This document shows positions 1 through 64,000 of a DNA stretch of 64,000 nucleotides, in pieces. The notes below the pieces were generated by a model. The model was given only the letters and a program-made list of their open reading frames with translations. It ran no database searches and was not told where the DNA came from. Both the position numbers and the translations under genes were made by a program. Source of the DNA: a virus. Its lineage: Duplodnaviria; Caudoviricetes. The DNA lies in the IMG/VR virus record IMGVR_UViG_3300037722_000889, positions 1 through 64,000 of that record. One strand, given 5' to 3'. Within the stretch, counting starts at the first letter, position 1, and every line of letters begins with the position of its first letter.

Positions 1-340
1 CGAGCCTCCTTGATGTGTTAGTACGCGGGATGCACCTGTTCTGCTGGTTCTCAGCGCCGGTAGCTTCGCGGAGGTTGCACAGGCGGTTATCGGACCTGTC
101 GCCGTTGATATGGTCGAGCTGGTGCTTGGGGAACGCCCCGTGCACGTACAGCCATATGAGGCGGTGTACTCTGTAAATCTTGCCGTGCACCCTAACCCTC
201 TTATACCCGCTCTCATCGTCCCAGCCGACAACGTCTCCCGTACGAGTGCGATTTGACATCCGCACCCTCCTGGTAATGGAACCAGTGGATGGGTCGTACT
301 TAAACAGCCTGCGTACCTCTTTCTGAGTAAGGGCCGTCAT
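1..340 (-). CDS. HNH endonuclease (3' end runs off the window)
   Basis: Not in the ORF track; translated by hand: MTALTQKEVRRLFKYDPSTG...YRVHRLIWLYVHGAFPKHQLDHINGDRSDNRLCNLREAT. DHINGDRSDNR..NLR is the HNH motif. ATGA overlap with the polA stop. Confidence 0.85.
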   Translation of the reverse strand, partial: MTALTQKEVRRLFKYDPSTGSITRRVRMSNRTRTGDVVGWDDESGYKRVRVHGKIYRVHRLIWLYVHGAFPKHQLDHINGDRSDNRLCNLREATGAENQQNRCIPRTNTSRRL

Positions 341-3300
341 GCTGCCTCCTCGAGGGCTCCCCCGTTCACGACAGCCAGGATTTCCTCGTCAGTGGGGGAC
401 GCTCCAAGTTCCACCATGCTCGCCCAATTGTTGCGGCCTATGGACAACTCGGCCACCATGGGCACGATATGGCCTGGCGGGGTCATGTTCATGATCCCTA
501 CCAACCTGCGAGAGAACTCGAGGGCCGTCGACGCTGGGACGCTGCATGCCAACTCGTCGTACACAGGCATGAGGAGGATGGCGCCAGTGTCCTCGAACAG
601 GTGTGTGTCCCTGCATTGCCGCATCACTACCTTCAACAGAGAAGCTGCTCCCGCCTGTATCGGGGCATTGACCAGCTGCCGTTCAGCACGGGACCGCACG
701 TTGCCGTCGCGACTCCACAGGCCTGCAGGCGCGTGCCGGCGGTTACCCCAGGCGTCCTGCACGTAGCCATGGGTACGGGCGAATTCGATGCTCTCCGCCT
801 GCCACGGCAGGATGCGCGGATAGGTCAGGAATACCTGGTTCATGAACGCCTTGGCTGTGTCGACCGGCACCCCCAGGTTTCGGGCCAGCGTGGTAGGGCC
901 TCCGCCATAAATTATGAGGAAATTCACGGCCTTAGCGACCTTATTACGCACGAAGTTCAACGCCTTCGATACCTGCTCATTGTCCGCCTTCCGGCCCGCC
1001 ATGAACTCTCCATAGTCCATGCCCAGCTGCCCATAGGTGAACATGCGGAACACCCCTGGGAACTTGCGCTCCAGTACCACTGGCGCCAAGCCTGCCGCGG
1101 TCACCGAGTGGATGTCCTTCTTGACCGGCCCGATGTAGGCGTCCAGCATCGTCGGATCCCCGGATTCGGAGGCCATGATGCGCAGCTCCTGACCGGAGAA
1201 GTCAGGAGAGATGATGACGTGGTCCGGGTAGCGCGGCAGGATGCACGACCGGATCCCTTCCGAACCGTCCTTCTTGCTGATCTGCAGCAGGTTGGGGGAC
1301 GAGCCGGAGGGGCGACGGGTGACGGTGCCACAGTTCTTGATCTGGCCGTGAATCATGCCGTCGCGTGGATGCACCCACAGCGGGTACGGACGGTAGTACA
1401 TCTTGCCCCGGGTCAGTGCCGACTTCACCTTGCGGAAGGTCTCGAGGAATTTCCGCAGCTCGGTACCCTCCGCGGCGTCTTCTGCAATCGCCATCTCAAC
1501 CGCCTTGTCATCGGTACCGGGCGAGCCACGGAACTCCAGCTTGTCGCGGGACGACCCACGCTGCACCTTGGATCGCACCCGGATGGGCAGGCCCAGCATG
1601 CCGTACAGCATTACCTGCATCTGGTTGGGTGAGTCGAAGTTCAGCTCGGTGCCGATCTTCTCGGTCGGCCGGCCGACGGACAGAACCTGGACACAGAAGT
1701 CCTCGAGGGCCGCGTACTCCGGTCCTTCACGCTTCTTCAGGTGATTGGCGGCTTCGGCCAGCAGGCTGGTGAACTGCGCAGCTTGCCCGCTGAATTCACC
1801 TGCCTCCGCCAGCCAGCCCGTGAGCTTGCTGACCGCTACACTGGTGATGGGCTGGTCGATGCCTACCCGCTGCGCCACTTCCGTCAACTGCTTCACGGTC
1901 GGGGCGAAGTTCACCGGCTTCACCTGCTCGATCAGCGGCTGGTACTTGGTGGCCGCGGTCAGGCTGTCCTTCAGGCGCAGCAGCTTGCTTTCGATCTCAC
2001 CCTCGGACTTCTTGTCGGCCCGCATCTTGGCCCGCTCGAACTCGGCCAGATCCTCATACAGCTCCTTGATGGCGTCCTCGTCCTCGGTCGGGCACCACTC
2101 CGCCAGGCGTCCCCGGATAAACTTCATTCCCTCTTCGATGACGACCGCATCTTCCTGCTCCAGCTGCTTCATCCGGTCCAGGTCCACGTTCACCCCGGCC
2201 TCGAAGGCCTGATAGGTGTTATGCACGAACCCGAACTCGTTCTCATCGACGAAGTCCCAGGTCCCTTCCAGCTGCAGGATGATGTGGAATAGGTCGAACA
2301 GGGAAGCGGTGACCAGGGCATCATCGCAACCGTAGCCCAGGATCTGCTCGCCGGTCAGCTGTCGCATGTTCTGCACGCCGGCCTGTTCCAGGACTTCCTT
2401 GTAGGTGGTCTGCTTGTAGCGCAGATGCTGCAGGCTCATGTCCTTGAGGTGCGCCGAGTCGTCCTCGTTCACGTAGGAAGCCATGATCATCGTGTCGATG
2501 GGCGTGGCCAGTGTGTGCTCGAGGTTGGTGTCGGTCAGCGCCACTTCGAACGAGGCGTTCTGCACGATCAGCCGGCCGTTGGCCTCTGCCCGCTTGATCG
2601 CCCACAGGAGCTGTTCTTCCTCCAGGTTGGCGGTGTCAGCGTGGTCCAGCGACAGGTAGATGGTGTGCTGCAGGTTGGCGCCGTAGGTGAAAGAGGCGCC
2701 GGTGATGCTCTGGCTCAGCACGTCCACGTAGTTGCCCTTGCTGGCAGCTTCCTGGAACGGGGCATGCTGGAGCACATCGACGGACTCATAGTCCATGGCG
2801 ACGTAGGGGCATTCCGGCAGGTGGTCCTTGTAGTGCTGGAGCACGGTTCGGAAGTTGTCCTGGGTCACCAGGGTCTGGGTCGGCAGGTACTCTGCGATGT
2901 GGTGCAGGTGGCCCATGCTGCCGGTCGCTTCCAGGATGGCGATGACCTTGTTGGCCTGCAGCAGGCGCTTGTACCACTCGATCTTCACCTGCTTGCCGTC
3001 GGACACGCCGTAGCTCAGCTCGGGATGCAGCTGGGCGACGGCGTACATCAGGATCCAGTCGTTGCGGGATTCCATGATGGCCCCCAGCACGGCCTCGCCC
3101 TTGTTCAGGTACTTGCCCTTGCTGTCCTTCAGTGCGCCGGCCAGGATGTCTTCTATCACCTTGAAGTTCAAGGTCTTGACGCACTGCTCCAGCTCAGCCA
3201 GCCCGTCGTAGCCGTACTCCTCGACCAGGATGTTCCACTTGGCCGGGCCGATGCCCTTGACGCCGGGGTATTCGTCCGAGGCATCCCCCAACAGAGACTT

Positions 3301-3885
3301 GGCGAGGCTAACCAGGTGCAGCGGGACGATGGCCTTTACCTCGTCGCCCATGACCAGGGTGTCATCGGCGTTGGCTTCGCCCTTCAGCAGGACGGTGCAC
3401 TCGTCGGTGGTCAGCTGCAGCAAGTCGGCGTCCACGGTGTAGACCACCTTCTGCCCGGGCAGCTGCTGCGTCAGGTAGGCGATCACGTCGTCCGCTTCCA
3501 CGCCGACCACCCGGCACTGGGTCACGCCGATGGCGGACAGGAAGTGGTTAACGTAGCCCTTCAGCTCGTCGTCGCGGGCCTGACATTCCGGCAGCTTCTC
3601 ACGGGCGTGCCGGTTCTTCTTGTAGCCCGGGTACAGGGCCTTGCGGAAATCGTTACCTCCGTCCCACACGGCGATGATGCGGCGTGGGGCAATGAACTCG
3701 GTAATGGGCAGGAAGTAGCGGGACAGGAACACGTCGAAGCCGTACTTCGCGGTGTTCTCGCGCGCGGTAACTTTCGTGCCGTCCTTGTTGGTCTTCTCAA
3801 CCAGCATGGCGTCGGGGTCGGCGCCGGAATACAGGGAGTGGGTCATCAGACCCTTGATGTCCAAAATGACATAGCCTTCGTTCAT
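337..3885 (-). CDS. polA: Family A DNA polymerase with N-terminal 5'-3' exonuclease and 3'-5' exonuclease domains
   Basis: 5'-exo motifs (YKKNR, EADDVIA, GDASDEYPGVKGIGP); proofreading motifs DYE, NASFE, YGCDD; polymerase motifs TVTRRPSGSSPNLLQI, DFSGQELR, KAVNFLIIYG, NAPIQAGAA, VYDEL. Confidence 0.95.
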   Translation of the reverse strand: MNEGYVILDIKGLMTHSLYSGADPDAMLVEKTNKDGTKVTARENTAKYGFDVFLSRYFLPITEFIAPRRIIAVWDGGNDFRKALYPGYKKNRHAREKLPECQARDDELKGYVNHFLSAIGVTQCRVVGVEADDVIAYLTQQLPGQKVVYTVDADLLQLTTDECTVLLKGEANADDTLVMGDEVKAIVPLHLVSLAKSLLGDASDEYPGVKGIGPAKWNILVEEYGYDGLAELEQCVKTLNFKVIEDILAGALKDSKGKYLNKGEAVLGAIMESRNDWILMYAVAQLHPELSYGVSDGKQVKIEWYKRLLQANKVIAILEATGSMGHLHHIAEYLPTQTLVTQDNFRTVLQHYKDHLPECPYVAMDYESVDVLQHAPFQEAASKGNYVDVLSQSITGASFTYGANLQHTIYLSLDHADTANLEEEQLLWAIKRAEANGRLIVQNASFEVALTDTNLEHTLATPIDTMIMASYVNEDDSAHLKDMSLQHLRYKQTTYKEVLEQAGVQNMRQLTGEQILGYGCDDALVTASLFDLFHIILQLEGTWDFVDENEFGFVHNTYQAFEAGVNVDLDRMKQLEQEDAVVIEEGMKFIRGRLAEWCPTEDEDAIKELYEDLAEFERAKMRADKKSEGEIESKLLRLKDSLTAATKYQPLIEQVKPVNFAPTVKQLTEVAQRVGIDQPITSVAVSKLTGWLAEAGEFSGQAAQFTSLLAEAANHLKKREGPEYAALEDFCVQVLSVGRPTEKIGTELNFDSPNQMQVMLYGMLGLPIRVRSKVQRGSSRDKLEFRGSPGTDDKAVEMAIAEDAAEGTELRKFLETFRKVKSALTRGKMYYRPYPLWVHPRDGMIHGQIKNCGTVTRRPSGSSPNLLQISKKDGSEGIRSCILPRYPDHVIISPDFSGQELRIMASESGDPTMLDAYIGPVKKDIHSVTAAGLAPVVLERKFPGVFRMFTYGQLGMDYGEFMAGRKADNEQVSKALNFVRNKVAKAVNFLIIYGGGPTTLARNLGVPVDTAKAFMNQVFLTYPRILPWQAESIEFARTHGYVQDAWGNRRHAPAGLWSRDGNVRSRAERQLVNAPIQAGAASLLKVVMRQCRDTHLFEDTGAILLMPVYDELACSVPASTALEFSRRLVGIMNMTPPGHIVPMVAELSIGRNNWASMVELGASPTDEEILAVVNGGALEEAA

Positions 3886-3941
3886 ATCTCTTACCCTCGA
3901 TGGTAAAGAGAGCGGGGCGCGGACGCCCCGCTCAAGGTCAC

Positions 3942-4775
3942 TTACGCAGCCATTTCACGCGGGCCGGCGTAGGAGAAGGACCACGGACGGAACGGCTGAG
4001 CCGCCGTGGTGATCTTCGCCCCGACCGACACGCGGGTGATGTACTGATCCTGCCGCAGACCGTGCTGCATCTTCTGCAGGGCGATGTAGCCGCCCAGGCG
4101 GGAGATGGAGGTGGGGGGCACGGACAGCATGGCCACCGCACCGTCGTGGTCGCCGCCGACGATCTGCACCAGCACCTCGACGTACTTCTTCCACACCGGG
4201 GTCCAGCTCTGCACCTTCCACTCCGTGAGGATGTCCTCGATGGGCTTGCCACCGCCGGTCAGCGGCGGCTCGTTCGGAGCGAAGTTGGGGTGGTAGGTGG
4301 TGTAGAAGAAATCTGCCTTCGGGTCGTTGTCCTGCAGACCGTTCTTGCAGATGTACTTCGCGGTGGACCGCATTACGATGCAGTTGAACTCTTTCGGGTC
4401 CAGGTTGCCCAGGTCGTTGCTGGAGAACTCGCCGTCGGTACCCAACGTGATGATGGGGAACGCACCGAAGCCGAGATCCAGGCCGTCCATGCCGTCGTCC
4501 GCCATGCTCTGCACGACCATGGCCGCGCTGCCCTTGCCGGGGCCGGTGGTCATGGGCACGCTGGCGTGGCCGGACAGCTGCACCGGCATCTGCGCCGTCG
4601 TCCCAATGGGGCCTTCTCCCTGCAGCACTACGTCCACTTCCGGCTCGGCCCCTACGGGCTCGGCCTGGGCCGCTGCGGCCGGTTCCGGCGGGATGCCGGC
4701 CTCGTCCAGATCGAACGCGGGACGCTCGGTGGCGGGGACTTCCTGGGTTACTACGTTACCTTTTTTAAGGGCCAT
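3942..4775 (-). CDS. Putative ssDNA-binding or replication accessory protein
   Basis: 277 aa with an acidic, low-complexity N-terminus and a beta-rich aromatic C-terminal domain; lies between helicase and polA; strong SD. Function inferred from context. Confidence 0.45.
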   Translation of the reverse strand: MALKKGNVVTQEVPATERPAFDLDEAGIPPEPAAAAQAEPVGAEPEVDVVLQGEGPIGTTAQMPVQLSGHASVPMTTGPGKGSAAMVVQSMADDGMDGLDLGFGAFPIITLGTDGEFSSNDLGNLDPKEFNCIVMRSTAKYICKNGLQDNDPKADFFYTTYHPNFAPNEPPLTGGGKPIEDILTEWKVQSWTPVWKKYVEVLVQIVGGDHDGAVAMLSVPPTSISRLGGYIALQKMQHGLRQDQYITRVSVGAKITTAAQPFRPWSFSYAGPREMAA

Positions 4776-4799
4776 CTCAATTACCTCACATCTTCATTG

Positions 4800-5080
4800 A
4801 CGTTTCACTGACATTTCGCCTTGCGGCGATCTGCACGTACCAGCCTCGTTGCCCGGTACCCTGCAGTCTTGCTGGCTGGCCGGCTGTGCCGACCTGCCGA
4901 AATTTGTTGCCGCATCACCGCCAGGCTGGAGGAGTTGCGCACCCCTAGTATTCAGATCACTGTACGGCTGCGGCTGCCGGTGTTTTTCCATGCGAGGCAC
5001 GACGCAAGTTCCCCTGCGTACTTCCGGCTAATCCTCGGCCGACATTATCCGCGCTGTGCGCGGCCCCCATCGGCAAGGGT
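4800..5080 (-). ncRNA. Candidate structured RNA or structured 5' leader
   Basis: At least 7 stems in about 280 nt. GNRA loops (GCAA, GGAA) and G-U pairs all read correctly on the minus strand. See findings. Confidence 0.55.
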
Positions 5081-5088
5081 GCTTTTAC

Positions 5089-6699
5089 TTACGCTGCCTT
5101 ACCCATCAGCTCATCAAGCATGGACACCCGGTCCCGGGTGATGATCTTGGCGTACCCTTCCTTCTCCAGCATCGAGGCGGTCAGGGTGGGCGCTACCGTG
5201 CCCAGGGCCTTGATGATGTAGAACATGACCTGCTTCTTCTGCCCCGGCCGGTGCACCCGTTCCGACGACTGCTTGAACGTACCCGGCACCGACAGAGGCT
5301 CCACGAAGATCACGTAGGCGCACACCTCCTGGAAGTTGAGCCCGACTCCTCCAGACAGCGGCTGTGCTATCAGCATCCTGCAGGTGTCGTCGTGCTTGAA
5401 CTTATCCGCCTGGGCAGAGACGCTACCTTTCGTATCGCTGTACAGCACTGCCGGGTTGTACTGCTCGTAGTACTCGGACAGGAACTTCGTGGTCCGCTTG
5501 TAGTGGGCGAACAGGATGACCTTCTCGTCCTTCAGGCCGATATTTTCCAGCAAGGTGTCCACCATCGTGATGATGTTGTTTTCCTTGATGTCGGTCAGGC
5601 CGAAGTGCTGCGGCGTGGTGACGATCTGTAGGCACTTCTGCCGCAGGCTCTGCTGCTGCACCGCGCTGATAATCTCGCCGTCCACTTCCAGGAACCGCTC
5701 CCGCACCAGCTTGTCGTACAGCGCCTTGTGCTTCGGGCTGAGCGTGACCGGGACCTCGCGGATGATCGGCGTCTTCATGTTCTTGAACACGTCGTTCTTC
5801 AGCACCCGGCGTGCCGAGGCGTACAGGTTCACGGTCAGCGTGTCCATGTTCTGGTACCCGATCAGCACGGCCTCCCGGCCCGAGCCCATGTAGACACAAT
5901 GCAGGCGCTCGAACGACTTCTTCGTGCCGTACTGGTACGGGCGCAGCAGCTTGATGATCCCGTAGGCGTCCCCCGGCGTGTTGTGCAGCGGGGTCCCGGT
6001 CAGCAGCAGAAGCCCAGCCTTGGACTCCGACTTGCGGGTTGGCATCTCGCCGGCCAGGTACGCCACGGCCTTGTGCATAGTGGAGGAGGGGTTCTTCAGT
6101 GCCTGTGCCTCGTCAGAAATGATCAGGTTGTAACCCTTCTCCCGCAGCACGCGGTACGTCTCCGGCCCGGTGCGGACCTTGGTCGGTCTGGCTTTCCCCT
6201 GCACCGCGCCCAGCACCGGCGGCACCTCCTGCTTGACCTCCTTCAGCTCGGACGGGTAGTTGATGAACATCTGGTAGGTCATCAGGATCAGGTCCGGCCA
6301 GCCGGTCTCGTCCCACTGCTGGAACAGCGCGAGCCGTTCCTTCGGGCCTTGATCCAGGATGTGCGCCGTGAAGTGGTCCTGCCAGCCGAGGAAGGTGTCG
6401 TCCAGGGCGTCCATGAACTGCTTCAACAGCACCGGCGGCATCAGGGCCACGACCTTGTTGCCGTAGCCCATGCAGTACAACGCGTAGGCCTGGGCCGGCA
6501 GGGTCTTCCCGCAGCCGGGTTCGTCCAGCAGACCGAACCGGGTGTTGGCCAGCGTCTGGTTCAGGCCGGTGATCTGGTGCTTGAACGGTGGCACCCGGTC
6601 GTCGGCGATGACGATGTGACCTGCCTGCGGCGGCACTTCCAGCGCCCCCGCCTCTCGCAGCAGGGTCTCCAGCGTGTAGGTTCCTGGGATAATATCCAC
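5089..6699 (-). CDS. SNF2-like superfamily 2 helicase
   Basis: DEPGCGKT (motif I), IISDEAQ (II), LTGTP (III), SGGVGLNF (V), QSSERVHRPGQ (VI). Confidence 0.92.
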   Translation of the reverse strand: MDIIPGTYTLETLLREAGALEVPPQAGHIVIADDRVPPFKHQITGLNQTLANTRFGLLDEPGCGKTLPAQAYALYCMGYGNKVVALMPPVLLKQFMDALDDTFLGWQDHFTAHILDQGPKERLALFQQWDETGWPDLILMTYQMFINYPSELKEVKQEVPPVLGAVQGKARPTKVRTGPETYRVLREKGYNLIISDEAQALKNPSSTMHKAVAYLAGEMPTRKSESKAGLLLLTGTPLHNTPGDAYGIIKLLRPYQYGTKKSFERLHCVYMGSGREAVLIGYQNMDTLTVNLYASARRVLKNDVFKNMKTPIIREVPVTLSPKHKALYDKLVRERFLEVDGEIISAVQQQSLRQKCLQIVTTPQHFGLTDIKENNIITMVDTLLENIGLKDEKVILFAHYKRTTKFLSEYYEQYNPAVLYSDTKGSVSAQADKFKHDDTCRMLIAQPLSGGVGLNFQEVCAYVIFVEPLSVPGTFKQSSERVHRPGQKKQVMFYIIKALGTVAPTLTASMLEKEGYAKIITRDRVSMLDELMGKAA

Positions 6700-6702
6700 G
6701 GC

Positions 6703-9477
6703 CTACACCTTGAACATCGACACGTCGATGCCCTTTTCTGTCATCTTCTCCATGTCCAGCGCCGTCACTGGCCGCGCCTGCACCATGTCCAACATGGGCA
6801 TCTTGTCGGTTACGAAGTACGGTTCCTGCTGGAGCAGGGTACTGAACTGCGCTACGCTGTCGATGACCACGTTGTCCTTGGAGGCCCGCTTGAACATCTT
6901 GTACATGGCATGCACGACGGGAACGTCCAGCACCAGCAGGCCGTCCTTGAAGGCGTAATGCTTGCCCGGGACGATCCACTGCTGCCCGCCACTGTTACCG
7001 ACCGTAGCCATGACCCCGATGTCCTCCAGCACTGCATCCACTTCCGTGCGGTTCTTGGCCTGGGAGATGGACACCGCGCTGCCATCCAACGACATGGACA
7101 GCGCGTCCTGCAGCTCCTGCAGCCGGTCATCAACGTCCAGCTTCAGGTCCCGGCAGACCTTCCCCAGGAACGCTAGCCCGGTCAGTGCGACCTGATACGA
7201 GTAGCTCGGGCGCTCCAGGAACCCGTCCGGGATGTACGAGGCATAGCTGTCCAGCGTGTCCTCGACCCACTGCAGGTCGGTGGTGAGCGCGCTGACCATC
7301 AATGCCTTGGCCAGCTTGCCCAGCTCTGCCCGCATCGCGCTGGCTTTCAGGAAGGAAGCTGTCTTGCCTTTGCGGCTGCCCGAGGACAGCATCACCTGGA
7401 TCCCACGCTGCTGCAGGGCGGTCATCTGCGGCGCCTGTTCCGAGATGATGACCAGCGGCGCGCAGATGCTGATCTCAGCCAGCTCTGCGCCGGTCTTGCC
7501 CCGGCCATTGGCGCTGGAACCCGACAGGGTGCCGCGCCCGATCACGTTGGCGTTGAACGCGGCCTTCATGATCTCACCGATAAAGTTGTAGGTACTGGTC
7601 CTGATCTTCGACTTGTTGTACTCCTCCAGCAGGCGCGGCACGGTGGTGGTGCAGCTGGCATAGTGGATCAGCGCCCACGGGGTGATGGACGACAGGTTGA
7701 GCGCGCTATGGCCAGTGGTGTAGTCACAGCCGTTGAGCATCGCCATAAGCGACGTGGCAGCACTTTTGCCAGCTCCACTGTTTCCCCATACCATCAGCAG
7801 GGGGAACTGGGTGTAGCGACGCATGAGGTGGGCCTTCAGATGGCACGCGACAAACCAGCCCACTACCTGAGCGGTGATGGCATCCTCGTTGGTATCGAGC
7901 AGCGCCAGCAGCGCCTCGGTCACCGCCGCGTCCTCAACCTGCGGCAGGGTGTAGTTCTTCAGCTCAGGCGGGGCGGGGATCTTGCCCTGGAACACATGGG
8001 TACCCTGCACCCGCAGCTGGTTGATGCTAAGCCCAGGCTCCACGTACACCATCAGGTCTCGCTTGCCCACGCGGTGGGCGCGCATGCCGGCCTCGTACAC
8101 TTGGATGATTTCTCCCATGTCTCTGTCCTCTCTGAAGACCAGATGCTTGATGCGCTGCACATCGTCATCGGTCCCGGTAAAGCTGAAGTTCTGGATCCCG
8201 CGGAACTCGCCTTTGATTGCCGCCTTCGAGTCCCAGCCGCTCTCGGCCATCATCAGCTGGCCCAGAACCTCCCCGTCCCGCATGATCTCGACCAGGGTGC
8301 CTACCCGTCGGTCAACCCCTCCTACCTGGGAGGGTTCGACGAACACCGAGATTGGCACCAGGATGAAAGTGGAGATCCGGCGGTCGCCCTTGTCGGTGAC
8401 CACGTAGTAGCCGTCTGGCTTCTCCAGCACGCCGATCTCGACCGCCGCGTCATCCCCTGCTGCCCCGTTCTTCTCCAGAGCACAGCCCTCACAGGGCCGG
8501 GTCTGCAGCACGGAACGGATCGCCGGGCACGAGAAGTACTTGGTCTTGTTGTGCCGGCAATAATCCGTCAGCCCCTGCAGGTGCTGCAGGCGGGCCTTCG
8601 GTGTCTCGTACTTCCCGCTGCTGGACTTCTCCGCCATGTTGGCCAGCAGCGAGTGGGCCAGGTCGTCGTCGGTGCTCGAGCGTGCCACGTAGGTGGCCAG
8701 CTGCAGCGCCGACATGTTGAAGTTGGCGCTGTTCTTGACCTTGTAGGCCGCCAGGTCCCGGATGCACTGCGGCGGCTCGGTCTTGAACTGCACCAGCTTC
8801 TCCGAGGTCACCGGCGCGATCACACGGGGCTTTGTTGCCGCCCGCTTCTTCGCTTCCGCCACCACGACTTCCAGCCCGGCGGCGACTTCCGGCTTGGCCG
8901 GGATTTCCGGCACCGGCCGCGGTCCTGACGTGTACTCGCGGTACAGCTCAGGGGTGATGCTGTTCAGTTCGTCCAGGGTGATCGCCACCCGGTAGTTGCC
9001 GTCCTCGCGCTTCAGGTTCACCAGTCGCCAGCTGTTGCCTCTGCCCGAGGAGTAGACCGAGTAATCCAGCCCCAGCACGTGCAGGTCCAGCGCCGCTTCC
9101 CGGTACACCAGGGGCAGCAGCTTGACCGCGCGGTTCGACCCGAACACGGCCTGCGGCACCATGACGTGGAACCCCTTCGACCCGGAGCAGAACACGCCAA
9201 TGGCGTCGTCCTGCACGCCCAGCCGCTGCAGCTTCCCGACCAGCTGCTGAGTGGATTCAATGGCCAGCTGCAGGTCGCCCTTCACATCGATGTCGAAGTA
9301 CAGCGGGCCTCGGTAGGTCAGGGATTCCTTGTCGGTCTCATCCTCGTCAATAACTTCCGACACTGCCAGGATGGTCAGCTTCCTGGCGCCTTTCTCCAGC
9401 GCGTCCTGTTCGACCGTTGCCTTGTCGACAATAGGGATCCAGGAGCGTTGTTCGCCTTTTTGGTAGTACCGATACAT
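6703..9477 (-). CDS. AEP-type primase fused to a P-loop helicase
   Basis: LYFDID and SGSKGFHV (archaeo-eukaryotic primase motifs); Cys cluster YFSC...CEGC; C-terminal GNSGAGKS Walker A and LLEEY Walker B-like motif. Confidence 0.85.
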   Translation of the reverse strand: MYRYYQKGEQRSWIPIVDKATVEQDALEKGARKLTILAVSEVIDEDETDKESLTYRGPLYFDIDVKGDLQLAIESTQQLVGKLQRLGVQDDAIGVFCSGSKGFHVMVPQAVFGSNRAVKLLPLVYREAALDLHVLGLDYSVYSSGRGNSWRLVNLKREDGNYRVAITLDELNSITPELYREYTSGPRPVPEIPAKPEVAAGLEVVVAEAKKRAATKPRVIAPVTSEKLVQFKTEPPQCIRDLAAYKVKNSANFNMSALQLATYVARSSTDDDLAHSLLANMAEKSSSGKYETPKARLQHLQGLTDYCRHNKTKYFSCPAIRSVLQTRPCEGCALEKNGAAGDDAAVEIGVLEKPDGYYVVTDKGDRRISTFILVPISVFVEPSQVGGVDRRVGTLVEIMRDGEVLGQLMMAESGWDSKAAIKGEFRGIQNFSFTGTDDDVQRIKHLVFREDRDMGEIIQVYEAGMRAHRVGKRDLMVYVEPGLSINQLRVQGTHVFQGKIPAPPELKNYTLPQVEDAAVTEALLALLDTNEDAITAQVVGWFVACHLKAHLMRRYTQFPLLMVWGNSGAGKSAATSLMAMLNGCDYTTGHSALNLSSITPWALIHYASCTTTVPRLLEEYNKSKIRTSTYNFIGEIMKAAFNANVIGRGTLSGSSANGRGKTGAELAEISICAPLVIISEQAPQMTALQQRGIQVMLSSGSRKGKTASFLKASAMRAELGKLAKALMVSALTTDLQWVEDTLDSYASYIPDGFLERPSYSYQVALTGLAFLGKVCRDLKLDVDDRLQELQDALSMSLDGSAVSISQAKNRTEVDAVLEDIGVMATVGNSGGQQWIVPGKHYAFKDGLLVLDVPVVHAMYKMFKRASKDNVVIDSVAQFSTLLQQEPYFVTDKMPMLDMVQARPVTALDMEKMTEKGIDVSMFKV

Positions 9478-9511
9478 ACGCGCCTCCTGTGGCCACTGCG
9501 GTTACAAGAGG

Positions 9512-9862
9512 TCAGATGACGCGTATCTCGGCGGTAGATACCTTGGTGATGGACACGGCCCGATCCCCGGGCGGCAGATGCTTGCCGGCCATGTCGCGGA
9601 CGATTCTCACGGCTACAAAGTCCTGGTCCTTGACCAGTCCTCGACCTGCCAGCACCCGGACCATGTTGGCGATCCGGTATGAAGAGGGCAGGGCTAGCAG
9701 GATTACTGTGCCGATAGGTGCCTCGTTGTACTTCTCCGCCAGGGCGTTGTAATCGATGACCTGTCGGCCACGCTCATAAAGTCCGTCGGAGTGCTGCACA
9801 GCAGCTGCGATCCCTTCATGGTGTTCAGAGTCCGGCGGGATTACTTTGAAGTCGTTACTCAC
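9512..9862 (-). CDS. Hypothetical protein
   Basis: 116-aa ORF, GTG start with GAGGAG SD, phage-like codon usage. Confidence 0.75.
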   Translation of the reverse strand: MSNDFKVIPPDSEHHEGIAAAVQHSDGLYERGRQVIDYNALAEKYNEAPIGTVILLALPSSYRIANMVRVLAGRGLVKDQDFVAVRIVRDMAGKHLPPGDRAVSITKVSTAEIRVI

Positions 9863-10506
9863 GTAATGCTCTCCTCAATGAGAGATTGAATCAGGCCGCT
9901 GTCTTCCGGGTTCCTTGCTGCGAGTTCCTGCACGCGCGGCAGTGGTATGCCGTGTAGTTCCGCCAGGTCTCGCAGAGTGAACACAGCGGTACCGACCACT
10001 ACTTTACGACTCGCAGCCTGCGTCTGTACCAGGCGGATGTTCGTCGTCGAGTAAGGCGCGCGTGGGTCGGGCCGCACCAGCTTCCACCTGTGCAGGCTGG
10101 TTGGTCGCGGCAACGGCCACAGTGCCCGGATTAGGTTGGCGGCGGCTCGCGACTGGTCAGCCGTTGGCAGGGTGTACTGTGCCTTCCCGCCAAGTTCCCC
10201 GGCCACCTTGTGCGGGCTGCTCTTGAGCAGCTTCTTGAGAAGGGACATAGCCTTGCGCTCAAGAGGACCGTTCAACAGGAATGGCAGATCCTCTCCTGGG
10301 TTGGCGTGTTGCTCACAGGTGCAGACCCGGCCGCATCCACGGTTCATGGCGCGGCGGCGCGCGATCTCGTAGCCGGCCAGGATTACTTTCTCCCCGCACC
10401 GGCACCTGCACAGGTGCTCGCCCTTGGTCACAGGCCTTACCACCGATAGCAGGGGAGGAGGCGGACAGCTGATCCGTTCCGCCAAGACGTCCAGCGCGCT
10501 AAACAC
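9859..10506 (-). CDS. Degenerate HNH-endonuclease-like protein
   Basis: GTG start overlaps the kinase stop. CRCRCG N-terminal motif, LVRPDPRAPYSTTNIRLV (HNH-like but lacking the His) and an HTH-like TLRDLAELHGIP tail. Confidence 0.5.
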   Translation of the reverse strand: MFSALDVLAERISCPPPPLLSVVRPVTKGEHLCRCRCGEKVILAGYEIARRRAMNRGCGRVCTCEQHANPGEDLPFLLNGPLERKAMSLLKKLLKSSPHKVAGELGGKAQYTLPTADQSRAAANLIRALWPLPRPTSLHRWKLVRPDPRAPYSTTNIRLVQTQAASRKVVVGTAVFTLRDLAELHGIPLPRVQELAARNPEDSGLIQSLIEESIT

Positions 10507-11047
10507 GCTGCGCGTCCCCGCCGGCCAGGAAGTCCACATGGGCGTGCAGGTCCTGCAGGCTGCCGTTGTTGTTGACCTCGATGTCCCCGGGCAGAACAGC
10601 AAGCCCGGATTCACTGGCGTGCGCGGCCACGGCATCGATCCCGTCCCGGCGCAGGTGCACGACCGTCCCGCCCTGCGAACGCACCCAGGCCGCCTCGTTC
10701 TCGAACCGGCAGTCCGAGATAGCCAGTCCGTCGAACAGACGGTCAGCCACGAGGCGCTTCCACTGCATCTCGGCCACTCGCAGCCATACGTCATCGGCCA
10801 CGCACTGGCGGCCCCATTCCGTGCCCAGGGTCTGCATCAGCTGGCGAGGCGACTTGCCCAGCCACTCGATTTCGGTTTCCTTCTCACTGCCTTCAAGCTG
10901 TTCCCAGTCCAGGCCGAACATGGCGGCCAGGCCGACCTTGATCGGCTGTGCGAACTTGTACAGGGCGTACTGGTGGCGGGTGATCAGTCTCATGGCGGCG
11001 GCATCTTTGCCCGCCCCAGCTTTACCGGCGAATGCGATCAGCTTCAT
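10499..11047 (-). CDS. Deoxynucleoside monophosphate kinase
   Basis: GKAGAGKD P-loop, FAQPIK, SPRQLMQTLGTEWGR, ISDCRFENEA, HASE. Confidence 0.92.
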   Translation of the reverse strand: MKLIAFAGKAGAGKDAAAMRLITRHQYALYKFAQPIKVGLAAMFGLDWEQLEGSEKETEIEWLGKSPRQLMQTLGTEWGRQCVADDVWLRVAEMQWKRLVADRLFDGLAISDCRFENEAAWVRSQGGTVVHLRRDGIDAVAAHASESGLAVLPGDIEVNNNGSLQDLHAHVDFLAGGDAQRV

Positions 11048-11056
11048 GCTGGACTC

Positions 11057-11890
11057 CTAGACTGAAAACGGGTGATGAATCGGGGCGTGATGGACGTAGC
11101 CACTGAGCGCGAACTGCTCAGTGGTTGCGGTCTCAAAGTCCTCGAGGGTTTTCAGTCGGCTGTCGATAATCAGCGTGGGCAGGGGAAGCGGATCCCGCTC
11201 CAGCTGCTTGCGCATGCTATCGATCTGGTTCTCGTAGATATGACAGTCACCGCCCATCCACGTCAGCGTGCCGGGAGACAGGCCTGCGATGCGACACAGG
11301 ATGTGCATCAGCAGAGCATAGGAGGCGATGTTGAAGGGCACGCCGAGCGGAAAATCGCAGCTGCGCTGGTACATGGTCAGGTCGAGGCAGCCGGCACGGA
11401 TGTGCGCTTGCGCCAGTAGGTGACATGCTGGCAAGGCCATCTGGTCCAGCTCGCCTGGGTTCCATGCCGTGACGATGTTGCGCCGGTCGTCGACGCCGTT
11501 CTTCAGCTTGTCGACCATGATGGCCAGCTGGTCTACGGTGCCGCCGTCGGGCTTTTGCCAGCCGCGGTGCTGCACCCCATAGATGCGGCCGAGATCCCCG
11601 TCGCCTTTGCAGTTCGGGTTGGCCAACCAGTAGTCGCTGGATGCGTTCGCGTCCCAGATGCCGGTGCCCAGCTCCTGAAAGACGCGCACGTTGTCAGCCC
11701 CTCGGATGAAGGCGAGGAGTTCGGCGACTACGGAATTGAAGTTGAGTTTTTTGGTGGTGAGTGCAGGGAAACCAGCCTGCAAATTGAACTTCATCATCAT
11801 GCCGTGAACGGCTATCGTGGCACCGTTCCGGTTTTCTTTGTACCACCCCTCATCCAGGATGGTTCGACAGGCGTCGAGGTATTGTTGCAT
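11057..11890 (-). CDS. thyA: Thymidylate synthase
   Basis: FPALTTKK, GDLGRIYGVQHR, MALPACH (catalytic Cys), YQRSCDFPLGVPFNIASYALL, GDCHIYENQ. Confidence 0.97.
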   Translation of the reverse strand: MQQYLDACRTILDEGWYKENRNGATIAVHGMMMKFNLQAGFPALTTKKLNFNSVVAELLAFIRGADNVRVFQELGTGIWDANASSDYWLANPNCKGDGDLGRIYGVQHRGWQKPDGGTVDQLAIMVDKLKNGVDDRRNIVTAWNPGELDQMALPACHLLAQAHIRAGCLDLTMYQRSCDFPLGVPFNIASYALLMHILCRIAGLSPGTLTWMGGDCHIYENQIDSMRKQLERDPLPLPTLIIDSRLKTLEDFETATTEQFALSGYVHHAPIHHPFSV

Positions 11891-11971
11891 GCGTAGTCCC
11901 TCATTGGTTACGCGTTTCTTACAGTGTCGACTGCGTATAGCGGCTCCTTATTGAGCCACAGCGACCGCGGT

Positions 11972-12000
11972 AAAAGACTGCCCGGTCTGGCCGGGCAGCC
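11972..12000 (-). terminator. Rho-independent terminator
   Basis: Minus strand reads GGCTGCCCGG-CCAGA-CCGGGCAG followed by TCTTTT. Confidence 0.65.
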
Positions 12001-12006
12001 TGAGTG

Positions 12007-12294
12007 CTACTGTACTTCTTCTGCTGCTTTGATCAGCTGGGCGTCCAGGTCGGCAAAGGCCTTGTAATCGATCGCCGCGATGGCGTCGGCATCTTCCTTC
12101 GACAACTCCACCCACAGCGAGCCATCCTTCATGGCGCTGCTGACTGCTTCCATCCACTGTAGGGCCTTGGCCGTGTTCTTCAGCACGTACGCATAATGCT
12201 GCGCGGCGTTCAGAACGGCATCAACCAGGATCAACCAGCCTGTGTCGTCGGGCGCACCCGGCTTCCTGCGAAACTGCACTACGTTGTCACTCAA
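12007..12294 (-). CDS. Hypothetical protein
   Basis: 95 aa, GGAGGT SD. Confidence 0.75.
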   Translation of the reverse strand: MSDNVVQFRRKPGAPDDTGWLILVDAVLNAAQHYAYVLKNTAKALQWMEAVSSAMKDGSLWVELSKEDADAIAAIDYKAFADLDAQLIKAAEEVQ

Positions 12295-12377
12295 TGGCCA
12301 CCTCCTGTTTTCTTTTACACATTACACCTTTCGTCGCGTTTTCACAACCGCGACATTTCTCCTGCAAAATGCACGGC

Positions 12378-12653
12378 TTAGGCAGCCCGTGACTTGTCCT
12401 CGAAGACATGGAACACGCACAGCCCGCCGTCCAGCTGGAACGTGGCCACGTACTCTCCCGGGTCATCGGGCATCGGTTCCCCGGTGCCATAGATTGCGAT
12501 GTGCCGCGGCTCCTTGGGCGCAGTATGCTCACACAGCGCCCAGAGGCATACCATGCCCTCTCCCTGCACCTGCACGTCCAGCAGCTTGGCGCCTGCCGGC
12601 AACATCAGGGTCTGCCAATCAGTGACACGCAGGTCCCACTTCCAAATTCGCAT
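12378..12653 (-). CDS. Conserved phage hypothetical protein
   Basis: MRIWKWDL...IAIYGTGEPM...YVATFQL...VFHVFE, a recurrent small beta-rich phage family. Confidence 0.75.
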   Translation of the reverse strand: MRIWKWDLRVTDWQTLMLPAGAKLLDVQVQGEGMVCLWALCEHTAPKEPRHIAIYGTGEPMPDDPGEYVATFQLDGGLCVFHVFEDKSRAA

Positions 12654-12663
12654 AGTTATTCTC

Positions 12664-13167
12664 CTACGTTGCGTTAGCGCCAAACTTAGCGACGGCCTTG
12701 AAGATCCGTTCCCAAGCCGCCGGGTTGTCTACGTCGTGCTCGCTGTCGGTAAGCCCGGCCTCGCTCACGTGCCGGATGATCAGGCTGGGCGTCTTGCTGA
12801 CCACGAGGTCACGCCCGCCGCCGAACCCCGGGAACACTTCCTTGGGCATCAGGATGAACACCTGATAGGTATGGCCGTCTTCAGTGGTATGCTGGTAGAT
12901 CGGTTCTTTCCCGGTGTCCGGCACCCACAAATCTTGCCTGCGGACCCCTTTCACGGTGGTCACATGGTTTGTGACGGTGTAGCGGGTAATCCCGTCGCCA
13001 GATTCTGGCTCCACGGCAACGACCTTCCACCTGTTTGGCCCCTGATGCGACAGCCCATAATCGAACCTGACTTTCTGACCCACCTTAAACTTGCTCGTGT
13101 GATCGGACTCCTCCAGTTCCTCCAGGGTACGAGGTACCTGGGCCGGCCCATGATCGTGCTCTGGCAT
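12664..13167 (-). CDS. Hypothetical protein (N-terminal SH3-like motif KFKVGQKV)
   Basis: ORF with GGAGAG SD. Confidence 0.7.
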   Translation of the reverse strand: MPEHDHGPAQVPRTLEELEESDHTSKFKVGQKVRFDYGLSHQGPNRWKVVAVEPESGDGITRYTVTNHVTTVKGVRRQDLWVPDTGKEPIYQHTTEDGHTYQVFILMPKEVFPGFGGGRDLVVSKTPSLIIRHVSEAGLTDSEHDVDNPAAWERIFKAVAKFGANAT

Positions 13168-13220
13168 TTCAGCTCTCCTAAGTAGATGCGCCATCCCTGG
13201 CGCGAAGTTTCTGGGATTTG

Positions 13221-14564
13221 TTACGCGGCCCGTGCCTTGTCCTTGTCGTCACGGAACCGCACGAAGCGTGGATGGCGCAGGCTGCCGTCCGGGGTCTTCT
13301 CGTGGTACTGGACCTCGATCAGCCTGCCCTTGAGTCGGCCCAGCGAGTTCCAGTCAATGAAGGTTCTGGACTGCGCCTCGAATTCCAGATCCATCTGCCA
13401 CGCGTCCCAGAACTCCTTGCGCTGCTGGTCGCTGAACCCGCCGCCCACGCGCACCTCGACCCCGTCGACGTCTACGATGACGCCACCGAGCATGCCTTCA
13501 TACTTGCCCGTGCCCTCGAAGGCGCCGACGATCCGAGCCTCGACCGACTGCTCGCCCTTGATCTTCATCCACGCATGGTTGCGCGTGCAGACGTACCGGC
13601 CTGCCGGGTTCTTGACGATCACGCCTTCCCCGCCCTTATCGAACACCTGTCGGTACAGCTCCCGGATCTCGTCCACGGTGTAGGCCAGGGTGTAGGGCAG
13701 GAGCTTGATGGGGCCGTCCGAGAACAGCTCGCCGAACAGCGCGTCCAGCCACTTACGGTCCTCCTCGATGGTAGCGGTGCTGCTGCCAGACAGAAAGTCT
13801 CGCAGGGTGAGACCGTGGAATACGTGGTACTCAGCGTCCGTGGCTTCCGTATCCTTCTTCCTGACCTGGCGGACTGTGTCGAGGAACGAGCCTGACACTA
13901 CCTCGCCGTCGAACACCAGCTGCTCGATGCCGTCCACTCCATCCGCAATCAGCTGCACGTGCCGGCTCATGACCTTCTCGAACATCGGAGCCTTCAGATG
14001 CTCGAAGCTGGTGAACTCGTTGCCGTTGCGGGAGAAGAACTTCACGGTCTCGCTGGGCAGGTCGACGAAGCACAGGGTGCGCACACCGTCCAGCTTCTCC
14101 TCCACCATGACCGGCAGCTTGCATTTCTCCAGCCGCTTGTCCTCGAACTTGTGCGCCAGCATGCAATCGAAGGTCGGGATGATGCGCTTGACCTGGTTCA
14201 CGGTGTTGGCGGTGAATCCGGCGCGCAGGTCCTTGGTGATAATGCGCCACAGCAGCTGGGCAGAGGCTGCCGACAGACGGGACAGCTCCTTGGACACCGC
14301 GACGCCCGCAGCGTTGCCAGACAGCTCACGCGAGGCCAGGCAGCGGAGCAGGTTCCACGTGCTGGCGTCGAATACCTCGCCCTCGTCAGCGGTGTCGAAC
14401 ACAGGCAGCCTGGCGATACCGTAGGTGGTGAAGGGGTCGTAGGCCGCGCGGAGCACGCGCTCGAAAATGTCGTGGTCGATGTACTGCAGCATGACAACCT
14501 TCTTTTGGTTGCCCTTGGCGTTCTCGATTTCAGTCAGGGCACGGAATACGTGGTCACTGTTCAT
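13221..14564 (-). CDS. ATP-dependent DNA ligase
   Basis: EEKLDGVR (KxDG), FDGEV, EGVIVK, WMKIK, LRHPRF. Confidence 0.96.
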   Translation of the reverse strand: MNSDHVFRALTEIENAKGNQKKVVMLQYIDHDIFERVLRAAYDPFTTYGIARLPVFDTADEGEVFDASTWNLLRCLASRELSGNAAGVAVSKELSRLSAASAQLLWRIITKDLRAGFTANTVNQVKRIIPTFDCMLAHKFEDKRLEKCKLPVMVEEKLDGVRTLCFVDLPSETVKFFSRNGNEFTSFEHLKAPMFEKVMSRHVQLIADGVDGIEQLVFDGEVVSGSFLDTVRQVRKKDTEATDAEYHVFHGLTLRDFLSGSSTATIEEDRKWLDALFGELFSDGPIKLLPYTLAYTVDEIRELYRQVFDKGGEGVIVKNPAGRYVCTRNHAWMKIKGEQSVEARIVGAFEGTGKYEGMLGGVIVDVDGVEVRVGGGFSDQQRKEFWDAWQMDLEFEAQSRTFIDWNSLGRLKGRLIEVQYHEKTPDGSLRHPRFVRFRDDKDKARAA

Positions 14565-14573
14565 GTGGCTACC

Positions 14574-15191
14574 TCAATGTAGTTTGTAACTGACGTTCTT
14601 GACGCTGCGGTCCCAACAGGCACGGCAGTCTTTGCACTGGCCACCCTGCGTGGGCGCCAGACACTCGTGACCCTGCGGAGGCTTCTCGGCATGGATCGTG
14701 GAGGTGTTCGGGAAGAACAGCAGAGGCTTCTGATCGACCATGGGCGAGGACACTCGCACGACCAGGTTGTCCGGCAGCTTACCCAGGTACTGGCGGATCA
14801 GGCCGTATTCCTTGGTCGGCAGCCAGTGCTGCGTCTCGGGAGTCTGGCGTGCGACCTCGATGATGTTCTCGAGGTGCCACGCGCCCTGCAGGTCGCCACT
14901 GTCGAACCAGCGGAAGTGGGGCTGGCGCTTCACCAGGAACACCATGGCATCGACCCATTGCGGGTGATGCAGGGCTTCCATGCGGCGGAACATGGCCTCC
15001 ACGACGGGGGACATGCGATAGCGGCCTTTCAGGGCGTAGCAGTCTTCACAAGCACTGCCGGGGATCAGGGCCAGCTTCGCGCCGGTGACGCAGGCGGAAG
15101 CGGGAAGGCTGATGGATTTGCACGGCATCTTGCCCGTACTGGACAAGCCGCCGACGATCTCTTCGGCTTGACGAACTCGGGTCACCCTCAT
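14574..15191 (-). CDS. Cys-rich phage protein (gp88-like)
   Basis: SSTGKMPC, CEDCYALKG, FRWFDSGD, HWLPTKE, C-terminal CKDCRACW. Confidence 0.7.
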   Translation of the reverse strand: MRVTRVRQAEEIVGGLSSTGKMPCKSISLPASACVTGAKLALIPGSACEDCYALKGRYRMSPVVEAMFRRMEALHHPQWVDAMVFLVKRQPHFRWFDSGDLQGAWHLENIIEVARQTPETQHWLPTKEYGLIRQYLGKLPDNLVVRVSSPMVDQKPLLFFPNTSTIHAEKPPQGHECLAPTQGGQCKDCRACWDRSVKNVSYKLH

Positions 15192-15221
15192 TGGTGGCCT
15201 CCTTATGTCCTCGTTGACAGG

Positions 15222-15578
15222 CTAGGCGGTCATCTCCAGCATGTAGTCGTACACGGTGGTAACCAGGAACTGCTTGGTCCTGTAGTCGTAGAGCAGGGTG
15301 GGTTCTCCGGCATCGCGTCGGCACACGTACGCAGCCAGGGGCTGCTCTCGGCCAGGTGAGTAGGCCTCGATGACGCCACTGCCGTCCAGGTATTGGTTAA
15401 TTGCGTTCAGAACTTTGGTCGTTTGAACCGGCAGGTTCAGGCCTTGCAGCGCCCATACTTCCACGCCGTGCACGTTGTCTGGATTGATGCGCCCCTCGAT
15501 GAGCCCAAGTATCCGATCTGCTGTTGACGGAGCTACGCCGAGCCCGCTACGAATTGTCCTCATTGACAAGTTCGACAT
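15222..15578 (-). CDS. Hypothetical protein
   Basis: 118-aa ORF with GGAG SD. Confidence 0.7.
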   Translation of the reverse strand: MSNLSMRTIRSGLGVAPSTADRILGLIEGRINPDNVHGVEVWALQGLNLPVQTTKVLNAINQYLDGSGVIEAYSPGREQPLAAYVCRRDAGEPTLLYDYRTKQFLVTTVYDYMLEMTA

Positions 15579-16140
15579 GCTTCATTTCTCCCCATGGGAA
15601 ACTATAGTCGTAGAACAAACACATCTGCGGATCCTCTTGACCGGCAGGTTTATTGAAGTGCTGCAGTATCACGTACCACTCTCTTCCTGCCTCTTCGACA
15701 GAGGCTCGGCAATCGGCGTGAGATAGTTCCACGCCTTTGGCGCAGGCGATGGCCTCGTACTTGGTACCGTATTTGACGATGGTAACGGGGTCGTCTACGT
15801 CAGAGAACTGATCAGGGCAGTCCAGCTCAGCTGACTCCAACACATCAGACGGGCGTAACGAGTAATACGCAACGATGCCGGCCTTGGCCATGTTGCGGTA
15901 CAGTTTTGTGAACGAGGAGGGTCCCTCGCTCAGCTTGGCCTCTACCATCTTCCTGAATGTCTCTTCCCGAAACACCGGCAGGCCGGACTTGGATACCACG
16001 CCCAGTCGGACCTGCTGACCGATCACTCGCACCGGCATGATGGCGATGTCCGTACTAACCATGATTGCCTCACCCACTTTTCGGGTATTGACGATCATGC
16101 CGCCGTACTCCTCTTTGAGTCTGCGTTCAGTGTCTTTCAC
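15547..16140 (-). CDS. csrA: CsrA/RsmA-like domain fused to an unknown C-terminal domain
   Basis: MIVNTRKVGEAIMVSTDIAIMPVRVIGQQVRLGVVSKSGLPVFREETFRKM aligns by eye with CsrA (MLILTRRVGE..IGD..V....GNQVRIG..APKEV.VHREEIY). Confidence 0.75.
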   Translation of the reverse strand: MKDTERRLKEEYGGMIVNTRKVGEAIMVSTDIAIMPVRVIGQQVRLGVVSKSGLPVFREETFRKMVEAKLSEGPSSFTKLYRNMAKAGIVAYYSLRPSDVLESAELDCPDQFSDVDDPVTIVKYGTKYEAIACAKGVELSHADCRASVEEAGREWYVILQHFNKPAGQEDPQMCLFYDYSFPWGEMKHVELVNEDNS

Positions 16141-16210
16141 AATTTACTCCTGGGCTCGCGTTGAGCCATTATTTTATTAGCGGCCGGGGTCTGGGGCCTC
16201 CCTCTACAAG

Positions 16211-16519
16211 TCAGCCATATAGCCCGGATTCAAAGCCTTCGGCGGCTACTGCGTCCTCTTCGAACACCTCATCAGCATGCACGATTGCCAGCGCAAGCAG
16301 CGCCACCGGGTCTCCATTTCCCGCTGCGGCTTGCACTGCTGAATAGGCGTGGTCTTCATCTGCGAAAGCCGGGCATCCACTGCACTCGGCCGGGCAGATG
16401 ACGTAAGCGTACAAGTCCTCCTCCTCTTCCACCGCCAGCGCCCATCCCTGGGCAGCGGCGATCTTTTCATGCCGCGTGGTCCAAAACAATGCGGTCCCTA
16501 CGTACAGCTTTCGTGTCAC
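16211..16519 (-). CDS. Hypothetical protein
   Basis: 102-aa acidic ORF with GTGA overlap. Confidence 0.65.
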   Translation of the reverse strand: MTRKLYVGTALFWTTRHEKIAAAQGWALAVEEEEDLYAYVICPAECSGCPAFADEDHAYSAVQAAAGNGDPVALLALAIVHADEVFEEDAVAAEGFESGLYG

Positions 16520-16767
16520 GGTACGTCACCATATTCAACTATTTCCCCAGTTTCATCAAGCCAAAACAATACTGCTACGTACCCCTGCATAGTTTTGTGT
16601 GCTTCCAGCAGCACCTGCTTTCCTACAAGGCTTTCAGCGATGGGGTGCGTAGTACTAAACGCCATCGCCGTGATGAATATTCCAAATCCAAGGTCCACGT
16701 CTGCAACTACACTCTGCTGCGTCACATCTCGGACCACGGCTCTATACTGGTAAAGTGGTGTCAACAC
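16516..16767 (-). CDS. Hypothetical protein, SNase/OB-fold-like fragment
   Basis: YQYRAVVRDV...ADVDLGFGI resembles the phage thermonuclease N-terminus but lacks DGDT. Confidence 0.5.
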   Translation of the reverse strand: MLTPLYQYRAVVRDVTQQSVVADVDLGFGIFITAMAFSTTHPIAESLVGKQVLLEAHKTMQGYVAVLFWLDETGEIVEYGDVP

Positions 16768-16941
16768 GTTAAATCCCCTGCGTAATGTTCACATTTATGC
16801 ACTTAGGGCATTGTCTTCAGACATTGCATCACCGTCGACGCCCATGCACTTGTTTTATTTCGACTGTCGCGACCTCCTTTATTTGATTCTCTTCCTCATG
16901 AAGACTGCCGCGTAGGTCGAGAACTGGTTATACCTTCAAAC

Positions 16942-17352
16942 TTATGTCGCCGCAACCCGACACATCGCAGGGGGTACCGGCAGGTGCGGGCCGGCGTTCG
17001 GCCCGAGGTACTCGGCAACCGCCTGGTCAAGTACTTGCGACAACCAGCCTTCCTTTATGGCCAGCTTCTGCAGGTCCTGCTCCACGTCGGAGTACGTGAG
17101 TTTGGGGTCTCCGCGACTCTGCCACGTCAGGATTTTGACGAGGAAATCATACTGTCGGTTCGCGGTACTGAACCAGTGCTCATAGAACATGGATCGGTTG
17201 AAGTGCAGGGACAGGCCGTACATGGTGCCGAGCCTGCGATAGAACCACTTCGGAAAGTCCTCCTCCCGGTACCCGCCGGTGACGAATTTATAGAACTGGG
17301 TGCGGAACGACATCTTGTCCGCGACACTGCTGCGCTTGGTTGGAACGTACAT
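16942..17352 (-). CDS. Conserved phage hypothetical protein
   Basis: FPKWFYRRL...FYEHWF...GDPKLTYSDVE. Confidence 0.75.
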   Translation of the reverse strand: MYVPTKRSSVADKMSFRTQFYKFVTGGYREEDFPKWFYRRLGTMYGLSLHFNRSMFYEHWFSTANRQYDFLVKILTWQSRGDPKLTYSDVEQDLQKLAIKEGWLSQVLDQAVAEYLGPNAGPHLPVPPAMCRVAAT

Positions 17353-17361
17353 GCGTAACCC

Positions 17362-17592
17362 TCACTGGTTAAGTAGCTTCTGGCGTACTCGGTAGTTGAA
17401 TAGCCGCCTCCACACGTACGACCGGATGACGGAGACGACGGTAAAGATTGATGTAATGCCCAGGTTCTCCAGCATCTTCGTCTCGATGTTGTATAGCGGA
17501 CCTACAATGTAGATCCACACCAGCAGCGAGATGAAGAACCCGGACCCGATGTTCAGGCCAGACTCGATGGCGGACTCAAGCCTGGACTGCAC
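17362..17592 (-). CDS. Small two-TM membrane protein
   Basis: MQSRLESAIES..NIGSGF...IRSYVWRRLFN, a recurrent phage membrane family. Confidence 0.8.
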   Translation of the reverse strand: MQSRLESAIESGLNIGSGFFISLLVWIYIVGPLYNIETKMLENLGITSIFTVVSVIRSYVWRRLFNYRVRQKLLNQ

Positions 17593-17794
17593 GATCCGCT
17601 TCCCTGAACGATGCGCAGGTGGTGGCCAGGATCCTGTTCACGCCTGCCGGCTTGAGGTCGACGACGACGCCTGACGGCCCTGTCTTGACGACGACCTCGA
17701 TGTTGCCGATCAGGTTGCTAATCACCCTATTGCGCATCACGGCCCCCTTGGGGTACGCTTGGGGGTTGGCGTTGGTTACTCGATTAAGACTCAT
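17576..17794 (-). CDS. Hypothetical protein
   Basis: 72-aa ORF with GGAGG SD. Confidence 0.65.
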   Translation of the reverse strand: MSLNRVTNANPQAYPKGAVMRNRVISNLIGNIEVVVKTGPSGVVVDLKPAGVNRILATTCASFREADRAVQA

Positions 17795-17795
17795 G

Positions 17796-18314
17796 TCAGT
17801 GGCCTCCTATGGCCTTGGTTATCTTTTTGACCGCCCGTTTAATAATCCAACAGGCATGGCTTTCCGTTATGCCTCGCTCCTCTCCCATCTCCTTCAGTGG
17901 TGTACCCAGCAGCCGCTGTTCCAGCATCTGCCGGTCTCTGAGGCTGAGCAGGGAAATTGCCACCGTCACCTCTTCCCGCAGGGCGAGGTCCTCAGCGGTG
18001 TCCTCGGAAGTCATCGCATGCACCTCCTGGTCAAACGGCACGTGAATCGCGTATGCCCCGTGCCTGGACTCGCGCTGAAACGTCCTGATCTCATCCTGCA
18101 GGGCGCCGGCCAGCACCAGCCGGAAGTACGTATTGAATGAAGCGCCTTGCTCCGGGTCGTACCTCCGGCTGGCCTTCACGAGCGCGATCCTGCCGGCCTG
18201 GATCAGGTCGTCCAGCTCCAGAATTGACGAACGCCACTTCCCTTTGTAGTAGTGGTATCCAGCCGCCTTGCGAATGACGGCGTCGTACTCTTTCAGCAGC
18301 TCTTCGCAGTTCAC
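17796..18314 (-). CDS. RNA polymerase sigma70-family factor (FliA/SigF-like regions 2 and 4)
   Basis: DDLIQAGRIALVKASRRYDPEQGASFNTY (region 2); LSLRDRQMLEQR..GTPLKEMGEERGITESHACWI (region 4 HTH); GTG start overlaps the upstream stop. Confidence 0.85.
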   Translation of the reverse strand: MNCEELLKEYDAVIRKAAGYHYYKGKWRSSILELDDLIQAGRIALVKASRRYDPEQGASFNTYFRLVLAGALQDEIRTFQRESRHGAYAIHVPFDQEVHAMTSEDTAEDLALREEVTVAISLLSLRDRQMLEQRLLGTPLKEMGEERGITESHACWIIKRAVKKITKAIGGH

Positions 18315-18493
18315 GGGGCGTTGGGCGTGGCCACTACGACGGGCAGCGGGTCGCATCCCACGACACACTTCGCCCACCGTTCTGCGTTGCGCGCGGCGAG
18401 GTCGCAACCCGACACCGCCATGACGGCGTAGAACAGCGAGACGAGGATAATTGCTGCGATTAGCGGCACCGGCTCAAACTTGCGCGGCCTCAT
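18311..18493 (-). CDS. Putative lipoprotein
   Basis: MRPRK, a hydrophobic stretch and a VSG-C lipobox. Confidence 0.55.
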   Translation of the reverse strand: MRPRKFEPVPLIAAIILVSLFYAVMAVSGCDLAARNAERWAKCVVGCDPLPVVVATPNAP

Positions 18494-18681
18494 GCTGCTT
18501 CTCCCAGCTTGGCCAGCTCCGCCTTCAGGTGGGCGATACGCTTGCGCTGGGCAATGCCTTTCTCCCAAACCCGGTGGTCATCCGAGTACTCGAAATACTC
18601 GTCATAGTTCTTCACCAGGTCATCCAGCTCCTGCCGCATGGCCTGCACTTCCAGGTCTTCTTGCTTGATCACTGCGCTCAT
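18490..18681 (-). CDS. Hypothetical coiled-coil protein
   Basis: GAGGAGG SD; FEYSDDHRVWEKG motif. Confidence 0.7.
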   Translation of the reverse strand: MSAVIKQEDLEVQAMRQELDDLVKNYDEYFEYSDDHRVWEKGIAQRKRIAHLKAELAKLGEAA

Positions 18682-18723
18682 TGCTAGCCTCCTCATTGAG
18701 GTTTGGATCCTGACATGTCAGGA

Positions 18724-19119
18724 TTAGTTAAGGTCGTAGTAGTACTCTCCGTCCGCCATGAACAGTCGACCAGTGTTCCGGCCTGCCTCCGCCTCTGCTT
18801 CGTACTCCTGCCAGCTCCACTCCCCGACGGGGTGGTCCGAGAATTCCCGCATGTCGCCGGAGATCAGTTGGATGAACAGGGCGTTCAGCTGTTGGTCGCT
18901 CCAGCCCGAGATTTCCTCGTCATCCCACGCGCCGAAGCCACGAACGTGGTCGCGCAGAGCCTCCCGCTCGTCATCGGTGGTCAGCAACTGGCTGTCTAAG
19001 GCTTCTTCCATGGCCGCGCGCCATGTGCGCGGCCCTGCCATGTCTCCGATCTCTGCCACGCTCGCCGAGAAATCCTTCGGCGTGCACTCCTTCACGAACT
19101 TCGTAATGTTGATCTCCAT
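18724..19119 (-). CDS. Hypothetical acidic protein
   Basis: 131 aa; stop codon overlaps the 18707 palindrome. Confidence 0.75.
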   Translation of the reverse strand: MEINITKFVKECTPKDFSASVAEIGDMAGPRTWRAAMEEALDSQLLTTDDEREALRDHVRGFGAWDDEEISGWSDQQLNALFIQLISGDMREFSDHPVGEWSWQEYEAEAEAGRNTGRLFMADGEYYYDLN

Positions 19120-19127
19120 GCTCCCTC

Positions 19128-19352
19128 CTAAAGGTCAGCTGTAGCCATGATCTGGGATACCGTGGTGTCGTAGGTCCTCGCCAACATGATCACGGTGTCC
19201 AGGCAGTAACGGTTGTCCTGCGTACCGTTCTCCAGCACGCTCAGCCACCCCTGACTGATGCCGGTCATCTCTTGCACCTGCATCTGGGTCAGCTTTGCCT
19301 GGGTGCGGTAGAACCTCAGCGCCGCGCCCATCTTCTCGTTCCACGGCCTCAT
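19128..19352 (-). CDS. XRE-family HTH regulator
   Basis: LRFYRTQAKLTQMQVQEMTGISQGWLSVLENG is a cro/cI-type HTH; ATGA overlap. Confidence 0.88.
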   Translation of the reverse strand: MRPWNEKMGAALRFYRTQAKLTQMQVQEMTGISQGWLSVLENGTQDNRYCLDTVIMLARTYDTTVSQIMATADL

Positions 19353-19564
19353 GCGACGACGACCTCCGCTTCGGTTTCGATCCACACCTTGGCCCCGCAG
19401 GGCAGCGGGTTGTCCGGCCGGTACACGATCTTGCACGGCCCGTTGACCGTGACCTCGTGGCCGTAGCGGTTGGCCTTGTAGTCCTTCACCGTGATCACGG
19501 GCAGGGCAGCGCCCTTGGCGTTGGCCTTGATGTTGTGCTGGTTCACGTGGATGCGGCTTTTCAT
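19349..19564 (-). CDS. Conserved phage hypothetical protein
   Basis: MKSRIHVNQHNIKAN...PLPCGAKVWIET. Confidence 0.8.
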   Translation of the reverse strand: MKSRIHVNQHNIKANAKGAALPVITVKDYKANRYGHEVTVNGPCKIVYRPDNPLPCGAKVWIETEAEVVVA

Positions 19565-20478
19565 GCGGCCTCCTGCACGGCGTTGAGCAGGTCGGTGACG
19601 ACCGGCGGAGCCACGGCATTGCCCAGCACGAAGTTCGCCAGGGTCTTGCTCTTGGGCAGGATGTAGGAGGAGGGGAAGCCCATGATGGTCCGGGCCTCGG
19701 TCGGCTGGACCATGCGCATGCGATCCCCGTCGACCAGCATCCAGCGGGCCTTCGTGGTCAGGGTCCCGAGCGGGCGGTCCAGGCTTCTGCCGGTCTCCCC
19801 GGATCCTGATTTATAGAAGGGCGCCACGAACTGCTCCCCGAACCGGGCACGGCCTGCCGCGATGCGGCGCAGGGTGGCCTCGCTGCGGCCGGGCCGGTGG
19901 ATCGGGTTCCACCGGTGCTGGTCCCACTCAAGGACGTCCCTGACGGGCGTGTGAGGCCGCCTGGGCAGCGCCAGCTTCAGCGGGTGCTGGGAGCGGGTGC
20001 AGACCAGGAACAGCCGCTCCCGGTGCTGGGGCACGCCGTGGTCCGCGGCGTCGAGGACGTGCGGCGAGATGGCATAGCCCAGGGCTTCCATTGCAGCGGC
20101 CCAGGCCGGGTACAACTTCCACTGGAGGAAAGCCGGCACATTTTCAACAATAACCACTTTTTCCTTGTGGACTTCAGTGCAGGTGACCACTGCCCAGGCC
20201 GTGGCCCGGGCCGCATCATGGCTGGGCCGGTCCTTGCCGCGCGCCAGGGTGTGGCCGGTGCAGGACGGGGAGGCCAGCAGGATGTCGTGGGCCGGAACCT
20301 CGGTGAAGTTGGCCTGCTGGAGGTCCTGGCAGGCGTGGACGGTGCCTGGATGGTTCCAGGAATGGATGTGCACGGCTTCGGGCCAGTGGTTGGCAGCCCA
20401 GATGACATCGACGCCGGCCAGGGTGGCGCCGGTGGTGAACCCTCCAGCGCCGGCGAACAGATCGATTGCGGTTGGCAT
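19561..20478 (-). CDS. dcm: DNA cytosine-5 methyltransferase
   Basis: DLFAGAGG (motif I), ASPSC (IV variant), ENV (VI), QHRERLF (VIII), GNAV (X). Confidence 0.92.
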   Translation of the reverse strand: MPTAIDLFAGAGGFTTGATLAGVDVIWAANHWPEAVHIHSWNHPGTVHACQDLQQANFTEVPAHDILLASPSCTGHTLARGKDRPSHDAARATAWAVVTCTEVHKEKVVIVENVPAFLQWKLYPAWAAAMEALGYAISPHVLDAADHGVPQHRERLFLVCTRSQHPLKLALPRRPHTPVRDVLEWDQHRWNPIHRPGRSEATLRRIAAGRARFGEQFVAPFYKSGSGETGRSLDRPLGTLTTKARWMLVDGDRMRMVQPTEARTIMGFPSSYILPKSKTLANFVLGNAVAPPVVTDLLNAVQEAA

Positions 20479-20517
20479 TTCTTGTCTCCCTCATTGGAGT
20501 CAGTAGTTACGGTGCGG

Positions 20518-20904
20518 TCAGCCTTCGAATACTTCATCCAGGTTGATCGCAGCCCCGGTGATGAATTCCTGTGCAACGAACGCAGGCACACGATCACCGT
20601 TAGGCTGCGTGAGGTAGGTCAGAACGGTGTCATCGCACCCTTCGATGTCGTAGTCGAGCACGGCTACTTTGGGAGCGTGCGCGACGTGGTCGGAGATAAC
20701 CCCCTGTACGAGCCCGCCTTCCACTACAATCACAATCCGTGGCTCTGGAACCGGAGTCTCCTTCACGCTCCTTGCTTCGACTATGAGACGGCTCAAGGTA
20801 GTAACGGCGTCATCGTTCTCCATGAGGAACTCGGTGCCGTCCTCTAGTTCCTCGCCGTCGTAGTTCATCCTTGCTATCGTCTGTACCAGATCACTCGGAG
20901 TCAT
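20518..20904 (-). CDS. Hypothetical protein
   Basis: RIVIVVEGGLVQGV motif; ATGA overlap. Confidence 0.7.
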   Translation of the reverse strand: MTPSDLVQTIARMNYDGEELEDGTEFLMENDDAVTTLSRLIVEARSVKETPVPEPRIVIVVEGGLVQGVISDHVAHAPKVAVLDYDIEGCDDTVLTYLTQPNGDRVPAFVAQEFITGAAINLDEVFEG

Positions 20905-21116
20905 GACTGCTTCCTCCACAGGCTTTCATCCATTTCTGCCGCTGCACGGCGGCGAGTTGCCTTACGCTCTCGTTTCTCCTGGGCCTTCTTCAAGGCGGCG
21001 AGGTCCTCTTCAGTGGTCTGGCGCCGACCGGGCAGGGTGACCGGCTTGAACAGCCGGGTCACCGCCTCCGGCCCGGCCAGGCCGGCGAGCATGGCGAGCA
21101 ATTGCGGGGCCTGCAT
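20901..21116 (-). CDS. Hypothetical basic protein
   Basis: GGAGG SD; KKAQEKRERK motif. Confidence 0.65.
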   Translation of the reverse strand: MQAPQLLAMLAGLAGPEAVTRLFKPVTLPGRRQTTEEDLAALKKAQEKRERKATRRRAAAEMDESLWRKQS

Positions 21117-21727
21117 GCTGCCTCCTTGACCTTGGCCTTGGGCTTGCTGTTCAGGGCGGCCTTCACCTTGTCGTCGGTGACGGCGAGCGCCTTGGTCTGC
21201 GGCTCGATCTTGGGCAGGAAGCCCGCCAGGGACGGGTAGTTCTCCTGCACCTGCTTGTAGGTGGTACATCCGGCCAGGGCCTGGTTGACGGCGTCAACCA
21301 AGGTGCTCTTCTTGTCGGCGATCTTGGTGCCCTTTTCCACCAGCTTCATCAGCTCCTTGTAATCGGCGGAGCCTTCTTCCACCTTGAGATCCAGGCCGTA
21401 CTGCTCGTCGGCCACGCATCGGGTCTCGTTCAGCGGCCACCAGCGCGAGTGACACATGCTATGCACCGGATTGTTTTGCCGGCTCTGGCGCCTGCCCTGG
21501 TCGTCCTTATTGACGGGCCACACCGGGATTTCGCAGTAGTTGCGGGTGGAAAGCATGCCGGTGGGAGCGGCAGCGATCCAGGCCATGACTTCTGGTGGAT
21601 ACCGTTTCGCAGCCAGGGCGGCGGTGAAGACCTTGGCCTCTTCCACGAACGCTGCCTTCAGCGGCTCGATCTCCTTATCCAGGATGGCGGTCAGTACCTT
21701 CTTGCGGATTTCGTTGGTAAGTCTCAT
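21059..21727 (-). CDS. Nmad5-like (nucleotide-modification-associated) protein
   Basis: MRLTNEIRKKVL start and CTTYKQVQENYPSLAGFLP near the end resemble that family; recalled from memory, not searched. Confidence 0.55.
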   Translation of the reverse strand: MRLTNEIRKKVLTAILDKEIEPLKAAFVEEAKVFTAALAAKRYPPEVMAWIAAAPTGMLSTRNYCEIPVWPVNKDDQGRRQSRQNNPVHSMCHSRWWPLNETRCVADEQYGLDLKVEEGSADYKELMKLVEKGTKIADKKSTLVDAVNQALAGCTTYKQVQENYPSLAGFLPKIEPQTKALAVTDDKVKAALNSKPKAKVKEAACRPRNCSPCSPAWPGRRR

Positions 21728-21774
21728 TGCGGTTCCCTCATTGGAGTGATAGTTACGATCCTGACATGTCAGGA

Positions 21775-22197
21775 TCAGTCGATGGCCGAGAAGATGTCGG
21801 TCGCCTCGGGATGGTCGTAGGCGTACGCCATCAGGCGGTCGTAGGCGTTGCGGATGGCATCCGAATCGTGCCCGCTCCACATCAAGTGGTTAAAGGTGAA
21901 GATGCAGACGATAATGCCGGCCGCATCCGGACTGACATCGCCCCCGTAGCAGTTACCATCTACCTCGATGTGCAGCTTGCCATCCGACTTCGGATACATG
22001 TAGCCGCCGCCGTTGGACAGCTTGACGAACTCCCAGTACCCGCCCTTGTACCCTTCAATCAACCGTTCCGCCATGGAGTAGATGGCGTACTCGACGGTCA
22101 GCATTTCACCGCCAAACAGGCCCGGCAGGAAGTTCAAGCGATCGTGCTCGGCTACGTGGTCAGCAAAGACTTTCTGTTCTTCGATAGATTCATTCAT
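21775..22197 (-). CDS. klcA: ArdB/KlcA antirestriction protein
   Basis: RLNFLPGLFG, YKGGYWEF..LSNGGGYMYP, SPDAAGIIVC. Confidence 0.9.
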   Translation of the reverse strand: MNESIEEQKVFADHVAEHDRLNFLPGLFGGEMLTVEYAIYSMAERLIEGYKGGYWEFVKLSNGGGYMYPKSDGKLHIEVDGNCYGGDVSPDAAGIIVCIFTFNHLMWSGHDSDAIRNAYDRLMAYAYDHPEATDIFSAID

Positions 22198-22214
22198 GGC
22201 AATGCCCTCATTGG

Positions 22215-22388
22215 TTAAAATAACAGTTCATCCACGTAATCGGGCTCCAGCCCGTACTCGTACAGCAGCTCTTCAGGATCGTCGGACCCTTCAAGCACTT
22301 GCCGGCGCATGTCCTCGACCAGGTCGTTGGCTACTTCCCGTGATAGGCCGTCTCGACGCACCAAAATGTCAGCGATGGATTCCGTCAT
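22215..22388 (-). CDS. Hypothetical protein
   Basis: 57 aa, GGAGG SD, ends YGLEPDY..LLF. Confidence 0.7.
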   Translation of the reverse strand: MTESIADILVRRDGLSREVANDLVEDMRRQVLEGSDDPEELLYEYGLEPDYVDELLF

Positions 22389-22651
22389 GACGCTTCCTCC
22401 AGCGGCCGCCTGGTGCGGGCCAGCCTGTAGGGCGGGTTCGCAATAGACAGGTTGCGCCACTGCTCTATAGCCTGGTAAGCCCGTGTAAACTCCGGCGAGA
22501 CCTTCGTGCCTTCTTTCTCATATATTTCCATCGCCCGGTGCAGCCACCCATACGCTACGTGCAGCGCACTGATGGGGTCACTCTCCGTGCCGTGCTTGAG
22601 GCCGCATTCAATCGCCTTGGCCAGTTCCGTTAGTTCGTCTTTGCGTCTCAT
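22385..22651 (-). CDS. Hypothetical protein
   Basis: 88 aa, ATGA overlaps. Confidence 0.65.
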   Translation of the reverse strand: MRRKDELTELAKAIECGLKHGTESDPISALHVAYGWLHRAMEIYEKEGTKVSPEFTRAYQAIEQWRNLSIANPPYRLARTRRPLEEAS

Positions 22652-22809
22652 GACACGCCCCTCCAGAACCGCTGCTCGTGACGACGGCGCGCAGCCTTGC
22701 GCCACCGCTTCGTCAGGTAGGGAGGGACGTAGTCAGACACGAATGCCAGGAAGGCGAACGCAAGACACAGGACGGCGAGTACGCCGGAGACTACGAACAG
22801 TGTTGCCAT
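22648..22809 (-). CDS. Small single-TM protein (not in ORF track)
   Basis: MATLFVVSGVLAVLCLAFAFLAFVSDYVPPYLTKRWRKAARRRHEQRFWRGVS; GAGGAGG SD; ATGA overlap. Confidence 0.7.
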   Translation of the reverse strand: MATLFVVSGVLAVLCLAFAFLAFVSDYVPPYLTKRWRKAARRRHEQRFWRGVS

Positions 22810-22851
22810 TGGAACCTCCTCATTGAGGTGTGATCGGTCTAGAATCTAGAC

Positions 22852-23109
22852 CTACAGTTGATAGCGGTCGTAGTTGCGGATCGCGGTGCGCTCGACGTAG
22901 TTCTCGACGAGCTGGACTTCTTCCCCTGCCGCCTCCTTGGCCTGCCGGAAGAGGGATGCATCGCAATCCTCTTCAAGATACACCGTTTCCCCTCGCTGGT
23001 ACGAGTAGGACGAGACCTTGTCCAGCAGGTTGAGGCGGGCCAGCTCGCTGCGCTTCACGTGCAGCCAGCCGTGGCCGGGGTCGGATGTGAAATGGTACTT
23101 GGTTTTCAT
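22852..23109 (-). CDS. Conserved phage hypothetical protein
   Basis: SDPGHGWL...YLEEDCDA; stop abuts a TCTAGA palindrome. Confidence 0.8.
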   Translation of the reverse strand: MKTKYHFTSDPGHGWLHVKRSELARLNLLDKVSSYSYQRGETVYLEEDCDASLFRQAKEAAGEEVQLVENYVERTAIRNYDRYQL

Positions 23110-23525
23110 GCTGCTTCTCCAGTATTGAAGGGCAGGGTGTGGCCGTCCCCCAGGATCTCGTTGACGAACGCCAGGGCATCGAACCATTCCGGTTCCACGG
23201 TGTTGTCGTTGCGGGCGTCCCCGTCGGACGTGACCTCGATCAGGTCTCCCAGGCGGTGCTTGGCCACGATCAGGGCGGCACAGACTACGTGGTCGTAGGG
23301 GTAGCGGTTGGTCTTGCAGAACCCGCTGCTCTTGGTGGACTCGATAAAGAAGTCCTCGTACGCTTCGTCTCCTACCCCGTTCAGGAAGAAGTGACTCGCG
23401 CTGATGGCGAAGTCCAGCAGCATGCCGGGTTCATTGAGCACCAGCTTTTCGACGTCGAACACGAGCGCCGCCCAAACATCGCCCGGCACCTCCTGCTTCA
23501 CTTCCCAATAATGTGTGTATCCCAT
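23106..23525 (-). CDS. Conserved phage hypothetical protein
   Basis: MGYTHYW...FCKTNRYPYD...VTSDG. Confidence 0.8.
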   Translation of the reverse strand: MGYTHYWEVKQEVPGDVWAALVFDVEKLVLNEPGMLLDFAISASHFFLNGVGDEAYEDFFIESTKSSGFCKTNRYPYDHVVCAALIVAKHRLGDLIEVTSDGDARNDNTVEPEWFDALAFVNEILGDGHTLPFNTGEAA

Positions 23526-23536
23526 GGTGGTTCTCC

Positions 23537-23977
23537 TCAGTTAGTTTGAAACTCTGACATGCCAGACGGCTCGTGGTGTCCTTCCAATACCAGCAGACAA
23601 TAGTAATTGTCTGGGTCGCCTTCATAGTGGTGCAGCTTCGCGGCCGTGCGCTGAGCCAGCTCGACCACGGTGGCAAGGTCAACAGTGATCACCTGGACGT
23701 AGTACGTATCCTGCCCATAGTTGTCCGCCAAGTCATCCGGCAGCAGCAGCAGGACCGAGTACTTGCCTGCTTCGCTTTCCTGCTCTACCGGGGTTACGAC
23801 GTATTGCGTCGGCGCCGGCAGTTCCTCCTCTTCCTTGGGCTCGGCAGCCAGCCGGAACTGCAGTTCCAGCCCGGCATGCCGGGCCAAAACGGCCAGCTCA
23901 CGTACCGTAGTGTCTTCGTCCTGCAGCGCCTCGCCCAGTGCTGCCAGTTTCATGCCGTGGTCTTGAATGCTCGTCAT
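23537..23977 (-). CDS. Hypothetical protein
   Basis: 146 aa; last codons run through a decayed CATG palindrome. Confidence 0.7.
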   Translation of the reverse strand: MTSIQDHGMKLAALGEALQDEDTTVRELAVLARHAGLELQFRLAAEPKEEEELPAPTQYVVTPVEQESEAGKYSVLLLLPDDLADNYGQDTYYVQVITVDLATVVELAQRTAAKLHHYEGDPDNYYCLLVLEGHHEPSGMSEFQTN

Positions 23978-24192
23978 GCTGCTTCTCCTTTTGGGAATCG
24001 AAATTTGGTCAGCCACGCTGGGCCTTTGGTGTTCCTGATCTGCTGCAGGGTGGCAGCATCCGCCGCCGATACGTGCCAGCGGTAGTGGCCGGTGTTCCAG
24101 CTTTCACGCAAGCCAGCCTTCCATTGCCGACCGTATGCTTCGGCGAACCGCTGCAGGACGGCGAGTTCTTCGGTGCTGAGATCTTCGTTCAT
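23974..24192 (-). CDS. Hypothetical protein
   Basis: 72 aa; LQQIRNTKGPAWL motif. Confidence 0.75.
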   Translation of the reverse strand: MNEDLSTEELAVLQRFAEAYGRQWKAGLRESWNTGHYRWHVSAADAATLQQIRNTKGPAWLTKFRFPKGEAA

Positions 24193-24665
24193 GTTTTCTC
24201 TCCCACGTCAAACCCCTGTTCTTCCAGCAGTGCCCGCACCGTGGTCAAGTACCATTCACGAGTCTCTGCCTTGGACACGACGGTGACAGGCCGCTGCCCG
24301 ATACTCAGGGAATCGCGAACCCAGACCACCTGGTACTCCTCACTGTCGTGCTGGTCAGTGGTTACAAGACTGCCGATCGTGCCATTGACCAGAGACCAAC
24401 TGACCTGGTCAGCCGTTTCCTGCAGTAGATGAACGTAGGCGGCTACCCAGCGATTCTTGCCGTTCAGCGTCCAATGCCCGTGTACCCCCTCTACTTTAAG
24501 GTACACGCCTTCAGGGCGGCGGCGTGGAGCGCCGGGAATGTCCACGTAGACATGGATGGACTTGAACAGGTAAGAGACCTTCTCTACTGCCGGCATGAAT
24601 AACTGAGTATGCCGGATGTCTTGCCGGTAGCGGTTGTACTTGTCGACATACGCTTCACGGTTCAT
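24189..24665 (-). CDS. Hypothetical protein
   Basis: 158 aa, ATGA overlaps. Confidence 0.7.
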   Translation of the reverse strand: MNREAYVDKYNRYRQDIRHTQLFMPAVEKVSYLFKSIHVYVDIPGAPRRRPEGVYLKVEGVHGHWTLNGKNRWVAAYVHLLQETADQVSWSLVNGTIGSLVTTDQHDSEEYQVVWVRDSLSIGQRPVTVVSKAETREWYLTTVRALLEEQGFDVGEKT

Positions 24666-24868
24666 CGGCTCACCTCCTCGCTCAGGTATCGCAAACAGGT
24701 TTTGGCCAGGTCGAGCGCGACAGCAGGCCTGCCCAGCGCATTGGTGATGTAATCTATTACGTAGGGGATCTCGTAGACTCCCAGCTCACGCGCCTGCTGG
24801 TAGGCCTGCTTACGCTGGCCGTTGACCATGCTGGCGTAGATCTCGTCCATATCTGCACGTGTTGTCAT
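24662..24868 (-). CDS. Hypothetical protein
   Basis: 68 aa, GAGGAG SD. Confidence 0.7.
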   Translation of the reverse strand: MTTRADMDEIYASMVNGQRKQAYQQARELGVYEIPYVIDYITNALGRPAVALDLAKTCLRYLSEEVSR

Positions 24869-24879
24869 GCCCGTTCTCC

Positions 24880-25125
24880 TCAGTAGTTGACTCGCTTCAG
24901 GAACTCCTGGACTTCATCGGAGTCCAGCCAGTCCAGCTGTGCCTGGGTCAGGGCGGGCTCGTAGTTGTCTTCGTAGCTCGCCAATACCCCGCAATCGGTA
25001 GCCACGGCGTAACTCGCGAAGTACTTGCCGTCTCGCTCCACCCAGACCTGGTTGCCGGGCCGGTCGTCATTGGGCGCGGTAGTGAGGGTGAGGCCGTGCC
25101 TTTCCAGGCAATTCTCTTGATCCAT
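24880..25125 (-). CDS. Hypothetical protein
   Basis: 81 aa, GAGGAG SD. Confidence 0.7.
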   Translation of the reverse strand: MDQENCLERHGLTLTTAPNDDRPGNQVWVERDGKYFASYAVATDCGVLASYEDNYEPALTQAQLDWLDSDEVQEFLKRVNY

Positions 25126-25126
25126 G

Positions 25127-25540
25127 TCAGTTCTCCTCGGCCAGCACGAGTTCGTCGGGCACTTCGACCTCATCGCCGAGTTCGCTGGCGGCGTGGCAGC
25201 GCATGGCGGCTTCGAGGAGTGTTTTGCCATATTCAAATGCTCGCCATGCTATTGGGTGGCGCCCGTCCAGAATGGGCTCGTGCAGCGGATCAATGTATTT
25301 GTGGCCCCCGAGCCAGGCATAGAACAATCCGTTATGTTGATTCCAGCGCACACCTTCTCGCTCGATGATCGGGCCGCCAAACGACCAGTTGGACGAGTAT
25401 TCCGCCACTTGGTCCGGACCTATCTTGGTGATAAGCTCCCCTGCCAGAATTGTCCTACCTTCCGTCAAGCGAATGACTGCGCATTTCGCCACCGCCCAAT
25501 CAAGTGCGCGCCCTTTGAGTTCAGCGGTTTTGATTTTCAT
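25127..25540 (-). CDS. NinX/DUF2591-like phage protein
   Basis: MKIKTAELKGRALDWAVAK...YSSNWSFGGPIIERE...AAMRC..SELGDEVEVPDEL. Confidence 0.8.
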   Translation of the reverse strand: MKIKTAELKGRALDWAVAKCAVIRLTEGRTILAGELITKIGPDQVAEYSSNWSFGGPIIEREGVRWNQHNGLFYAWLGGHKYIDPLHEPILDGRHPIAWRAFEYGKTLLEAAMRCHAASELGDEVEVPDELVLAEEN

Positions 25541-25748
25541 ACCAGTTCTCCTCGCCGACCAGTACGGTCGGCATCCTGCTGTTGACGAACGGGCGGGCCT
25601 CGATGTCATCAGCACACTGCAGTAGGGCGATGGCGATCTGACGCGCCTCCTGCGGGGTGAAGTAGCCCTGGTCCACGTTGGGGCTGGCCAGGATGGTCAG
25701 GGCCGCCGTGCCGCGGAACCGGTAGATCTGTGCTCGACAGTGCAGCAT
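25521..25748 (-). CDS. Hypothetical protein
   Basis: 75 aa, GGAGG SD. Confidence 0.65.
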   Translation of the reverse strand: MLHCRAQIYRFRGTAALTILASPNVDQGYFTPQEARQIAIALLQCADDIEARPFVNSRMPTVLVGEENWYENQNR

Positions 25749-25760
25749 GGTTTCTGCCTC

Positions 25761-26009
25761 CTATGAGTGGTACGAGAAGAGGCGAGACTCTTCCCGGTAA
25801 ACGGCGCCGATGACGTACTCCCGGTCGCCCTCGGTCTGCGAGTAGTACGCGGTCAGGTCGCCGTCTCGATCTGTGATGATCTCGACGTGGCCGAACCCCT
25901 CGACACTCCAGGCTGACAGGTAGCCTACAGCCTCGAACACTGCCGACATCGGAATCTCGTGTTTCAGGCAGTGCTGGGCATAATCAACGCGGTGGATTAC
26001 GGTTCTCAT
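25761..26009 (-). CDS. Hypothetical protein
   Basis: 82 aa, GGAG SD. Confidence 0.7.
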   Translation of the reverse strand: MRTVIHRVDYAQHCLKHEIPMSAVFEAVGYLSAWSVEGFGHVEIITDRDGDLTAYYSQTEGDREYVIGAVYREESRLFSYHS

Positions 26010-26188
26010 GGCTTCTCCCTCCAGGCGTAGACCTGGGGTCGGTCGTACCGTTGCTCGTGCTCGTTCACCACTTCCACGGCATGTTTGGCGGATGCCAGGG
26101 TGAAGTGAGTTTCCAGCACGATGTCGGTTGCGGTGTTGTAGACCTCGTAATGGTCATGAGGGCTGATGGCGGGCGGGTTAGGTCTCAT
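26006..26188 (-). CDS. Hypothetical protein
   Basis: 60 aa, ATGA overlaps. Confidence 0.65.
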   Translation of the reverse strand: MRPNPPAISPHDHYEVYNTATDIVLETHFTLASAKHAVEVVNEHEQRYDRPQVYAWREKP

Positions 26189-26691
26189 ATCAGACCCCTT
26201 TCCGCGAAGCTCACGGTCTCGGTGCCGCCCACGACGATGTGATCCAGGACCCGCACGTCGATCAGGCGAGACGTATCCTGCAGCCGGCGGGTGAGGGTCT
26301 GGTCGGCCTGGCTGGGCTCCGGCACGCCAGACGGATGGTTGTGGTAGAGGATCACCGCGGCGCTGTTGTGCGCCAGCATGGACTTGGCCACCTCACGGGG
26401 GTACCCGCTGGCCCCGTCCAAGGTGCCGCGGAACAGCTGCTCGTCCTCGATCAGCCGGTGACGGTTGTCGAGATGGAGCATGCCGAACACTTCGTGCTCC
26501 AGCAGGGCGATGTGCATGATGAGGTGGTCCTTGACCATCTGCGGCGAGGACAACGGGTCGGTGGCGCGGGCCATGCGGTTCTGCAGGATGATCTTGGCCT
26601 GCTCGATGATGAGGTTGTCCGCCACGGCAGCCGGGGCCTGTGCCGGGAACAGCTGGTACGTGGGGGATGTTTCTGACTTGACTTTGTTCAT
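26185..26691 (-). CDS. radC: RadC-like JAB-domain protein
   Basis: EVFGMLHLDNRHRLI, HNHPSG, PSQAD, VLDHIVVG. Confidence 0.92.
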   Translation of the reverse strand: MNKVKSETSPTYQLFPAQAPAAVADNLIIEQAKIILQNRMARATDPLSSPQMVKDHLIMHIALLEHEVFGMLHLDNRHRLIEDEQLFRGTLDGASGYPREVAKSMLAHNSAAVILYHNHPSGVPEPSQADQTLTRRLQDTSRLIDVRVLDHIVVGGTETVSFAERGLI

Positions 26692-26745
26692 GGTGCTTCT
26701 CCTCAGTGAGAAGCGATCCTGACATGTCAGGATCGCGGTGGTTGG

Positions 26746-27066
26746 TTATCGGAACTGCATGCCGTCCAGGGTGTACACCCGCATGATCGGGCCGCGGGGA
26801 CTGTCCCAAAACACGGTGATCTTGTCGCCCTTCAGGTCCCAACAGCCGATGGTCACGTTATCGATGCCCTGGATGTGGGCGTATGCCAACAGCCGGTAGG
26901 GGCTGGAATCGAAGGGGCATTTGTCTTGGGTCATGACGATGTCCCCGCCGGCCTCGCTCTTGAAGTACGCCTCGTTGAAGTCCGCGGCATACGCCTTGGG
27001 CAGGAACACGAGAGCGAGTAGGGCGAACAGCAGGGCGGCGATGGTTACGGTAAGAATGGGCTTCAT
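26746..27066 (-). CDS. Secreted/periplasmic protein
   Basis: Sec signal peptide ending AYA-A; two Cys in the mature part. Confidence 0.7.
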   Translation of the reverse strand: MKPILTVTIAALLFALLALVFLPKAYAADFNEAYFKSEAGGDIVMTQDKCPFDSSPYRLLAYAHIQGIDNVTIGCWDLKGDKITVFWDSPRGPIMRVYTLDGMQFR

Positions 27067-27101
27067 TGCGGATCTCCTCAGTGAGATGGTTGGTCTAGAA
27101 T

Positions 27102-27350
27102 CTATACTGCGGTTTTGAACTCGACTTCCTGTTCCAGGCGGTTGATATTGACCGTGGTGATCAGTTTCGCGCCCGGAACTCTGGGTTGGAACCCGATGAT
27201 CTCGTACACCGATTTCTCGGGCAGCGGGATCTCGTACACGTACATGGTAGCGATCTCGCCCGTGTCCTTGGCGCGTTTCATCATGGCCTTGTCACGGTCT
27301 TCGTCCGTGGCCCAGCCGCAGAAGTCGATTGCGAGGTAGTGCTTTTTCAT
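27102..27350 (-). CDS. Hypothetical protein
   Basis: 82 aa; TAG stop lies inside a TCTAGA palindrome. Confidence 0.7.
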   Translation of the reverse strand: MKKHYLAIDFCGWATDEDRDKAMMKRAKDTGEIATMYVYEIPLPEKSVYEIIGFQPRVPGAKLITTVNINRLEQEVEFKTAV

Positions 27351-27369
27351 GGTGGTTCTCCTTGGTTGG

Positions 27370-27831
27370 TTAAAACTGTACGCGAGAGGATGTGGTTGCC
27401 TTCGGGCACAGGGCGGAATGACGAGGCCGGGGTGCCAGCTCCCGGATCTCGCCACTCAGCAGCCCCTCCAGGATTTCCTGAAACTCCTGCTCCGTTACCT
27501 GCTTCCGCTTTTCCCCGCGCAGACACATCACGTCGTCATGGAACAGCTGCAGCGCGCCGAGCTGTTCAACGGTCAGGCCTGTCTCTTGCTCGATGTCCTG
27601 TGGCCCGCCCGGTAAAGACCGGGCCAGCATGACGACTGAGGCGCCCTTTATCAGGTCGTCGCGGTGCATGAGATCCAGGGTAGGCCTGGACAGCATCGCC
27701 CCGACTACGCAGCAGCGCCCTTGTTCGTCCTCGTACACGCACTCTTCAAGGCGTTCAGACCAGGCCCATAGCCTGCCCTCCTTCAGCAGGTCGAGGGCCT
27801 TCTGAATGGACTGCCTTGCTTTATCGTTCAT
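27370..27831 (-). CDS. Hypothetical protein
   Basis: 153 aa, CAGGAG SD. Confidence 0.65.
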   Translation of the reverse strand: MNDKARQSIQKALDLLKEGRLWAWSERLEECVYEDEQGRCCVVGAMLSRPTLDLMHRDDLIKGASVVMLARSLPGGPQDIEQETGLTVEQLGALQLFHDDVMCLRGEKRKQVTEQEFQEILEGLLSGEIRELAPRPRHSALCPKATTSSRVQF

Positions 27832-28207
27832 GGCGGTTCTCCTGTTCGAACCGGTCGAAGACCGGGATGGGGGATTCATAGGGGAAGCGGCTGTCGCAGG
27901 ACTCGATGTAGTGCCCGCCAAACGAGCCGCCCAGTACCGGGTTTCCGGCTTCGGTCAACGGTACGGCGCGTACCCGGCGGATAATCGCGTCCTCCGGCCT
28001 GATCGTCGGGCGCAGTCCATGGGCTATGTTGAGGTAGCCTGGGTATTCCCGCAGGTTGTCACTTTCGATCAGGGTCAGGCCTGGGCAGCCTTCCTGGGAC
28101 GTGAACACGTTGCAGTCCTTCACACGCAGCACTGCGTGTTTGCAGCCTGACGTCACGCCGCCGTTCGTACAGTCATCGCCGATGATAAAGACGAGTAAAC
28201 CTTTCAT
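27821..28207 (-). CDS. Hypothetical protein
   Basis: DCTNGGVTS...FGGHYIESCDSRF...PIPVFDRFE. Confidence 0.75.
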   Translation of the reverse strand: MKGLLVFIIGDDCTNGGVTSGCKHAVLRVKDCNVFTSQEGCPGLTLIESDNLREYPGYLNIAHGLRPTIRPEDAIIRRVRAVPLTEAGNPVLGGSFGGHYIESCDSRFPYESPIPVFDRFEQENRHER

Positions 28208-28261
28208 CGCATTTCTCCTCGTTGAGAGTGGCGGTCTAGAATCTAGACCGCCGTAGGTTGG

Positions 28262-29512
28262 TTACAGTGGCAGGTACCACAGGATGTCGTCGTAGTTGTC
28301 GATGTGCTTCCACCGTAAGCCCGAAGCACTGCGGACCATGGTCTTGCCGTCGCGCATCCTGTACAGCACATCCCCTGTGAGGCCGTGCGGGCAATCGCCG
28401 CCCTTCCACGGGGTCATCTGCAGCAGGCCGGGGTGGTCCAGTTCCTTGAAGCTCATGCGCCAGGTAACCTGTCCTTTGGAGTGGGCTACCTTGTACGGGT
28501 ACTCTCGTGACGGGTCGTGCTCAATCAGTTCGCCTACGGCGGCCAAATCCTCGTCACTGTTCCAGAACCGGTACAGCTTGCCGATGACCGGCGCCGCCTG
28601 TTTCTTGGCCTCCGCCTCTTCCTCCTGCTTCCGGTCGTACCACTGGATCGTCTGCTCCAGCAGCTTGATCATGGGCTCGGGATTACCATCCTTGGCGAAC
28701 ACCCGGAACTCAGATCCGCACGAGCGGCCTCTGGACAGCTTGATCTCGCACTCGTCGCAGTTCGAGTTGTGCACCTGACACAGGGCGCAGCTGGTTTCCC
28801 GGAACGAGAGCACGGTCTCGCCGGTCGTGATCAGGAAGCCGTCCCGTGACAGCCCGTACTCCTTCAGCACTTCTTTCCTGGCGCCCTTCCACTTGCGCAG
28901 GGAATGTTCCATGGCGGCGCGGGTGGTAATTGTCGGCGGGAACCCGGCCTTGGCTCCTGGCGAGAATGTGCTGGCCGGGACCGGGTAGAACTCCTGCAGC
29001 CAGGTATCCGGGCAAGCCTTCGGTACTTTCGGCTTGAATACGCGCCGCCAACCATAGCCTTCGTTGAAGACTTCAGGCTCGCGCTCGACCACGAGGGCGA
29101 ACGCCTCGCGCTTATTGTTTTCGTCGCTGAAGAACGGGCACCATGAGCCGTCATCCGTCTTCAGCGTGATGACGGTGCCCGGCTTGAATGCGAAGTGGTT
29201 GCTTCTCAGTACCTCGATCTGGTCCCCGACTTTCAAGCCCAGCTTTTCGCGCGTAGTTTTCTCCACTGGTTTCGTATCCACGCGTTCCCAGCCATAGCCT
29301 TCGTCGTAGACTTCTTCGGTTTCTTCGGTGGAGCCTTCGACGGTGAAGTAGGTTGTTTCTCCTGATCGCTCGTTGTAGAAGCGAGGGGCGATAGACCTGT
29401 CGTCCCGGGCTAAGCGAAGGATGTCGCCGGGCTGGCAGACCTCATGGCCTTTGCGTAGAACTTTGATCTTGTCTCCGACCTTCAGGCCGAGTCTTTCACA
29501 TGGCGTGGCCAT
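28262..29512 (-). CDS. Mosaic multidomain protein with internal repeats and a Cys-rich domain
   Basis: Two (E/K)RLGLKVGD repeats; CALC..CDEC..SCGS cluster. Confidence 0.75.
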   Translation of the reverse strand: MATPCERLGLKVGDKIKVLRKGHEVCQPGDILRLARDDRSIAPRFYNERSGETTYFTVEGSTEETEEVYDEGYGWERVDTKPVEKTTREKLGLKVGDQIEVLRSNHFAFKPGTVITLKTDDGSWCPFFSDENNKREAFALVVEREPEVFNEGYGWRRVFKPKVPKACPDTWLQEFYPVPASTFSPGAKAGFPPTITTRAAMEHSLRKWKGARKEVLKEYGLSRDGFLITTGETVLSFRETSCALCQVHNSNCDECEIKLSRGRSCGSEFRVFAKDGNPEPMIKLLEQTIQWYDRKQEEEAEAKKQAAPVIGKLYRFWNSDEDLAAVGELIEHDPSREYPYKVAHSKGQVTWRMSFKELDHPGLLQMTPWKGGDCPHGLTGDVLYRMRDGKTMVRSASGLRWKHIDNYDDILWYLPL

Positions 29513-29768
29513 ATTCTTTCTCCTCATTGAGTGGTTGGGTAATGATTTCTTTATTCTGCAGGACATCCTGCACGAAGTCCGCCGCAAACTGCTGACAGCA
29601 GCCCAGCATCTCCTGCACGAACTTGACCGTAGACTCCGGGCCGTTCACCTGGACGGACAGCCGGCAATAGGCTGCCAGAGACAAGACGGCCCGGTAGGGC
29701 AGGGTGGAGTGATGCGTATGATTTCCGGTGTTGATACGGACACCGGTACCGTGGTGCAGCAGCTCCAT
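29496..29768 (-). CDS. Hypothetical protein (uncertain)
   Basis: 90-aa ORF filling the gap; SD is weak. Confidence 0.4.
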   Translation of the reverse strand: MELLHHGTGVRINTGNHTHHSTLPYRAVLSLAAYCRLSVQVNGPESTVKFVQEMLGCCQQFAADFVQDVLQNKEIITQPLNEEKEYGHAM

Positions 29769-29769
29769 G

Positions 29770-29934
29770 TCAGCGAACCACCAGACCGAGGGTCTTCTTG
29801 GCGATCTTCTTACGCAGCTTGTCACCGGAGCGGGTGAGGTTGTCCGGGTTATGTGCCCACGTGGTGCGCTTCATGTTGGCGGTGCCGCTGAAATGCTTGC
29901 GGGCGGAGGGCTTACGGGCTTTGCTTGCTTTCAT
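29770..29934 (-). CDS. Small very basic protein (not in ORF track)
   Basis: MKASKARKPSARKHFSGTANMKRTTWAHNPDNLTRSGDKLRKKIAKKTLGLVVR; CTCAATGAGGAG SD. Confidence 0.7.
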   Translation of the reverse strand: MKASKARKPSARKHFSGTANMKRTTWAHNPDNLTRSGDKLRKKIAKKTLGLVVR

Positions 29935-30001
29935 CTTCAGTTCTCCTCATTGAGAAAGTTGGTCTAGAATCTAGACCGGGTTGGATCCTGACATGTCAGG
30001 A

Positions 30002-30613
30002 TCAGTACGGTGCTACTATTTCACATTGCGCCAGCGGCACGGGCAGGTGTTCCGCCATGCCGTTGGTTTCCGGATCGGACCCGTAAAAGCCACAGCAGCT
30101 GTCGGTCTCCTCCTCATCCTGCTCCAGGACGAAACCGTACACGTCGCCCTGGATGAACTGGTCGTATACCTTGACCTCGCTCTTCAGGCGCTGGCTGACC
30201 TTGTCCCACAGGCTGGCGCTGATCCGCTTCTTGCCGAACTCGGCGCGCACCTTCTCCGGGGTCACGAAGATCACACCGACCTGGCCAGAGTCCCAGGGGC
30301 AGGAGAATCTCTCCGTGCTCATGGTAATACCGGAATGGTCATACAGGTACAGTGGCAGCAGGTAGATGCCACACTCTTCGGCCGTGTCGGCCAGGGTTGC
30401 GGGCCGGTCGAAGTCCCGGTAGTCGTCGCTGCGGTAATCCTCCCAGGACTCGCGGTACTTCTTGCTGCTGCGTACCGCTTCCTTCAGCTTGTCCACGCCA
30501 TCCTTGTCACCGAGGTTGTAGCGGCTGTGCCAACAGGCCATGGTACCGAGGTTGTCCCAGTCACGCGGGCTCTCCGCGTCCTGGTCGGGGATGATCTTGA
30601 GTACGTTCTTCAT
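30002..30613 (-). CDS. Conserved phage hypothetical protein
   Basis: SPRDWDNLG...LPLYLYDHSGITMS...WDSGQVG...SCCGFYG. Confidence 0.8.
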   Translation of the reverse strand: MKNVLKIIPDQDAESPRDWDNLGTMACWHSRYNLGDKDGVDKLKEAVRSSKKYRESWEDYRSDDYRDFDRPATLADTAEECGIYLLPLYLYDHSGITMSTERFSCPWDSGQVGVIFVTPEKVRAEFGKKRISASLWDKVSQRLKSEVKVYDQFIQGDVYGFVLEQDEEETDSCCGFYGSDPETNGMAEHLPVPLAQCEIVAPY

Positions 30614-30648
30614 TCGCGTTCTCCTCATTGAGAAAGTTGGCCTAGGTT

Positions 30649-30930
30649 CTAGACCGCGGCGTAGCGGGGTACGAAGAAATTCTCCAGCTTGCCGGTCTCC
30701 CGGTTCAGGTGACGGGCGATGCCGTTGACGTCGTGCATCAGGTCGTGGTCTTCTGCGTTTGCCAGCCCGCTCAGACGCAGTGGCGTGTGCAGGTGAACGG
30801 CCGCCAGGTCCATCTGCACGCCGAGCCGGTCGACACTGTACCCGTAGTGATCAGCCGCGATCTTGCGCACTCGCGCAGTGATGACATCTACGTGTATCCG
30901 TTCTTCTTTGGTGAATGTTGCAAATTTCAT
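30649..30930 (-). CDS. Conserved phage hypothetical protein
   Basis: MDLAAVH..PLRL...HDVNGIARHLNRETGKLENFFVPRYA. Confidence 0.8.
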   Translation of the reverse strand: MKFATFTKEERIHVDVITARVRKIAADHYGYSVDRLGVQMDLAAVHLHTPLRLSGLANAEDHDLMHDVNGIARHLNRETGKLENFFVPRYAAV

Positions 30931-30967
30931 GATGTTCTCCTTGGGTTGAAATCCTGACATGTCAGAG

Positions 30968-31612
30968 TTACCAGTAATCCCGTTCCACTTCCTCGCAGGT
31001 GGCATACCCGCCACCGTACCTCAGCCTGAACTCCTGGCCTACGTGCTCCGCGTGCTTGGCACGCGGGTCCACCGCTTTTGCAATGGCCCAGAACTGCTGG
31101 TTGGCCTTGCCGATGTCTCCGAACCGGCGCTTGGCCAGGTTGTAACCGTGGCGCAGGAAGTGCAGGGAGTCCGTCCAGAACTGCGGGTCCACCTCGATGT
31201 CAGGGTCCATCCCTCTCATGCCTACGTCGATGATCGTATGGAATGCATCATCACAGTCGTGCCGGCGGGTACGCGGCACCGGCATCCGGTACGAACACCC
31301 GTTCGCGTAATACCCCGCCAAGCTGGCCGCATCCCTTGCGAGGTTCTCTTCCGCCGAGTACATGTTGCCCTGGCCATCCCGGCTCAAGTCGCTCCACTCG
31401 CCGCGCACGAACCACACGCCTCCCAGCGCCACCAGCTCGTCACCGACCGAGCCAATCGCCTTCAACCCATACTGGTGCTCCAGCAGGTCATGGGCGATCA
31501 GCAGGCCTTCCCTGGCGACCATCGGGGTTTCAATCATGCGCACGTCCTTGCACATCAGTCCCAGCTCTCCGAGACATATGTCCTCCCGCACTACCAAACT
31601 CACGCTTCTCAT
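30968..31612 (-). CDS. Hypothetical protein flanked by hybrid palindromes
   Basis: 214 aa; LLIAHDLLEH and DELVALGG suggest an HxxxE(H) metal site. Confidence 0.75.
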   Translation of the reverse strand: MRSVSLVVREDICLGELGLMCKDVRMIETPMVAREGLLIAHDLLEHQYGLKAIGSVGDELVALGGVWFVRGEWSDLSRDGQGNMYSAEENLARDAASLAGYYANGCSYRMPVPRTRRHDCDDAFHTIIDVGMRGMDPDIEVDPQFWTDSLHFLRHGYNLAKRRFGDIGKANQQFWAIAKAVDPRAKHAEHVGQEFRLRYGGGYATCEEVERDYW

Positions 31613-31659
31613 GGTTACCCTCCTCATTGAGGTATTGAAACTCTGACATGTCAGGACCG

Positions 31660-32004
31660 TTACACTTCCTGCTCCACCCACACGTACAGGATGGACCCTA
31701 CGGGCGGGCTGCCGAACAAGGCTGCCGTCTCGCTGATGATGTAGTGCCTGACGTTATACTCGGGCAAATTCACTTCCAGCGAACCTAGCTTGTACTTAAC
31801 GGTTACCTCGACCTCGATGTACTCGTCATCATCCTTCGGACGGCGACTGGATACGGTTAACCACATTGGCTTACTGCGGCGCAGGCCCGGGAACACCTCA
31901 TTCAGCTGCCTTGCGCACAGCAGCCCGTCCGTGGTGAACGGGCCGCTCCGCCACCAATCAAAGAGCAGGCCTGGGATGTACTGGAGCTTCACTGTCTTTT
32001 TCAT
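31660..32004 (-). CDS. Hypothetical protein (paralog of 32001..32348)
   Basis: TVSSRRP and LYVWVEQE are shared with the neighbouring ORF. Confidence 0.7.
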   Translation of the reverse strand: MKKTVKLQYIPGLLFDWWRSGPFTTDGLLCARQLNEVFPGLRRSKPMWLTVSSRRPKDDDEYIEVEVTVKYKLGSLEVNLPEYNVRHYIISETAALFGSPPVGSILYVWVEQEV

Positions 32005-32348
32005 GCTGATTCCTCCTGTTCAACCCACACATACAGGACGGTACCGGGCGACGGATTGTCGAATGCGTCGCGCACATCCTCCATAATGTACGTGCCGCCG
32101 CGAAGGCCCCTTCCCTCTACATACTCTCCATAGAAGTCCATCTTCACAGTGACGTGCTTCCGGCCGTCGGCAGGTTTGCGGCTGGACACTGTGACCAGTA
32201 GTGTCTTATCCGTATCCAAGTCCGGAAACAGGCTGTTCATAATGCCTCCGCACAAGTACCCGCCATGGCCTGGTAGATTCCACCGAGGCCCGTTAAACCC
32301 TCCCTCTCGGTACACAAATTCCACTGTCTTTTCCACTATCTCTTTCAT
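32001..32348 (-). CDS. Hypothetical protein (paralog of 31660..32004)
   Basis: TVSSRKP and LYVWVEQE. Confidence 0.7.
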   Translation of the reverse strand: MKEIVEKTVEFVYREGGFNGPRWNLPGHGGYLCGGIMNSLFPDLDTDKTLLVTVSSRKPADGRKHVTVKMDFYGEYVEGRGLRGGTYIMEDVRDAFDNPSPGTVLYVWVEQEESA

Positions 32349-32932
32349 GCCGATTCCCTCATCTGCCAAAGTTGGTCGTCTCCAACGGCATTCTTACCCT
32401 CCAGGGTAATCGCGCCGGCCTTGTTCAGCAGGCCCTTCTGGATCAGGGCCGCCTTCACCGCTTCCCACCGTTCCGACGTGATGCCGGTGTACCGGTGCGC
32501 CTCCCGATAGCGGATGTTCTTCTCGCCGCCATAGGAATTCTTGTGACTGCGGGTCGCGATCAGGACAATGCGCTCGTCCCGGGTCAGCTCCACCGGCGCA
32601 GGCAGGGCGGCTGCCAGGTCTCCGGGCAGGGCATGGGCCTTCAGGTATTGCCGATCGGACACCTGCTGCATCTCGACGATGACCACGCCAGGACGCAACG
32701 GCACATCCACGTGCTCTTCCGGCTTGAACGGATTGGCCGTGTCAGGGTGAGCCTCGGTGACCTTGCCAGTGGCAAGCTCGACGGCCTTGTACCAGGACCG
32801 GGAACCGCCGGACCAGAAGTTGTTGAGATGAACAGAGCTGGCGGTAATGAGCTGCACCTGCTTGCCCGAGTAGGCAAAGCAGCGATGGATGCACTCCGGC
32901 AGGTCTTGCGGCTTGATGTAGGTGGTTTGCAT
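32345..32932 (-). CDS. Hypothetical protein
   Basis: WSGGSRSWY motif; C-terminal winged-helix-like LIQKGLLNKAGAITLEGK. Confidence 0.75.
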   Translation of the reverse strand: MQTTYIKPQDLPECIHRCFAYSGKQVQLITASSVHLNNFWSGGSRSWYKAVELATGKVTEAHPDTANPFKPEEHVDVPLRPGVVIVEMQQVSDRQYLKAHALPGDLAAALPAPVELTRDERIVLIATRSHKNSYGGEKNIRYREAHRYTGITSERWEAVKAALIQKGLLNKAGAITLEGKNAVGDDQLWQMRESA

Positions 32933-32978
32933 TGTCTTCTCCTCATTGAGAAAGGTTGGGAATCCTGACATGTCAGGA

Positions 32979-33473
32979 TCAGGCAGGGGTGGCTTCCTTC
33001 AGCACCTTCTCGATGTGGCTCCAGATAGGATGCCGGCAGATGAACTTCCATTGCCCGCTTTCCAGCAGGTGAAGACTGAAATAGGACTGGCCTGCTGTCA
33101 TCTCGATCTTCCACAAGTTGCTGCTGCCTTCTACGGTAGCGATCCAAGCCAGGTTGTTGCCGACCGTAGGGATAGTCTGCGTGGTGATCTTGCGAGGTGG
33201 CGCTGTCGGCGGCCCGTCAATGTACTCAAGAGTGGTGCGGATACTTACGGCGAGCGAAGACTCGTCCTGCCCGTTCTCCTCCAGCTCGTCCAGCAGCCGC
33301 TGCGCCAATGCGTACAGCTCCGGTGCCATGCGCATCAGCCTTCCATTCGCCTCGGCTTCCTGCAGGCCGATGGATCGGCTACATTCGCGACCGGCGCTGT
33401 AGTACAGGTAATCCTCGTCGTCATCTTGGACCGGCCCGAAATCGGCCCAAGGGCCTTGGGTAAATTTTGCCAT
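32979..33473 (-). CDS. Hypothetical protein
   Basis: TQGPW...EANGRLMRMAPEL, a common phage domain. Confidence 0.75.
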   Translation of the reverse strand: MAKFTQGPWADFGPVQDDDEDYLYYSAGRECSRSIGLQEAEANGRLMRMAPELYALAQRLLDELEENGQDESSLAVSIRTTLEYIDGPPTAPPRKITTQTIPTVGNNLAWIATVEGSSNLWKIEMTAGQSYFSLHLLESGQWKFICRHPIWSHIEKVLKEATPA

Positions 33474-33528
33474 GCTCTTCTCCTCAGTGAGAAACTCTGA
33501 CATGTCAGAGTTTGTGATGGTCTAGGTT

Positions 33529-33714
33529 CTAGACCTCGACGTTGCGCCGCCGGATACGGTCAAGCAACTGGGCGCAGGTAAGGTCGTTCTCTTCTATCTC
33601 GTCCACCAGCTCTGGGCAGTCGAACATGGCGTCATACGCTTCCTCCGTCTTCCCGTGCCGGTGCAGGTTGAGGATCATCCGCTCAACCACGGGCTGTGGA
33701 TACCTCTCGCTCAT
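33529..33714 (-). CDS. Hypothetical protein
   Basis: 61 aa; TAG stop lies inside a TCTAGA palindrome. Confidence 0.7.
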   Translation of the reverse strand: MSERYPQPVVERMILNLHRHGKTEEAYDAMFDCPELVDEIEENDLTCAQLLDRIRRRNVEV

Positions 33715-34088
33715 GTTGGTTTCCTCGCTTCAAAATGCACACAGCCATACTCCGCCCCGAAATAGACCGCGCCATCGTGCCCGCACTCAATCCCACACTC
33801 GTCAGGCTTCATGCCGCGGGCATCAAACGGCGCCTTGTGGCAGGGATAGGCAAGGTGGACTGCGTGGTACGGCAGACCTGGCACTTCGTTGGAGTAGGCC
33901 TTCCCCTCCCTTTCCCAGTGCTGGCAATCCTTGCAGGTGCCGATGAGGGTGGTGACTCGGCCTTGCAGGAAGCCACGGAACAGTCGCAGCTCGCGGGCCG
34001 CGCTGGCCGCATTAGTGCTGTAGTCCTCCACCTTCTGCTCGTTATCACACGTCCCCAGGTACTCCCGCATTGCCTGTTCCAGGTTCAT
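33711..34088 (-). CDS. Hypothetical Cys-containing protein
   Basis: CKDCQHW and FGAEYGCVHF motifs. Confidence 0.7.
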   Translation of the reverse strand: MNLEQAMREYLGTCDNEQKVEDYSTNAASAARELRLFRGFLQGRVTTLIGTCKDCQHWEREGKAYSNEVPGLPYHAVHLAYPCHKAPFDARGMKPDECGIECGHDGAVYFGAEYGCVHFEARKPT

Positions 34089-34324
34089 GGCCACGCCTCC
34101 TCCACGACCATCTGCACCCTGTCGGGCGGGTCAGGCAGTAATATCTGCAACTCGGTACCACAGCCCCCGCACTCTGCCCCCTTTCCGTCCAGGTGGCTCG
34201 CCAGTTCAGGCGGCACACTCGCGGCCAGGTAGCTATTCCACTGACCGTCGCGCTCAATCGACTGAAACACTACATCTCTACCGCACTTCGGGCAGGGCGC
34301 TATTACTTTATCGTGTATGCTCAT
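34085..34324 (-). CDS. Zn-ribbon protein
   Basis: CPKCG...CGGCG. Confidence 0.7.
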   Translation of the reverse strand: MSIHDKVIAPCPKCGRDVVFQSIERDGQWNSYLAASVPPELASHLDGKGAECGGCGTELQILLPDPPDRVQMVVEEAWP

Positions 34325-34326
34325 GG

Positions 34327-34518
34327 CTATGTCTCCTGCACGTCGTCAACACTCCACTGACCATCACGCACGGAGTAGCCAAACTCCTCACACGCATCCT
34401 CCGAAGCCTCCACCTTTCGCTGGGCTTCTTCCGCACTCTCCGCCTCCACCAGATGCATCAGGGTGCGGTTGTCGGTAACGTACACTCGAAAGGTTTTCAG
34501 TCTGAGTTCTTTATTCAC
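34327..34518 (-). CDS. Hypothetical protein
   Basis: GTG start with GAGGAG SD; VEAESAEEA motif. Confidence 0.7.
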   Translation of the reverse strand: MNKELRLKTFRVYVTDNRTLMHLVEAESAEEAQRKVEASEDACEEFGYSVRDGQWSVDDVQET

Positions 34519-34563
34519 GGTGCTTCTCCTCACTCTAGATTCTAGAATCCTGACATGTCAGGA

Positions 34564-35004
34564 TTACCAATCAAATATCGGGAACAGGTTCTTGTACAGC
34601 TCTGCGTCCCGGTCGAACATGACGTAGCGGTGGCCCTTCTTACGCGCCCAGGCCAGGATGTCGTCCAGGTACGGGCAGCCCATGCTCTCTCCCCTGCGCA
34701 TGGCGTTGGGGTCGGTGTAGGTCAGCCAACCATATTCACCCAGACTATAACTGATGCAATTATCCAGGCTGCCTTCATCCAACTTCTCCGCCGTTTCCTT
34801 CGGCACGTGGCCGGTAGACAGGATCGGGCAGGTGAAGGTCTCGACTTGGGTCTCTGCACGTGCCAGTTGCATTCGCAATGCTTCACACTCTTCGCGCAGA
34901 GTGAGGAAGGTCTTGACTCCGGCTTCCTGTTTCAGCTGTGCCATCTCTTCCCGCAAGGCTTCACACTCCTCGCGCCAGGCGCGGTTCGACTTGACTTCTG
35001 CCAT
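34564..35004 (-). CDS. Hypothetical protein
   Basis: Coiled N-terminus; LSTGHV...YGWL...YVMFDRD C-terminal domain. Confidence 0.75.
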   Translation of the reverse strand: MAEVKSNRAWREECEALREEMAQLKQEAGVKTFLTLREECEALRMQLARAETQVETFTCPILSTGHVPKETAEKLDEGSLDNCISYSLGEYGWLTYTDPNAMRRGESMGCPYLDDILAWARKKGHRYVMFDRDAELYKNLFPIFDW

Positions 35005-35043
35005 GATTTTTCTCCTTACTCTAGGTTTTAGAATCCTGACATG

Positions 35044-35445
35044 TCAGGATTGCTCGCTCTCCGCCACTGCTCGGCGCATGATCCAGTGTGCCTGATCCAA
35101 CAGGGCCAGGGCTTGCGTGGTCAGCGCGCATGGTATGGGCGGCAGGTCTGGCCTGGCTTCATCCGTCTCCAGTTGGTAATGCAGCTTTTCAATTTGCTGC
35201 GCCTCTTCCAACAGCCACAGGTTGGCAGGTGGTCGATCCCGCTCGTACTCCTTGCGTGCATCTTCCAGCCACTGCACCGCTTCAAGCAGGGAGGAGCGCG
35301 TGGCAAAGCCTTCTTCCCTGCCGTCCTCGTGCTTCAGCATGATCTCGAATGCATTCCAGGTGAGTCGCTCGATGACCCACACCTGTGGACCGATTAGATA
35401 CTGCCAACAGTGAGGGCCAACTATGGTAAGAGTGTTGGCGCGCAT
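35044..35445 (-). CDS. Hypothetical protein
   Basis: 133 aa; TGA stop lies inside a CATG palindrome. Confidence 0.7.
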   Translation of the reverse strand: MRANTLTIVGPHCWQYLIGPQVWVIERLTWNAFEIMLKHEDGREEGFATRSSLLEAVQWLEDARKEYERDRPPANLWLLEEAQQIEKLHYQLETDEARPDLPPIPCALTTQALALLDQAHWIMRRAVAESEQS

Positions 35446-35771
35446 GGTGCTTCTCCTTCCGGCAGGAGTGACTCCAGGAACTCACGCTCCTGACGGGCGA
35501 GGTCGGCGAGTTCATCGGTCCAGGCGATGTGCAGCCACACGTCGTGCGCTTCCATGTACTTCCCTATCTCCCCATCAAACAGATCGTACGGAGTGCTGCC
35601 GCACCCTCGCACGCCGGTGGCCTCCCGCACAGGGCAGCCGCTACAGTCTTTAACGAAGAACAACTTGCACAGTGGACAGTTTGCCGTGCCCAGGTCCCGC
35701 CCGTCATGACACTCAATTTCCTTCCACTTCTCGATACTGCCGCGCAGGGCGGCCAGAGTTTGTTCATCCAT
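35421..35771 (-). CDS. Cys-rich hypothetical protein
   Basis: SIEKW...CPLC...CSGCP...GCGSTPY. Confidence 0.75.
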   Translation of the reverse strand: MDEQTLAALRGSIEKWKEIECHDGRDLGTANCPLCKLFFVKDCSGCPVREATGVRGCGSTPYDLFDGEIGKYMEAHDVWLHIAWTDELADLARQEREFLESLLPEGEAPCAPTLLP

Positions 35772-35932
35772 ATCGTTTCTCCTCATTGAGAAACTCTGAC
35801 ATGTCAGAGTTTCAGGCGTTGATCCAGTGCCGTTGGAAGCGGCGGATATACCGCTTCTGCTGCGGCCAGGGGACCGGCAGGAGGGTGCAGAGGGCGCACT
35901 GGTTCCTGCCGGTGGTAATGAACCGCAGCGGG

Positions 35933-36130
35933 TTACAGGGCATACCGGGTAGCCTGGACATGAATGTGGCGCTTGGGCAGGCGGTGGCGTGCATCAGCCA
36001 CAGCTTCCAGAAGCTCCGCACGGGCCTCCTGAGCGGCGATCAGGTTCTCGCGGGTGGCGCAGTCACGCAGGCGCTTGCAGGCCTGGCGGTAGGCGAGGCG
36101 CAGGCAGGTGAGGGTGTAGAGGTTCTTCAT
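35933..36130 (-). CDS. Hypothetical protein
   Basis: 65 aa, AAGGAG SD. Confidence 0.6.
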   Translation of the reverse strand: MKNLYTLTCLRLAYRQACKRLRDCATRENLIAAQEARAELLEAVADARHRLPKRHIHVQATRYAL

Positions 36131-36234
36131 GGCTTTCTCCTTCATTGGAAATGCACCACTGGGATTCCCCTGGCCTCAATGCAAGGGGGAGTGGTGCTGG
36201 TTTGGGTGTAACGTATATCAGTTCGAGGGTATAT

Positions 36235-36480
36235 TCAAGCGGCCTCGGCCTGGGCGTTCGTCCGGGCCAGCTCCCGGCGCAGGTAGGCCTGGGTGACCGC
36301 GGAGTCGCTCAGGTCCGTCGCTTCCTGGCAGGCATAGCCGGCCAGGTAGATGTTGATGCCCCTTACCTTCTGGGCAGTCTCATTCCACGCCTCTGGCGTG
36401 TCGCAGCCTTCGTTGCAGTCCCACAGGAAGATGAGGGTCTGCTCCAGGTTGTCGAGTTCGGCTTTATCTTCAGGGGTCAT
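36235..36480 (-). CDS. Hypothetical protein
   Basis: 81 aa, AAGGAG SD. Confidence 0.7.
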   Translation of the reverse strand: MTPEDKAELDNLEQTLIFLWDCNEGCDTPEAWNETAQKVRGINIYLAGYACQEATDLSDSAVTQAYLRRELARTNAQAEAA

Positions 36481-36564
36481 GATGGTCTCCTTCATTGGAA
36501 AGGTCGGATCGTCCGACAGGTTGATCCCGATATGTCGGAAGGGTGGATCCTGACATGTCAGGAT

Positions 36565-36870
36565 CTAGGTTCTAGACTCGCTGGCCTCCTTTACTGCGCC
36601 TACGAAGGCGGCAACATGCTGGGGCAGGTCCACCGGCTTTCCGGACAGTGCGGCTTCTTCGAATCCGCCGGCAACCTCCAAGGCGTCCAGTATCCCCATG
36701 GGCTCCCCGGTCACCTGGTAGTACAGCGCGCTCAGGGCCATGCCGGCGCATTCCAAGGCCCCTTGCGCGTACAGGTTCTGGCCGTCGTCCTCCCCCTCGA
36801 TTCGGTCCATCGCGGCGCCGAGGATGATTCCAGTTACGAATGCAAGCTGCTCGTGGCTCATTGGGTGCAT
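36565..36870 (-). CDS. Hypothetical protein
   Basis: 101 aa between two composite palindrome sites. Confidence 0.7.
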   Translation of the reverse strand: MHPMSHEQLAFVTGIILGAAMDRIEGEDDGQNLYAQGALECAGMALSALYYQVTGEPMGILDALEVAGGFEEAALSGKPVDLPQHVAAFVGAVKEASESRT

Positions 36871-36970
36871 AGTGCTCTCCTTGGTTGGGATCCTGACATG
36901 TCAGGATCTAGGTTCTAGGGCTGCCGGCCTTCATAGGGGAGGGCGGCGGGGCCGGCTTGCCGCGTGGCCG

Positions 36971-37002
36971 GTTGCGTGACTTGTTGCGTGACTTGTTGCG
37001 TG
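36971..37002. repeat. 12-bp tandem repeat (GTTGCGTGACTT) x about 2.7
   Basis: gttgcgtgactt gttgcgtgactt gttgcgtg. Confidence 0.9.
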
Positions 37003-37171
37003 TCGATGCCAGCGGTGGTTTACAACTGGCTAAAAAAGCAACAGTGAAAATTATTTGTCCTAGCTAATATTGGCTAGACTCAGTCTAAACCGGAGCCTGA
37101 TTTTGCCTGGCTTTTTGGCAGGTGAGGCTCCTCGGCCTGAAGTGTATTAGAGTTTCTGCATACTGGCACTA

Positions 37172-37725
37172 ATATTATTAGGAGCTTCTAATAATTTTCG
37201 GAAAAAACGTGTGTAATGCCTTATTTTAAGGGGTGAGAGGCACGTGGATTCCGTCCGTGGAGCGGCGTGTAATCGTGTAATGAAGGGAGGGTGGCGGTGG
37301 TGGAACCCAAGCAGGGCCTGGCTTTACACCGATTACACGAGTTACACAGTGAAAGTGAACAAAAAGTTTCTCTGCCTCACCCAGTTTAGGCCCCACCCCA
37401 GTTTCAGGAAGAAAATTTCCCGAAATCGTGAATTTTTGGGGTTCACCATAAAATTTTAGTGGACTGCACTTTGCAAAGTTGTGAAGCGTTTTCAATCTTG
37501 CTTGGGTATAAAACGGGTAGGGGGTCAAAACTTTTTATTCACTTTCACTGTGTAACTCGTGTAACTGGTGTAAAGCTTTACCCTGCCTGGGTTTCACCAC
37601 CGCCATCCTGCCTTCATTACACCATTACACCCTCATTTCCCAACCAAATCCACCTGCATCTCGCCCCTTAAAATAAGCTATTACACACGTTTTTTCCGAA
37701 AATTATTAGAATCTCCTAATAATAT
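37172..37725. repeat. 198-bp imperfect inverted repeat (candidate origin or control element)
   Basis: Arms 37172-37369 and 37528-37725 align without gaps; 169/198 identical by manual count. Confidence 0.95.
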
Positions 37726-37812
37726 ACGTACGCGTATATATTAGCCCTTCATCATATTCGACCGTCAAAACGGCCTGGACCTCCCGATCGGCGCCTGCCC
37801 TTCAAAAATCGC

Positions 37813-37860
37813 TTGACAGGCCCGGAAATTCGACGTAACCTGCGGTAGCAGGTTACGTCG
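37813..37860 (+). promoter_or_regulatory. sigma70-like promoter with the -10 inside a 13-bp-stem palindrome
   Basis: TTGACA-N17-TAACCT; CGACGTAACCTGC-GGTA-GCAGGTTACGTCG. Confidence 0.65.
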
Positions 37861-37925
37861 GGGAAAATGGAGAACAACAGGAGAACACGGGGTTAAACCC
37901 GGTATCTCAAATACTGGTTTACATC

Positions 37926-37971
37926 TTGACTTTCGCCCAGAGGGCGAGTAACCTCGGCCCGAGGTTACTCG
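37926..37971 (+). promoter_or_regulatory. Second sigma70-like promoter with the -10 inside a 12-bp-stem palindrome
   Basis: TTGACT-N17-TAACCT; CGAGTAACCTCG-GCC-CGAGGTTACTCG. Confidence 0.65.
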
Positions 37972-37985
37972 TTCACCACTGGATT

Positions 37986-38285
37986 TCAAAAATTGCTGGC
38001 CTTCATTCGGTTCAGCAGCTCCCGCCACCGGTTGTACCCCTTCACTTCCCGCCGCGCCACCCTGAACATCCGAGCGTGCTGCGGGCTGCACGGGTAGGTC
38101 AGGTGCACGTCGATGCAGGTCAAGATCGCGACCTTGTCCGTGATCCCCATCCGCAGTGCCAGCAGCTGCCGGTCGATCCAGTCGCCATCGGCGACCAGGT
38201 GCGGCGTGAGGAAGCACTCGCCACCGGCAGGGGAGGGCGGGTATTCAGTGGCCAGACGGACGGCCATGGCGTGATACGTTGACAT
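37986..38285 (-). CDS. Hypothetical protein
   Basis: 99 aa, GGAG SD, GC3-rich codons. Confidence 0.65.
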   Translation of the reverse strand: MSTYHAMAVRLATEYPPSPAGGECFLTPHLVADGDWIDRQLLALRMGITDKVAILTCIDVHLTYPCSPQHARMFRVARREVKGYNRWRELLNRMKASNF

Positions 38286-38549
38286 TGGGATTGCTCCAGT
38301 GTGGGAAGGCATTTCTGCCAGCCTTCCGTTCGTTTTTGCCAGCCTTCCGTTCGTTTCGGCGGCCAGCGCCTGTGACTCCCAGATGCCGCCTCACCACCGA
38401 TGCCCACAGCGCCCCTGGCCGGCGGTGCCGGCTTTTCAAGGGGAGTGGGTAGGGCAGTGGTGAAGCGACATGAGGCAGTGCCCAGGGCTTGGGTCTGCGT
38501 GAATGCGTCGAACCTGCAACTCACCACCGATCCTGACATGTCAGGATCG

Positions 38550-39250
38550 ACCAGGTGCCGCGGATGGCACGCGCCGGGGTCGAAGTCCGGCTCCGCCCGT
38601 ACGTCGGTGAGAGGTACGGTGGTGAGGTCCCTGCAGGGGACAATATGATTGGTCTCCCGGTATATTGTTGACCGGGTACCACGCGGTTATCCAAGCGCAT
38701 GGGCTCGCCATGCTAGTAGGCATTTTCGGTGGACCGCTCCACCGTCAGGGCATCCTAGTGTCTCGCACGCCGTGGTCACCACGTGAAGGGAAAAATTCAG
38801 TGGCGACGGTAGGCGATTCAGATGCGTAGCATGCAGGAGGACGCACCGCCCCTTTCGAGGGGTGTGGCCTATGTGAGTATAAGCTGGCATGGGGTGCCCA
38901 GCGACGGTGGCCCGATTCTGTGCTCGCCGTTCGACGAGTCTCGGTTTCGGATCGCTACTCTCCTGCTATTACCTGACCACCGGTTTTATTGGTACCAGGA
39001 AACCGGCAAAGGAACTGGAGTCTTGACGGCGCTCCACTCTGGTCAAGTGGTCCCGGGGTATCATTCCGGCCACTTTTCCGCATTACCTCCCGTCGATATG
39101 GGACGGGTACCGGCTACCGCGTGCCACGGTGCCCGAAGGGCCACAACCCTTCGCTTCCTTGACTTCCCTTTGTAGTCCGCACCAGATGGACGGCTCCTGC
39201 CTGCACGCCCCCACGTCGATGCTACCGTGACCACGTGTCCATCTGAAAAC
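38550..39250 (+). ncRNA. Candidate large structured RNA
   Basis: At least 14 stems of 5-13 bp, with a UUCG loop and G-U pairs on the plus strand; no convincing ORF. Confidence 0.5.
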
Positions 39251-39313
39251 CTGTATGCCAGCGCCCAGCGCCAGGCCCGGGCCAGTGGCCGATCCTGACA
39301 TGTCAGGATCACC

Positions 39314-39419
39314 GCTGGCCGAGAAATTGTGCCCGCGCACCAGGCAAAACCCTGGCGCCGGGGAAAACGCCCACGCGCCCGGGAAAAGCCCGGCGCGCGG
39401 GAAATCACCACCGGCCAGC
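39314..39419 (+). ncRNA. Candidate small multi-stem RNA between two palindromes
   Basis: Closing stem GCTGGCCG/CGGCCAGC with inner hairpins that have A-rich loops. Confidence 0.4.
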
Positions 39420-39485
39420 CGGCGGGAGACTGAATCCTGACATGTCAGGATCGCCCTTTTGTGTGCGCACGCACGCACGCGCACA

Positions 39486-39551
39486 CAAAAAGGCCCGCCC
39501 GGCAAGCCGGGCAGGATGAATAGGGGAAGCCCGCCGGGAGTGCCGGCGGGC
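39486..39551 (-). terminator. Tandem GC hairpins; the second is followed by TTTTT
   Basis: GCCCGCCGG-CACTC-CCGGCGGGC, then GCCCGG-CTTG-CCGGGC...TTTTT, downstream of the 39559..40287 gene. Confidence 0.75.
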
Positions 39552-39558
39552 TATGGGG

Positions 39559-40287
39559 TTACGCGCGGAGTCGGCGCGCGGTCTTTTCGGCGTCCGTCTT
39601 GTGCTCGGGGGTTGCCTTGGTACCCTTGGGAACGGCTACCGGCGCGGCGGAGTCGATCGGGATACCCTTGGAAGCCTTGCGCGGCTTGCGGGTTGCCTTG
39701 GGCTTGCTGGCCTTTGCCATGGCGTCAAATTCACGCGCCAGTGTGGCCAGCGTTTCTTTGCTAAGCCCTTTGGCCAGTTCCCGGATAACGTCCGGGAGGT
39801 TCAAGCCATTGGGTACCATGGCGTCCCGTACCGGCTTGCATACGTCCGCAACGGACAGGCGCACCGGCTGGACCTGTTTCGGCTGGCCGTTGCTGGGAGT
39901 CGTTGTGGCGGGTGCTTCCGGCTCAGCCTTGGCGGGTGCTTCCGGCTCAGCCTTGGCGGGTGCCATGGACAGGTCCAACGGGAATTCATAGACCCCAGTA
40001 TTTGGATAGCGTTTCATCTGGCCAGCCGGGAACAGGAAGCCAGAATCAGTAACGGCGCGGCGTATCAGACGCTGGCAAGAGTTCCATTCTGTGTCCGTCA
40101 AGTCTTTCATGATGGCAACCATGGAAGCCTGTCGGCTTGCGGCGTCCGTACTGGCCGGAATGGTTGCGTCCGCGCGGACAATGGCGCGCAGTCCAAGGCT
40201 GAAATTTTCGGCACGGCCCAGAGCGACGCGGAATTCAATCAACAGGCTGGACACGGTAGCGGTCTTAAGATCGAAAGTATTTTTCAT
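39559..40287 (-). CDS. Hypothetical first left-arm protein with PAKAEPEA repeat and basic tail
   Basis: 242 aa; 24-nt tandem repeat at 39907-39963. Confidence 0.75.
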   Translation of the reverse strand: MKNTFDLKTATVSSLLIEFRVALGRAENFSLGLRAIVRADATIPASTDAASRQASMVAIMKDLTDTEWNSCQRLIRRAVTDSGFLFPAGQMKRYPNTGVYEFPLDLSMAPAKAEPEAPAKAEPEAPATTTPSNGQPKQVQPVRLSVADVCKPVRDAMVPNGLNLPDVIRELAKGLSKETLATLAREFDAMAKASKPKATRKPRKASKGIPIDSAAPVAVPKGTKATPEHKTDAEKTARRLRA

Positions 40288-40337
40288 GGCGTAAACCCTC
40301 TTTGGTTTGTGTGATCCTGACATGTCAGGATCTGGGG

Positions 40338-40385
40338 CGTCAACTATTTGACGGGTACCCAGGTAGGACCGTCAAAAGATTGACG
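40338..40385. promoter_or_regulatory. Two CGTCAA-N4-TTGACG palindromes 32 bp apart
   Basis: 40338-40353 and 40370-40385, just upstream of the first left-arm gene. Confidence 0.6.
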
Positions 40386-41006
40386 GCCAAAGAACGGACC
40401 GAGAACAAGCCCAGCCCATGGGGTCGCGGCCCCATACCCTATATATGCAGGAGGCGTGCCAAGTCTCGTAAGCTATTGATTCTATTAGACTTTATATCCT
40501 TATGCAGGTACCGTGCCAGCCTCTAACTGTATGATTATCCGACCTATTTTCTGTGGATAAGTCTCTAAGTCATTGATTCACAAGGCAATCACCACTGTCA
40601 ACCAGGTCGACACTCGCCGGCAGGCTTGACAGTCGGCATACCGGGAGAATGTCTTTAGATACAAGGACTTAGACCCGGTACCCACTTTTATTTTGTGGTT
40701 ACTTGGCCACTGGGATGTTGGTCCCTGCGCGAATTCCCCAGCTTTTTAAACCAGATCACCACCGAAATCAACAACTTAATAACAATTATCAACGACTTAC
40801 AACCGAAAACGGCGCCAAATCGCCAGATTCGCCACCGAAATCAACAATTTACCCTAAATTCGCCCAAAAACAGGCCAAAACCGCCAAAATCCCGCCGCCC
40901 AAATCCCAAAATTTTAGGGTAAACCCCAAAATTCCAAGAATCCCTCGACTCAGCCCGTCCTTTCCCTCACACTTCAGGAACATCCCGCCACTTCTTGAGG
41001 TGAAAC

Positions 41007-41189
41007 ATGAGCTACCCCTCCTGCCAAGCCTGCCACTGGGACCGTTTCAACCTCGACCACGGCTACCACAGCTGCGACCTGGACCGTGCCGAGCACGTCA
41101 CCCACGGCCCGGTCATCTGCCCCGAGTTCAAGCTCAGGTACCTCATGAACAACGTGCCGCATCCCACTGAAACAGTTGACCAAACCTGA
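41007..41189 (+). CDS. Small Cys/His protein
   Basis: CQAC..C..C motif; GAGGTG SD. Confidence 0.6.
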   Translation: MSYPSCQACHWDRFNLDHGYHSCDLDRAEHVTHGPVICPEFKLRYLMNNVPHPTETVDQT

Positions 41190-41213
41190 TCGCACGGCGT
41201 AGGATGCCAGTCT

Positions 41214-41678
41214 ATGACCGAGACCTCCGCCATCCACGAGTTCATGACGGACCTCCAGACCCTGGACGCCGAGGTGGAGGCGATCCTCCACGCCCCGCAG
41301 CTGCTGACCAAGGAGCAGCTGCGCAACCTCGCCTGCATCCTGCAGGATTACCTGCCCCAAGGCGTGGCCTATGGCGCCGACTTTGACCTGGTGGCGGAGA
41401 TCGGCCAGCAGCTGACCGCGATCAAGGCCATGCGGCGCAAAGTGATGACGGACAACGGGGTGCCGATGGAGGGGATCTCTGCGCGCGACCTGAAAGAGGT
41501 CGCAACCGCCAGCAACACCATCCTGCAGACCCTGATCAAGACCCACGAGAAGATCATGAGCTACGAGCGCCAGCGGGCCATCGAGAAGGCCGCGGCCGCT
41601 GCCGTGCGCGCCATGCCGCAGGAGTTCCAGGACCAATATTTCGAACACCTCGAGCGGGAGTTGTCCGCAATCGCATAA
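41214..41678 (+). CDS. Putative terminase small subunit
   Basis: 154-aa helical protein at the start of the late operon, upstream of TerL. Positional inference. Confidence 0.5.
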   Translation: MTETSAIHEFMTDLQTLDAEVEAILHAPQLLTKEQLRNLACILQDYLPQGVAYGADFDLVAEIGQQLTAIKAMRRKVMTDNGVPMEGISARDLKEVATASNTILQTLIKTHEKIMSYERQRAIEKAAAAAVRAMPQEFQDQYFEHLERELSAIA

Positions 41679-41699
41679 CCCGCCTGTCTCAATGAGGAG

Positions 41700-43598
41700 A
41701 TGGCTATGGCACGACAAGCAATCAACCACGGTACCACGCCCGGCGACAATACCGGCGAGACTCACTTCGCCGCGTTCCAGAAATGTAACGCCAATTTCGT
41801 CGAACTGTACAACAGTGCCACGGCCAACGCTGATGCGGCTGCGGCTGCGCTGAGCGCGGCCAACGACAAGGAAGCCGACCTCGGCAACCCGGCTTCCGAC
41901 GGCCAGATCTTGTCCAGTGACACGCTCGGCAACCGGGAGTGGATCGATCCGCCTGCGGGCGGGGCGGTGGACTCGGTCAGCGGCGCTGCACCGGTCGCCG
42001 TGGGCGGTACGGCTTCTGCGCCGGTGATCAGTATCTTGCCTGCAACTACTTCTGCGGCCGGCTCGATGTCCGCCACGGACAAGGCCAAACTGGATGGGGT
42101 CGCCACCGGGGCCACGGCCAACGCGACCGACGCTCAGCTGCGTGACCGGGCCTCGCACACTGGTGCGCAGGCGATCAGCACTGTCACAGACCTGCAAACG
42201 GCGCTGGACGACAAAGAGCCGGCCATCAGCAACCCTGCAGAGCTTGGCATGGTACTGACTAGCACTCTCGCTGGAGTCCGGTCTTGGGTGCCTCGGCTTG
42301 GGTCAAACATTCTCACAGTTGGGGAAACCGGCGCGTATGCAACCGTCCAGGTCGCTATAACTGCTCGTACTGCTGCCGGGTACAAGAAAACCACTCTGGC
42401 GTCCATCACGGACGGGGCTGAGGCGAATTTTGCCGGTCAGCATCGAGAATGGACCACTACCACAGACTTGTCCGCGCTGGTCGGCAGGACAGTTGGAATG
42501 GAGGTTGACGGCGACATCCCGTTGCTGGTGTATGTGCTGAACGCGAATACGGTTATGCAGTTGAACCCGCGTATTTCATCGTCCCGCACCGCACAGACGA
42601 TCGAGCTGTTCGAAGTCAACCCTGTTGTAATCTACCTGCTTCCAGGTCACACGGAATCCGCGTCGTTTTCAAATAATGCGCCGATCTATATTCCAAATGG
42701 ACATTTCACTACGCTGTTTGCCCACTCCGGCACCACTCAAATCAATGCGTGGAAAAATGCCGGCGAGACATGGGGTGCAATTATTGGCGGCAGCGAGTTC
42801 TGTATGGACGGACTCAATATAAGCTCCCGAGTAGCTGCTTCCGGGATCTACGAGAATGTACCTGCAGGCTATGGCCTTATCCGGTCTGCATATCCAAGCA
42901 ACCCGGTGGCGGCGTACTCAGCCAATATCTATCTGCGTAACGTATCCGGGATCGCAGGCTACCAAGACGCTGTGTATATGGCTGGTCCTCAAGGGTTGTT
43001 CATAGATAACTGTGTGATGGAGACTGAATTCGACGCCATTCGGTATTTCGAGGGGCGTCGTTTGGATGTCAGAAATTCTAAAATTACCGCGTTTCATAGG
43101 CAAGCTTCTAACAATACCCGATGTGTCGCGTTGGGGATTTCTTCGCCATCAATTGCGTTGCCAACCGATGCAAAAACAGATGTCAACCTCATCGGAAACG
43201 AGTTTTCTGCGTGGATACATACGAATGGCGGAGTGGGGACTGCCTCAACAATAGCCCTTGTGGCGACAGTACAGCAAATGAGTTCACGATCGGTTGTCGA
43301 TATCGCCCATAACAAGTTCAAGGTGGATTGCGATGAGGCGCTGAGCTTCGTAGGGGCTGAGATTGTTGGGGTTGATACCGGCACCGCATCAGGGGACACA
43401 ATAGTTAACTTCCCCGCTCAGTTTAACGTACACGACAATCAGTTTGATATGCGAATGGACGCAGCAGATGTGACGAATGTGAAACTGATGAAGAACCGCC
43501 ATGCGTCTCACCCATTTGTACAGTGGAACAACATCGCTGTCCCAGGCTCGATCACTAATGTTGACGCTACCAATATCACGGCGCCGACCTTCTTGTAA
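41700..43598 (+). CDS. Tailspike or fibre-like protein, probable beta-helix depolymerase
   Basis: N-terminal AINHGTTPGDNTGE...KCNANFVELY (T4 gp9/gp10-like motif); Ala/Thr-rich linker; C-terminal Asn/Ile/Gly beta-helix-like repeats. Confidence 0.65.
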   Translation: MAMARQAINHGTTPGDNTGETHFAAFQKCNANFVELYNSATANADAAAAALSAANDKEADLGNPASDGQILSSDTLGNREWIDPPAGGAVDSVSGAAPVAVGGTASAPVISILPATTSAAGSMSATDKAKLDGVATGATANATDAQLRDRASHTGAQAISTVTDLQTALDDKEPAISNPAELGMVLTSTLAGVRSWVPRLGSNILTVGETGAYATVQVAITARTAAGYKKTTLASITDGAEANFAGQHREWTTTTDLSALVGRTVGMEVDGDIPLLVYVLNANTVMQLNPRISSSRTAQTIELFEVNPVVIYLLPGHTESASFSNNAPIYIPNGHFTTLFAHSGTTQINAWKNAGETWGAIIGGSEFCMDGLNISSRVAASGIYENVPAGYGLIRSAYPSNPVAAYSANIYLRNVSGIAGYQDAVYMAGPQGLFIDNCVMETEFDAIRYFEGRRLDVRNSKITAFHRQASNNTRCVALGISSPSIALPTDAKTDVNLIGNEFSAWIHTNGGVGTASTIALVATVQQMSSRSVVDIAHNKFKVDCDEALSFVGAEIVGVDTGTASGDTIVNFPAQFNVHDNQFDMRMDAADVTNVKLMKNRHASHPFVQWNNIAVPGSITNVDATNITAPTFL

Positions 43599-43626
43599 CC
43601 GCAAACGGCCACAAAGATGACCAGAC

Positions 43627-43791
43627 GTGACCACTGACACCGACATCCACACCGCCGACAGCCAGTTCCTGATGGCCGACGGTTTCTTCCGGGGCGTGCC
43701 GCACGATCCACAGCGCCCGGACGTTGTGGTGTTGACCCCGGTCACCGGCCAGACCAACGCTACCCCTGTCCTGGACATTGAGGTCCTATGA
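43627..43791 (+). CDS. Small protein (not in ORF track)
   Basis: VTTDTDIHTADSQFLMADGFFRGVPHDPQRPDVVVLTPVTGQTNATPVLDIEVL; ATGA overlap with the next gene; no clear SD. Confidence 0.55.
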   Translation: MTTDTDIHTADSQFLMADGFFRGVPHDPQRPDVVVLTPVTGQTNATPVLDIEVL

Positions 43792-44096
43792 GCACAACGC
43801 TGCACGTCACCCAGGGAGAGACCACCGTTTCCCGCCTGCGCCTGACCGAGGACGGCGTGGCCGTGCCGGACCATACCAGCGTCACGCGCGCCATCCTCGA
43901 CGTGGAGGGCGTGCTGACGATGGACTCGGCGGACGACCCAGGTCACTTCGACCTGACTGAGCCTGCCTACCTGGGCGTGGTCCTGGGCACGCTGCCGCTG
44001 CAGCCGGGCGTCTACTGGGCCACGCTGACCGTCTTCTCGGCCCTGCACCCCACCGGCATCGCGTGGCGCCCCCTCCTGCGGCTGCGGGTCGAATGA
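43788..44096 (+). CDS. Putative small virion or adaptor protein
   Basis: 102-aa beta-rich (Ig/BppU-like) ORF; GAGG SD. Confidence 0.6.
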   Translation: MSTTLHVTQGETTVSRLRLTEDGVAVPDHTSVTRAILDVEGVLTMDSADDPGHFDLTEPAYLGVVLGTLPLQPGVYWATLTVFSALHPTGIAWRPLLRLRVE

Positions 44097-45829
44097 ACAG
44101 CCAGGCGGAGGCGTTCATGGCGCGCCTACGGGCCGCCGTCTCGACAGTGCGCGACCTCTCACGCACGTCCGAGTGGATCTGCTCCCGCACCACTCACCCC
44201 CGCGATCGCACGCAGCCCTGGTCCTTCAAGGACCACGAGATGCAGATCGAGATCGCCAACTGCGACGCGCCCAAGGCCTGCACCCGAAAGTGCTCCCAGG
44301 TCGGCCTGTCGGAGCTGTCCGTGCGCATCGTTCTGGCCCTGCTGGACATCTACCCGAACTCGACGGCCATCTACACCCTGCCGACCACCGGCTTTGCCCG
44401 CAAGTTCACCAAGGCCCGCATCGATACCGTGATCGACGGCTCTGACCATCTCAGCAGCATGCTGGATCCGGACAACGACAGCTCGGAGCTGAAGCAGCTG
44501 GGCGGCTCGTTCCTGTACATCTCCGGCTCGTTTGGCCAGGGCTCCGCCATCTCGGTGCCGGCGGACTTCCTGGTCCGGGACGAAGTGGACTTCTCCAACC
44601 AGGTGGCGCTCAGCACCTACGCCAGCCGCCTGGGCCATGCCGAGAACGGCGGCATCACCCGGGACTTCTCCACGCCCACGGTCGAGGGGTATGGCATCAG
44701 CGAGAAGTTCGCCAAGTCGACCCAGGCGCGCTACGCCGTACGCTGTGACCATTGCAGCACCTGGGTGGCGCCGGGCTTCCTGGACGACGTGGTCATCCCC
44801 GGCTACCAGGACTCCATCCTGGAGCTGGACAAGTCGGACCTGGAGAACCCCAAGTACCGCATCGGCGAGGCGTTCCTGAAGTGCCCCTCCTGCCACAGCC
44901 CGCTGACCCAGGCCAACCTGTGTGACCCGGACAAGCGCCAGTGGGTGCACGCGCATGAGATCGGGACCAAGGAATACGTCGGCTTCCAGGTGGAGCCCTT
45001 CGACGTGGCCGCGGTCAACCCGGTCAGCAAGACCTTGATGTCGCTGAGCGAATACAAGAAGAAGGCCGACTGGGTCAATTTCAAGGTCGGACTGCCCTAC
45101 GAGGACGCCGAGTCCTCCTTCCTGAAGGAAGTGATCACCCGCAACACCACGCTCTCCTGGCTGCAGCCCCGGGAGCTGGCCGGGTCCGGCTTCATCCTGG
45201 GCATGGACGTCGGCAAGGTCTGCCACCTGGTGATCGGCCGGCGGGACAAGCACTACCTCGATGTCGTGCATGCCGAGCGGATCAAGCAGGACGACGATGA
45301 CGCCATTTTCAAGCGGGTTGTCGAGCTGCTGCGGATGTACGGGGTCTCCAAGGCCGTGGTGGACGCCGGCCCGGACTTCACGACTGCCCTGAAACTGATC
45401 GGTCATGGCTACCTAAATCAAGTATTTGCGTGCTATTATGTACGTAGTACTCGAGCTTCTCTGGCCAACGTGGATGTGAAGGAGGTGGAGCAGGTGATCA
45501 ACGCGAACCGCACCGGCACCATCGACGAGCTGGCCAAGACGGTCAACAAGGGCCAGATGCGCTTCGCCCGGATGGAGGAGATGTCCGTCATCGCGAGCCA
45601 CTTGAGCAACGTCAAGCGCATCGAGACGGAAAACGGCCGGGGCGAACGCGTCGCCTCCTGGGTGAAGACCGGCGACGACCATTACGCCCACGCCCTGAAC
45701 TACCTGCACATGGCGGATTCCATGCTGGGGTTCCGTGGCAAGCACGCCCCGATTGCCGCCCTGCCGCTGATCGGCAAGGCCCAGATCAAGACCGAACCGG
45801 AGCACGTGGAATCCCAACTCCTACAATGA
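44093..45829 (+). CDS. terL: Terminase large subunit (lambda GpA-like)
   Basis: KCSQVGLSE, RDEVD, FSTPT, CDHC/CPSC, nuclease motif GMDVG, DDHYAHA. Confidence 0.92.
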   Translation: MNSQAEAFMARLRAAVSTVRDLSRTSEWICSRTTHPRDRTQPWSFKDHEMQIEIANCDAPKACTRKCSQVGLSELSVRIVLALLDIYPNSTAIYTLPTTGFARKFTKARIDTVIDGSDHLSSMLDPDNDSSELKQLGGSFLYISGSFGQGSAISVPADFLVRDEVDFSNQVALSTYASRLGHAENGGITRDFSTPTVEGYGISEKFAKSTQARYAVRCDHCSTWVAPGFLDDVVIPGYQDSILELDKSDLENPKYRIGEAFLKCPSCHSPLTQANLCDPDKRQWVHAHEIGTKEYVGFQVEPFDVAAVNPVSKTLMSLSEYKKKADWVNFKVGLPYEDAESSFLKEVITRNTTLSWLQPRELAGSGFILGMDVGKVCHLVIGRRDKHYLDVVHAERIKQDDDDAIFKRVVELLRMYGVSKAVVDAGPDFTTALKLIGHGYLNQVFACYYVRSTRASLANVDVKEVEQVINANRTGTIDELAKTVNKGQMRFARMEEMSVIASHLSNVKRIETENGRGERVASWVKTGDDHYAHALNYLHMADSMLGFRGKHAPIAALPLIGKAQIKTEPEHVESQLLQ

Positions 45830-45837
45830 GGTAGGTT

Positions 45838-47268
45838 ATGGCCCTGGCACCAAAACAACTCGTGATGCCCCGCAGCCTTGCCACCAAGGCGAAGACGGTC
45901 GGCCCGGCCTCTGGCCTGGAGAAGGGCGCGGAAATCCGCAAGCCTAGCCAGCTGATCCAGGCGGAGTCGGTACGCTCGCTGCGCAACCAGGGCCGCATCG
46001 CCGAGGCGGTGCGCCGGCTGGCCCGGGTCGACGGGACCACCTCGGCGGCCGTGTTCACCTATGTCCAGGTGGCCAATTCCGGCTACACCATCAAGGCCTA
46101 CGATGGCAGCACGCACGAGTTCAGCGCCGAGGGGACTCAGATTGCCCGCTCGGTCGCGGCCGGCATGGACACGCTCTACGACTACAGCGAGAAATTCTCG
46201 GACAAGCGGACCATGGATGCCCTGATCGAATCCGGCCTGCTCGAGGTCGTGCTGACCGGCGCTGTCGCCGGCGAACTGGTTCTGGACAAGCAGCGCCTGC
46301 CTAGTCACATCAACTTCATTCCCTACGAGCAGATCACCTACAAGGCCAAGGGCGACGGGCGCATGTACCCGCGCCAGCAGCCGACCACCGGCGAGGCCGT
46401 GGACCTGGACGAGCCGACCGTCTGGATCGCTGAGTCGCACAAGCAGGCGCACGTGGCCTATTCCAGTTCCATGATGGAGTCCGCCATCGAGATGGCGTTT
46501 TACTTCATGGAGTTCATCGAGGACATGCGCCGCGCGGTGCGCCGCTCCGGCCACACCCGGCTGCTGGTGAAGATCGTCTCCGAGAAGGTCATGGCTTCCG
46601 CCCCGTCGGACGTGCAGTCGGATCCGAAGAAGCTGAAGGTATACCTCGAGCAAATCCGCGACGAGGTTGTGGCGACGGTCAACAGCCTGGAGCCGGAAGA
46701 CGCCTTGGTCGCGTTCGACGCGGTCGAGATGAGCGCCATCAAGGCCGACGGCGACAAGACCGACTACAAGGAGCTGCTGACCGCCCTGTCCGGGATCCTG
46801 GCCACCAGCCTCAAGTCGCACCCGTCGATCCTCGGCCTGCGCCTGTCCGGTAGCCAGAGCCTGTCGAACACGGAAAGCCTGGTGTTCCTGAAGATCGCTC
46901 GCTCGATCCAGAAGCCGGTGGAGCAGTTCATGAGCCGCGCGCTGACGCTGGCCGTACGTCTGTACGGCGGCGACTACTACGTGCACTTCCGCTTTGACCC
47001 CATCGACCTGCGCCCCGAGCACGAGCTGGAGGCGTTTCGCACCATGCGCCAGCAGCGCATCCTGGAGCAGCTGTCCTACGGCTTCATCACGGACGAGGAG
47101 GCGGCCGAGGCGATGGGTACCGGCGTGCGGCCGCCCGGGGCACCGCCGCTCAGCGGCACCATGTTCTTCAGCCGTTCCGGCGCCAACAGCACGGAAACAC
47201 CTGATGACCCGCAGGGCCGCGCCCTGCAACCGGACACCCCTGACAAGGCCGGGGGCGACAGCCAGTAA
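45838..47268 (+). CDS. Portal protein
   Basis: 476 aa between TerL and the protease; helical; typical C-terminal FDPIDLRP..LEQLSYGFITDEEA. Confidence 0.8.
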   Translation: MALAPKQLVMPRSLATKAKTVGPASGLEKGAEIRKPSQLIQAESVRSLRNQGRIAEAVRRLARVDGTTSAAVFTYVQVANSGYTIKAYDGSTHEFSAEGTQIARSVAAGMDTLYDYSEKFSDKRTMDALIESGLLEVVLTGAVAGELVLDKQRLPSHINFIPYEQITYKAKGDGRMYPRQQPTTGEAVDLDEPTVWIAESHKQAHVAYSSSMMESAIEMAFYFMEFIEDMRRAVRRSGHTRLLVKIVSEKVMASAPSDVQSDPKKLKVYLEQIRDEVVATVNSLEPEDALVAFDAVEMSAIKADGDKTDYKELLTALSGILATSLKSHPSILGLRLSGSQSLSNTESLVFLKIARSIQKPVEQFMSRALTLAVRLYGGDYYVHFRFDPIDLRPEHELEAFRTMRQQRILEQLSYGFITDEEAAEAMGTGVRPPGAPPLSGTMFFSRSGANSTETPDDPQGRALQPDTPDKAGGDSQ

Positions 47269-47304
47269 GGGCGACCTACTCCCACTTTCATTGAGGAAAG
47301 CGGC

Positions 47305-48816
47305 ATGACCATCGAAACCAAGTTCTGGCTGGGCGACCTTTCCAGCTACCAGCTCTGCCTCGACGCCATTGCGGCCGAGGCTGCCATGTCGCCGGAAGCG
47401 CGGGCCAACAACCCGTTCGACGACGAGGACGACGAGTTCGACGGGTACGGCTACCTCGTGCAGCGCCACGGCGATACCGCCATCCTGTCCGTGCACGGCC
47501 CCTTGACCAACCGCGACAGCATGTGGAACCGGTTCTTCGGCGTGACCAGCTACGGCGAGATCCGCAACGCGCTCTCCGCCGCGGTCAACAACGGCGACAT
47601 CAAGGACATCCTGCTGGACGTCGACAGCCCTGGCGGCGCGGCCAAGGGCACCTCGGAGGCGGCTGACTTTATTGCCCGGGTCGATGCCGAGCACAAGCCG
47701 GTGTACGCGCACACCTCCGGCGACATGATGAGCGCCGCGTACTGGCTGGGCAGCGCCGCGCGCAAGATCACCGCCACTTCCATGTCCAGCGTCGGTTCCA
47801 TCGGCGTCATCGCCGTGCACCGCGAGTTCACCGCGGCCCTGGCCCAGGGCGGCATCAAGGCCACCGTACTGCGCGAAGGCAAGTACAAGGCGCTGGGCTC
47901 TCCCTACGAAAAACTCACCGATGAGGCCAAGGCGCACCTGCAGCAGAGCCTGTCGGACATGTACGGCTTTTTCACCGGCGCCGTGGCAGAAAATCGAGGT
48001 TTGCCAATCGATTACATCCTGGAGAAGGCGGCGGAAGGCCGTGAGTTCTGGGGGCCGGATGCCATGGCCGTCGGCCTGGTGGATGAAATTTCGACCCTTG
48101 AAGAGGTTGTAAATCAACTGGATAGGGGGCATAATTCGAAACAACATGAAGTTCACATGTCGAACCACAGGGGCCTTCAGCCTATGACCACCAAAAGCAA
48201 GCGAGTAGTAATCACCGCCGCCGCTCAGCAGGCCATCCAGGCTGGCGTTCCCGAAGCCGAGGCCCTCGAGCTGCACGGTGCGGTCGAGACCGATGCAGAC
48301 GCGGAGGCCCAGGCCGCTGCTGAAGCCGCTGCCGCCGCGGAGGCCCAGGCCGCTGCCGAAGGCGGCGCGGAAGGCGAGGGCAGTGAAGCTGCCGCCGGGG
48401 AAGGCGTGACCGCCGAGACGGTCTCCACCCCGGACACCTCCGCCATCGATGCGCTGTCCCGCCAGATCAGCGAGCTGAACACTGCCCTGGTCGATACCAA
48501 GGTGGAGCTGGCCCAGGCCAACACCGCCCTGGCCAAGGCCACCGCTGCCGAATCCGGGCTGTTGGACATCGCCCGCGCCTCGGTGCAGAAGATGCAGATT
48601 GCCTTGGGCGGTTCGCCCCAGGATCTCAACCACCTTGACGCCACCACGCTGCTGCAGCAGCACGCAGCCGTGGAAAAGGCGTTTCTCGAGCGGTACCCGG
48701 TCGGTGGCAAGGGCAAGGTTTCCAGCGACAAGCTGGAAGTCGTGACCGATGCTCCGGCCATGCACTCCCCGGCCGTAAAGCGAGCCGTTTCTTTCTCCAA
48801 AACCAATGAGGGTTAA
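47305..48816 (+). CDS. S49 prohead protease with C-terminal scaffold
   Basis: LDVDSPGG, SAAYWLGS, VGSIGVI, GLVDEI; Ala/Glu-rich coiled C-terminus. Confidence 0.92.
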   Translation: MTIETKFWLGDLSSYQLCLDAIAAEAAMSPEARANNPFDDEDDEFDGYGYLVQRHGDTAILSVHGPLTNRDSMWNRFFGVTSYGEIRNALSAAVNNGDIKDILLDVDSPGGAAKGTSEAADFIARVDAEHKPVYAHTSGDMMSAAYWLGSAARKITATSMSSVGSIGVIAVHREFTAALAQGGIKATVLREGKYKALGSPYEKLTDEAKAHLQQSLSDMYGFFTGAVAENRGLPIDYILEKAAEGREFWGPDAMAVGLVDEISTLEEVVNQLDRGHNSKQHEVHMSNHRGLQPMTTKSKRVVITAAAQQAIQAGVPEAEALELHGAVETDADAEAQAAAEAAAAAEAQAAAEGGAEGEGSEAAAGEGVTAETVSTPDTSAIDALSRQISELNTALVDTKVELAQANTALAKATAAESGLLDIARASVQKMQIALGGSPQDLNHLDATTLLQQHAAVEKAFLERYPVGGKGKVSSDKLEVVTDAPAMHSPAVKRAVSFSKTNEG

Positions 48817-48821
48817 TTGTC

Positions 48822-49268
48822 ATGACGGACTTCGTTTTCACTGACCTCGTCAAGGACCCGCCCGCCCGGGTCGAGTCTGCCGCGCTGGGTGCAAGTACTT
48901 CCGCCAAGATGGTCACTGCCGACGAAGGCAAGGCCGTCACGCTGGCTTCCAGCAACAACTATGTTCTCGCCGGCGTCGGCGACGAGATCGAGGGCTTCGT
49001 CAGCTCGGTCGAGCCGTACACCGTCAACGGTGGATTCTCGTTCGGCGGCGTGAAGCGCGACGGCCGCATGATCTGCGAGGTGGACGCCTCGCAGGTCAGC
49101 ACCGTGGCCGTAGGCGGCCTCGTGGTCGCAGGTACCCAGGCAGCTCTGGGCACCGCAGGCCTGCCGACCGTCAAGGGCGGCACGCCGACCATCTTCCTGT
49201 GGCGCGTCCTGCGCATCCTGACGGGTACCGGCGCTGCCGGCGACACTGTCCTCATCGAACGCGTCTAA
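48822..49268 (+). CDS. Head decoration or cement protein
   Basis: 148-aa beta-rich ORF between protease and capsid gene. Confidence 0.65.
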   Translation: MTDFVFTDLVKDPPARVESAALGASTSAKMVTADEGKAVTLASSNNYVLAGVGDEIEGFVSSVEPYTVNGGFSFGGVKRDGRMICEVDASQVSTVAVGGLVVAGTQAALGTAGLPTVKGGTPTIFLWRVLRILTGTGAAGDTVLIERV

Positions 49269-49279
49269 GGAGACCTGAG

Positions 49280-50464
49280 ATGCCCAAGTACAACATCGTA
49301 GACGCACAGGGCCAGCGCGCTGAACTGGACCTGGACGTGACCGCCTACAAGGCAGCCGCTGACAAGGGCCTGTCCCTGACCCAGTACCTGCAGAACGCCT
49401 ACCCGTCCGACCTGAAGGAAGGCACCACCCTGGAGCAGTGCATGGCCTCCGCGGGCATGTTCTTGCGCCCTGACCCGGCCACCGGCCTGACCCCGCCCAC
49501 GATGAAGTCCATCATGGACGGCAGCCTGGACGTGAACATGGGCGCCATCAACCGCAACGACGGCAGCAGCAACAACACCCCGTCCGGACGGCTGCTGTTC
49601 CCGGAAGTGATCATGCAGCTGATCCAGAGCGAGCTGACCACGAACAACGAGGACTTCCTGGGCGGCTACAACAGCATGATCGCCTCCACGGCGTTCGTGA
49701 ACTCGCCCAAGATCGACCAGCCCGTCATCAACGTGAAGGCGCCGGAAGATTCCGAGGCCCAGCCCATTTCGCAGCTGGCGGAACCGGCCATCATGGTCAC
49801 CATCACGGTGAACGAGAAGTCGATGCGGATCCCGACCAAGTCCATCGGTCTGACCATCTCCGACGAAGCCACCGCGGCCAGTACCCTGGACCTGGTGGGT
49901 CTCGCCATGACCGCACAGGCTCGCGGCGAACGCATTCGCACCGTCGAAGGTCAGCTGGCTGGCATGCTGAGCGGCGATGCGGACGTGGGCGAGGTTGCTC
50001 TCGATTCCGTCCAAGCGGACTCCTTCGACGACACCATCGCGGCTGCCGGCGCCATCTCCCACAAGGCATGGGTGAAGTACCTGCGTGCCAACTACCGGAA
50101 GATGACCATCACGGACATTATCTGTGACATCGACACGGCCCTGGCCATCGAAGGCCGTTCCGGCAAGCCGACCATCAATAGCGACGACCCCAACTCGCCG
50201 CGCATTGATGCGCTGTTCACCCTGCAGAACCTGGGCATCTCCGCCCCGCGCATCCTGCTGGTGGACACTGCCGTGACCGGTGCCAACACCATCGTCGGCC
50301 TCGACCGCCGGTACGCCATCCGTCGCGTGGTTAACGTGGCAGCCTCCTACAGCGCCATCGAGCAGTACGTGATGCGCCGGGCTACCTCGTTCCGTGTCGA
50401 CTTCGGCGAGATCGCGCACAAGCTGATGACCGACGCGTGGTCGAAGATGACCCTGACGGTGTAA
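49280..50464 (+). CDS. Major capsid protein
   Basis: 394 aa; position in the head module; AAGGAG SD; strong codon bias; followed by a terminator. Confidence 0.85.
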   Translation: MPKYNIVDAQGQRAELDLDVTAYKAAADKGLSLTQYLQNAYPSDLKEGTTLEQCMASAGMFLRPDPATGLTPPTMKSIMDGSLDVNMGAINRNDGSSNNTPSGRLLFPEVIMQLIQSELTTNNEDFLGGYNSMIASTAFVNSPKIDQPVINVKAPEDSEAQPISQLAEPAIMVTITVNEKSMRIPTKSIGLTISDEATAASTLDLVGLAMTAQARGERIRTVEGQLAGMLSGDADVGEVALDSVQADSFDDTIAAAGAISHKAWVKYLRANYRKMTITDIICDIDTALAIEGRSGKPTINSDDPNSPRIDALFTLQNLGISAPRILLVDTAVTGANTIVGLDRRYAIRRVVNVAASYSAIEQYVMRRATSFRVDFGEIAHKLMTDAWSKMTLTV

Positions 50465-50491
50465 GGCTGAGCCTGCTCAGTGAACCGACAA

Positions 50492-50516
50492 ACGGAGGCC
50501 TGTCGGCCTCCGTTTT
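50492..50516 (+). terminator. Rho-independent terminator
   Basis: ACGGAGGC-CTGTCG-GCCTCCGT-TTT. Confidence 0.7.
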
Positions 50517-50540
50517 CACATGAAGACCAAGGAGGCCGTA

Positions 50541-50996
50541 ATGGCTTTGCAGAAAAATAGTTCCGCCCCGCAACCTGCCGCTCAGGCAGTCACGCCCGAA
50601 GCCCTGGCTGAAGCCGAAGCCAAGGCAGCCGCTGAAGCTGAAGCCGAAGCCAAGGCAGCTGCTGAAGCTGAAGCCGAAGCCAAGGCAGCTGCTGAAGCCG
50701 CCCTGGCGGCCAAAATCGCAGGCATCGAGGCCAACAACGAGGCCGCCGCCAAGGCCGCTGAAGCCGAAGCCAAGGCCCGTGCCAAAGAGGACCAGGCCAC
50801 CATGAAGCAGTCCGGTGCCAAGGAAGTGAAAGTGAAAGGCGTGGAGCCGGGTCAGTACCGCTCGAAGCGGTTCAAGATGCACGACCCCTACACCAACCTG
50901 ACGTTCTCGCCCAGCCGACCGACCACGGTCGGCAAGGTGACCAGCTGGTTCGCCTGTCAGGTGCAGGCCGGCCTGCTGATTCGCTGCGGAGACTGA
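50541..50996 (+). CDS. Ala/Glu/Lys-repeat virion-region protein
   Basis: 30-nt tandem unit encoding AEAEAKAAAE, x3, at about 50607-50700; GGAGG SD. Confidence 0.75.
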   Translation: MALQKNSSAPQPAAQAVTPEALAEAEAKAAAEAEAEAKAAAEAEAEAKAAAEAALAAKIAGIEANNEAAAKAAEAEAKARAKEDQATMKQSGAKEVKVKGVEPGQYRSKRFKMHDPYTNLTFSPSRPTTVGKVTSWFACQVQAGLLIRCGD

Positions 50997-51002
50997 TGAG
51001 CC

Positions 51003-51476
51003 ATGGCCCAGCCTATCACCGCGTACACCGACACGGACGCCATCCGTTCCGCCCTGGGGGTCACCGACAATGAGGTGACCGACGCCATGCTGGTGGATCA
51101 GCGGCTGGCCCTGGAGCTGACGGTGGACCTGGATGGCTGGGCCGACGGCCATGCCGCGGCCTTCGCGGCCGGCAGCCTGCAGGGGGCCGATGCGGCCGCC
51201 CAGCTGAAGGCCAACTACATCTCCCTCTACGCGCAGTGGTACTGCGCCGAGCGGGTGATCACGAACATGAAGCTGGCCATCCCGCAGATGATCTCGGACG
51301 GCAAGACCGAGATGCGCCGGTTCCAGATGATGGACATGGATGCGGTGGAGCGGGCGGCATCCGCGCGCGCCGCCCACTACAAGAGCCTGCTGTCGCTGGC
51401 CCTGGGTGGCACGGCCGAGACCGTGATGTCCTTCGCCAGCCGCAGCACGCCTACCTATGACCCGGTGACCGGGTGA
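51003..51476 (+). CDS. Head-tail adaptor
   Basis: Position and size; YTDTDAIRSALGVTDNE start. Confidence 0.6.
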   Translation: MAQPITAYTDTDAIRSALGVTDNEVTDAMLVDQRLALELTVDLDGWADGHAAAFAAGSLQGADAAAQLKANYISLYAQWYCAERVITNMKLAIPQMISDGKTEMRRFQMMDMDAVERAASARAAHYKSLLSLALGGTAETVMSFASRSTPTYDPVTG

Positions 51477-52066
51477 AGCTGAGCCAGGCCATCCAGTATT
51501 TCGCCACCGTGCACCTGGATGGCTGGGACGGCACGGACTGGGTGACCGGGGTAGTCGCAGGCGACTTCTTGGCGTTTGACCGGTTCATCACCGACCGCAG
51601 CTTCGGGCAAAAGAAGCGCATGTTCATGACCGGCGGCGACACGGTCATTCCTGATCAGTACAAGGTCGTCCGGTCCCCTGAAGGCGTGCGCTACCTCGTA
51701 GGGGCGCTCAACGTCGACATCGCCCACAACGAGACCTACGGGCGCACGTACTTGCTGCAAGAGTGCATGGGTACCGCGGAATTGTTCCGCTTCGGCGACG
51801 TGAAGGCCGCTTCCGGCCTGAACGGCACCAAGCAGGAGATCTCCGCCGGCACGGTGTTCTGCGATTCCGAGCGCATCACCTATGAAAATTCCAAGGAGTA
51901 CCTCGGCGTGCGCTACAGCTCGCACAGCGTCTTCCTGCCCGAGGGCACCGTCATCGACACCACTTACCAGATTCAGCTGGATGGGCACCGCTACGAGGTC
52001 CTCGAGGTCAACCGCCTCCTGAAGACGGTAGAGGCGCGCGCCGTCAAGCTGGGAGCCTCGGCATGA
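51473..52066 (+). CDS. Head closure or neck protein
   Basis: Position; beta-rich; GTGA overlap. Confidence 0.55.
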   Translation: MKLSQAIQYFATVHLDGWDGTDWVTGVVAGDFLAFDRFITDRSFGQKKRMFMTGGDTVIPDQYKVVRSPEGVRYLVGALNVDIAHNETYGRTYLLQECMGTAELFRFGDVKAASGLNGTKQEISAGTVFCDSERITYENSKEYLGVRYSSHSVFLPEGTVIDTTYQIQLDGHRYEVLEVNRLLKTVEARAVKLGASA

Positions 52067-52512
52067 GCGAATTCATCAAGCCCATGAAGTCCACCATCGA
52101 CCAGCTGGGCGTGGCCATCGGCGCCAACTACATGGCCGGCGACATCGCGGTCATCGACCTGACCGACAACGTCAACGTGGAGGAGCTTCTGGCCTCGCCT
52201 GACCCTGCCATCGTGTGGGAGCTGGGCACCATGAACCCGGCGCCCCGGGAGCCCATGTGGGACGTCTCCTTCGTGATCGGGGCCAAGACCGCCAAGGACC
52301 CGGCCCGCTACGAGCAGATGTCCCTCATCGAGGCGGTCAACGCCGCGGTGAAGCAGGGCAGTGACATCCAGGTGCGCGACTACTCCGGCGAGACGGCCGG
52401 TGCGATCGTGGGCTACCTGCACATCACCTGGGTAGGCCTGGATCCGGCCCAGGGCGATCGCTTTTCCGGGGTGCGGCTGGTGTCCGTGCGCGGCAAGGCG
52501 GTCAGCTACTGA
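52063..52512 (+). CDS. Tail terminator-like protein
   Basis: Position; acidic, 149 aa. Confidence 0.5.
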   Translation: MSEFIKPMKSTIDQLGVAIGANYMAGDIAVIDLTDNVNVEELLASPDPAIVWELGTMNPAPREPMWDVSFVIGAKTAKDPARYEQMSLIEAVNAAVKQGSDIQVRDYSGETAGAIVGYLHITWVGLDPAQGDRFSGVRLVSVRGKAVSY

Positions 52513-52513
52513 G

Positions 52514-53227
52514 ATGGCGACCCGCGTCACGGTCACCGGCCCGACCTCGGCGCAGTTCAATGTGAAGCTGGGCAACGAAGTCATGAAGGCAGCCGCGCCC
52601 AAGATCTCGGCCGCCAAGGCCCGCCAGCTGTCCCAGCTGTCCCAGGCGCATTACCGGAACGTCGTCTCCGAGGTGCAGAAGTTCCTGACCAGCCCCGGGC
52701 GCACGGGAATCGAGTCTGGAGGCGCGCAGACCGTCGCCGTGACCGACCCCACGGGCAGCACCACTTCCGTGCGAACGGTCAACTGGGCGCCGCTCAGCAA
52801 AGCCTACGCCAAGCGCAAGCCCAAGAGCACGACCTTCTGGCGCAAGCGCCTCACCGGCGGCCTGCTCTCGAAGTTCGGCGCCATGGCCCCGCCCGGCACC
52901 GAGTCCACCCGGGCGCGCACCGTCTCGATCACGACCACAAAAAAGAGCGCCAGGTCCCTGATTGAAGTGACCTTTTCCGGCCTGCCGCGGCCCATGGACA
53001 GTTACATCACGAAGTCCTTCCTGGACGGCCTGAAAGGGCAGACGGTGCACGACCGCGGGTACGTGGACGCGGATATGACCAGGATCATCGGCGGCAGCGG
53101 GGAAGACGTCATCGGCCGGGACTCGCTCGGCACCTTCGTCTACGTGGAATCCAAGCGGCCCGTAATCTCACTAATCGCTTCAACTTTGGGTCGCAAACTA
53201 TTGAAGGTATTGCGCTTGAGCCTATAA
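52514..53227 (+). CDS. Tail completion or neck protein
   Basis: Basic; WAPLSKAYAKRK motif typical of virion morphogenesis proteins. Confidence 0.55.
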   Translation: MATRVTVTGPTSAQFNVKLGNEVMKAAAPKISAAKARQLSQLSQAHYRNVVSEVQKFLTSPGRTGIESGGAQTVAVTDPTGSTTSVRTVNWAPLSKAYAKRKPKSTTFWRKRLTGGLLSKFGAMAPPGTESTRARTVSITTTKKSARSLIEVTFSGLPRPMDSYITKSFLDGLKGQTVHDRGYVDADMTRIIGGSGEDVIGRDSLGTFVYVESKRPVISLIASTLGRKLLKVLRLSL

Positions 53228-53286
53228 CCCGTGATACAATGACGGGGACGATTTACGTACACCCATCTCAATGAGGAGATACCCAG

Positions 53287-54102
53287 ATGGCACTCGGAAC
53301 ACCGAAGACCCAGAAGTACAAGATCGGGACTGCTGAGGTCCGCGTTGGACCCCTGTCTCTGGCCGGCAAGCTGACCCAGTCCCACTCCGTGGGCCTCCTG
53401 GACAACGTGACCGTCGAAGTGGCCCAGGAATCCCTGGATCTCGAGGGCGGGTTCCCCAAGGTTGCGGTTGACACTGCCGTCATCAAGCAGACCTCCAGCC
53501 TCACGGCCACCCTGCGCGAGTATTCTCGTCGCAACCTGCAGCTGATGCTGGGTGAGGGCGTGTCCGGCTCCGAGCCGGCTGACTTCGCTACCACCCTGGC
53601 TAGCGACGCTGCCGCCGCTGCCGTGTCCATCACCCTGGACACCGGCGCCGGTGCCAGCGTGGATGAAGGTCAGCTGCTGGTGCTGTACACGGTTGGCTCG
53701 CCCGAGAAGATCTCGGTCGTGCGCGTGTCGGCCATCACCGGTGACGTCCTGACCCTGGACGACGGTACCCCGCTGATGCACGCCTACACCGTGGCCGGCA
53801 CCGTCGTGTACGCGGCTCACCCCGTGGCTATCGGCGCCATCACCCAGACCAACTACTTCGCGGTCCAGGTGCTGCAGACCGAGCGCGCCACTGGCCGCCC
53901 GATTGGCTACAACTTCTGGAAGGCCGCCATCTCCAGCGGCATGAACGACGGCTCCAACGCCGACGACTTCGCTTCCACCGAGCTGGGCCTGAAGCTGCTG
54001 GTACCGGCGGCTGCCGAGTACGACACCGGCGGCGATCTGGAGCACCTGGCCAACATCATCCCCACCCATCCCACCGGCCTGTACTTCGGCGGCGGAGACT
54101 AA
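53287..54102 (+). CDS. Major tail (tube) protein
   Basis: 271 aa; strong SD and codon bias; followed by a terminator, then chaperone and TMP genes. Confidence 0.75.
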   Translation: MALGTPKTQKYKIGTAEVRVGPLSLAGKLTQSHSVGLLDNVTVEVAQESLDLEGGFPKVAVDTAVIKQTSSLTATLREYSRRNLQLMLGEGVSGSEPADFATTLASDAAAAAVSITLDTGAGASVDEGQLLVLYTVGSPEKISVVRVSAITGDVLTLDDGTPLMHAYTVAGTVVYAAHPVAIGAITQTNYFAVQVLQTERATGRPIGYNFWKAAISSGMNDGSNADDFASTELGLKLLVPAAAEYDTGGDLEHLANIIPTHPTGLYFGGGD

Positions 54103-54131
54103 TCAACGCCCTCCTCCTGCGTTGCACCTTT

Positions 54132-54154
54132 GCCCCCTTTTCAGGGGGCTTTTC
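54132..54154 (+). terminator. Rho-independent terminator
   Basis: GCCCCCT-TTTC-AGGGGGC-TTTTT. Confidence 0.85.
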
Positions 54155-54167
54155 TTTGGAGGCCTGA

Positions 54168-54743
54168 GTGGATCGTTCCATATTTTACCAAACCAAAACC
54201 GAACGCCGGTTTCCCGTCTCGTACCTGATGCTCGAGTGCATCACCGCCTGCATGGACGACCTCGACGAGCTGACCGAGGCCGCCGTCATCGCCGCCGTGC
54301 ACACCGGAATGGCTGAGTGCGGCCGCACGAAGCTGTCGGACGACGACCTGAGCTATGTGCTGACCCGCGCCGCCAAGCACAAGGACGCGCCTGAGTCGCC
54401 GGGAGAGGAGGGCGAGGCCGCCAAGCGTGGGTTCGCCAGCGACTACCTGCAGTGGGTGGAAAAGATGACCCCGGCGCAGATGTGCATGTACCTGGCCGAG
54501 TACGACCTGCCGGCGGCGCGCGCCCTGTATTGCGACGAGGATTGTGACGATGTGCTGGCCCTGGCCGAGCAGAAGCTGGCCCGGGACTGGGAAAACGTAA
54601 AAGTCCTATACGAATCAGTGCTGTTTGGCTTCGGCGGCGGGTATTCCGAGGAGGAGGCGCCCGTGCCGGCTGGCGACGGTACGGCCACCATTGACACGGA
54701 CGATCCGGAGTTTAAGAAACTACGTGAAATGATGCGTCTTTGA
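54168..54743 (+). CDS. Tail assembly chaperone
   Basis: Acidic ORF between tail tube and TMP genes. Confidence 0.6.
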   Translation: MDRSIFYQTKTERRFPVSYLMLECITACMDDLDELTEAAVIAAVHTGMAECGRTKLSDDDLSYVLTRAAKHKDAPESPGEEGEAAKRGFASDYLQWVEKMTPAQMCMYLAEYDLPAARALYCDEDCDDVLALAEQKLARDWENVKVLYESVLFGFGGGYSEEEAPVPAGDGTATIDTDDPEFKKLREMMRL

Positions 54744-54810
54744 GCTTGTAATAAAAGGGAAAATTGCATAGGCTTGAGCGATCACCAACGCCCAATGAGG
54801 GGTAGGCAGG

Positions 54811-57800
54811 ATGGCCGACATAAAACTTAGCGTTATCGCGGACATCCTGCTCAAAAAGGGCAAGGTCGAGGACAAGGAGTTCGACAATGCCATCAAACAG
54901 CTGCTGTCCAGCAAGCAGCTGCCAGACGTCGTCATCGACCCCAATATCAAGATGTCGAAGCAGGGCCTTGCCCGTTTCAAGGCCAGCTTCGAGAAACATT
55001 CCCAGGCCCTGAGCCTTGTCATCGAGGGGCAAGGCGAGCACCTGAAGGGCTCGTACAGGAAGCTGTACGGGGAGCTGACGGCTACGCAAGCCGCAGCCAT
55101 GCGGAAGATGTACGCGGACCTTGAGGCCCTGGTCAACTCCAAGAGTATTGGCGGTAAGTTCACCCCGGATACCATCCGCAACGCCGAGCGCATGGCCAAG
55201 GGGCTGACCAGCGTATTCGAACTGACGCCCGAACAGCGCCGCGGCGCCAACGAATACCAGAAGTTCATCGAGCAGCAGACTGGCCTGATGAACAATTTTG
55301 CTGCGTCCCAGGCCAGGCTGACGAATTCTCTGGGGGGAGGTCAGCGCGCCGCGCCCATGCTGATGCCCGGCGTCAAGGCCCTGGCCGACGACTCCAAGAA
55401 GTTCAGCGACTCCCTGAAAACTGCGCTGGACGAGGGTAAGCAGCTTGAGCTGGCTGCCAAGCAACGGGCCAAGGACGCCAAGGCCGCCTTGGAGCTGGAG
55501 AAACGCACGGAGCGCGAGCGTGACGCCGCCCTGAAGGAGATTGCAGCCAAGCGCAAGGCCCGTGCCGAGCGCGCGGCGCAGGACGAGCGACAGGCCTCTG
55601 CAGCCCACCAGCAGCGCCTGGGCCGCCAGGCCCTGAACGCGGCTCCGAAGGGCGTGCTCAGCGACATGTCCCTGCTGCCCACGCAGGAGCTGGGACCCAG
55701 CGTGGCGTTCCTCAAGAGCCAGGCGGACAGGGTGGCCACGTCCCTGGACCGACTGAAAGCCAACCCTGCGTACAATGTCAAGAGCAAGGAGGTTCAGAAC
55801 CTGCTGCACCAGCAGGAGCGACTGAACGCGGCCATCGCCCAGGGCAAGCGACTGATGTCTCAAGCGGGCAAGCCCGCGAAGCCCGCGCCCGTCCAGCAGG
55901 TCTCCGGCGAGATGTTCGGCCCGCCTGACGAGCTGATCCGCCGCGAAGCCCAGAACCGCCTCGGCGGCGACATCCTCGAGCGTGCCGGCGGTCTGAAGGG
56001 AATCCGTAACGTAGCCCGTGACGACCTGCCGCTGGTCATCAAGCACCTGGAAACCGCCAAGCGGCAGTACGAAGGCCTGGCGGCCGCGACCAGCCCGTTC
56101 AGCTCGGAAGGCCGCAAGCAGCTGCGCCAGTACACCGGCCAGATCCAGCACGTCAGCGATGCACTGCACACCGCCAAGCAGCGGCAGAACGGGTTCGGTA
56201 CCGCGACCCAGCAGACCGGCGCACTGTTCCGGCAGTTCTTCCGCTACGCCCTGGGGTACGGCGCGCTGTACAAGATGCTGGCCGCGCTGCGCGCGCTGAC
56301 CACCGGCGTCGTCGATTACAACGCCGCCCTGAAGAGCATCCAGGCCATCACCGGCGCCACGGTCAACTCGATGCGCACCATCGAGGCCGGCATCTCCCGG
56401 GTTGCACTGGTTACCAAGTTCAACGTCAAGCAGGTCGCGGAGGCCGGCCGCGTGCTGGCCCAGGCCGGTACCAAGCCCGAGGACTTCACCGGCGCGCTGA
56501 ACAGTGTAGCCCTGTTCGCCAGCGCCACCGAGACCTCCATCGAGACGGCGGCTGACCTCGTCAGCACCATGCGCAACGTCTACAAGGAGCTGGACGACCT
56601 TACCATCTCCAACCAGCTGACCAAGGCGGTCAACATCTCCAAGCTGACCGGCGAGGACCTGAAGACCATCCTCAGCCGCGGCGCCCAGGTAGCCCAGAGC
56701 TACAACCTGACCTCCGAGCAATTCCTGGCGGCCGTGACTGTCCTGCGTAACGCCGGTATCAAGGCCTCCACCGTCGCCACCGGCCTGCGCCAGGGCCTGA
56801 TCGAATTGTTGAGCCCGGACGACAAGACCCTGAAGGTGCTGGTCGAGCGGTACGATCAGCTGGGCGAGAAGCTGAACAAAAAGGACGTCCAGGACAAGTT
56901 CTTCGGCTTCGGCCAGACTGACAACCCGCTGGTCGCCGTCCTGAAGGAATACCAGCGTCTGGGCTTCACCGGTAACGCCAAGAAGCAGTTCGAACGTGTG
57001 TTCGACGTCCGTGCCCAGAACGCCATTGTGGCGATGATCAACAACCTGGACGAGCTGCAGGCCGCCGAGGCCAAGCTGACGTTCGGCAACGCGGCCATGT
57101 CTGCCGCCCAGACCCAGCTGGAAGCCCTGCAGAGCAGCGTGCAGAACCTGGGTGCCGCCATGACGGTGCTGGCTTCCAACATGTCTGGCGACGTCGTAAA
57201 CAGTCTGGAGAACGTGGCAGACGCCGCCACGGACGTTATCCAGAAGCTGACCCAGCTGGACCTGCAGATGAAGTCCACCTCCGGCATCGGCGTGGGAACG
57301 CTGGTTGGCGCGGGCGTGACCGGCGGCGTGCTGGCCGGCATGGGCGGGGGCTCCATCAAGGGCAGACTTGGCCGGTTCGCGGCCGGCACCGCCGTCGGCA
57401 CCGCCGCCGCTTCCGCCGCCTCCGAGGGCGCCGAGGATAAAGGGGAAGCCCAGACCAAGGCGTTTACCGCCTCAGTGCTGTCTGCCGGGGTCCTGCTGGA
57501 TATATTCATCCGGCTGGGCAGCCTGCTCTACGGCGCGTCCAAGAAGACGTACGTGGCTACCTACTTTGGGGTCAAGCTACTTGATTTTTTCAAGTGGATA
57601 ACCACCCTCGGCAAGCTGTTCGGGGAGGCCAGCACAGTAGTGCGTATTGCATCTCTCGCCGCCGGAGGTCCGATCCGCGCCGTCATCGTGGGTGTGGCCG
57701 CTGTGGCCGGGCTGGCTACGCTGGTGGCCAAGTTCTTTAGGAAGGAAACCTTTGAGGACGCCAGCGCGAAGGTAAGGGCCGCGCAGAAGCAGTACGAGTC

Positions 57801-60800
57801 GGCCAAGGCCGATCTGGACGCCATCACTGCCGCCGCATCCCAGTACCGGCTAGGCGGGGTGCAGGCAGACGGCACCTTTACCGAGGTGCAGAGCGGCACC
57901 ACCGCCGCCCAGGTGCAGGCCCTGCAGGACGAGGTAAAGGACTACCGCGCTCGCATTGCCGACACGTTCGACGTAACGGCTGAAAATTTCTCGGATATAA
58001 ACGAGATAATGCTGAGGCTGGCGCACGAAGGGGCAGAGGCCGAGTCCCCACAGCGTAAAGCGCTGATAGGGCAGCTGAATCAGTATGCAAAGAACGCCAT
58101 AGAGGCCGGAGGCGAGGATGACCGGCTGCTGACGCGCACAGCGTCCATGGCGAACGGGATAACGCAAGTTACCAAGAGCCTGCAGGACGCACTGCGCACC
58201 GAGCTGACGCGCATCAGCGAGGTGCAGGGCGAGCTGTCGGCGCTGGACCAGGCGCTGTGGGACGCTGCCCAGGAGCTGGGGCGTGGAGACGCTGGCCGCG
58301 TGTCCGCCGAGCTTCGTGGCCTGATCCGTATCACTCCGGATCGCGCCGCCGAGCTGTTCGGCCAGCTGCTGCAGATGACCACGGACAACCTGGCCAACAC
58401 GGAACAGGCCAAGGAAGCAGTGCGCCGCGCCAACGGGGCCAACGAACAACACATTAAGAACCTGGTCGCGGCCGTCGCGCAGGCTGATTCGCCCGAGCAG
58501 GCTCAGGCAGAGGTCGACAAGCTGGTCACCACGCTTGGCAGCCTCGGCGTCGAGACCCGAACCCTTCTGGAGCGCCTGCGCGATGCCTTGGAGCAGGCCA
58601 GGGACGCGGCCGGCGAAAGCAAGGGCTGGTTCTCTGGGTGGGACTTCACGGGGATGCCCAAGTGGTTCCAGGGGCCTGACTTTAGCGGGTTCAGCGAGGA
58701 CCCGAAGGAGCGGCTCGCGCAGCTGAAAGAGGCGCAAGCAAAGGCCCGGGAGAAGGAGCTTGCTACCGCCCGGGCTGGAAGCCCCTACGACCCCAGAAAG
58801 GCAGAGGACTTCGAGACTGAGTTTGACGCTGAGATTGCCAGGGTAGCCCTGACCGTCAATTACAACGCCGGCATCGAGGGCGCCGATGCGCCCTTGAGAG
58901 TCAGCAGCGAAGCCATTGCGGAGGAAAACAAGCGCGAGGAACTCAAGGAGCAGCGCGAGCGCCCGGACATCCTGGAACTACTGGCCAGCGACAAGTGGGA
59001 GGGCAGGCTCAAGAGGCTGGACCAGTCTCAGCAGGCGCTGGTGGCCCAATACCGAGCCCCGGATTTCAAAGGCCTCCTGCCGGACACCAAGGACCCGCTC
59101 AAGCTGACCGAGAGTCCCGCCCTGAAGTACGTCCGGGAGCTGACCGGGTTTGGCAGGGACGAAGAGGAAAGGGACCCGGAAGCCTTTGCCATCAGCCCCG
59201 AGCTGGCGGTCAGTATCGCCAAGGCCAAGCGCGAGCTGAAGCTGGCACAGGACTATAACCTTCAATCCCTGACTCTGGACGACCCCGAGGCGAATCCTAG
59301 AAGGAAGCTGGCTCAGCTCGAGGAAACCGTGCGCAGCGAGGAAATCACGTACCTGGAGGGCCGGCGAGACCAGGGCACCCGTTCGCAGCGAGACACCACG
59401 CACGGCAAGCTGCTGAAGCTGGAGAACGAAAGGGCAGAGGCGGAGGAGGACCTGAAGTTCGACCTGGAGGACAGCCGCCGTCGCCTGGACCAGCGCCAGT
59501 TCGAGCGCAAGCCCATCGATGCCGAGCGTGCCGTAGAAGAAGCCCGCCTCGAGCAGGAGATCAAGACCCGCAAGAAGACCGATCCTGCGTCCCTGGGCGT
59601 CGACGACCCATCCAACCCGCTGAACCAGCTGTCTGATCTGAAGGCCCAGGGGCTGCGCGACGAGATCGATTTCTATTCTCGCCAGCTCCTGAGCGGTGCC
59701 AAGGAAGACGACGAGATCAAGGCCAGGGAGAGCCTGCAGAAGGCCATGATCGAGCTGGCCAAGCTGCACGACTCCACCGGTGAGGAGATCGCCCAGTACG
59801 GCCGTGACACCAAGAAGCGCAACCTGGAGCTGGAAGGCAAGCTCAACAAGCTGAGCCTCGAGGACACTGAGAACGCGATCAAGCGTGCCTACGAGTCCAG
59901 CTCCTTCACCGAGATCCCGGCCCTGCAGGAAAAGCGCCTGGAGCTGATGCGCCGGCAGTACGAGATCGAGATCGAGAAGCTGATCCTGTCCGGGCAGGAG
60001 AAGGAGCTGATCGAGCAGCAGCGGGCTGAGCAGGCTCGGCTGCTGCAGGCCGCCCGCGTGCAGACGTATTCGGCCGACACTGCTCTGCCCGGCATCAAGC
60101 AAAACATCTCGGCCCGCGAGCAGACGCTGTCCACCGGCAGCGTCGCTGAGGATGTCGCGCGCGCCGCCAAGGGCGTGCCGTTCTCCGTCGACCAGAAGAA
60201 GGGCAATCTCGACGCCAATATCGCCCTGTATGAACAGCAGCTAAGGGGCGCCAAGGAGCTACGCGACCACGACCTGGACGAGCTGTTCCAGTCTGGCGAC
60301 ATGGAAGCCTACGACCTCGAGGTGGCCAAGTACAAGAAGGGCATAGAAGACCTCGCGCTGACGCTGGAGCAGCTGCGCTACGAGCGCGACCAGCTAGACA
60401 ACGGCCTGGGAGAGGAGCTGGAGCAGGGCTTCAATCTGGAGCACATCGGGGACGGCATTGATGGCCTCGACTCCCGCATGGGCAACCTGGGCGAGACCAT
60501 CACCGGTGATGTCGTCGGCGGCGTCAAGAACATGGAGGATGCCTTCGCCGACGCCATCGTCTCCGGCGAGAACGCTTTCGATGCCATTCGCGCCGCCGCC
60601 GCGGACGCCATGCGCGACGTGGCCCGGTCCATCGCCCGCTCGGGCATGAACAAACTGTTCTCCACCGCGGTAACCGCGGTCGGTGCCTATTTCACAGGCG
60701 GCGCGAAAGACGGCGGCGTTATCAAGGCCGCAACCGGCGCGGGTCCCGGCCGCATGGGCGGGGTTATCCGTGGCGCCGGCACCGGCACCTCGGACTCCAT

Positions 60801-61215
60801 CAAGGGCTGGGTCGTGGACGCCTACGGCCGCGTGACCAAGGGCCTGCGGGTCAGTGACAGGGAAGGCATCGTTACTGCCGAGGCGGTCAGCAACCTGGGC
60901 GAGGACGGCCTGCATTACCTGAACCGCAACCCCGCGGAAGCCGCTGCCATGATCCGCGCGTCCATGAAGACCCCGATGCGCCGGGCGGCTGGCGGCACCA
61001 TGGAGAGCAGCCGCGGCATTACCCGGCAGTCGGCCGCCCGCAGCAGCGGCGGAGGCCAGTTCAACTACACCTCGGACATCAAGGTGGATGGCGGGAACAG
61101 TGACATGGACCCGTCGACCATGCAGCGCCTGGGCAAAAAGATTGACTCCACGGTACGCGACATCCTCATCACGGAACAGCGCCCAGGCGGCATGCTGTAT
61201 GGGAGCAGACGATGA
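54811..61215 (+). CDS. Tape measure protein
   Basis: 2134 aa, helical; TP901-type core (LRNAGIKASTVATGLRQ); C-terminal GAGTGTSDSI. Confidence 0.93.
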   Translation: MADIKLSVIADILLKKGKVEDKEFDNAIKQLLSSKQLPDVVIDPNIKMSKQGLARFKASFEKHSQALSLVIEGQGEHLKGSYRKLYGELTATQAAAMRKMYADLEALVNSKSIGGKFTPDTIRNAERMAKGLTSVFELTPEQRRGANEYQKFIEQQTGLMNNFAASQARLTNSLGGGQRAAPMLMPGVKALADDSKKFSDSLKTALDEGKQLELAAKQRAKDAKAALELEKRTERERDAALKEIAAKRKARAERAAQDERQASAAHQQRLGRQALNAAPKGVLSDMSLLPTQELGPSVAFLKSQADRVATSLDRLKANPAYNVKSKEVQNLLHQQERLNAAIAQGKRLMSQAGKPAKPAPVQQVSGEMFGPPDELIRREAQNRLGGDILERAGGLKGIRNVARDDLPLVIKHLETAKRQYEGLAAATSPFSSEGRKQLRQYTGQIQHVSDALHTAKQRQNGFGTATQQTGALFRQFFRYALGYGALYKMLAALRALTTGVVDYNAALKSIQAITGATVNSMRTIEAGISRVALVTKFNVKQVAEAGRVLAQAGTKPEDFTGALNSVALFASATETSIETAADLVSTMRNVYKELDDLTISNQLTKAVNISKLTGEDLKTILSRGAQVAQSYNLTSEQFLAAVTVLRNAGIKASTVATGLRQGLIELLSPDDKTLKVLVERYDQLGEKLNKKDVQDKFFGFGQTDNPLVAVLKEYQRLGFTGNAKKQFERVFDVRAQNAIVAMINNLDELQAAEAKLTFGNAAMSAAQTQLEALQSSVQNLGAAMTVLASNMSGDVVNSLENVADAATDVIQKLTQLDLQMKSTSGIGVGTLVGAGVTGGVLAGMGGGSIKGRLGRFAAGTAVGTAAASAASEGAEDKGEAQTKAFTASVLSAGVLLDIFIRLGSLLYGASKKTYVATYFGVKLLDFFKWITTLGKLFGEASTVVRIASLAAGGPIRAVIVGVAAVAGLATLVAKFFRKETFEDASAKVRAAQKQYESAKADLDAITAAASQYRLGGVQADGTFTEVQSGTTAAQVQALQDEVKDYRARIADTFDVTAENFSDINEIMLRLAHEGAEAESPQRKALIGQLNQYAKNAIEAGGEDDRLLTRTASMANGITQVTKSLQDALRTELTRISEVQGELSALDQALWDAAQELGRGDAGRVSAELRGLIRITPDRAAELFGQLLQMTTDNLANTEQAKEAVRRANGANEQHIKNLVAAVAQADSPEQAQAEVDKLVTTLGSLGVETRTLLERLRDALEQARDAAGESKGWFSGWDFTGMPKWFQGPDFSGFSEDPKERLAQLKEAQAKAREKELATARAGSPYDPRKAEDFETEFDAEIARVALTVNYNAGIEGADAPLRVSSEAIAEENKREELKEQRERPDILELLASDKWEGRLKRLDQSQQALVAQYRAPDFKGLLPDTKDPLKLTESPALKYVRELTGFGRDEEERDPEAFAISPELAVSIAKAKRELKLAQDYNLQSLTLDDPEANPRRKLAQLEETVRSEEITYLEGRRDQGTRSQRDTTHGKLLKLENERAEAEEDLKFDLEDSRRRLDQRQFERKPIDAERAVEEARLEQEIKTRKKTDPASLGVDDPSNPLNQLSDLKAQGLRDEIDFYSRQLLSGAKEDDEIKARESLQKAMIELAKLHDSTGEEIAQYGRDTKKRNLELEGKLNKLSLEDTENAIKRAYESSSFTEIPALQEKRLELMRRQYEIEIEKLILSGQEKELIEQQRAEQARLLQAARVQTYSADTALPGIKQNISAREQTLSTGSVAEDVARAAKGVPFSVDQKKGNLDANIALYEQQLRGAKELRDHDLDELFQSGDMEAYDLEVAKYKKGIEDLALTLEQLRYERDQLDNGLGEELEQGFNLEHIGDGIDGLDSRMGNLGETITGDVVGGVKNMEDAFADAIVSGENAFDAIRAAAADAMRDVARSIARSGMNKLFSTAVTAVGAYFTGGAKDGGVIKAATGAGPGRMGGVIRGAGTGTSDSIKGWVVDAYGRVTKGLRVSDREGIVTAEAVSNLGEDGLHYLNRNPAEAAAMIRASMKTPMRRAAGGTMESSRGITRQSAARSSGGGQFNYTSDIKVDGGNSDMDPSTMQRLGKKIDSTVRDILITEQRPGGMLYGSRR

Positions 61216-61628
61216 CCACGACAGCCGACAGCATCCTCACCGCGGACAGCCTGCTGACCGCCGACGGCGGCGGTGCCGCAGGTGGCCGCCCCTTCCTGCC
61301 CTACGAACCGGACAACGCCCTGGACCTCGAGATGACCCCCAGGGTGTACCTGGCCTCGTTCGGAGACGGGTACGAGCAGCGCGCGCGGCGCGGACTCAAC
61401 CACAAGCTGCAGAAGTGGAGCGTGACCTACGACCTGAAACAGCGAGTGCTGGCGGAGGCGGTGTACGACTTCTTCGATTCCCTGGACGGCGTCGAAACCT
61501 TCCAGTGGGTGCCGCCCGGCGAATCCCAGGCGAGACTGTTCGTGGCCCGGTCCTACAAGAAATCCCTGCCCTACGGTGACCGGTTCGCCCAGACCATCAC
61601 GACCACGTTCGAGGAGGTGCCCGCATGA
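61212..61628 (+). CDS. Lambda gpM-like distal tail protein
   Basis: ASFGDGYEQRARRGLN...FQWVPP. Confidence 0.85.
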   Translation: MTTTADSILTADSLLTADGGGAAGGRPFLPYEPDNALDLEMTPRVYLASFGDGYEQRARRGLNHKLQKWSVTYDLKQRVLAEAVYDFFDSLDGVETFQWVPPGESQARLFVARSYKKSLPYGDRFAQTITTTFEEVPA

Positions 61629-62305
61629 GCCTGCAGGCCGAACTCCAGGAGCTGGTCCCGTCTGCCCTGCTCGAGCTGTACGTGCTGGATCTGACCGAAA
61701 CCGGTCACCAGACCGTCCTGCGTTTCTATTCCGGGCTGGACCGCAACTACGGCGCGCTGCAGTTCCGGGGCTACGACTACAGCCCCTGGCCGATCAAGGC
61801 CACCGGCTTTGCCAAGTCGGCCAAAGGCCCGTTCCCGCGGCCGGAGCTGACGCTGAGCAACGTGACCGGCTACATCAGCTCCCTGCTGCCGATATACGAC
61901 GACTTCGTCGGCGCCAAGGTTACCCGCCAGCGCACCGTGGCCCGCTATCTGGACAACGGCGCGAACCCCGATCCCAACGCCGTGCTCGAGGACGTGTTCT
62001 TCGTGAACCAGCGCAAGGTCGAGACCCAGGAGGCGGTGACCTTCGAGCTGGTGTCCTCCCTGGACCTGGGCGACAAGGTACTGCCCGGCCGCATCATGGT
62101 GACCACCTGCCCGTCCGAATACCGGGGGCCGGAGTGCAGCTGGCCCGGCACCAATCCGCTGAAGTGGTACGACCGGGACGATGTCCAGGTGTTCACCCAG
62201 TCGGCCGACCGCTGCGGCCGCAAGATCTCCAGCTGCAAGAAACGGTTCGGGGCGAATGCGGAGCTGACATACGGCGGGTTCCCCGGCATGGGGAGGACGC
62301 GATGA
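61625..62305 (+). CDS. Lambda gpL-like tail tip protein
   Basis: LLELYVLDL, PRPELTLSNV, GAKVTRQRT, four-Cys C-terminus, YGGFPG. Confidence 0.93.
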   Translation: MSLQAELQELVPSALLELYVLDLTETGHQTVLRFYSGLDRNYGALQFRGYDYSPWPIKATGFAKSAKGPFPRPELTLSNVTGYISSLLPIYDDFVGAKVTRQRTVARYLDNGANPDPNAVLEDVFFVNQRKVETQEAVTFELVSSLDLGDKVLPGRIMVTTCPSEYRGPECSWPGTNPLKWYDRDDVQVFTQSADRCGRKISSCKKRFGANAELTYGGFPGMGRTR

Positions 62306-63015
62306 CCATCGACGACACCGTGATCCGGGCCATCGCCGCCCACGCCGAGGCCGAGCACCCCAAAGAGTGCTGCGGCCTGGTGCTGCGCAACGGACCCATT
62401 GCCAGGGTCCTGCGGGCGGAGAACCTTGCCCACGACCCCTACCGGTCGTTCAAGATCGATCCGGTCTGGTACCTGCGACACGAAGCCCACGTGGAGTTCG
62501 TTTACCACTCTCACCCCAATGGCCTGCCCAACCCGACGGACGCTGACAAGGCCGCTTGCGAGGCCCTGAACAAGCCGTACCTGATCATGGCATCTCCGTC
62601 AGGCGCCATGTGCTCGTACTTCCCACAGGGCTTCACAGCGCCGCTGGAAGGACGCCAGTTCGTGTATGGGATCTTCGACTGCCTGTCCGTAGTGACCGAC
62701 TTCTACAAGCAGGAATTCGGCCTGGCCATCGGCCAGTTCGAGCGCCCGCCGTTCGGCTGGTGGCGGGAGGGCAAGCAGGCCCCGTTCGAGGCCCACTACA
62801 AGGCCGCCGGGTTTGTGGAGGTCACGGAGCCGCAGCACGGGGACGTGCTCCTGATGCAGGTCGGCGACGCCAAGGTGACCAACCACTCCGGCGTCTACCT
62901 GAAGGGCGGCCTGCTGCTGCACCACTCTCTGAACCATGTCAGCCACAAGACCGTGTACGGCGGGTACTGGCGCAAACATACAACGAAGGTGCTACGGCAT
63001 GTTGACCACACTTAA
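62302..63015 (+). CDS. Lambda gpK-like tail assembly protein (JAB + NlpC/P60)
   Basis: PKECCGL, YHSHP, DKAAC, DCLSVV, NHSGVY, LLHH. Confidence 0.93.
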   Translation: MTIDDTVIRAIAAHAEAEHPKECCGLVLRNGPIARVLRAENLAHDPYRSFKIDPVWYLRHEAHVEFVYHSHPNGLPNPTDADKAACEALNKPYLIMASPSGAMCSYFPQGFTAPLEGRQFVYGIFDCLSVVTDFYKQEFGLAIGQFERPPFGWWREGKQAPFEAHYKAAGFVEVTEPQHGDVLLMQVGDAKVTNHSGVYLKGGLLLHHSLNHVSHKTVYGGYWRKHTTKVLRHVDHT

Positions 63016-63601
63016 ATTGCACGGCGACCTGGAGAGGTTCGGCGCCAGTCGCGAACTGGCCCTGGCCACGCCGTTCGAGGCGTTCCAGGCGGTCGAAGCC
63101 CTGCGCCCCGGGTTCCTGCAGCAGGCCAAGGTCGGCCAGTACTGCATGGTTATCGAGTATCCCGGCGAGGAGCCTGAGCTGGTGGACGAGGCGCGCGGCA
63201 ACATGCCAATCTCCGGCGGCACGTTGCATGTTGTGCCAACCGTGGAAGGCGAGTACGGCCAGGCGATCGCCTGGACCGCCAGCCAGCTCATGACCTACTT
63301 CGGAGGGACCACCGCGGCAGCGGCCGCAGTAGCTGTGGCCGTCGCGACGGTTGCGGTTTCAGTAGTCATCTCCATGGCGCTCTCTGGCGTCGCCAACATG
63401 CTGTGGCCACTCCCCAAGGCGGACCCCTCCCAGGAGCGGCCAGACAACAAGCCCAGCTACTACTTCAACGGCCCGGTCAACACGATCAAGCAAGGCAACC
63501 CCGTAGCCCTGTGCTACGGCGGCCCCCTTTTGGTCGGCAGCCAGGTGATCAGCGTGGCAATCAACACAGAAGAACTGGCCCTGGATTATGAACCGGAATA
63601 A
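62999..63601 (+). CDS. Lambda gpI-like tail assembly protein
   Basis: LKLHGDL, SYYFNGPVNTIKQGNPVALCYG, VGSQVIS. Confidence 0.9.
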   Translation: MLTTLKLHGDLERFGASRELALATPFEAFQAVEALRPGFLQQAKVGQYCMVIEYPGEEPELVDEARGNMPISGGTLHVVPTVEGEYGQAIAWTASQLMTYFGGTTAAAAAVAVAVATVAVSVVISMALSGVANMLWPLPKADPSQERPDNKPSYYFNGPVNTIKQGNPVALCYGGPLLVGSQVISVAINTEELALDYEPE

Positions 63602-63606
63602 TAACC

Positions 63607-64000
63607 ATGAATGATCTGAACAAGAACCTACCAGTAGTGGCAGGCAGCGGCGGCGGCAAGGGCGGCGGCGGCGCAGTGCGTGCCGCAGTGGAAGATCCAG
63701 ACAGCCTGCGCTCCACGTCGATCATCGACATTGTCGAGGTGATCAGCGAGGGCGAGATCGAGGGCTGGGCCGGCGAAAGCATGGAGAATTCCATCTACAT
63801 CGACGGCACGCCCCTGTGGCAGAACGGCAAATTCAACTTCACCGGCGTAACCGTGGAGGCCCGCAGCGGCACCCAGGACCAGACCTACGTGCCGGGGCAG
63901 GCCAACTTCGCCGGCCCGTCCAATGAGCAGCAGGTGGACGTGCGCCTGCGCTACGACACTCCGCTGATCCGCCGCATCAACGACACCGCGGTCGATGAGT
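63607..64000 (+). CDS. Lambda gpJ-like central tail fibre/tip (5' part)
   Basis: GSGGGKGGGG..VEDPDSLRS..EVISEGEIEG..IYIDGTP..RSGTQDQTY. Confidence 0.9.
   Translation, partial: MNDLNKNLPVVAGSGGGKGGGGAVRAAVEDPDSLRSTSIIDIVEVISEGEIEGWAGESMENSIYIDGTPLWQNGKFNFTGVTVEARSGTQDQTYVPGQANFAGPSNEQQVDVRLRYDTPLIRRINDTAVDE

What the first reader, a model, noticed from the sequence alone, without database searches (positions are those of the whole stretch)
4800..5080. GNRA-capped multi-hairpin RNA between the helicase and the putative SSB gene
Seen on the minus strand: GCCGAT/GTCGGC enclosing CCGCGC-ACA-GCGCGG; ACGCAGG-GGAA-CTTGCGT; AGGGGT/ACTCCT; GGTCGGC-ACA-GCCGGCC; CTGCA..GTACCGG/CTGGTAC..TGCAG; TCGCC-GCAA-GGCGA. 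There are two GNRA tetraloops and a repeated GC-ACA-GC loop, and all wobbles are G-U on the transcribed strand. Known: T4 gene 32 autoregulates through a structured leader. Inference: a novel cis-regulatory leader or an independent ncRNA inside the replication operon.
Basis: partly seen in the sequence, partly recalled or inferred. Interest (0 to 1): 0.7.

Follow-up and report, generated by a model that had tools for sequence, protein, structure and literature searches.

The report
Proteo-phage-1 pseudoknotted RNA module
The gap between the helicase gene and the likely DNA-binding-protein gene of this phage holds a real folded RNA whose front third is a catalogued but functionally unknown phage RNA motif (Rfam Proteo-phage-1), here with an extra hairpin and a tail of lineage-specific hairpins.

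Summary
All six hairpins are in the sequence. Only the minus strand folds better than shuffles (z -3.41, against -0.35 for the plus strand).

The 5' third, 4972-5079(-), is not novel. It matches Rfam RF03044 Proteo-phage-1 at 53.1 bits (cut-off 42). This scan has met the same family on other DNA about 25 times.

I show that the core is two tandem pseudoknots (P0/P1 and P2/loop-tail). Covariation supports them in 30 diverse members, and the window keeps every pair. No other IMG/VR contig has one there.

The 3' hairpins (4816-4974) have no relatives, so covariation cannot be tested (z -2.21). Every family member, however, carries variable hairpins behind the core.

The closest relative has the motif at the same site. 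More distant syntenic relatives have 65-218-nt spacers without it, so it is an inserted accessory module. Other members precede lysis or recombination genes, which argues against an SSB-specific leader.

The 68-aa ORF is not conserved. Function is unknown. My best guess is a co-transcribed, protein-binding structured RNA; a put-like antitermination or anti-Rho role is the main rival.

The parts
4972..5079 (-). Proteo-phage-1 core (Rfam RF03044), full model 1-82 with a 22-nt insertion
   Evidence: cmscan gives 53.1 bits against a gathering score of 42, E 2e-8. It is the only family over its cut-off in the window and the only copy in the 78.7-kb genome.
5065..5079 (-). Pseudoknot P0: CCCU (5076-5079) pairs with GGGG (5065-5068). 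P0 spans the 5' strand of P1.
   Evidence: Across 30 members 114 of 120 cells are paired, against 73.4 +/- 4.8 in shuffles (0 of 2000 shuffles reach it). The window has 4 of 4 pairs.
5038..5074 (-). P1 (GCCGAU/GUCGGC) enclosing the P1a hairpin CCGCGC-ACA-GCGCGG (5049-5063)
   Evidence: All 5 P1 pairs show changes on both sides and 97.3% of cells are paired. Sequence read.
4993..5037 (-). P2: CGAGG (5033-5037) pairs with CCUCG (4993-4997). Its loop holds the conserved AUUAGCCGGAAGU.
   Evidence: 4 of 5 pairs show changes on both sides and 94.4% of cells are paired.
5002..5019 (-). Lineage-specific inserted hairpin ACGCAGG-GGAA-CUUGCGU in the P2 loop (GNRA cap)
   Evidence: It is the 22-nt insert relative to the model. 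No other IMG/VR contig has an insert of this size between the two conserved blocks.
4976..5028 (-). Pseudoknot PK: loop GCCGG (5024-5028) pairs with tail CCGGC (4976-4980). An A-rich linker GGAAAAACA lies at 4981-4989.
   Evidence: 100% of cells are paired and 3 pairs show changes on both sides: GACGG/CCGUC, GCAGG/CCUGC, GUCGU/GCGAC. RNAalifold picks this helix on its own.
4909..4974 (-). P3: a long irregular hairpin that starts in the last bases of the conserved GCAGCC. It contains AGGGGU-GCGCA-ACUCCU (4930-4946).
   Evidence: It is in the MFE fold. A hairpin starts at this position in every family member read, with class-specific sequences.
4878..4894 (-). P4 hairpin GGUCGGC-ACA-GCCGGCC
   Evidence: It is in the MFE fold. 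No homologue was found, so covariation could not be tested.
4831..4866 (-). P5 hairpin CUGCAG-GGUACCGG...CUGGUAC-GUGCAG
   Evidence: It is in the MFE fold. By eye it resembles a hairpin in the relatives' short spacers, but local alignment is not above shuffles.
4816..4829 (-). P6 hairpin UCGCC-GCAA-GGCGA (GNRA cap)
   Evidence: It is in the MFE fold. GNRA-capped hairpins also follow the core in other members, with stems that differ from class to class by eye.
4773..4815 (-). AU-richer leader with the Shine-Dalgarno GAGG and the ATG (4773-4775) of the 277-aa gene
   Evidence: Sequence read. A similar caAUGAaG..AGGAGaagu..AUG stretch occurs in relatives that lack the motif.
5089..6699 (-). Upstream gene: SNF2-family helicase (536 aa). 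Its stop codon lies 10 nt before the RNA core.
   Evidence: Pfam SNF2-rel_dom 7e-16 and Helicase_C; PHROG 62.
3942..4775 (-). Downstream gene: 277-aa protein, a probable gp32-like single-stranded DNA-binding protein
   Evidence: No Pfam or PHROG hit. The AF2 C-terminal domain aligns to the RB69 and T4 gp32 cores with Z 6.9 and 5.6. Foldseek probability is 0.90 to 1gpc, and some BFVD hits are annotated SSBs.

Best explanation
The 313-nt spacer between the SNF2 helicase gene and the 277-aa (probably gp32-like SSB) gene is transcribed with the replication operon on the minus strand. It carries an accessory RNA module of the Proteo-phage-1 family.

Shown:
- The 5' 108 nt fold into the family's core, which consists of two tandem H-type pseudoknots. 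In the first, P0 crosses P1/P1a. In the second, the P2 loop sequence GCCGG pairs with CCGGC in the conserved tail, across an A-rich linker.
- This copy has an extra GNRA-capped hairpin inserted at a tolerated point in the P2 loop.
- As in every other member read, the core is followed by lineage-specific hairpins (P3, P4, and perhaps P5 and P6) before the next gene's ribosome-binding site.

Inferred:
- The module was inserted into a spacer that is short in related phages.
- It works as RNA with host factors or on its own, because no protein gene travels with it.
- It is not a gene-specific leader.

My preferred mechanism, held with low confidence: the compact core is a stable protein-binding or processing handle. 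It lets the phage express untranslated, fast-changing RNA 'cargo' hairpins from inside an operon.
For: Family membership:
- The Rfam hit scores 53.1 bits against a gathering score of 42, E 2e-8, over the full model.

Structure:
- On 30 diverse members, 92.8% of cells pair against 75.1% in shuffles. 14 of 18 pairs change on both sides, and 0 of 500 shuffles reach this. Slid controls give 29-46%.
- P0 has 114 of 120 cells paired against 73.4 in shuffles.
- The loop-tail helix is kept through three independent double changes.
- The window keeps every pair.

RNA rather than DNA or protein:
- Only the minus strand folds better than shuffles.
- The 68-aa ORF has no conserved homologue.

Variable 3' extension is the family rule.

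Insertion:
- The closest relative (helicase 63% identical) has the motif 4 nt after its helicase stop, with changed but still pairing P0, P1 and P1a.
- Five more distant syntenic relatives have 65-218-nt spacers. The four whose DNA could be read lack the motif.

Not gene-specific:
- In Pseudomonas phage phiAH14a it lies in the late leader before the lysis genes.
- In Pseudomonas phage PS-1 it lies in a 440-nt gap of the early-left operon.

No partner gene: no protein family is shared between this phage and the +/-3.5-kb surroundings of the other members.
Against: - The function is not shown by anything here. No expression data could be obtained.
- The 3' hairpins have no homologues. They rest on thermodynamics alone (z -2.21, 7 of 200 shuffles as good), so some may be incidental. 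P5 may belong to the ancestral leader of the downstream gene.
- No promoter or terminator was found near the element, so the ends of the RNA are unknown.
- The 'platform plus cargo' idea is an inference from the family's anatomy. Earlier notes of this scan suggested it too, and they are not independent evidence.
Confidence: 0.55

Rival explanations
1. A put-like, RNA-only processive antitermination or anti-Rho element. On this reading the nascent pseudoknotted core binds the transcribing RNA polymerase, so that it can cross the long untranslated stretch and any downstream terminators.
For: - The core always sits at the 5' end of a long untranslated segment, on the operon strand.
- In 25 of 87 non-redundant loci it lies 3-20 nt after an intrinsic terminator of a lambdoid-style late promoter region. 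In 15 of those 25 a second terminator follows before the lysis genes.
- P1 and P2 are separated by one nucleotide, as are the two stems of HK022 put.
- No partner protein gene travels with it.
Against: - The Rfam model finds nothing in the HK022 immunity region, which by the published map (PMC9378689) should hold putL and putR, even at E <= 10.
- In the window no promoter or terminator lies near it, and relatives do without it.
- In the late class a Q-position gene and promoter precede it, which would already explain read-through.
- Most loci (class A) have no terminators nearby.
Confidence: 0.2
2. A gene-specific translational operator of the downstream SSB gene, as in T4 gene 32. On this reading the pseudoknot nucleates cooperative binding of the 277-aa protein to its own leader.
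For: - The downstream protein has a gp32-like OB-fold domain. VIA-align gives Z 6.9 to RB69 gp32 and 5.6 to T4 gp32; Foldseek probability is 0.90.
- A pseudoknotted RNA lies upstream of it, and a 40-nt AU-richer stretch precedes the start codon.
Against: - Four syntenic relatives with the same ~280-aa gene lack the motif.
- The motif precedes unrelated genes in more than 100 other phages.
- About 150 nt of stable hairpins separate the pseudoknots from the RBS region.
- The fold match of the protein is only middling.
Confidence: 0.08
3. Only the Rfam core is functional. On this reading the 3' hairpins P3-P6 are incidental folding of a GC-rich spacer or ordinary mRNA-stabilising hairpins, and not part of one RNA.
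For: - The 3' part has no homologue in about 2.3 Mb of related loci.
- Its z-score is modest: -2.21, with 7 of 200 shuffles as good.
Against: - Every member read has structured sequence directly after the core, and P3 starts inside the conserved GCAGCC.
- The strand asymmetry holds for the 3' part alone.
- Two GNRA caps suggest tertiary contacts.
Confidence: 0.12
4. An RNA that titrates CsrA/RsmA, linked to the CsrA-domain protein encoded by the same phage.
For: - The phage encodes a CsrA-domain protein at 15547-16140(-), Pfam PF02599, 36 bits against a cut-off of 27.
- The core contains several GGA triplets: GGAUAA, GGAUUAG, GGGGAAC and AUGGAAAA.
Against: - The GG of the conserved GGAU is paired in P2 and covaries to CC in one member.
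- The only GGA in a hairpin loop lies in a compact GNRA tetraloop.
- From base composition I estimate about 7 GGA triplets by chance in 313 nt, so there is no sign of enrichment.
- Co-occurrence of the motif with phage CsrA genes was not tested.
Confidence: 0.04

Closest known systems
Rfam RF03044, Proteo-phage-1 RNA (type 'Gene; sRNA'). Attributed from my own knowledge to the motif survey of Weinberg et al. 2017, PMC5737381. The motif's name is not in that paper's main text and the supplements are not held.
   Same: The full-length match is above the gathering score. It has the same P1/P1a and P2 helices, the same conserved loop (GGAUNAGCCGG..AGU) and the same tail (AAAACNCCGGCAGCC). It lies in a phage and is oriented with the flanking genes.
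   Different: - It has a 22-nt GNRA hairpin inserted in the P2 loop, which no other IMG/VR contig has.
- It sits in the replication operon of a 79-kb phage with a replication module of primase, SNF2 helicase and family-A DNA polymerase. The other members studied here are 35-60-kb temperate lambdoid-like phages.
- The functional RNA seems much longer than the 82-nt model.
- The two pseudoknots shown here are not visible in the structure line printed by cmscan.
HK022 put RNAs (putL, putR): RNA-only processive antiterminators (PMC9378689)
   Same: Both are cis-encoded phage RNAs of about 70-110 nt. Both have two stem-loops separated by one nucleotide and non-canonical tertiary structure. Both lie on the operon strand and need no dedicated phage protein.
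   Different: There is no detectable sequence or structure homology. put lies near its promoter and upstream of terminators, whereas in the window there is neither. The tandem-pseudoknot topology is not that described for put.
T4 gene 32 mRNA leader pseudoknot (translational autoregulation by the SSB gp32); established knowledge, not re-read here
   Same: A pseudoknotted RNA lies upstream of a gene for a gp32-like SSB in a phage replication module.
   Different: The motif is not tied to SSB genes in relatives or in the wider family. Long stable hairpins separate it from the RBS.
Modular Proteo-phage-1-type RNAs noted earlier in this scan (e1-5358964, e1-3292798, e1-5360401, e1-3642064, e1-2902156)
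   Same: All have a conserved pseudoknotted core at the 5' end, followed by variable, exchangeable hairpin modules in untranslated gaps of phage operons.
   Different: The window's cargo hairpins match none of the modules in the loci I fetched. No tRNA-like module is present.

Membership tests
Rfam RF03044 Proteo-phage-1 | Covariance-model score at or above the curated gathering score (42 bits) | tested here: met
   53.1 bits, E 2e-8, model positions 1-82 of 82.
Rfam RF03044 Proteo-phage-1 | P1 hairpin with internal loops and inner helix, then one nucleotide, then P2 hairpin | tested here: met
   In the window P1 is CCGAU/GUCGG, P1a is CCGCGC/GCGCGG and P2 is CGAGG/CCUCG. These helices covary across 30 members.
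Rfam RF03044 Proteo-phage-1 | Conserved P2 loop GGAUNAGCCGG..AGU and 3' tail AAAACNCCGGCAGCC | tested here: met
   Both blocks are present: GGAUUAGCCGGAAGU and GAAAAACACCGGCAGCC.
Rfam RF03044 Proteo-phage-1 | Pseudoknots (5' flank with the P1 internal loop; P2 loop with the tail). These features were derived here, not taken from Rfam. | tested here: met
   The window has 4 of 4 pairs in P0 and 5 of 5 in PK.
Rfam RF03044 Proteo-phage-1 | Occurs in phages or prophages of Proteobacteria | tested here: inconclusive
   The record is an IMG/VR virus of 78.7 kb whose host is unknown. Other members lie in Pseudomonas, Xanthomonas, Aeromonas and related genomes. The best structural matches of the 277-aa protein are from Pseudomonas phages.
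HK022 put antiterminator RNA | Sequence and structure similarity to putL or putR | tested here: not met
   RF03044 gives no match at E <= 10 in the HK022 immunity region, which by the published map should hold putL and putR.
HK022 put antiterminator RNA | Promoter-proximal position, upstream of the terminators it overrides | tested here: not met
   No promoter-like or terminator-like site lies near 3900-5200 on the minus strand. The feature is partly met in the late-class relatives.
HK022 put antiterminator RNA | Binds the RNA polymerase beta' zinc-binding domain and suppresses termination | not testable with these tools
   This needs transcription assays.
T4 gene 32-type translational operator | The element is coupled to the SSB gene across relatives | tested here: not met
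   Four syntenic relatives with the ~280-aa gene lack the motif. Other members precede unrelated genes.
T4 gene 32-type translational operator | The downstream gene encodes a gp32-like SSB | tested here: inconclusive
   VIA-align gives Z 6.9 (RB69 gp32) and 5.6 (T4 gp32) over about 135-140 residues at rmsd about 5 Å. There is no sequence-family hit.
CsrA/RsmA-binding sRNAs (RsmY/RsmZ type) | Several GGA motifs exposed in hairpin loops | tested here: inconclusive
   Read by eye only. One GGA lies in a GNRA tetraloop and one in a single-stranded linker. The conserved GGAU has its GG paired in P2.

The most novel reading that the evidence does not exclude
The Proteo-phage-1 double-pseudoknot core is a portable, protein-independent 'expression platform'. 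On this reading it either makes RNA polymerase resistant to Rho and terminators, or it provides a processing and stability handle. Either way it would let phages carry and swap untranslated RNA cargo (hairpins, tRNA-like modules) inside operons. The window would show it captured by a lytic-type replication operon with its own unique cargo.
Probability: 0.2. Interest if true: 0.8.

Novelty: new member of a known kind. Interest (0 to 1): 0.35.

Why it matters
Proteo-phage-1 is a widespread orphan RNA. It occurs in at least 119 IMG/VR contigs, in many Pseudomonas, Xanthomonas and Aeromonas genomes, and in the cultured Pseudomonas phages phiAH14a and PS-1. The held literature assigns it no function.

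This window adds three things:
- an unusual context: the middle of a replication operon, next to a gp32-like gene, in a 79-kb phage;
- a tolerated insertion point in the fold;
- together with the relatives, evidence that the module is gained and lost as a unit without any protein partner.

The tandem-pseudoknot core and the two cultured phages give concrete handles for experiments on what could be a new class of phage RNA element.

As a single finding it is a new member of a known family, not a discovery of a new kind.

Tried and rejected
- DNA search of the locus against 50,697 phage records found no match. The 277-aa protein and the helicase found no relatives in IMG/VR.
- A long-insert pattern in IMG/VR found nothing. 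In metagenomes 29 stretches matched; nearly all are chance matches inside coding sequence, and only L124 and L125/L141 are real and distant.
- nhmmer of the 3' part against all loci found no hit.
- MAFFT plus RNAalifold on the extended region recovered only the invariant loop-tail helix, because P3 is too variable to align.
- My enforced-closure fold for P3 gave artefactual long-range closures, so I did not use it as evidence.
- Aligning the RBS-proximal leader with the relatives' spacers gave no consensus structure, and local alignment scores were within the shuffles. The by-eye likeness of P5 to their hairpin therefore remains unsupported.
The Rfam model finds no RF03044 match in P22 NC_002371 at E <= 1, and I saw no signature in its late leader.
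- HK022 gave no match.
- Literature searches for the motif name or accession found 0 papers. The supplements of PMC5737381 are not held.
- ARAGORN found no tRNA or tRNA-like gene in the spacer.
- HDV-like, twister and pistol ribozyme topologies were considered. The strand order here is two tandem H-type pseudoknots, not nested ones, and no ribozyme family was reported at E <= 10.

Full report
**Observation**

The window's minus strand between the stop codon of a 536-aa ORF (5089-6699) and the ATG of a 277-aa ORF (3942-4775) is a 313-nt spacer.
- P1/P1a at 5038-5074
- the GGAA-capped hairpin at 5002-5019
- AGGGGU/ACUCCU at 4930-4946
- the ACA-loop hairpin at 4878-4894
- the long hairpin at 4831-4866
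- the GCAA-capped hairpin at 4816-4829

All of them appear in the minimum-free-energy fold of the minus strand. That fold has an energy of -131.1 kcal/mol and z = -3.41, and 0 of 100 shuffles do as well. The plus strand is indistinguishable from shuffles at z = -0.35. The 3' two thirds alone give z = -2.21 on the minus strand and +0.16 on the plus strand.

**What it is**

A scan against Rfam 15 gives one family over its curated threshold in the whole 64-kb window. RF03044, Proteo-phage-1, matches 4972-5079(-) at 53.1 bits (gathering score 42, E 2e-8) over model positions 1-82. It is the only copy in the 78.7-kb virus record.

The remaining hairpins (4816-4971) lie outside the Rfam model.

**Surroundings**

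The flanking genes form a phage replication module:
- primase-like, 924 aa
- SNF2 helicase
- [the RNA]
- the 277-aa protein
- family-A DNA polymerase with 5'-3' exonuclease

Thymidylate synthase and dNMP kinase lie further upstream in the direction of transcription.

The 277-aa protein has no Pfam or PHROG hit. An AlphaFold model built on six homologues has mean pLDDT 62, with the C-terminal domain at about 80. Its best solved-structure matches are the RB69 and T4 gp32 cores:
- VIA-align gives Z 6.9 and 5.6 over about 135-140 residues.
- Foldseek probability is 0.90 to 1gpc.
- Among predicted viral structures it matches uncharacterised Pseudomonas-phage proteins, plus some annotated SSBs.

'Putative SSB' is therefore plausible but not proven.

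**The family elsewhere**

An exact pattern built from the two conserved blocks finds at least 119 IMG/VR contigs, mostly 35-60 kb. It also finds many Pseudomonas, Stutzerimonas, Xanthomonas, Pseudoxanthomonas, Aeromonas, Enterobacterales and betaproteobacterial genomes.

Two cultured phages carry the motif:
- In Pseudomonas phage phiAH14a it lies between the gene after NinG (the lambda Q position) and the lysis and terminase genes. An annotated reverse-strand 'hypothetical protein' lies over it.
- In Pseudomonas phage PS-1 it lies in a 440-nt gap of the early-left operon, in the order repressor, sigma factor, [RNA], HNH, RecT, exonuclease.

In every locus the 82-nt motif is followed by more structured sequence:
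- A hairpin (P3) starts within or right after the conserved GCAGCC and has class-specific sequences.
- GNRA-capped hairpins follow; their stems differ from class to class by eye.
- In one class there are long stems with variable inserts, some of them tRNA-like.
- In another class there are real tRNA genes.

The window's layout of core plus about 200 nt of private hairpins is thus the family rule.

In the 'late' class a promoter-like region and an intrinsic terminator end 3-20 nt before the RNA in 25 of 87 non-redundant loci. In 15 of those 25 a second terminator follows before the lysis genes. The majority class has no terminators nearby.

**Structure of the core**

I aligned 30 diverse members. 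They include hits from a covariance-model search of 151 genomes of the family of a Pseudomonas genome that carries the motif; these hits do not depend on my pattern. Results:
- P1, P1a, P2 and a loop-tail helix (GCCGG in the P2 loop with CCGGC in the tail) are 92.8% paired, against 75.1% in column shuffles.
- 14 of 18 pairs show changes on both sides, and 0 of 500 shuffles reach this.
- Slid registers give only 29-46% pairing.
- The loop-tail pseudoknot is kept through GACGG/CCGUC, GCAGG/CCUGC and GUCGU/GCGAC.
- A second pseudoknot, P0, joins four bases of the 5' flank to the four bases that follow the 5' strand of P1. It is paired in 114 of 120 cells, against 73.4 +/- 4.8 in shuffles (0 of 2000 reach it), with many pair types.

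The core is therefore two tandem H-type pseudoknots joined by one nucleotide, with an A-rich linker in the second. The window keeps every one of these pairs. Its extra hairpin sits in the P2 loop between the pseudoknot strand and the 3' strand of P2, a place where an added helix need not disturb either pseudoknot helix. No other IMG/VR contig has an insert of that size there. A metagenome scan gave only two real, distant long variants among chance matches.

**Relatives of this phage**

Relatives are rare. The 277-aa protein has two homologues among 5.8 billion proteins.

Helicase homologues keep the order primase, helicase, spacer, ~280-aa gene, polymerase.
- The closest one (63% identity, contig L156) has a Proteo-phage-1 match starting 4 nt after its helicase stop. 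The match is cut off by the contig end (38.7 bits, model 1-56). Its P0, P1 and P1a sequences differ from the window's but still pair.
- Relatives at 50-56% helicase identity, and one more distant relative (L122), have spacers of 65, 83, 93, 117 and 218 nt. The four whose DNA could be read have no match.

The module is thus a lineage-specific insertion into a normally short spacer. Its G+C content equals that of the genome.

The 3' part has no detectable homologue in about 2.3 Mb of fetched loci, so covariation in P3-P6 cannot be tested. By eye P5 resembles a hairpin in the relatives' short spacers, and the last ~35 nt before the ATG are similar. Local alignments, however, are not above shuffles.

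**The ORF test**

A phmmer search of 1.84 billion representatives gives one hit, at E 9e-4 to a stretch of a 1754-aa protein. There are no Pfam or PHROG hits. The ORF also overlaps the conserved tail and P3. It is not a gene.

**How it may work**

Nothing here shows function. The held literature does not mention the motif. The facts that bear on function are these:
1. It is always on the operon strand, in long untranslated gaps.
2. The core always comes first and variable hairpins follow.
3. It sits at different operon positions and expression stages in different phages.
4. It is gained and lost without neighbouring genes.
5. No protein family is shared between this phage and the +/-3.5-kb surroundings of other members.
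6. It is a compact double-pseudoknot fold with invariant loop nucleotides, and GNRA caps follow the core.

I read this as a co-transcribed accessory RNA module. On this reading the core is a stable, host-factor-binding or processing handle, and the downstream hairpins are fast-evolving cargo. I put identity as a Proteo-phage-1 member at about 0.9, and this mechanism at about 0.4 given that identity.

The rivals are:
- **A put-like antitermination or anti-Rho element (0.2).** It fits the position ahead of untranslated RNA and the terminators of the late class. Against it: HK022 shows no homology, the window has no promoter or terminator nearby, and relatives do without it.
- **A T4 gene 32-style operator (0.08).** The missing coupling to SSB genes disfavours it.
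- **A CsrA link (0.04).** It is suggested only by the phage's own CsrA-domain gene.

**Relation to earlier notes of this scan**

Twenty-five earlier findings mention RF03044. Several follow-up reports reached the same picture on other DNA: a modular RNA, a core longer than the Rfam entry, and swappable cassettes. I reproduced those points independently on my own loci. I could not reproduce the remark that P22 carries it.

**Verdict**

This is a real RNA element and a new member of a known orphan family, with an unusual insertion and genomic context.

Noticed in passing
window 15547-16140 (-): A 197-aa ORF has a CsrA domain at residues 15-65 (Pfam PF02599, 36 bits against a cut-off of 27) and a long C-terminal extension. 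A phage-encoded CsrA/RsmA-like protein is unusual. I did not test any link to the RNA.
   Followed up: partly
window 3942-4775 (-): The 277-aa protein has a disordered Ala/Pro-rich N-terminal 85 residues and a C-terminal domain whose predicted fold is closest to the T4 and RB69 gp32 cores (Z 5.6-6.9). It has only two close sequence homologues among 5.8 billion proteins, and about six counting syntenic phages.
   Followed up: partly
window 35825-35921 (+): ARAGORN calls a tRNA-Arg (anticodon GCG) that is 97 nt long, which is long for a tRNA-Arg. It lies on the strand opposite to the replication genes.
   Followed up: no
L157 (Pseudomonas phage phiAH14a, NC_074659) 3738-4268 (-): The annotated hypothetical protein gp55 lies on the reverse strand exactly over the Proteo-phage-1 RNA and its extension, between the Q-position gene and the lysis genes. 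It is probably a spurious CDS call.
   Followed up: partly
L007, L024, L069, L115, L117 and other late-class loci: These loci share a lambdoid-style late control region. After the gene in the Q position (PHROG 3373, function unknown) comes an inverted repeat GATGGCA..GCCATC that overlaps a promoter-like site. A small hairpin UUUGCC-UUCG-GGCAAA and an intrinsic terminator follow, and then the RNA. One or more tRNA genes are often next, followed by a second terminator and the lysis genes.
   Followed up: partly
L003, L009, L019, L036, L070, L105 and other class A loci: Behind the core, long conserved stems (GCAUCGGAG...CCGAUGCAGUG) hold inserts that differ completely between otherwise near-identical phages. 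Some inserts have tRNA-like T-arm sequences (GGUUCGAAUCC). Earlier notes of this scan describe the same 'cassettes'.
   Followed up: no
L153 1725-1807, L155 4106-4198: The short helicase-SSB spacers of relatives that lack the motif carry two small hairpins that appear to covary between the two phages. One is GUUCCCC..GGGGA(A/G)C. The other is CGUGCCGG..CCGGUACG against CCGUACC..GGUGCGG. They may form an ancestral leader element of the SSB gene.
   Followed up: partly
window 38550-39250 and 18707-40332: First-stage notes on the same genome list a ~700-nt ORF-free structured segment and a 17-copy palindrome CTGACATGTCAG at gene junctions. The Rfam gathering-threshold scan of the window reported nothing there.
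   Followed up: no

Follow-up and report, generated by a model that had tools for sequence, protein, structure and literature searches.

A perfect palindrome at the unit boundaries of a phage early arm is probably a gene-expression signal and also a joint for gene swapping

Among the closest described counterparts of the repeat reported here are the PeSL (promoter-early stem-loop) cassettes of T4-like phages, where recombination between PeSL copies drives gene insertion, deletion and replacement without a dedicated recombinase (Arbiol et al. 2010, PMC2839356; Comeau et al. 2014, PMC4122927). Cluster O mycobacteriophages carry 17-bp dyad repeats (TGTTCGG-N3-CCGAACA), which the authors read as binding sites of dimeric regulators (Cresawn et al. 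2015, PMC4351075), and Cluster K mycobacteriophages carry start-associated sequences (SAS) and extended SAS (Pope et al. 2011, PMC3203893). In Cluster A mycobacteriophages, stoperators (L5 gp71 type) halt elongating polymerase once one phage protein has bound to them (PMC9283540, PMC6550527). The T1-like phages T1, TLS and Stevie have 22-bp intergenic repeats (PMC4319613), and the repeated intergenic motifs of phage YuA map to transcription starts and require a phage factor (PMC10914365).

We analysed a window of 64,000 nt and the rest of its source record, an uncultured sediment phage of 78,682 bp with an estimated completeness of 94%. The phage appears lytic, and neither a repressor nor an integrase is recognisable. 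Its early arm runs leftward with the genes on the minus strand, is about 20% non-coding by our own gene calls, and carries accessory cargo of the anti-defence type (ArdB/KlcA, RadC, DUF5983, DUF6874 and a C5 methylase). From 18,710 to 40,328 the arm is punctuated by a palindrome, Pal-A, whose core CTGACATGTCAG occurs in 17 exact copies, against 0.00 expected from 100 shuffles. A scan of the whole record yielded no further exact copy, hence none in the replication and virion modules, so that both the count and the confinement to the early/accessory arm given in a preliminary description of this DNA are borne out. All 17 copies lie in non-coding DNA or on a stop codon, all sit at unit boundaries within one temporal gene class, and nearly every boundary between early gene units has one. 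In the collections searched, Pal-A is private to the phage lineage, and no bacterial genome in the searched collection has more than one copy of the element.

Pal-A is perfectly symmetric over 18–24 bp. Thirteen copies are of the form ATC-core-GAT or longer (A-type, 18–24 bp), two are AAACT-core-AGTTT (B-type, 22–24 bp) and two are chimeric. The 12-nt core does not vary at any base among the 17 copies, not even in the would-be loop, and an alignment of the copies shows no conserved position outside the 20-bp site within 40 nt on either side. Together with a second palindrome, Pal-B (GGTCTAGAWYCTAGACC), and the consensus leader CTCAATGAGGAG, Pal-A makes up the standard joint by which translational units are connected along the leftward early arm. 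Pal-B is found on the minus strand at 22836–22852, with other copies at 28230–28252, 29961–29977, 30642–30652, 33522–33532, 34535–34545, 36565–36575 and 36908–36918 and a degenerate one at 35021–35031; the combined Pal-B and Pal-A sequence supplies stop codons in all three frames. The leader, which includes the ribosome-binding site (RBS), reads CTCA(A/C)TGAGGAG and has 13 minus-strand copies, among them 18689–18700 and those starting at 22816, 23533, 26699, 27074, 29520, 29943, 30621, 31620, 32939, 33480 and 35779; its spacing from the palindrome is variable, as had been described.

At the head of the arm stand two sigma54-type promoters (TGGCAC-N5-CTGCA; 40446–40518, minus strand, as are all features that follow). 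Copy 1 (GATC-core-GATC; 40313–40332) lies about 115–190 nt downstream of these twin promoters, within the 5' leader that precedes the first early gene (39559–40287), which encodes a 242-aa orphan whose C-terminal half is basic and of low complexity. An intrinsic terminator hairpin with T-run (39487–39515) is found 3' of this gene, and copy 2 (39434–39451) comes right after the terminator hairpins, so that the gene has a palindrome on either side. Copies 2 and 3 (39291–39310) enclose an ORF-free, hairpin-rich piece of 142 nt, and copies 3 and 4 (22 bp; 38528–38549) an ORF-free, structured-looking stretch of about 750 nt. As these three copies bracket ORF-free pieces, Pal-A marks unit ends with or without a following gene.

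The stops at 18724, 21775, 30002, 30968, 32979, 34564, 35044 and 36565, which had been noted to abut or overlap the sites, are all true ORF ends; the register is TGA or TAA plus 2 nt before the core in seven joints, TAG plus 3 nt in one, and a stop inside the core in one (35044). Copies 5 (36889–36908) and 6 (36546–36565) are fused to Pal-B (36908–36918 and 36565–36575, respectively) in identical 31-nt joints, and the joint of copy 6 contains the stop TAG of gene 36565–36870. Copy 7 (GAAACT-core-AGTTTC, B-type, 24 bp; 35790–35813) is directly followed by the consensus RBS. The core of copy 8 (AATC-core-GATT; 35032–35051) contains the stop TGA of gene 35044–35382 and is followed by the degenerate Pal-B; the joint of copy 9 (34546–34565), with the stop 2 nt before the core, is near-identical to that of copy 8 (24 of 30 right-flank bases). 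Copy 10 (B-type, 22 bp; 33492–33513) is preceded by the Pal-B at 33522–33532, and at copy 11 (32962–32979) 2 nt separate a TGA from the core. The fullest joint, at copy 14 (29984–30003), reads stop – Pal-A – CAACCC – Pal-B – AACTTT – RBS – ATG. Copy 15 (24 bp; 26713–26736) lies upstream of a RadC-like gene and copy 16 (21757–21776) abuts the stop of the ArdB/KlcA-type antirestriction gene. After copy 17, the last (18707–18724), comes a unit (18681 to 17796) with a phage sigma factor gene at its end (FliA-like; 17796–18314), the first recognisable regulator past the end of the array. A decayed 18th copy, CTGGCATGTCAG (23554–23565), has one mismatch and only its right arm is B-type; the ORF upstream runs through it and stops within the RBS motif.

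Three internal footprints show that at least some of the early-arm units have been exchanged at Pal-A sites. The gene at 30968–31612 lies between reciprocal chimeras, A-left/B-right at 31643 (copy 12, 31639–31658; left arm GGTC, A-like, right arm AGTT, B-type) and B-left/A-right at 30954 (copy 13, 30950–30969; left arm AACT, B-type, right arm GATT, A-type). Gene 36565–36870 lies between identical 31-nt joints, and gene 34564–35004 between identical 23-nt joints. Chimeric and duplicated joints are footprints of the same kind as those of PeSL recombination. PeSLs also resemble Pal-A joints in being short composites that begin at an upstream stop, contain a stem-loop and end with the Shine-Dalgarno sequence and start codon of the next gene, and in being concentrated among small accessory early genes. 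They differ in having a strong sigma70 promoter and heterogeneous GC-rich terminator stem-loops, where Pal-A has no detectable promoter and one invariant stem-loop; PeSL mini-circles have been demonstrated experimentally, whereas the Pal-A phage was examined through contigs only.

The Pal-A system is not an integron. Of the integron-like cassettes proposed in the preliminary description, what stands is that units are joined at the sites and that some were exchanged, as seen in the chimeras and the 31-nt and 23-nt joints. As in attC, there is overlap between site and stop codon; units contain one to several genes, and the reciprocal chimeras resemble attL/attR products. However, attC sites are 57–141 nt long and imperfect, with R''/L''-L'/R' boxes and extrahelical bases. 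Pal-A has perfect dyad symmetry over 20 bp, a centre that is itself palindromic and none of these features, and neither an attC-like structure nor an attI/Pc arrangement is present. The lack of a recombinase, already remarked for the window, extends to the remainder of the record: in this 94%-complete sequence we found neither a recombinase of the tyrosine or serine type (integrase or resolvase) nor a Y1 transposase, and likewise no HNH or ParB domain. Same-phage contigs from four other metagenomes, at low depth, contain no alternative junction or excision joint at any of them. True site-specific cassettes served by a recombinase from the missing 6% of the genome, or from the host, are the least probable of the explanations considered.

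A pure recombination joint or selfish palindrome with no expression role would persist through insertion and exchange of units, either through short homology or with the help of a host enzyme in trans (XerCD on pdif modules, RAYT on REP elements). In its favour are the single genes that lie between reciprocal chimeras or duplicated joints, the accessory anti-defence cargo, the stops in three frames and a repeat private to the lineage. We nevertheless think it quite improbable, as the record has neither recombinase nor Y1 transposase, the site is unlike dif or attC, and the four other metagenomes, at their low depth, offer no alternative junctions. A host REP-type element is contradicted by the searched bacterial genomes, none of which has more than one copy. 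Also, every copy belongs to one temporal gene class, and a relative described below, in which this layout is kept with another sequence, argues for selection for a function.

One such function would be that of a promoter, with each palindrome a recognition element for host polymerase plus a phage cofactor. The model would be Pseudomonas phage YuA, whose 28-bp intergenic repeats lie at transcription starts, and one precedes an antirestriction gene, as here. CTGACA agrees with TTGACA at 5 of 6 positions, and a TAGAGT box is present 18 nt downstream at two joints. We consider this very unlikely, as the 17-site alignment has no second element at a fixed distance, promoter-like matches are at chance level with no sigma70-type geometry, and a dyad would fire both ways; the YuA repeat is asymmetric with –35/–10 geometry, unlike Pal-A.

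The main rival, which we rate as unlikely though well ahead of the foregoing, is a network of DNA operators or roadblocks. A dimeric phage (or host) protein on the duplex palindromes would block or pace RNA polymerase, and so shut off the early genes or time its arrival at the sigma factor gene. The conserved inverted repeats of phiC31 and the KorA/KorB operators of RK2 are precedents. The perfect 18–24-bp dyad with all core bases invariant speaks for such a protein, and so does the confinement to one temporal class, where the first copy separates the early promoters from the first gene and the last stands just before the sigma-factor unit. Pal-B sequence, moreover, is retained where its hairpin is not. 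Among phages, Cluster A stoperators (PMC9283540) and the Cluster O 17-bp dyad repeats (PMC4351075) are precedents. Stoperators are likewise near-identical short sites, in dozens, in short intergenic gaps across an arm, but they are asymmetric, oriented with transcription and recognised by a monomeric immunity repressor in temperate phages, unlike the perfect dyad of Pal-A. Cluster O repeats share with Pal-A the many copies (>30 in Cluster O) of one dyad-symmetric repeat; they are enriched in the leftward non-structural arm, and deletions between copies are seen among relatives. [quoted passage not shown] The T1-like repeats also come in 16–20 copies of one intergenic repeat in lytic phages, but are asymmetric and oriented with transcription.

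Against operators stands that they give no reason for the stop-codon register or for co-variation that preserves pairing between the arms, and that three of the sites bracket ORF-free pieces of only 142 and 750 nt. The arm's only recognisable site-specific DNA-binding protein is the 74-aa XRE-type HTH protein (19128–19352), which the preliminary description had put forward as operator binder. Its gene adjoins no site (400 bp to the nearest Pal-A) and lies in the methylase operon, where it shares 4 nt with a small ORF, which in turn overlaps the C5-methylase gene. While an operator network keeps the standing given above, nothing was found to tie it to the XRE protein.

The relative, L039, is distant (terminase 50% identical). 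Its early arm opens with the same layout, built on a different palindrome, GCTAACTCCAAC-N-GTTGGAGTTAGC, which is present in five copies, two of them degenerate, within 1.5 kb of one short contig. A stop TAA or TGA lies within or against its left arm, the right arm carries GGAG or GGAGG 6–8 nt ahead of the next ATG, and palindrome and intrinsic terminator are again found 3' of gene 1. The centre is 1 or 3 nt, a tolerance that speaks against a DNA operator. A hairpin accounts better than a rigid dimer operator for the variable centre and the ribosome-binding site in the stem. The two-part design recurs in Cluster K, where a conserved 13-bp leader at the starts of a subset of genes is often preceded by inverted repeats, as the CTCAATGAGGAG leader follows Pal-A/Pal-B; unlike Pal-A, ESAS has imperfect inverted repeats of 17 bp that lie 4–13 bp apart and are tied to the start codon instead of the upstream stop.

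Variation in the Pal-A flanks keeps the arms complementary (G-C, A-U or G-U at ±4; UC/GA versus CU/AG at ±1 and ±2). Paired cells amount to 85.9%, against 27–45% in slid controls, and the covariation score of 0.232 compares with 0.157 in shuffles and was reached by 1 of 500, although it reflects few independent events, as several joints are copies of each other. The hairpins are predicted to form in their sequence context. A register between stop and stem is expected of a signal tied to translation or to a unit end, not of a transcription roadblock.

We favour, with a probability of about 0.4, a role as an RNA hairpin punctuating the early transcripts, of which the orphan first early protein may be the reader; secondarily, the element would serve as a short-homology recombination joint like the T4 PeSLs. 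Pal-A would act post-transcriptionally, with a stem of 8–12 bp, a CAUG loop and a stem foot overlapping the upstream stop codon. Long early transcripts would have their unit ends marked by it, as a barrier to decay or a mark for processing, and/or it would be a docking point for a phage early protein, for which the first early gene (39559–40287) is the best candidate. We infer that RNA rather than DNA is read, as we do the reader and the effect on expression.

The first early gene is laid out as promoter – hairpin – gene – terminator, reminiscent of lambda pL-nutL-N-tL1. In lambda N/nut (boxA-boxB) antitermination the order is early promoter, hairpin, first early gene and terminator, and there too the first gene product is poorly conserved, basic and probably disordered. 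The lambda system differs in that nut has two copies against 17, boxB a 5-bp stem with a GNRA-like pentaloop against the 8–12-bp stem with CAUG loop, and the 242-aa gene 1 product has no likeness to N. No boxA-like element was found at the Pal-A sites, and intrinsic terminators in the arm, except the one after gene 1, are not above chance, so that an antitermination role is not required.

Several points tell against the RNA hairpin. The invariant core and loop exceed the needs of a passive hairpin, and sequence-specific reading of duplex DNA fits them equally well; a perfect dyad of 20 bp is classically the form of a site for a dimeric repressor. Where Pal-A and Pal-B are fused (36889–36918 and 36546–36575), the Pal-B sequence is kept while its hairpin is not predicted to form, which points to sequence, not structure. 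A stem 2 nt past a stop would melt under every terminating ribosome.

An RNA-level role, absent from the readings first put forward, is nonetheless the one that L039 and the flank covariation now favour. Since the Pal-A copies are identical, they would be sites at which short-homology recombination inserts or replaces units, and such exchange would give the arm its cassette look without a dedicated recombinase. Pal-A is probably a gene-expression signal of the early arm, and also a joint for gene swapping.

The array is confirmed as highly non-random. All 17 copies of the core CTGACATGTCAG announced in the preliminary description were recovered, where 0 would be expected, and all lie within 18,710–40,328 as had been stated for the early arm, the remainder of the 78,682-bp record having none; an 18th, decayed copy of this palindrome (Pal-A) is present at 23554. 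A second palindrome, Pal-B (GGTCTAGAWYCTAGACC; 8 copies and one degenerate), marks the same class of boundary, either on its own or on one or the other side of Pal-A. Along the coding (minus) strand, two translational units are typically joined by a stop codon, 2 nt, GATC-CTGACATGTCAG-GATC and, past a short CA-rich stretch, CTCAATGAGGAG and ATG; at the joints a stem-loop is predicted after the stop codon of one gene and ahead of the Shine-Dalgarno sequence and start codon of the next. Because most genes inside a unit overlap their neighbours by 4 nt, the palindromes separate translationally coupled blocks. The final Pal-A precedes a three-gene unit whose last gene encodes the sigma factor.

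An alignment of the 17 sites holds information only in the 20-bp dyad, and since no other position within 40 nt on each side is conserved, a two-box promoter can be ruled out. Matches to sigma70-type promoters are at chance level, with no -10 box at a fixed distance, and a promoter function of any kind is very improbable. An effect of Dam methylation at GATC was rejected, GATC having the expected frequency, and so were host quorum-sensing, LexA or Pho boxes, which misfit in spacing or sequence. The leader CTCA(A/C)TGAGGAG, which carries the ribosome-binding site, has 13 minus-strand copies within 18689–35790 and two plus-strand copies (at 41688 and 53267); with its flanks (TTCTC...GAGAA) it is predicted to be foldable into a small hairpin holding part of the Shine-Dalgarno sequence. 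A protein with a CsrA-like domain (15547–16140) could act on these GGA-containing leaders.

The record, of which the window covers bases 1–64,000, is rated 94% complete, and its nearest cultured relatives, the Pseudomonas siphophages Lana and PMBT3, are distant (~66% nucleotide identity in a 400-bp stretch of the portal gene). The layout, which was derived from a codon-usage gene call and family scans, places virion genes on the plus strand (~41,000–73,000) and a long arm on the minus strand, starting at ~40,290 with about 55 small, mostly orphan genes. This stretch is followed by the sigma factor gene (17796–18314, minus; FliA is its closest likeness), by genes for the CsrA-like protein, ligase, thymidylate synthase, dNMP kinase, primase, helicase and DNA polymerase, and, across the record ends, by SbcCD-like nuclease genes. 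The few small early genes assigned to a family are, by predicted product, of types associated with anti-defence or with plasmid leading regions; the arm encodes ArdB/KlcA antirestriction (21775–22197), RadC (26185–26691), DUF5983 (34564–35004), DUF6874 (30649–30930), a C5 methylase (19561–20478) and Nmad5 (21059–21727). The phage looks lytic, as no integrase was found.

Several further features of the record were noted. The Rfam Proteo-phage-1 RNA (RF03044) is found at 4972–5079 (minus), in the interval separating the helicase gene from the one that comes next, its 53 bits exceeding the gathering score. Some 6-bp palindromes are strongly avoided in the whole record (observed/expected: GAGCTC 0/17.5, GGGCCC 0/22.8, AGCGCT 1/23.1, AACGTT 0/6.0), which points to restriction systems of the phage's host; CTAG occurs at half expectation, and more than half of all its copies lie within the early arm, mostly inside Pal-B. 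The region 35812–36130 carries two overlapping minus-strand ORFs in different frames (35812–36021 and 35933–36130), only the first of which ends against a Pal-A (35796), and may represent a frameshifted or mis-called gene; an odd 97-nt tRNA-Arg was called there by ARAGORN on the strand opposite to ORF 35812–36021 (35825–35921). Word depth in other metagenomes is 2–3 times higher at 35742–36408, so that a piece of this region may be common to other organisms.

The head of the minus arm has two sigma54-type promoters (TGGCAC-N5-CTGCA, 40446–40518), followed in order by the first Pal-A, the 242-aa orphan gene 1 (39559–40287, minus), an intrinsic terminator (39487–39515) and three more Pal-A copies. 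Two unique palindromes CGTCAA-N4-TTGACG (40338–40353 and 40370–40385) are located between the twin promoters and the first Pal-A, and the sequence GTCAAATAGTTGAC shares 11 of 14 positions with the FleQ box GTCaNTAAATTGAC of Pseudomonas (consensus as cited in PMC6120874 and PMC8125075). Early and later expression might follow the plan of the host's flagellar cascade, in which sigma54 and FleQ come first and sigma28 next. Upstream of the promoters, an AT-rich divergent region holds two copies of the direct repeat GTTGATTTCGGTGG (40759–40772, 40832–40845), which could be an enhancer or origin element. A 26-bp palindrome of alternating purines and pyrimidines, GTGTGCGCGTGCGTGCGTGCGCACAC (39461–39486), lies between the gene 1 terminator and the second Pal-A. 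Pal-A copies also bracket ORF-free, hairpin-rich pieces at 39311–39433 (142 nt) and 38550–39290 (~750 nt); these match no Rfam family even at E ≤ 1 and could be 'cassettes' of non-coding RNA. The gene-poor stretch 36,900–37,990 contains a large, imperfect inverted repeat (37172–37725) with an AT-rich centre and repeated GTGTAA/TTACAC words, which could be an origin or other DNA-level site. A telomere-resolution site was rejected, as there is no protelomerase and the 632-aa ORF 41700–43598 is tail-fibre-like; N4-type hairpin promoters were rejected as well, no virion RNA polymerase gene being seen and the two very large ORFs lying within the tail module.

Of the possible explanations for the palindromes, we lean towards RNA hairpin punctuation, possibly read by a protein, to which we assign a probability of roughly 0.4, because of the register of the stop codon, the covariation of the flanks, an asymmetry between wobble pairs and mismatches, and the layout in a distant relative. 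The stop codon keeps a constant register relative to the base of the stem. The flanks covary in a way that keeps complementarity: the pair at position ±4 is G-C in 8 sites, A-U in 5, G-U in 3 and a mismatch in 1, and positions ±1 and ±2 switch together. The observed covariation, which rests on a small number of independent events, was reached by 1 of 500 shuffles, and 85.9% of the cells are paired vs 27–45% in slid controls. Among the imperfect flank cells, the sense strand has 6 wobble pairs and 3 mismatches and the antisense strand (obtained by complementing) would have 3 and 6, respectively, an asymmetry which, although suggestive only, would favour a hairpin on the sense strand.

A serious rival, though on balance an unlikely one, is a network of DNA operators or roadblocks. 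It draws on four points against a reading as RNA: the core is invariant including the would-be loop; the sequence of Pal-B is kept in fused joints where no hairpin is predicted to form; boxA-like words are at chance level, none standing beside a palindrome; and the terminator-like hairpins of the arm are not above chance. The preliminary description had offered the XRE protein (19128–19352, minus) as the reader of such operators, but nothing links this protein to the sites: its gene is 400 bp from the nearest Pal-A and belongs to a methylase operon, overlapping by 4 nt a small ORF that in turn overlaps the methylase gene. Scans of ~90 products against Pfam and PHROG yielded only XRE, the sigma factor and the CsrA-like protein as binder or nuclease candidates, and six-frame searches of the whole record found no ParB, HNH, Y1 transposase or sigma54 activator. 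Comparison of XRE and gene 1 with cultured phages and PDB sequences was uninformative; for gene 1 there is no family, no homologue and no solved relative, and its predicted model is poor.

Relatives identified by the terminase are at most 57% identical, and only two contigs of one distant lineage, L038 and L039, extend to the early arm; the remaining ones have tail-fibre coding repeats and no palindrome family. In L039, whose terminase is 50% identical, an unrelated palindrome, GCTAACTCCAAC-N-GTTGGAGTTAGC, occurs five times where the early arm begins (242–1551 of IMGVR_UViG_3300037751_000519), and L038 has a copy at 681–707. L039 shows the layout seen here: one copy in the leader ahead of gene 1, another overlapping the stop codon, then an intrinsic terminator and a further copy before the next gene. 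As the centre of this palindrome varies (1 or 3 nt), it fits a hairpin better than a site for a rigid dimer. Its left arm contains the stop codon and its right arm supplies GGAG or GGAGG at 6–8 nt from the following ATG. To sequester a ribosome-binding site in a stem whose opposite arm bears the upstream stop codon is the classic way of coupling translation. The effect may differ between the two phages, because the one studied here has AGGA in the right arm yet relies on a distinct consensus ribosome-binding site. Judging from this comparison, each lineage appears to have its own palindrome. The first early proteins of the two lineages have no detectable similarity, and L038 and L039, which share their palindrome, have gene 1 proteins that are 95% identical; this would agree with a role of gene 1 as reader of the palindrome, but is far too little to show it. 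Both contigs end within 0.7–1.5 kb of their first palindrome copy, perhaps since repeats break assemblies.

The exchangeable cassettes proposed earlier are supported as far as modular exchange at the sites is concerned, for which the array contains internal footprints, but not in their integron-like interpretation. The flanks of Pal-A are of two self-complementary types, A (GATC/GATC) and B (AACT/AGTT), and the only two mixed sites, 31643 (A-left/B-right) and 30954 (B-left/A-right), are neighbours, reciprocal, and enclose one gene. Such reciprocal chimeras are the product expected if a unit with B-type half-sites was inserted or swapped into an A-type array by crossover inside the core, whereas an inversion would have yielded two identical chimeras. 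Joints are also duplicated: those flanking gene 36565–36870 are identical over 31 nt, those flanking gene 34564–35004 over 23 nt (24 of 30 alike beyond the core), and joints 35796 and 33497 share a palindrome-plus-leader stretch of ~38 nt with one mismatch (counted from aligned sequences). The chimeric and duplicated joints therefore indicate that whole joints are copied and exchanged, as has been described for T4 PeSLs (PMC2839356) and Cluster O repeats (PMC4351075). A test for a generally greater likeness between neighbouring than between distant joints did not reach significance (p = 0.08).

That the palindromes serve recombination only, or are a selfish element, is a quite improbable extension of these footprints. 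The REP elements of REP/RAYT systems have many copies in host genomes and come with a Y1 transposase, whereas the Pal-A 18-mer occurs once each in 17 unrelated genomes and the phage is without a PF01797 domain. A true site-specific cassette system is the least credible of all. The absence of a recombinase, first noted for the window, holds for the whole 78,682-bp record, which has no match to the tyrosine (PF00589) or serine (PF00239) families, and the site has no attC features. Integron attC sites are imperfect palindromes of 57–141 nt with R''-L''/L'-R' boxes (GTTRRRY core) and extrahelical bases, whereas Pal-A is a perfect 18–24-bp dyad with non-conserved flanks and without a GTTRRRY or RYYYAAC box. 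The units run in one direction with few detectable promoters, as would suit promoterless cassettes transcribed from a single Pc promoter at attI; no attI is present, however, and the arm begins with the sigma54-type promoters and has a terminator after gene 1. The remainder of the odds falls to something not listed here.

Three to four other sediment metagenomes contain this phage with an identical sequence, in contigs spanning several palindromes with their order unchanged. No joint that would point to excised circles or empty sites fell at any palindrome in contigs of four other runs, a weak negative given a depth of only 3–6 and contigs that drop rare forms; the joints listed for these DNA runs were dismissed as noise (short sides, a low-likeness setting, positions away from palindromes). 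A megablast search of cultured phages gave no hit, hence no close relative for breakpoint mapping. The exact Pal-A 18-mer is absent from other viral contigs, metagenome and genome contigs giving only single chance copies; the whole joint as query returned chance matches only, and a 416-aa early protein and the sigma factor retrieved no kin. A comparable array is absent from Lana and from four large phages that share the ligase and have an unrelated terminase, and a search to extend the L039 lineage added nothing.

In evolutionary role the joints resemble the PeSLs of T4-like phages, where recombination between copies shuffles accessory genes, a process of which the chimeric and duplicated joints would be the footprint here; a PeSL, however, has a strong sigma70 early promoter in the joint and none was detected here. 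The repeat itself is like the dyads of Cluster O, but is placed strictly at unit ends, and the leader-plus-palindrome design is like the SAS/ESAS of Cluster K (PMC3203893). The order of promoter, hairpin, first early gene and terminator, here and in L039, is that of lambda pL-nutL-N-tL1, although boxA is missing here; lambda N binds an RNA hairpin and modifies the polymerase, and by analogy gene 1 would be the best candidate counterpart. Stoperators of Cluster A are asymmetric 13-bp sites oriented with transcription and have a cognate immunity repressor in temperate phages, whereas Pal-A is a perfect dyad in a phage with no integrase and a 74-aa XRE as sole HTH protein. The intergenic repeats of YuA are true promoters and asymmetric, unlike Pal-A, and those of T1-like phages are asymmetric and of unknown role (PMC4319613).

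Dispersed intergenic dyad repeats have been reported for Cluster O, Cluster K and T1-like phages, with their function still unknown. The present case is unusually clean, with one invariant palindrome restricted to the unit boundaries of one temporal class, locked to stop codons and bearing crossover footprints, and a relative with the same design in a different sequence. Two questions become directly testable with it: at which level, RNA or DNA, the signal is read, and whether it doubles as the joint through which lytic phages acquire anti-defence genes. In a wider and rather improbable picture, the palindromes would be address labels that the fast-evolving gene 1 product reads, either in hairpin form on RNA or on the DNA, and this product would license or pace expression of the whole early arm; accessory and anti-defence units would be captured and swapped at the same labels by short-homology recombination, and the design, not the sequence, would be common to many uncultured lytic phages. 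If true, the two roles together would constitute a recombinase-free system of gene capture and expression analogous to the integron.

Follow-up and report, generated by a model that had tools for sequence, protein, structure and literature searches.

Reciprocal hybrid palindromes around a single phage gene: a possible footprint of past exchange at a repeated junction element

Introduction

Short conserved boundary sequences occur in mosaic phage genomes. In behaviour, the PeSL (promoter-early stem-loop) cassettes of T4-type phages are the closest described analogue of the locus reported here. Their repeated unit combines a promoter with a stem-loop and lies between stop codon and Shine–Dalgarno sequence in regions rich in small accessory genes without assigned function (PMC2839356, PMC4122927), where it is proposed to mediate indels and replacements of single genes by homologous recombination, with mini-circles being able to form (Arbiol et al. 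2010 PMC2839356; Comeau et al. 2014 PMC4122927). This exchange was shown by comparison of sister phages as well as by physical detection (PMC2839356, PMC4122927).

Here we describe P, our working name for a palindromic junction element of 18–24 bp with an invariant 10-bp core, TGACATGTCA, in an uncultured, lytic-looking phage. The window, i.e. the whole stretch of DNA that was analysed, comprises the first 64 kb (64,000 nucleotides) of a 78,682-bp IMG/VR record that is about 94% complete. Like PeSL, P is found between the stop codon and the Shine–Dalgarno sequence or start of the following gene, among accessory genes (17–40 kb), and it has a stem-loop. In contrast to PeSL, which includes a σ70 consensus promoter, only two of the 19 P copies are promoter-like (35037 and 34551). 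P is also a near-perfect palindrome of 18–24 bp built around its invariant core, the phage is unrelated to T4 (its best Pol A match being at 35%), and the putative exchange at P is read here from the sequence of a single genome.

A second point of comparison is provided by the stoperators of Cluster A mycobacteriophages, i.e. asymmetric 13-bp sites of a monomeric immunity repressor in temperate phages (PMC9283540, PMC6550527). P shares with them the many copies of a short operator-like sequence, which are located in short gaps of a transcribed early region with extra copies in a control region. Unlike stoperators, P is symmetric and has no fixed orientation, and neither an integrase nor, among about 35 early proteins scanned, a recognizable repressor was found in this lytic-looking phage.

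Two further systems rely on dedicated recombinases. The attC sites of integrons are imperfect palindromes of about 60–140 bp with paired boxes and extrahelical bases. An array of small, uniformly oriented genes associated with a palindromic element resembles the present locus, but P is far shorter than attC, perfectly symmetric and absent at some genes; there is no IntI or other tyrosine recombinase by the array, and circular cassettes were not seen in the Logan contigs of four runs. In attL and attR, reciprocal hybrid arms flank an inserted segment around an identical core. Arms of this kind are present here at the 4-nt level, but the identity extends over only 4–5 nt, the pair includes an imperfect outer arm, two other hybrids lack a partner, and a recombinase, an attB-like empty site and an attP-like circle were not found in the record and contigs.

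Results

The phage and its leftward genes

The window has a GC content of about 0.60, and its leftward (minus-strand) genes span from about 40.3 kb down to 0.3 kb. In addition to the genes listed below, this block contains DUF5983, DUF6874 and many small unannotated ORFs.

Leftward block, minus strand: Pol A with 5'-3' exonuclease, SNF2 helicase, thymidylate synthase, ATP-dependent ligase and an Nmad5 protein
19561–20478, minus strand: C5 methyltransferase, in the palindrome-punctuated array
21775–22197, minus strand: ArdA-type antirestriction protein, in the palindrome-punctuated array
25127–25540, minus strand: NinX, in the palindrome-punctuated array
26185–26691, minus strand: RadC-like JAB protein, in the palindrome-punctuated array
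Record positions 73964–76126, minus strand: SbcC/Rad50-like gene, in the last 14.7 kb of the record
Record positions 77379–78431, minus strand: SbcD/Mre11-like gene, in the last 14.7 kb of the record

The phage thus encodes general recombination and repair functions, i.e. the SbcC/Rad50-like and SbcD/Mre11-like proteins, a ligase and Pol A with its 5'-3' exonuclease, the best cultured match of Pol A being at 35% identity (Vibrio phages). Nucleases of the SbcC/SbcD type process hairpins and double-strand breaks, which makes them notable here, as the genome that encodes them has 19 palindromes as well as an inverted repeat of 198 bp. A separate observation is that the minus-strand gene set at 17000–37000 resembles the anti-defence islands of plasmid leading regions.

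Copies, layout and arms of P

The core TGACATGTCA is present in 17 exact copies in the window versus 0.07 expected (0 of 100 shuffles). All of these are located within 18.7–40.3 kb, and none occurs outside the window in the remainder of the 78,682-bp record. When two core mismatches were allowed, two further, decayed copies were detected (17120 and 23555), which are, going by their arms, true relics of P and bring the total to 19.

17116–40331, minus strand: the whole P array, 19 copies at junctions of about 53 early or accessory genes

Read in the coding direction (minus strand), a typical junction consists of a stop codon, P, 10–50 nt, a Shine–Dalgarno sequence (often CTCAATGAGGAG) and an ATG. 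Of about 24 gaps between genes that measure 35 nt or more, about 15 contain P; P-free junctions are many, with most other genes being coupled via overlapping stop and start codons. Four P copies lie in a gene-poor control region at 38.5–40.3 kb. Several modules consist of a single gene between palindromes, including the one that is the subject of this study and is termed gene X below. The arms, given for the sense strand, fall into few types.

13 copies: upstream arm (A/G)ATCC, downstream arm GGAT(C/T), the majority type
Sites 33498 and 35797: upstream arm AACTC, downstream arm GAGTT, the symmetric ACTC type
Site 31644: upstream arm GGTCC, downstream arm GAGTT, hybrid
Site 30955: upstream arm AACTC, downstream arm GGATT, hybrid
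33492–33513: palindrome, symmetric ACTC/GAGT copy
35790–35813: 24-bp perfect palindrome, symmetric ACTC/GAGT copy
23551–23568: decayed copy, plus-strand core TGACATGCCA; sense-strand arms CCGTC upstream, GAGTT downstream
17116–17133: decayed hybrid copy with two core mismatches inside ORF 16942–17352; sense-strand arms AATCC upstream of the core, GAGTC downstream

What separates the two arm types is an exchanged dinucleotide, TC for CT (mirrored as GA for AG). Eight of the 38 half-sites are of the ACTC type and none is a single-step intermediate, so that variant halves look copied rather than point-mutated step by step. ACTC-type halves are uncoupled from their partner half at 3–4 sites, which places the boundaries of copying between the arms, inside the core. 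Both 17120 and 23555 are of the ACTC type in their downstream half but not in the upstream one; at 23555, the downstream half GAGTTTCAA is identical to that of 31644 and the upstream half is degenerate. The gene at 23537–23977 has come to include this relic at its 3' end, with its TAA lying 16 nt beyond the relic.

Further regularities concern positions next to or within the arms. Arm position 5 is often mismatched between the two halves (18711, 32966, 39438). The downstream flank TTCAA is common to 30955, 31644 and 23555 only, which hints at local copying. All five GAGT downstream halves immediately precede the ribosome-binding region, four of them having GAGTTTC in common. ATCC-type arms contain GGA and, in many cases, GATC or GGATCC, and these motifs are missing from the ACTC type. 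With a G at position 5, ATCC-type arms provide two GATC sites per copy (e.g. 36547–36564), often as GGATCC, and neither ACTC-type nor AATCC-type arms have any; the window as a whole, with 330 GATC sites observed versus 225 expected, shows no avoidance of this sequence.

P as a putative regulatory site

Symmetric P copies can fold into hairpins with 7–13-bp stems, a 4-nt loop and −8 to −17.5 kcal/mol, the hairpins of the two hybrids being the weakest in the array (−3.2 for 30955 and −2.6 kcal/mol for 31644). A role of P as an intrinsic terminator was rejected, as no U-tract follows the hairpins, and no Rfam family matched any P copy. P as a σ70 promoter was also rejected: CTGACA-18-TAGAGT is present at only two of 19 copies, and promoter-like matches are no commoner than in shuffled sequence. 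At these two sites (34551 and 35037; minus strand, 34532–34561 and 35018–35047) the palindrome contributes CTGACA as −35 and an adjoining motif of the TCTAG-N3-CTAGA type contributes TAGAGT as −10, which together make up a promoter-like unit with an 18-nt spacer.

The invariance of the 10-bp core, including what would be the loop, points to sequence-specific recognition rather than mere structure. In our view, P most probably serves as a regulatory site that is recognized by its sequence at module boundaries, perhaps an operator-like DNA site bound by a dimeric protein, perhaps an intercistronic RNA hairpin. Among the early proteins no regulator binding P was identified, and a scan of about 35 of them found no recognizable helix-turn-helix repressor.

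A reciprocal pair of hybrids brackets gene X

An initial annotation of this DNA had proposed that the palindrome occurs in two self-complementary variants, that the only two mixed copies flank one gene with their ACTC-type halves facing inward, and that a circle with an ACTC/ACTC site had integrated here by crossover in the core. The sequences and coordinates of the two arm variants, with the ACTC/GAGT copies at 33492–33513 and 35790–35813, match our data, and so does the arrangement around the gene, where hybrids at 30951–30968 and 31640–31657 bracket a single minus-strand gene at 30968–31612 with the ACTC halves inward.

30649–30930, minus strand: DUF6874 protein, 93 aa (PF21779, E 1.7e-24), downstream neighbour of gene X
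30951–30968: hybrid P copy downstream of gene X, plus strand ATCC-TGACATGTCA-GAGT
30968–31612, minus strand: gene X, 214 aa, phrog_7111, function not assigned
31640–31657: hybrid P copy upstream of gene X, plus strand ACTC-core-GGAC
31660–32004, minus strand: 114-aa orphan, upstream neighbour of gene X

The stop codon of gene X (TAA, 30968–30970) overlaps the inner arm of the 30955 copy, the 31644 copy is located 27 nt upstream of its ATG, and the core-to-core segment that includes gene X amounts to 689 bp. Gene X is the sole segment whose flanking hybrids are reciprocal and inward-facing. The mixed state itself is less exclusive than had been stated, since the search with two core mismatches shows that the copies at 17116–17133 and 23551–23568 are mixed as well. 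In addition, the outer arm of the 31644 copy (31654–31657) reads GGAC instead of GGAT and is off-consensus at position 4. If the two outer halves were joined, the resulting 'empty' site would be less symmetric than any other ATCC-type site of the genome; this imperfection of the inferred target site would count against exchange. The weak hairpins of the hybrids would fit decaying sites.

How often such a pattern arises by chance depends on what is shuffled. With whole sites being shuffled, adjacent reciprocal hybrids in the right orientation were obtained with P = 0.059 for the 17 exact-core sites and P = 0.16 when all 19 sites were included. With arms shuffled independently, a segment between two ACTC-type halves appeared in 44–60% of trials. 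As shuffles reproduce the pattern this often, the adjacency is merely suggestive.

Gene X and its neighbours

The start of gene X at 31612 is confirmed by M1 being common to 14 homologues. These homologues (n = 14; 38–50% identity) occur in unrelated phage contexts, indicating that the gene X family moves between phages; no repeated palindromes were found near them in these other phages. Gene X itself does not stand out in composition: a codon usage rank of 28 of 53, i.e. the median of the region, and an ordinary GC content give no sign of compositional foreignness.

Gene X carries the conserved motif AHDLLEH, and AHDxxEH...DE is invariant in the family. It has no Pfam match, and an Atlas lookup was uninformative. 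The AlphaFold model (pLDDT 93.5, pTM 0.89) has no match among solved folds (Foldseek best E 0.27; VIA best Z 4.6), and going by this model gene X may represent a new fold or enzyme. Gene X as the mobilizing enzyme was considered and rejected: it has no recognizable match to a recombinase, and weak rows for an FtsH protease domain were not trusted.

For the 114-aa orphan upstream, no homologue was found outside this phage among 5.8 billion proteins. The minus-strand genes at 31660–32004 and 32001–32348 are tandem paralogues (38% identity, E 2e-16), which both end in LYVWVEQE and are joined via overlapping stop and start codons without a palindrome.

Near-identical junctions

Several P-containing junctions resemble each other well beyond the palindrome, and such near-identical pairs are mostly neighbours. 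One pair, 36894 and 36551, is identical over 31 nt and flanks a single gene (36565–36870). In a second pair, 35037 and 34551, which also flanks one gene (34564–35004), a run of 23 identical nt lies within a stretch of about 43 nt that has four mismatches. The third pair consists of the two ACTC/ACTC copies, 35797 and 33498, with 26 nt in common without interruption, or about 36 nt if one mismatch is allowed. Duplicated junctions around single genes fit recombination at the repeated junction, but could also reflect local gene conversion or shared function.

Recombinases, population and relatives

Neither the tyrosine recombinase family PF00589 (no match at E ≤ 0.1) nor the serine recombinase family PF00239 was matched anywhere in the 78,682-bp record, with both being matched in control genomes. 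The sampled population, represented by five independent assemblies, is uniform at this locus: four other JGI and Logan contigs (L211, L216, L217 and L218) match at 100% identity over 1.8–6.6 kb, with L211, L217 and L218 covering the whole of gene X and L216 ending within it, and Logan contigs from four sediment runs bridge both gene X junctions with zero differences. In the contigs of these four runs, neither a gene-skipping joint between 30955 and 31644 nor the junction of a circle was seen, contigs being prone to hide rare forms. Contig breaks at 29989, 36551 and 36894 were rejected as rearrangements, since they represent repeat-induced unitig ends, and a joint 31443>35538 was disregarded with one side being only 21 nt and off any palindrome.

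Relatives of the locus were sought at several levels. Megablast and blastn with 29900–33600 gave no match among 50,697 phage records. A scan of IMG/VR for AYYC-core-GRRT returned six singletons; IMG/VR scans with the 14-mers TCTGACATGTCAGA and CCTGACATGTCAGG gave, among the matches listed, single-copy contigs only and no synteny; and metagenome and GTDB genome scans for the palindrome yielded essentially singletons. Searches for related loci with gene X and with Pol A found none, and the same search with the phrog_6186 neighbour found distant phages only (at most 48% identity), without synteny. None of these routes led to relatives in which a gain or loss of the gene was observed.

Some of the sequences encountered in these searches carry repeats of their own. 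The metagenome contig MWWH01000180.1, which has no protein similarity to this phage, contains a 36-bp palindrome twice (5930–5970 and 6424–6464), with the structure AACTCCGAAACCC-TGACATGTCA-GGGTTTCGGAGTT. Pantoea-like DNA (L210, Pantoea rwandensis, as well as L124 and L066) has several TTC-TGACATGTCA-GAA sites within a few kb, which are probably operators of an unrelated regulator. A distant phage with phrog_6186 (IMGVR_UViG_3300028840_004168) contains six copies of TGTAATTACA adjoining TTGTCAAG together with several copies of AAGTATACTT, i.e. repeated promoter/operator-like units between early genes.

Discussion

An important question is whether the hybrid arms around gene X record an event or merely look like one. 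The explanation that we tentatively place first is past homology-driven exchange at a repeated regulatory palindrome. P punctuates the leftward early/accessory operon, and having the same 12–31 nt at about 19 junctions gives general recombination and gene conversion short stretches of homology to act on. The hybrid arms would have arisen when an ATCC-type copy and an ACTC-type copy were exchanged with a breakpoint in the invariant core, and the 689-bp segment with gene X would be a module that came from ACTC-type surroundings by insertion or replacement, be it through a double crossover with a related genome or a single crossover with a mini-circle. This reading is favoured by the uncoupled half-sites without intermediates, the near-identical junction pairs, the general recombination functions of the phage, a gene X family that moves between phages, and the PeSL precedent. 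A dedicated site-specific recombinase would not be involved, and the event, if real, would be old and fixed in the sampled population. At the same time, ACTC/ACTC sites cannot be produced by core crossovers, which means that arm type must also change in place.

The first observation of this locus was largely correct, but overstated. A crossover in the central core is reasonable given the missing intermediates and the long shared runs, with the adjacency of the two hybrids being the statistically weak part. Site-specific integration of an ACTC/ACTC circle finds no support: neither a tyrosine nor a serine recombinase is encoded in the record, an empty site and a circle junction did not turn up in the contigs of four runs, and the unpaired hybrids, the non-significant adjacency, the median codon usage and the location of ACTC/ACTC sites between ATCC-flanked modules all disfavour it.

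Nearly as likely as core exchange, if doubtful in itself, is that two sites were altered independently, be it by drift, short-patch gene conversion or quasi-palindrome templated mutation, and are neighbours by chance, with gene X having always been in place. The permutation results (P 0.06–0.16) fit this, and so do the two other mixed or decayed copies without partners, the mismatches at arm position 5 (18711, 32966, 39438), hybrid hairpins as weak as in decaying sites, the ordinary composition of gene X and the invariance of the sampled population; the TTCAA flank shared by 30955, 31644 and 23555 suggests local copying over import. However, the changed halves exactly match the alternative arm type instead of being random, and their reciprocal inward orientation, which is predicted by exchange, would here require a coincidence.

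It seems improbable, but worth considering, that the arm types are functional half-site variants, with ACTC/GAGT representing a second specificity (for a different or heterodimeric regulator) or the removal of GGA/GATC, in either case selected at some genes so as to tune their expression, with gene X simply being under different control. In favour of this are the location of all five GAGT downstream halves directly before the ribosome-binding region, four with GAGTTTC, the presence of GGA, often with GATC or GGATCC, in ATCC-type arms and its absence from the ACTC type, and the C5 methyltransferase encoded by the phage. Yet no regulator was identified, there are no intermediates, and the ACTC-type upstream half that follows gene X, i.e. 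at the 3' end of the gene, is left unexplained.

Least probable is an integron-like system in which an unrecognized recombinase of phage or host cuts the core and moves circular single-gene cassettes: reciprocal hybrid arms around a common core, as in attL/attR, uniformly oriented and promoterless-looking genes each followed by a palindrome, and many unannotated early ORFs that leave room for a novel enzyme are outweighed by the absence of PF00589 and PF00239 from a record where controls matched, by P being a short perfect palindrome unlike attC, by the lack of empty or circular forms in the contigs of four runs, and by the unpaired hybrids and the many junctions without P.

Homology-driven exchange at P stays in first place, and the footprint around gene X, being one isolated case with weak statistics in a genome for which no relatives were found, is a lead rather than a result. 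A more far-reaching idea, which we regard as unlikely at present, is that the entire array serves this phage lineage, unrelated to T4, as a recombination platform on which single accessory and anti-defence genes are gained and lost by core crossover, possibly via mini-circles, with arm dialects recording the origin of modules and gene X being the first visible footprint.

If past exchange at P is real, the PeSL principle, i.e. regulatory repeats doubling as shuffling points, would extend to an unrelated, uncultured phage of proteobacterial type, and with a much simpler element than PeSL, consisting of one short palindrome. With ArdA, a RadC-like protein, a C5 methyltransferase and Nmad5 in its array, this phage could show how counter-defence genes are reshuffled, and hybrid half-sites would allow past exchanges to be read directly from the sequence.
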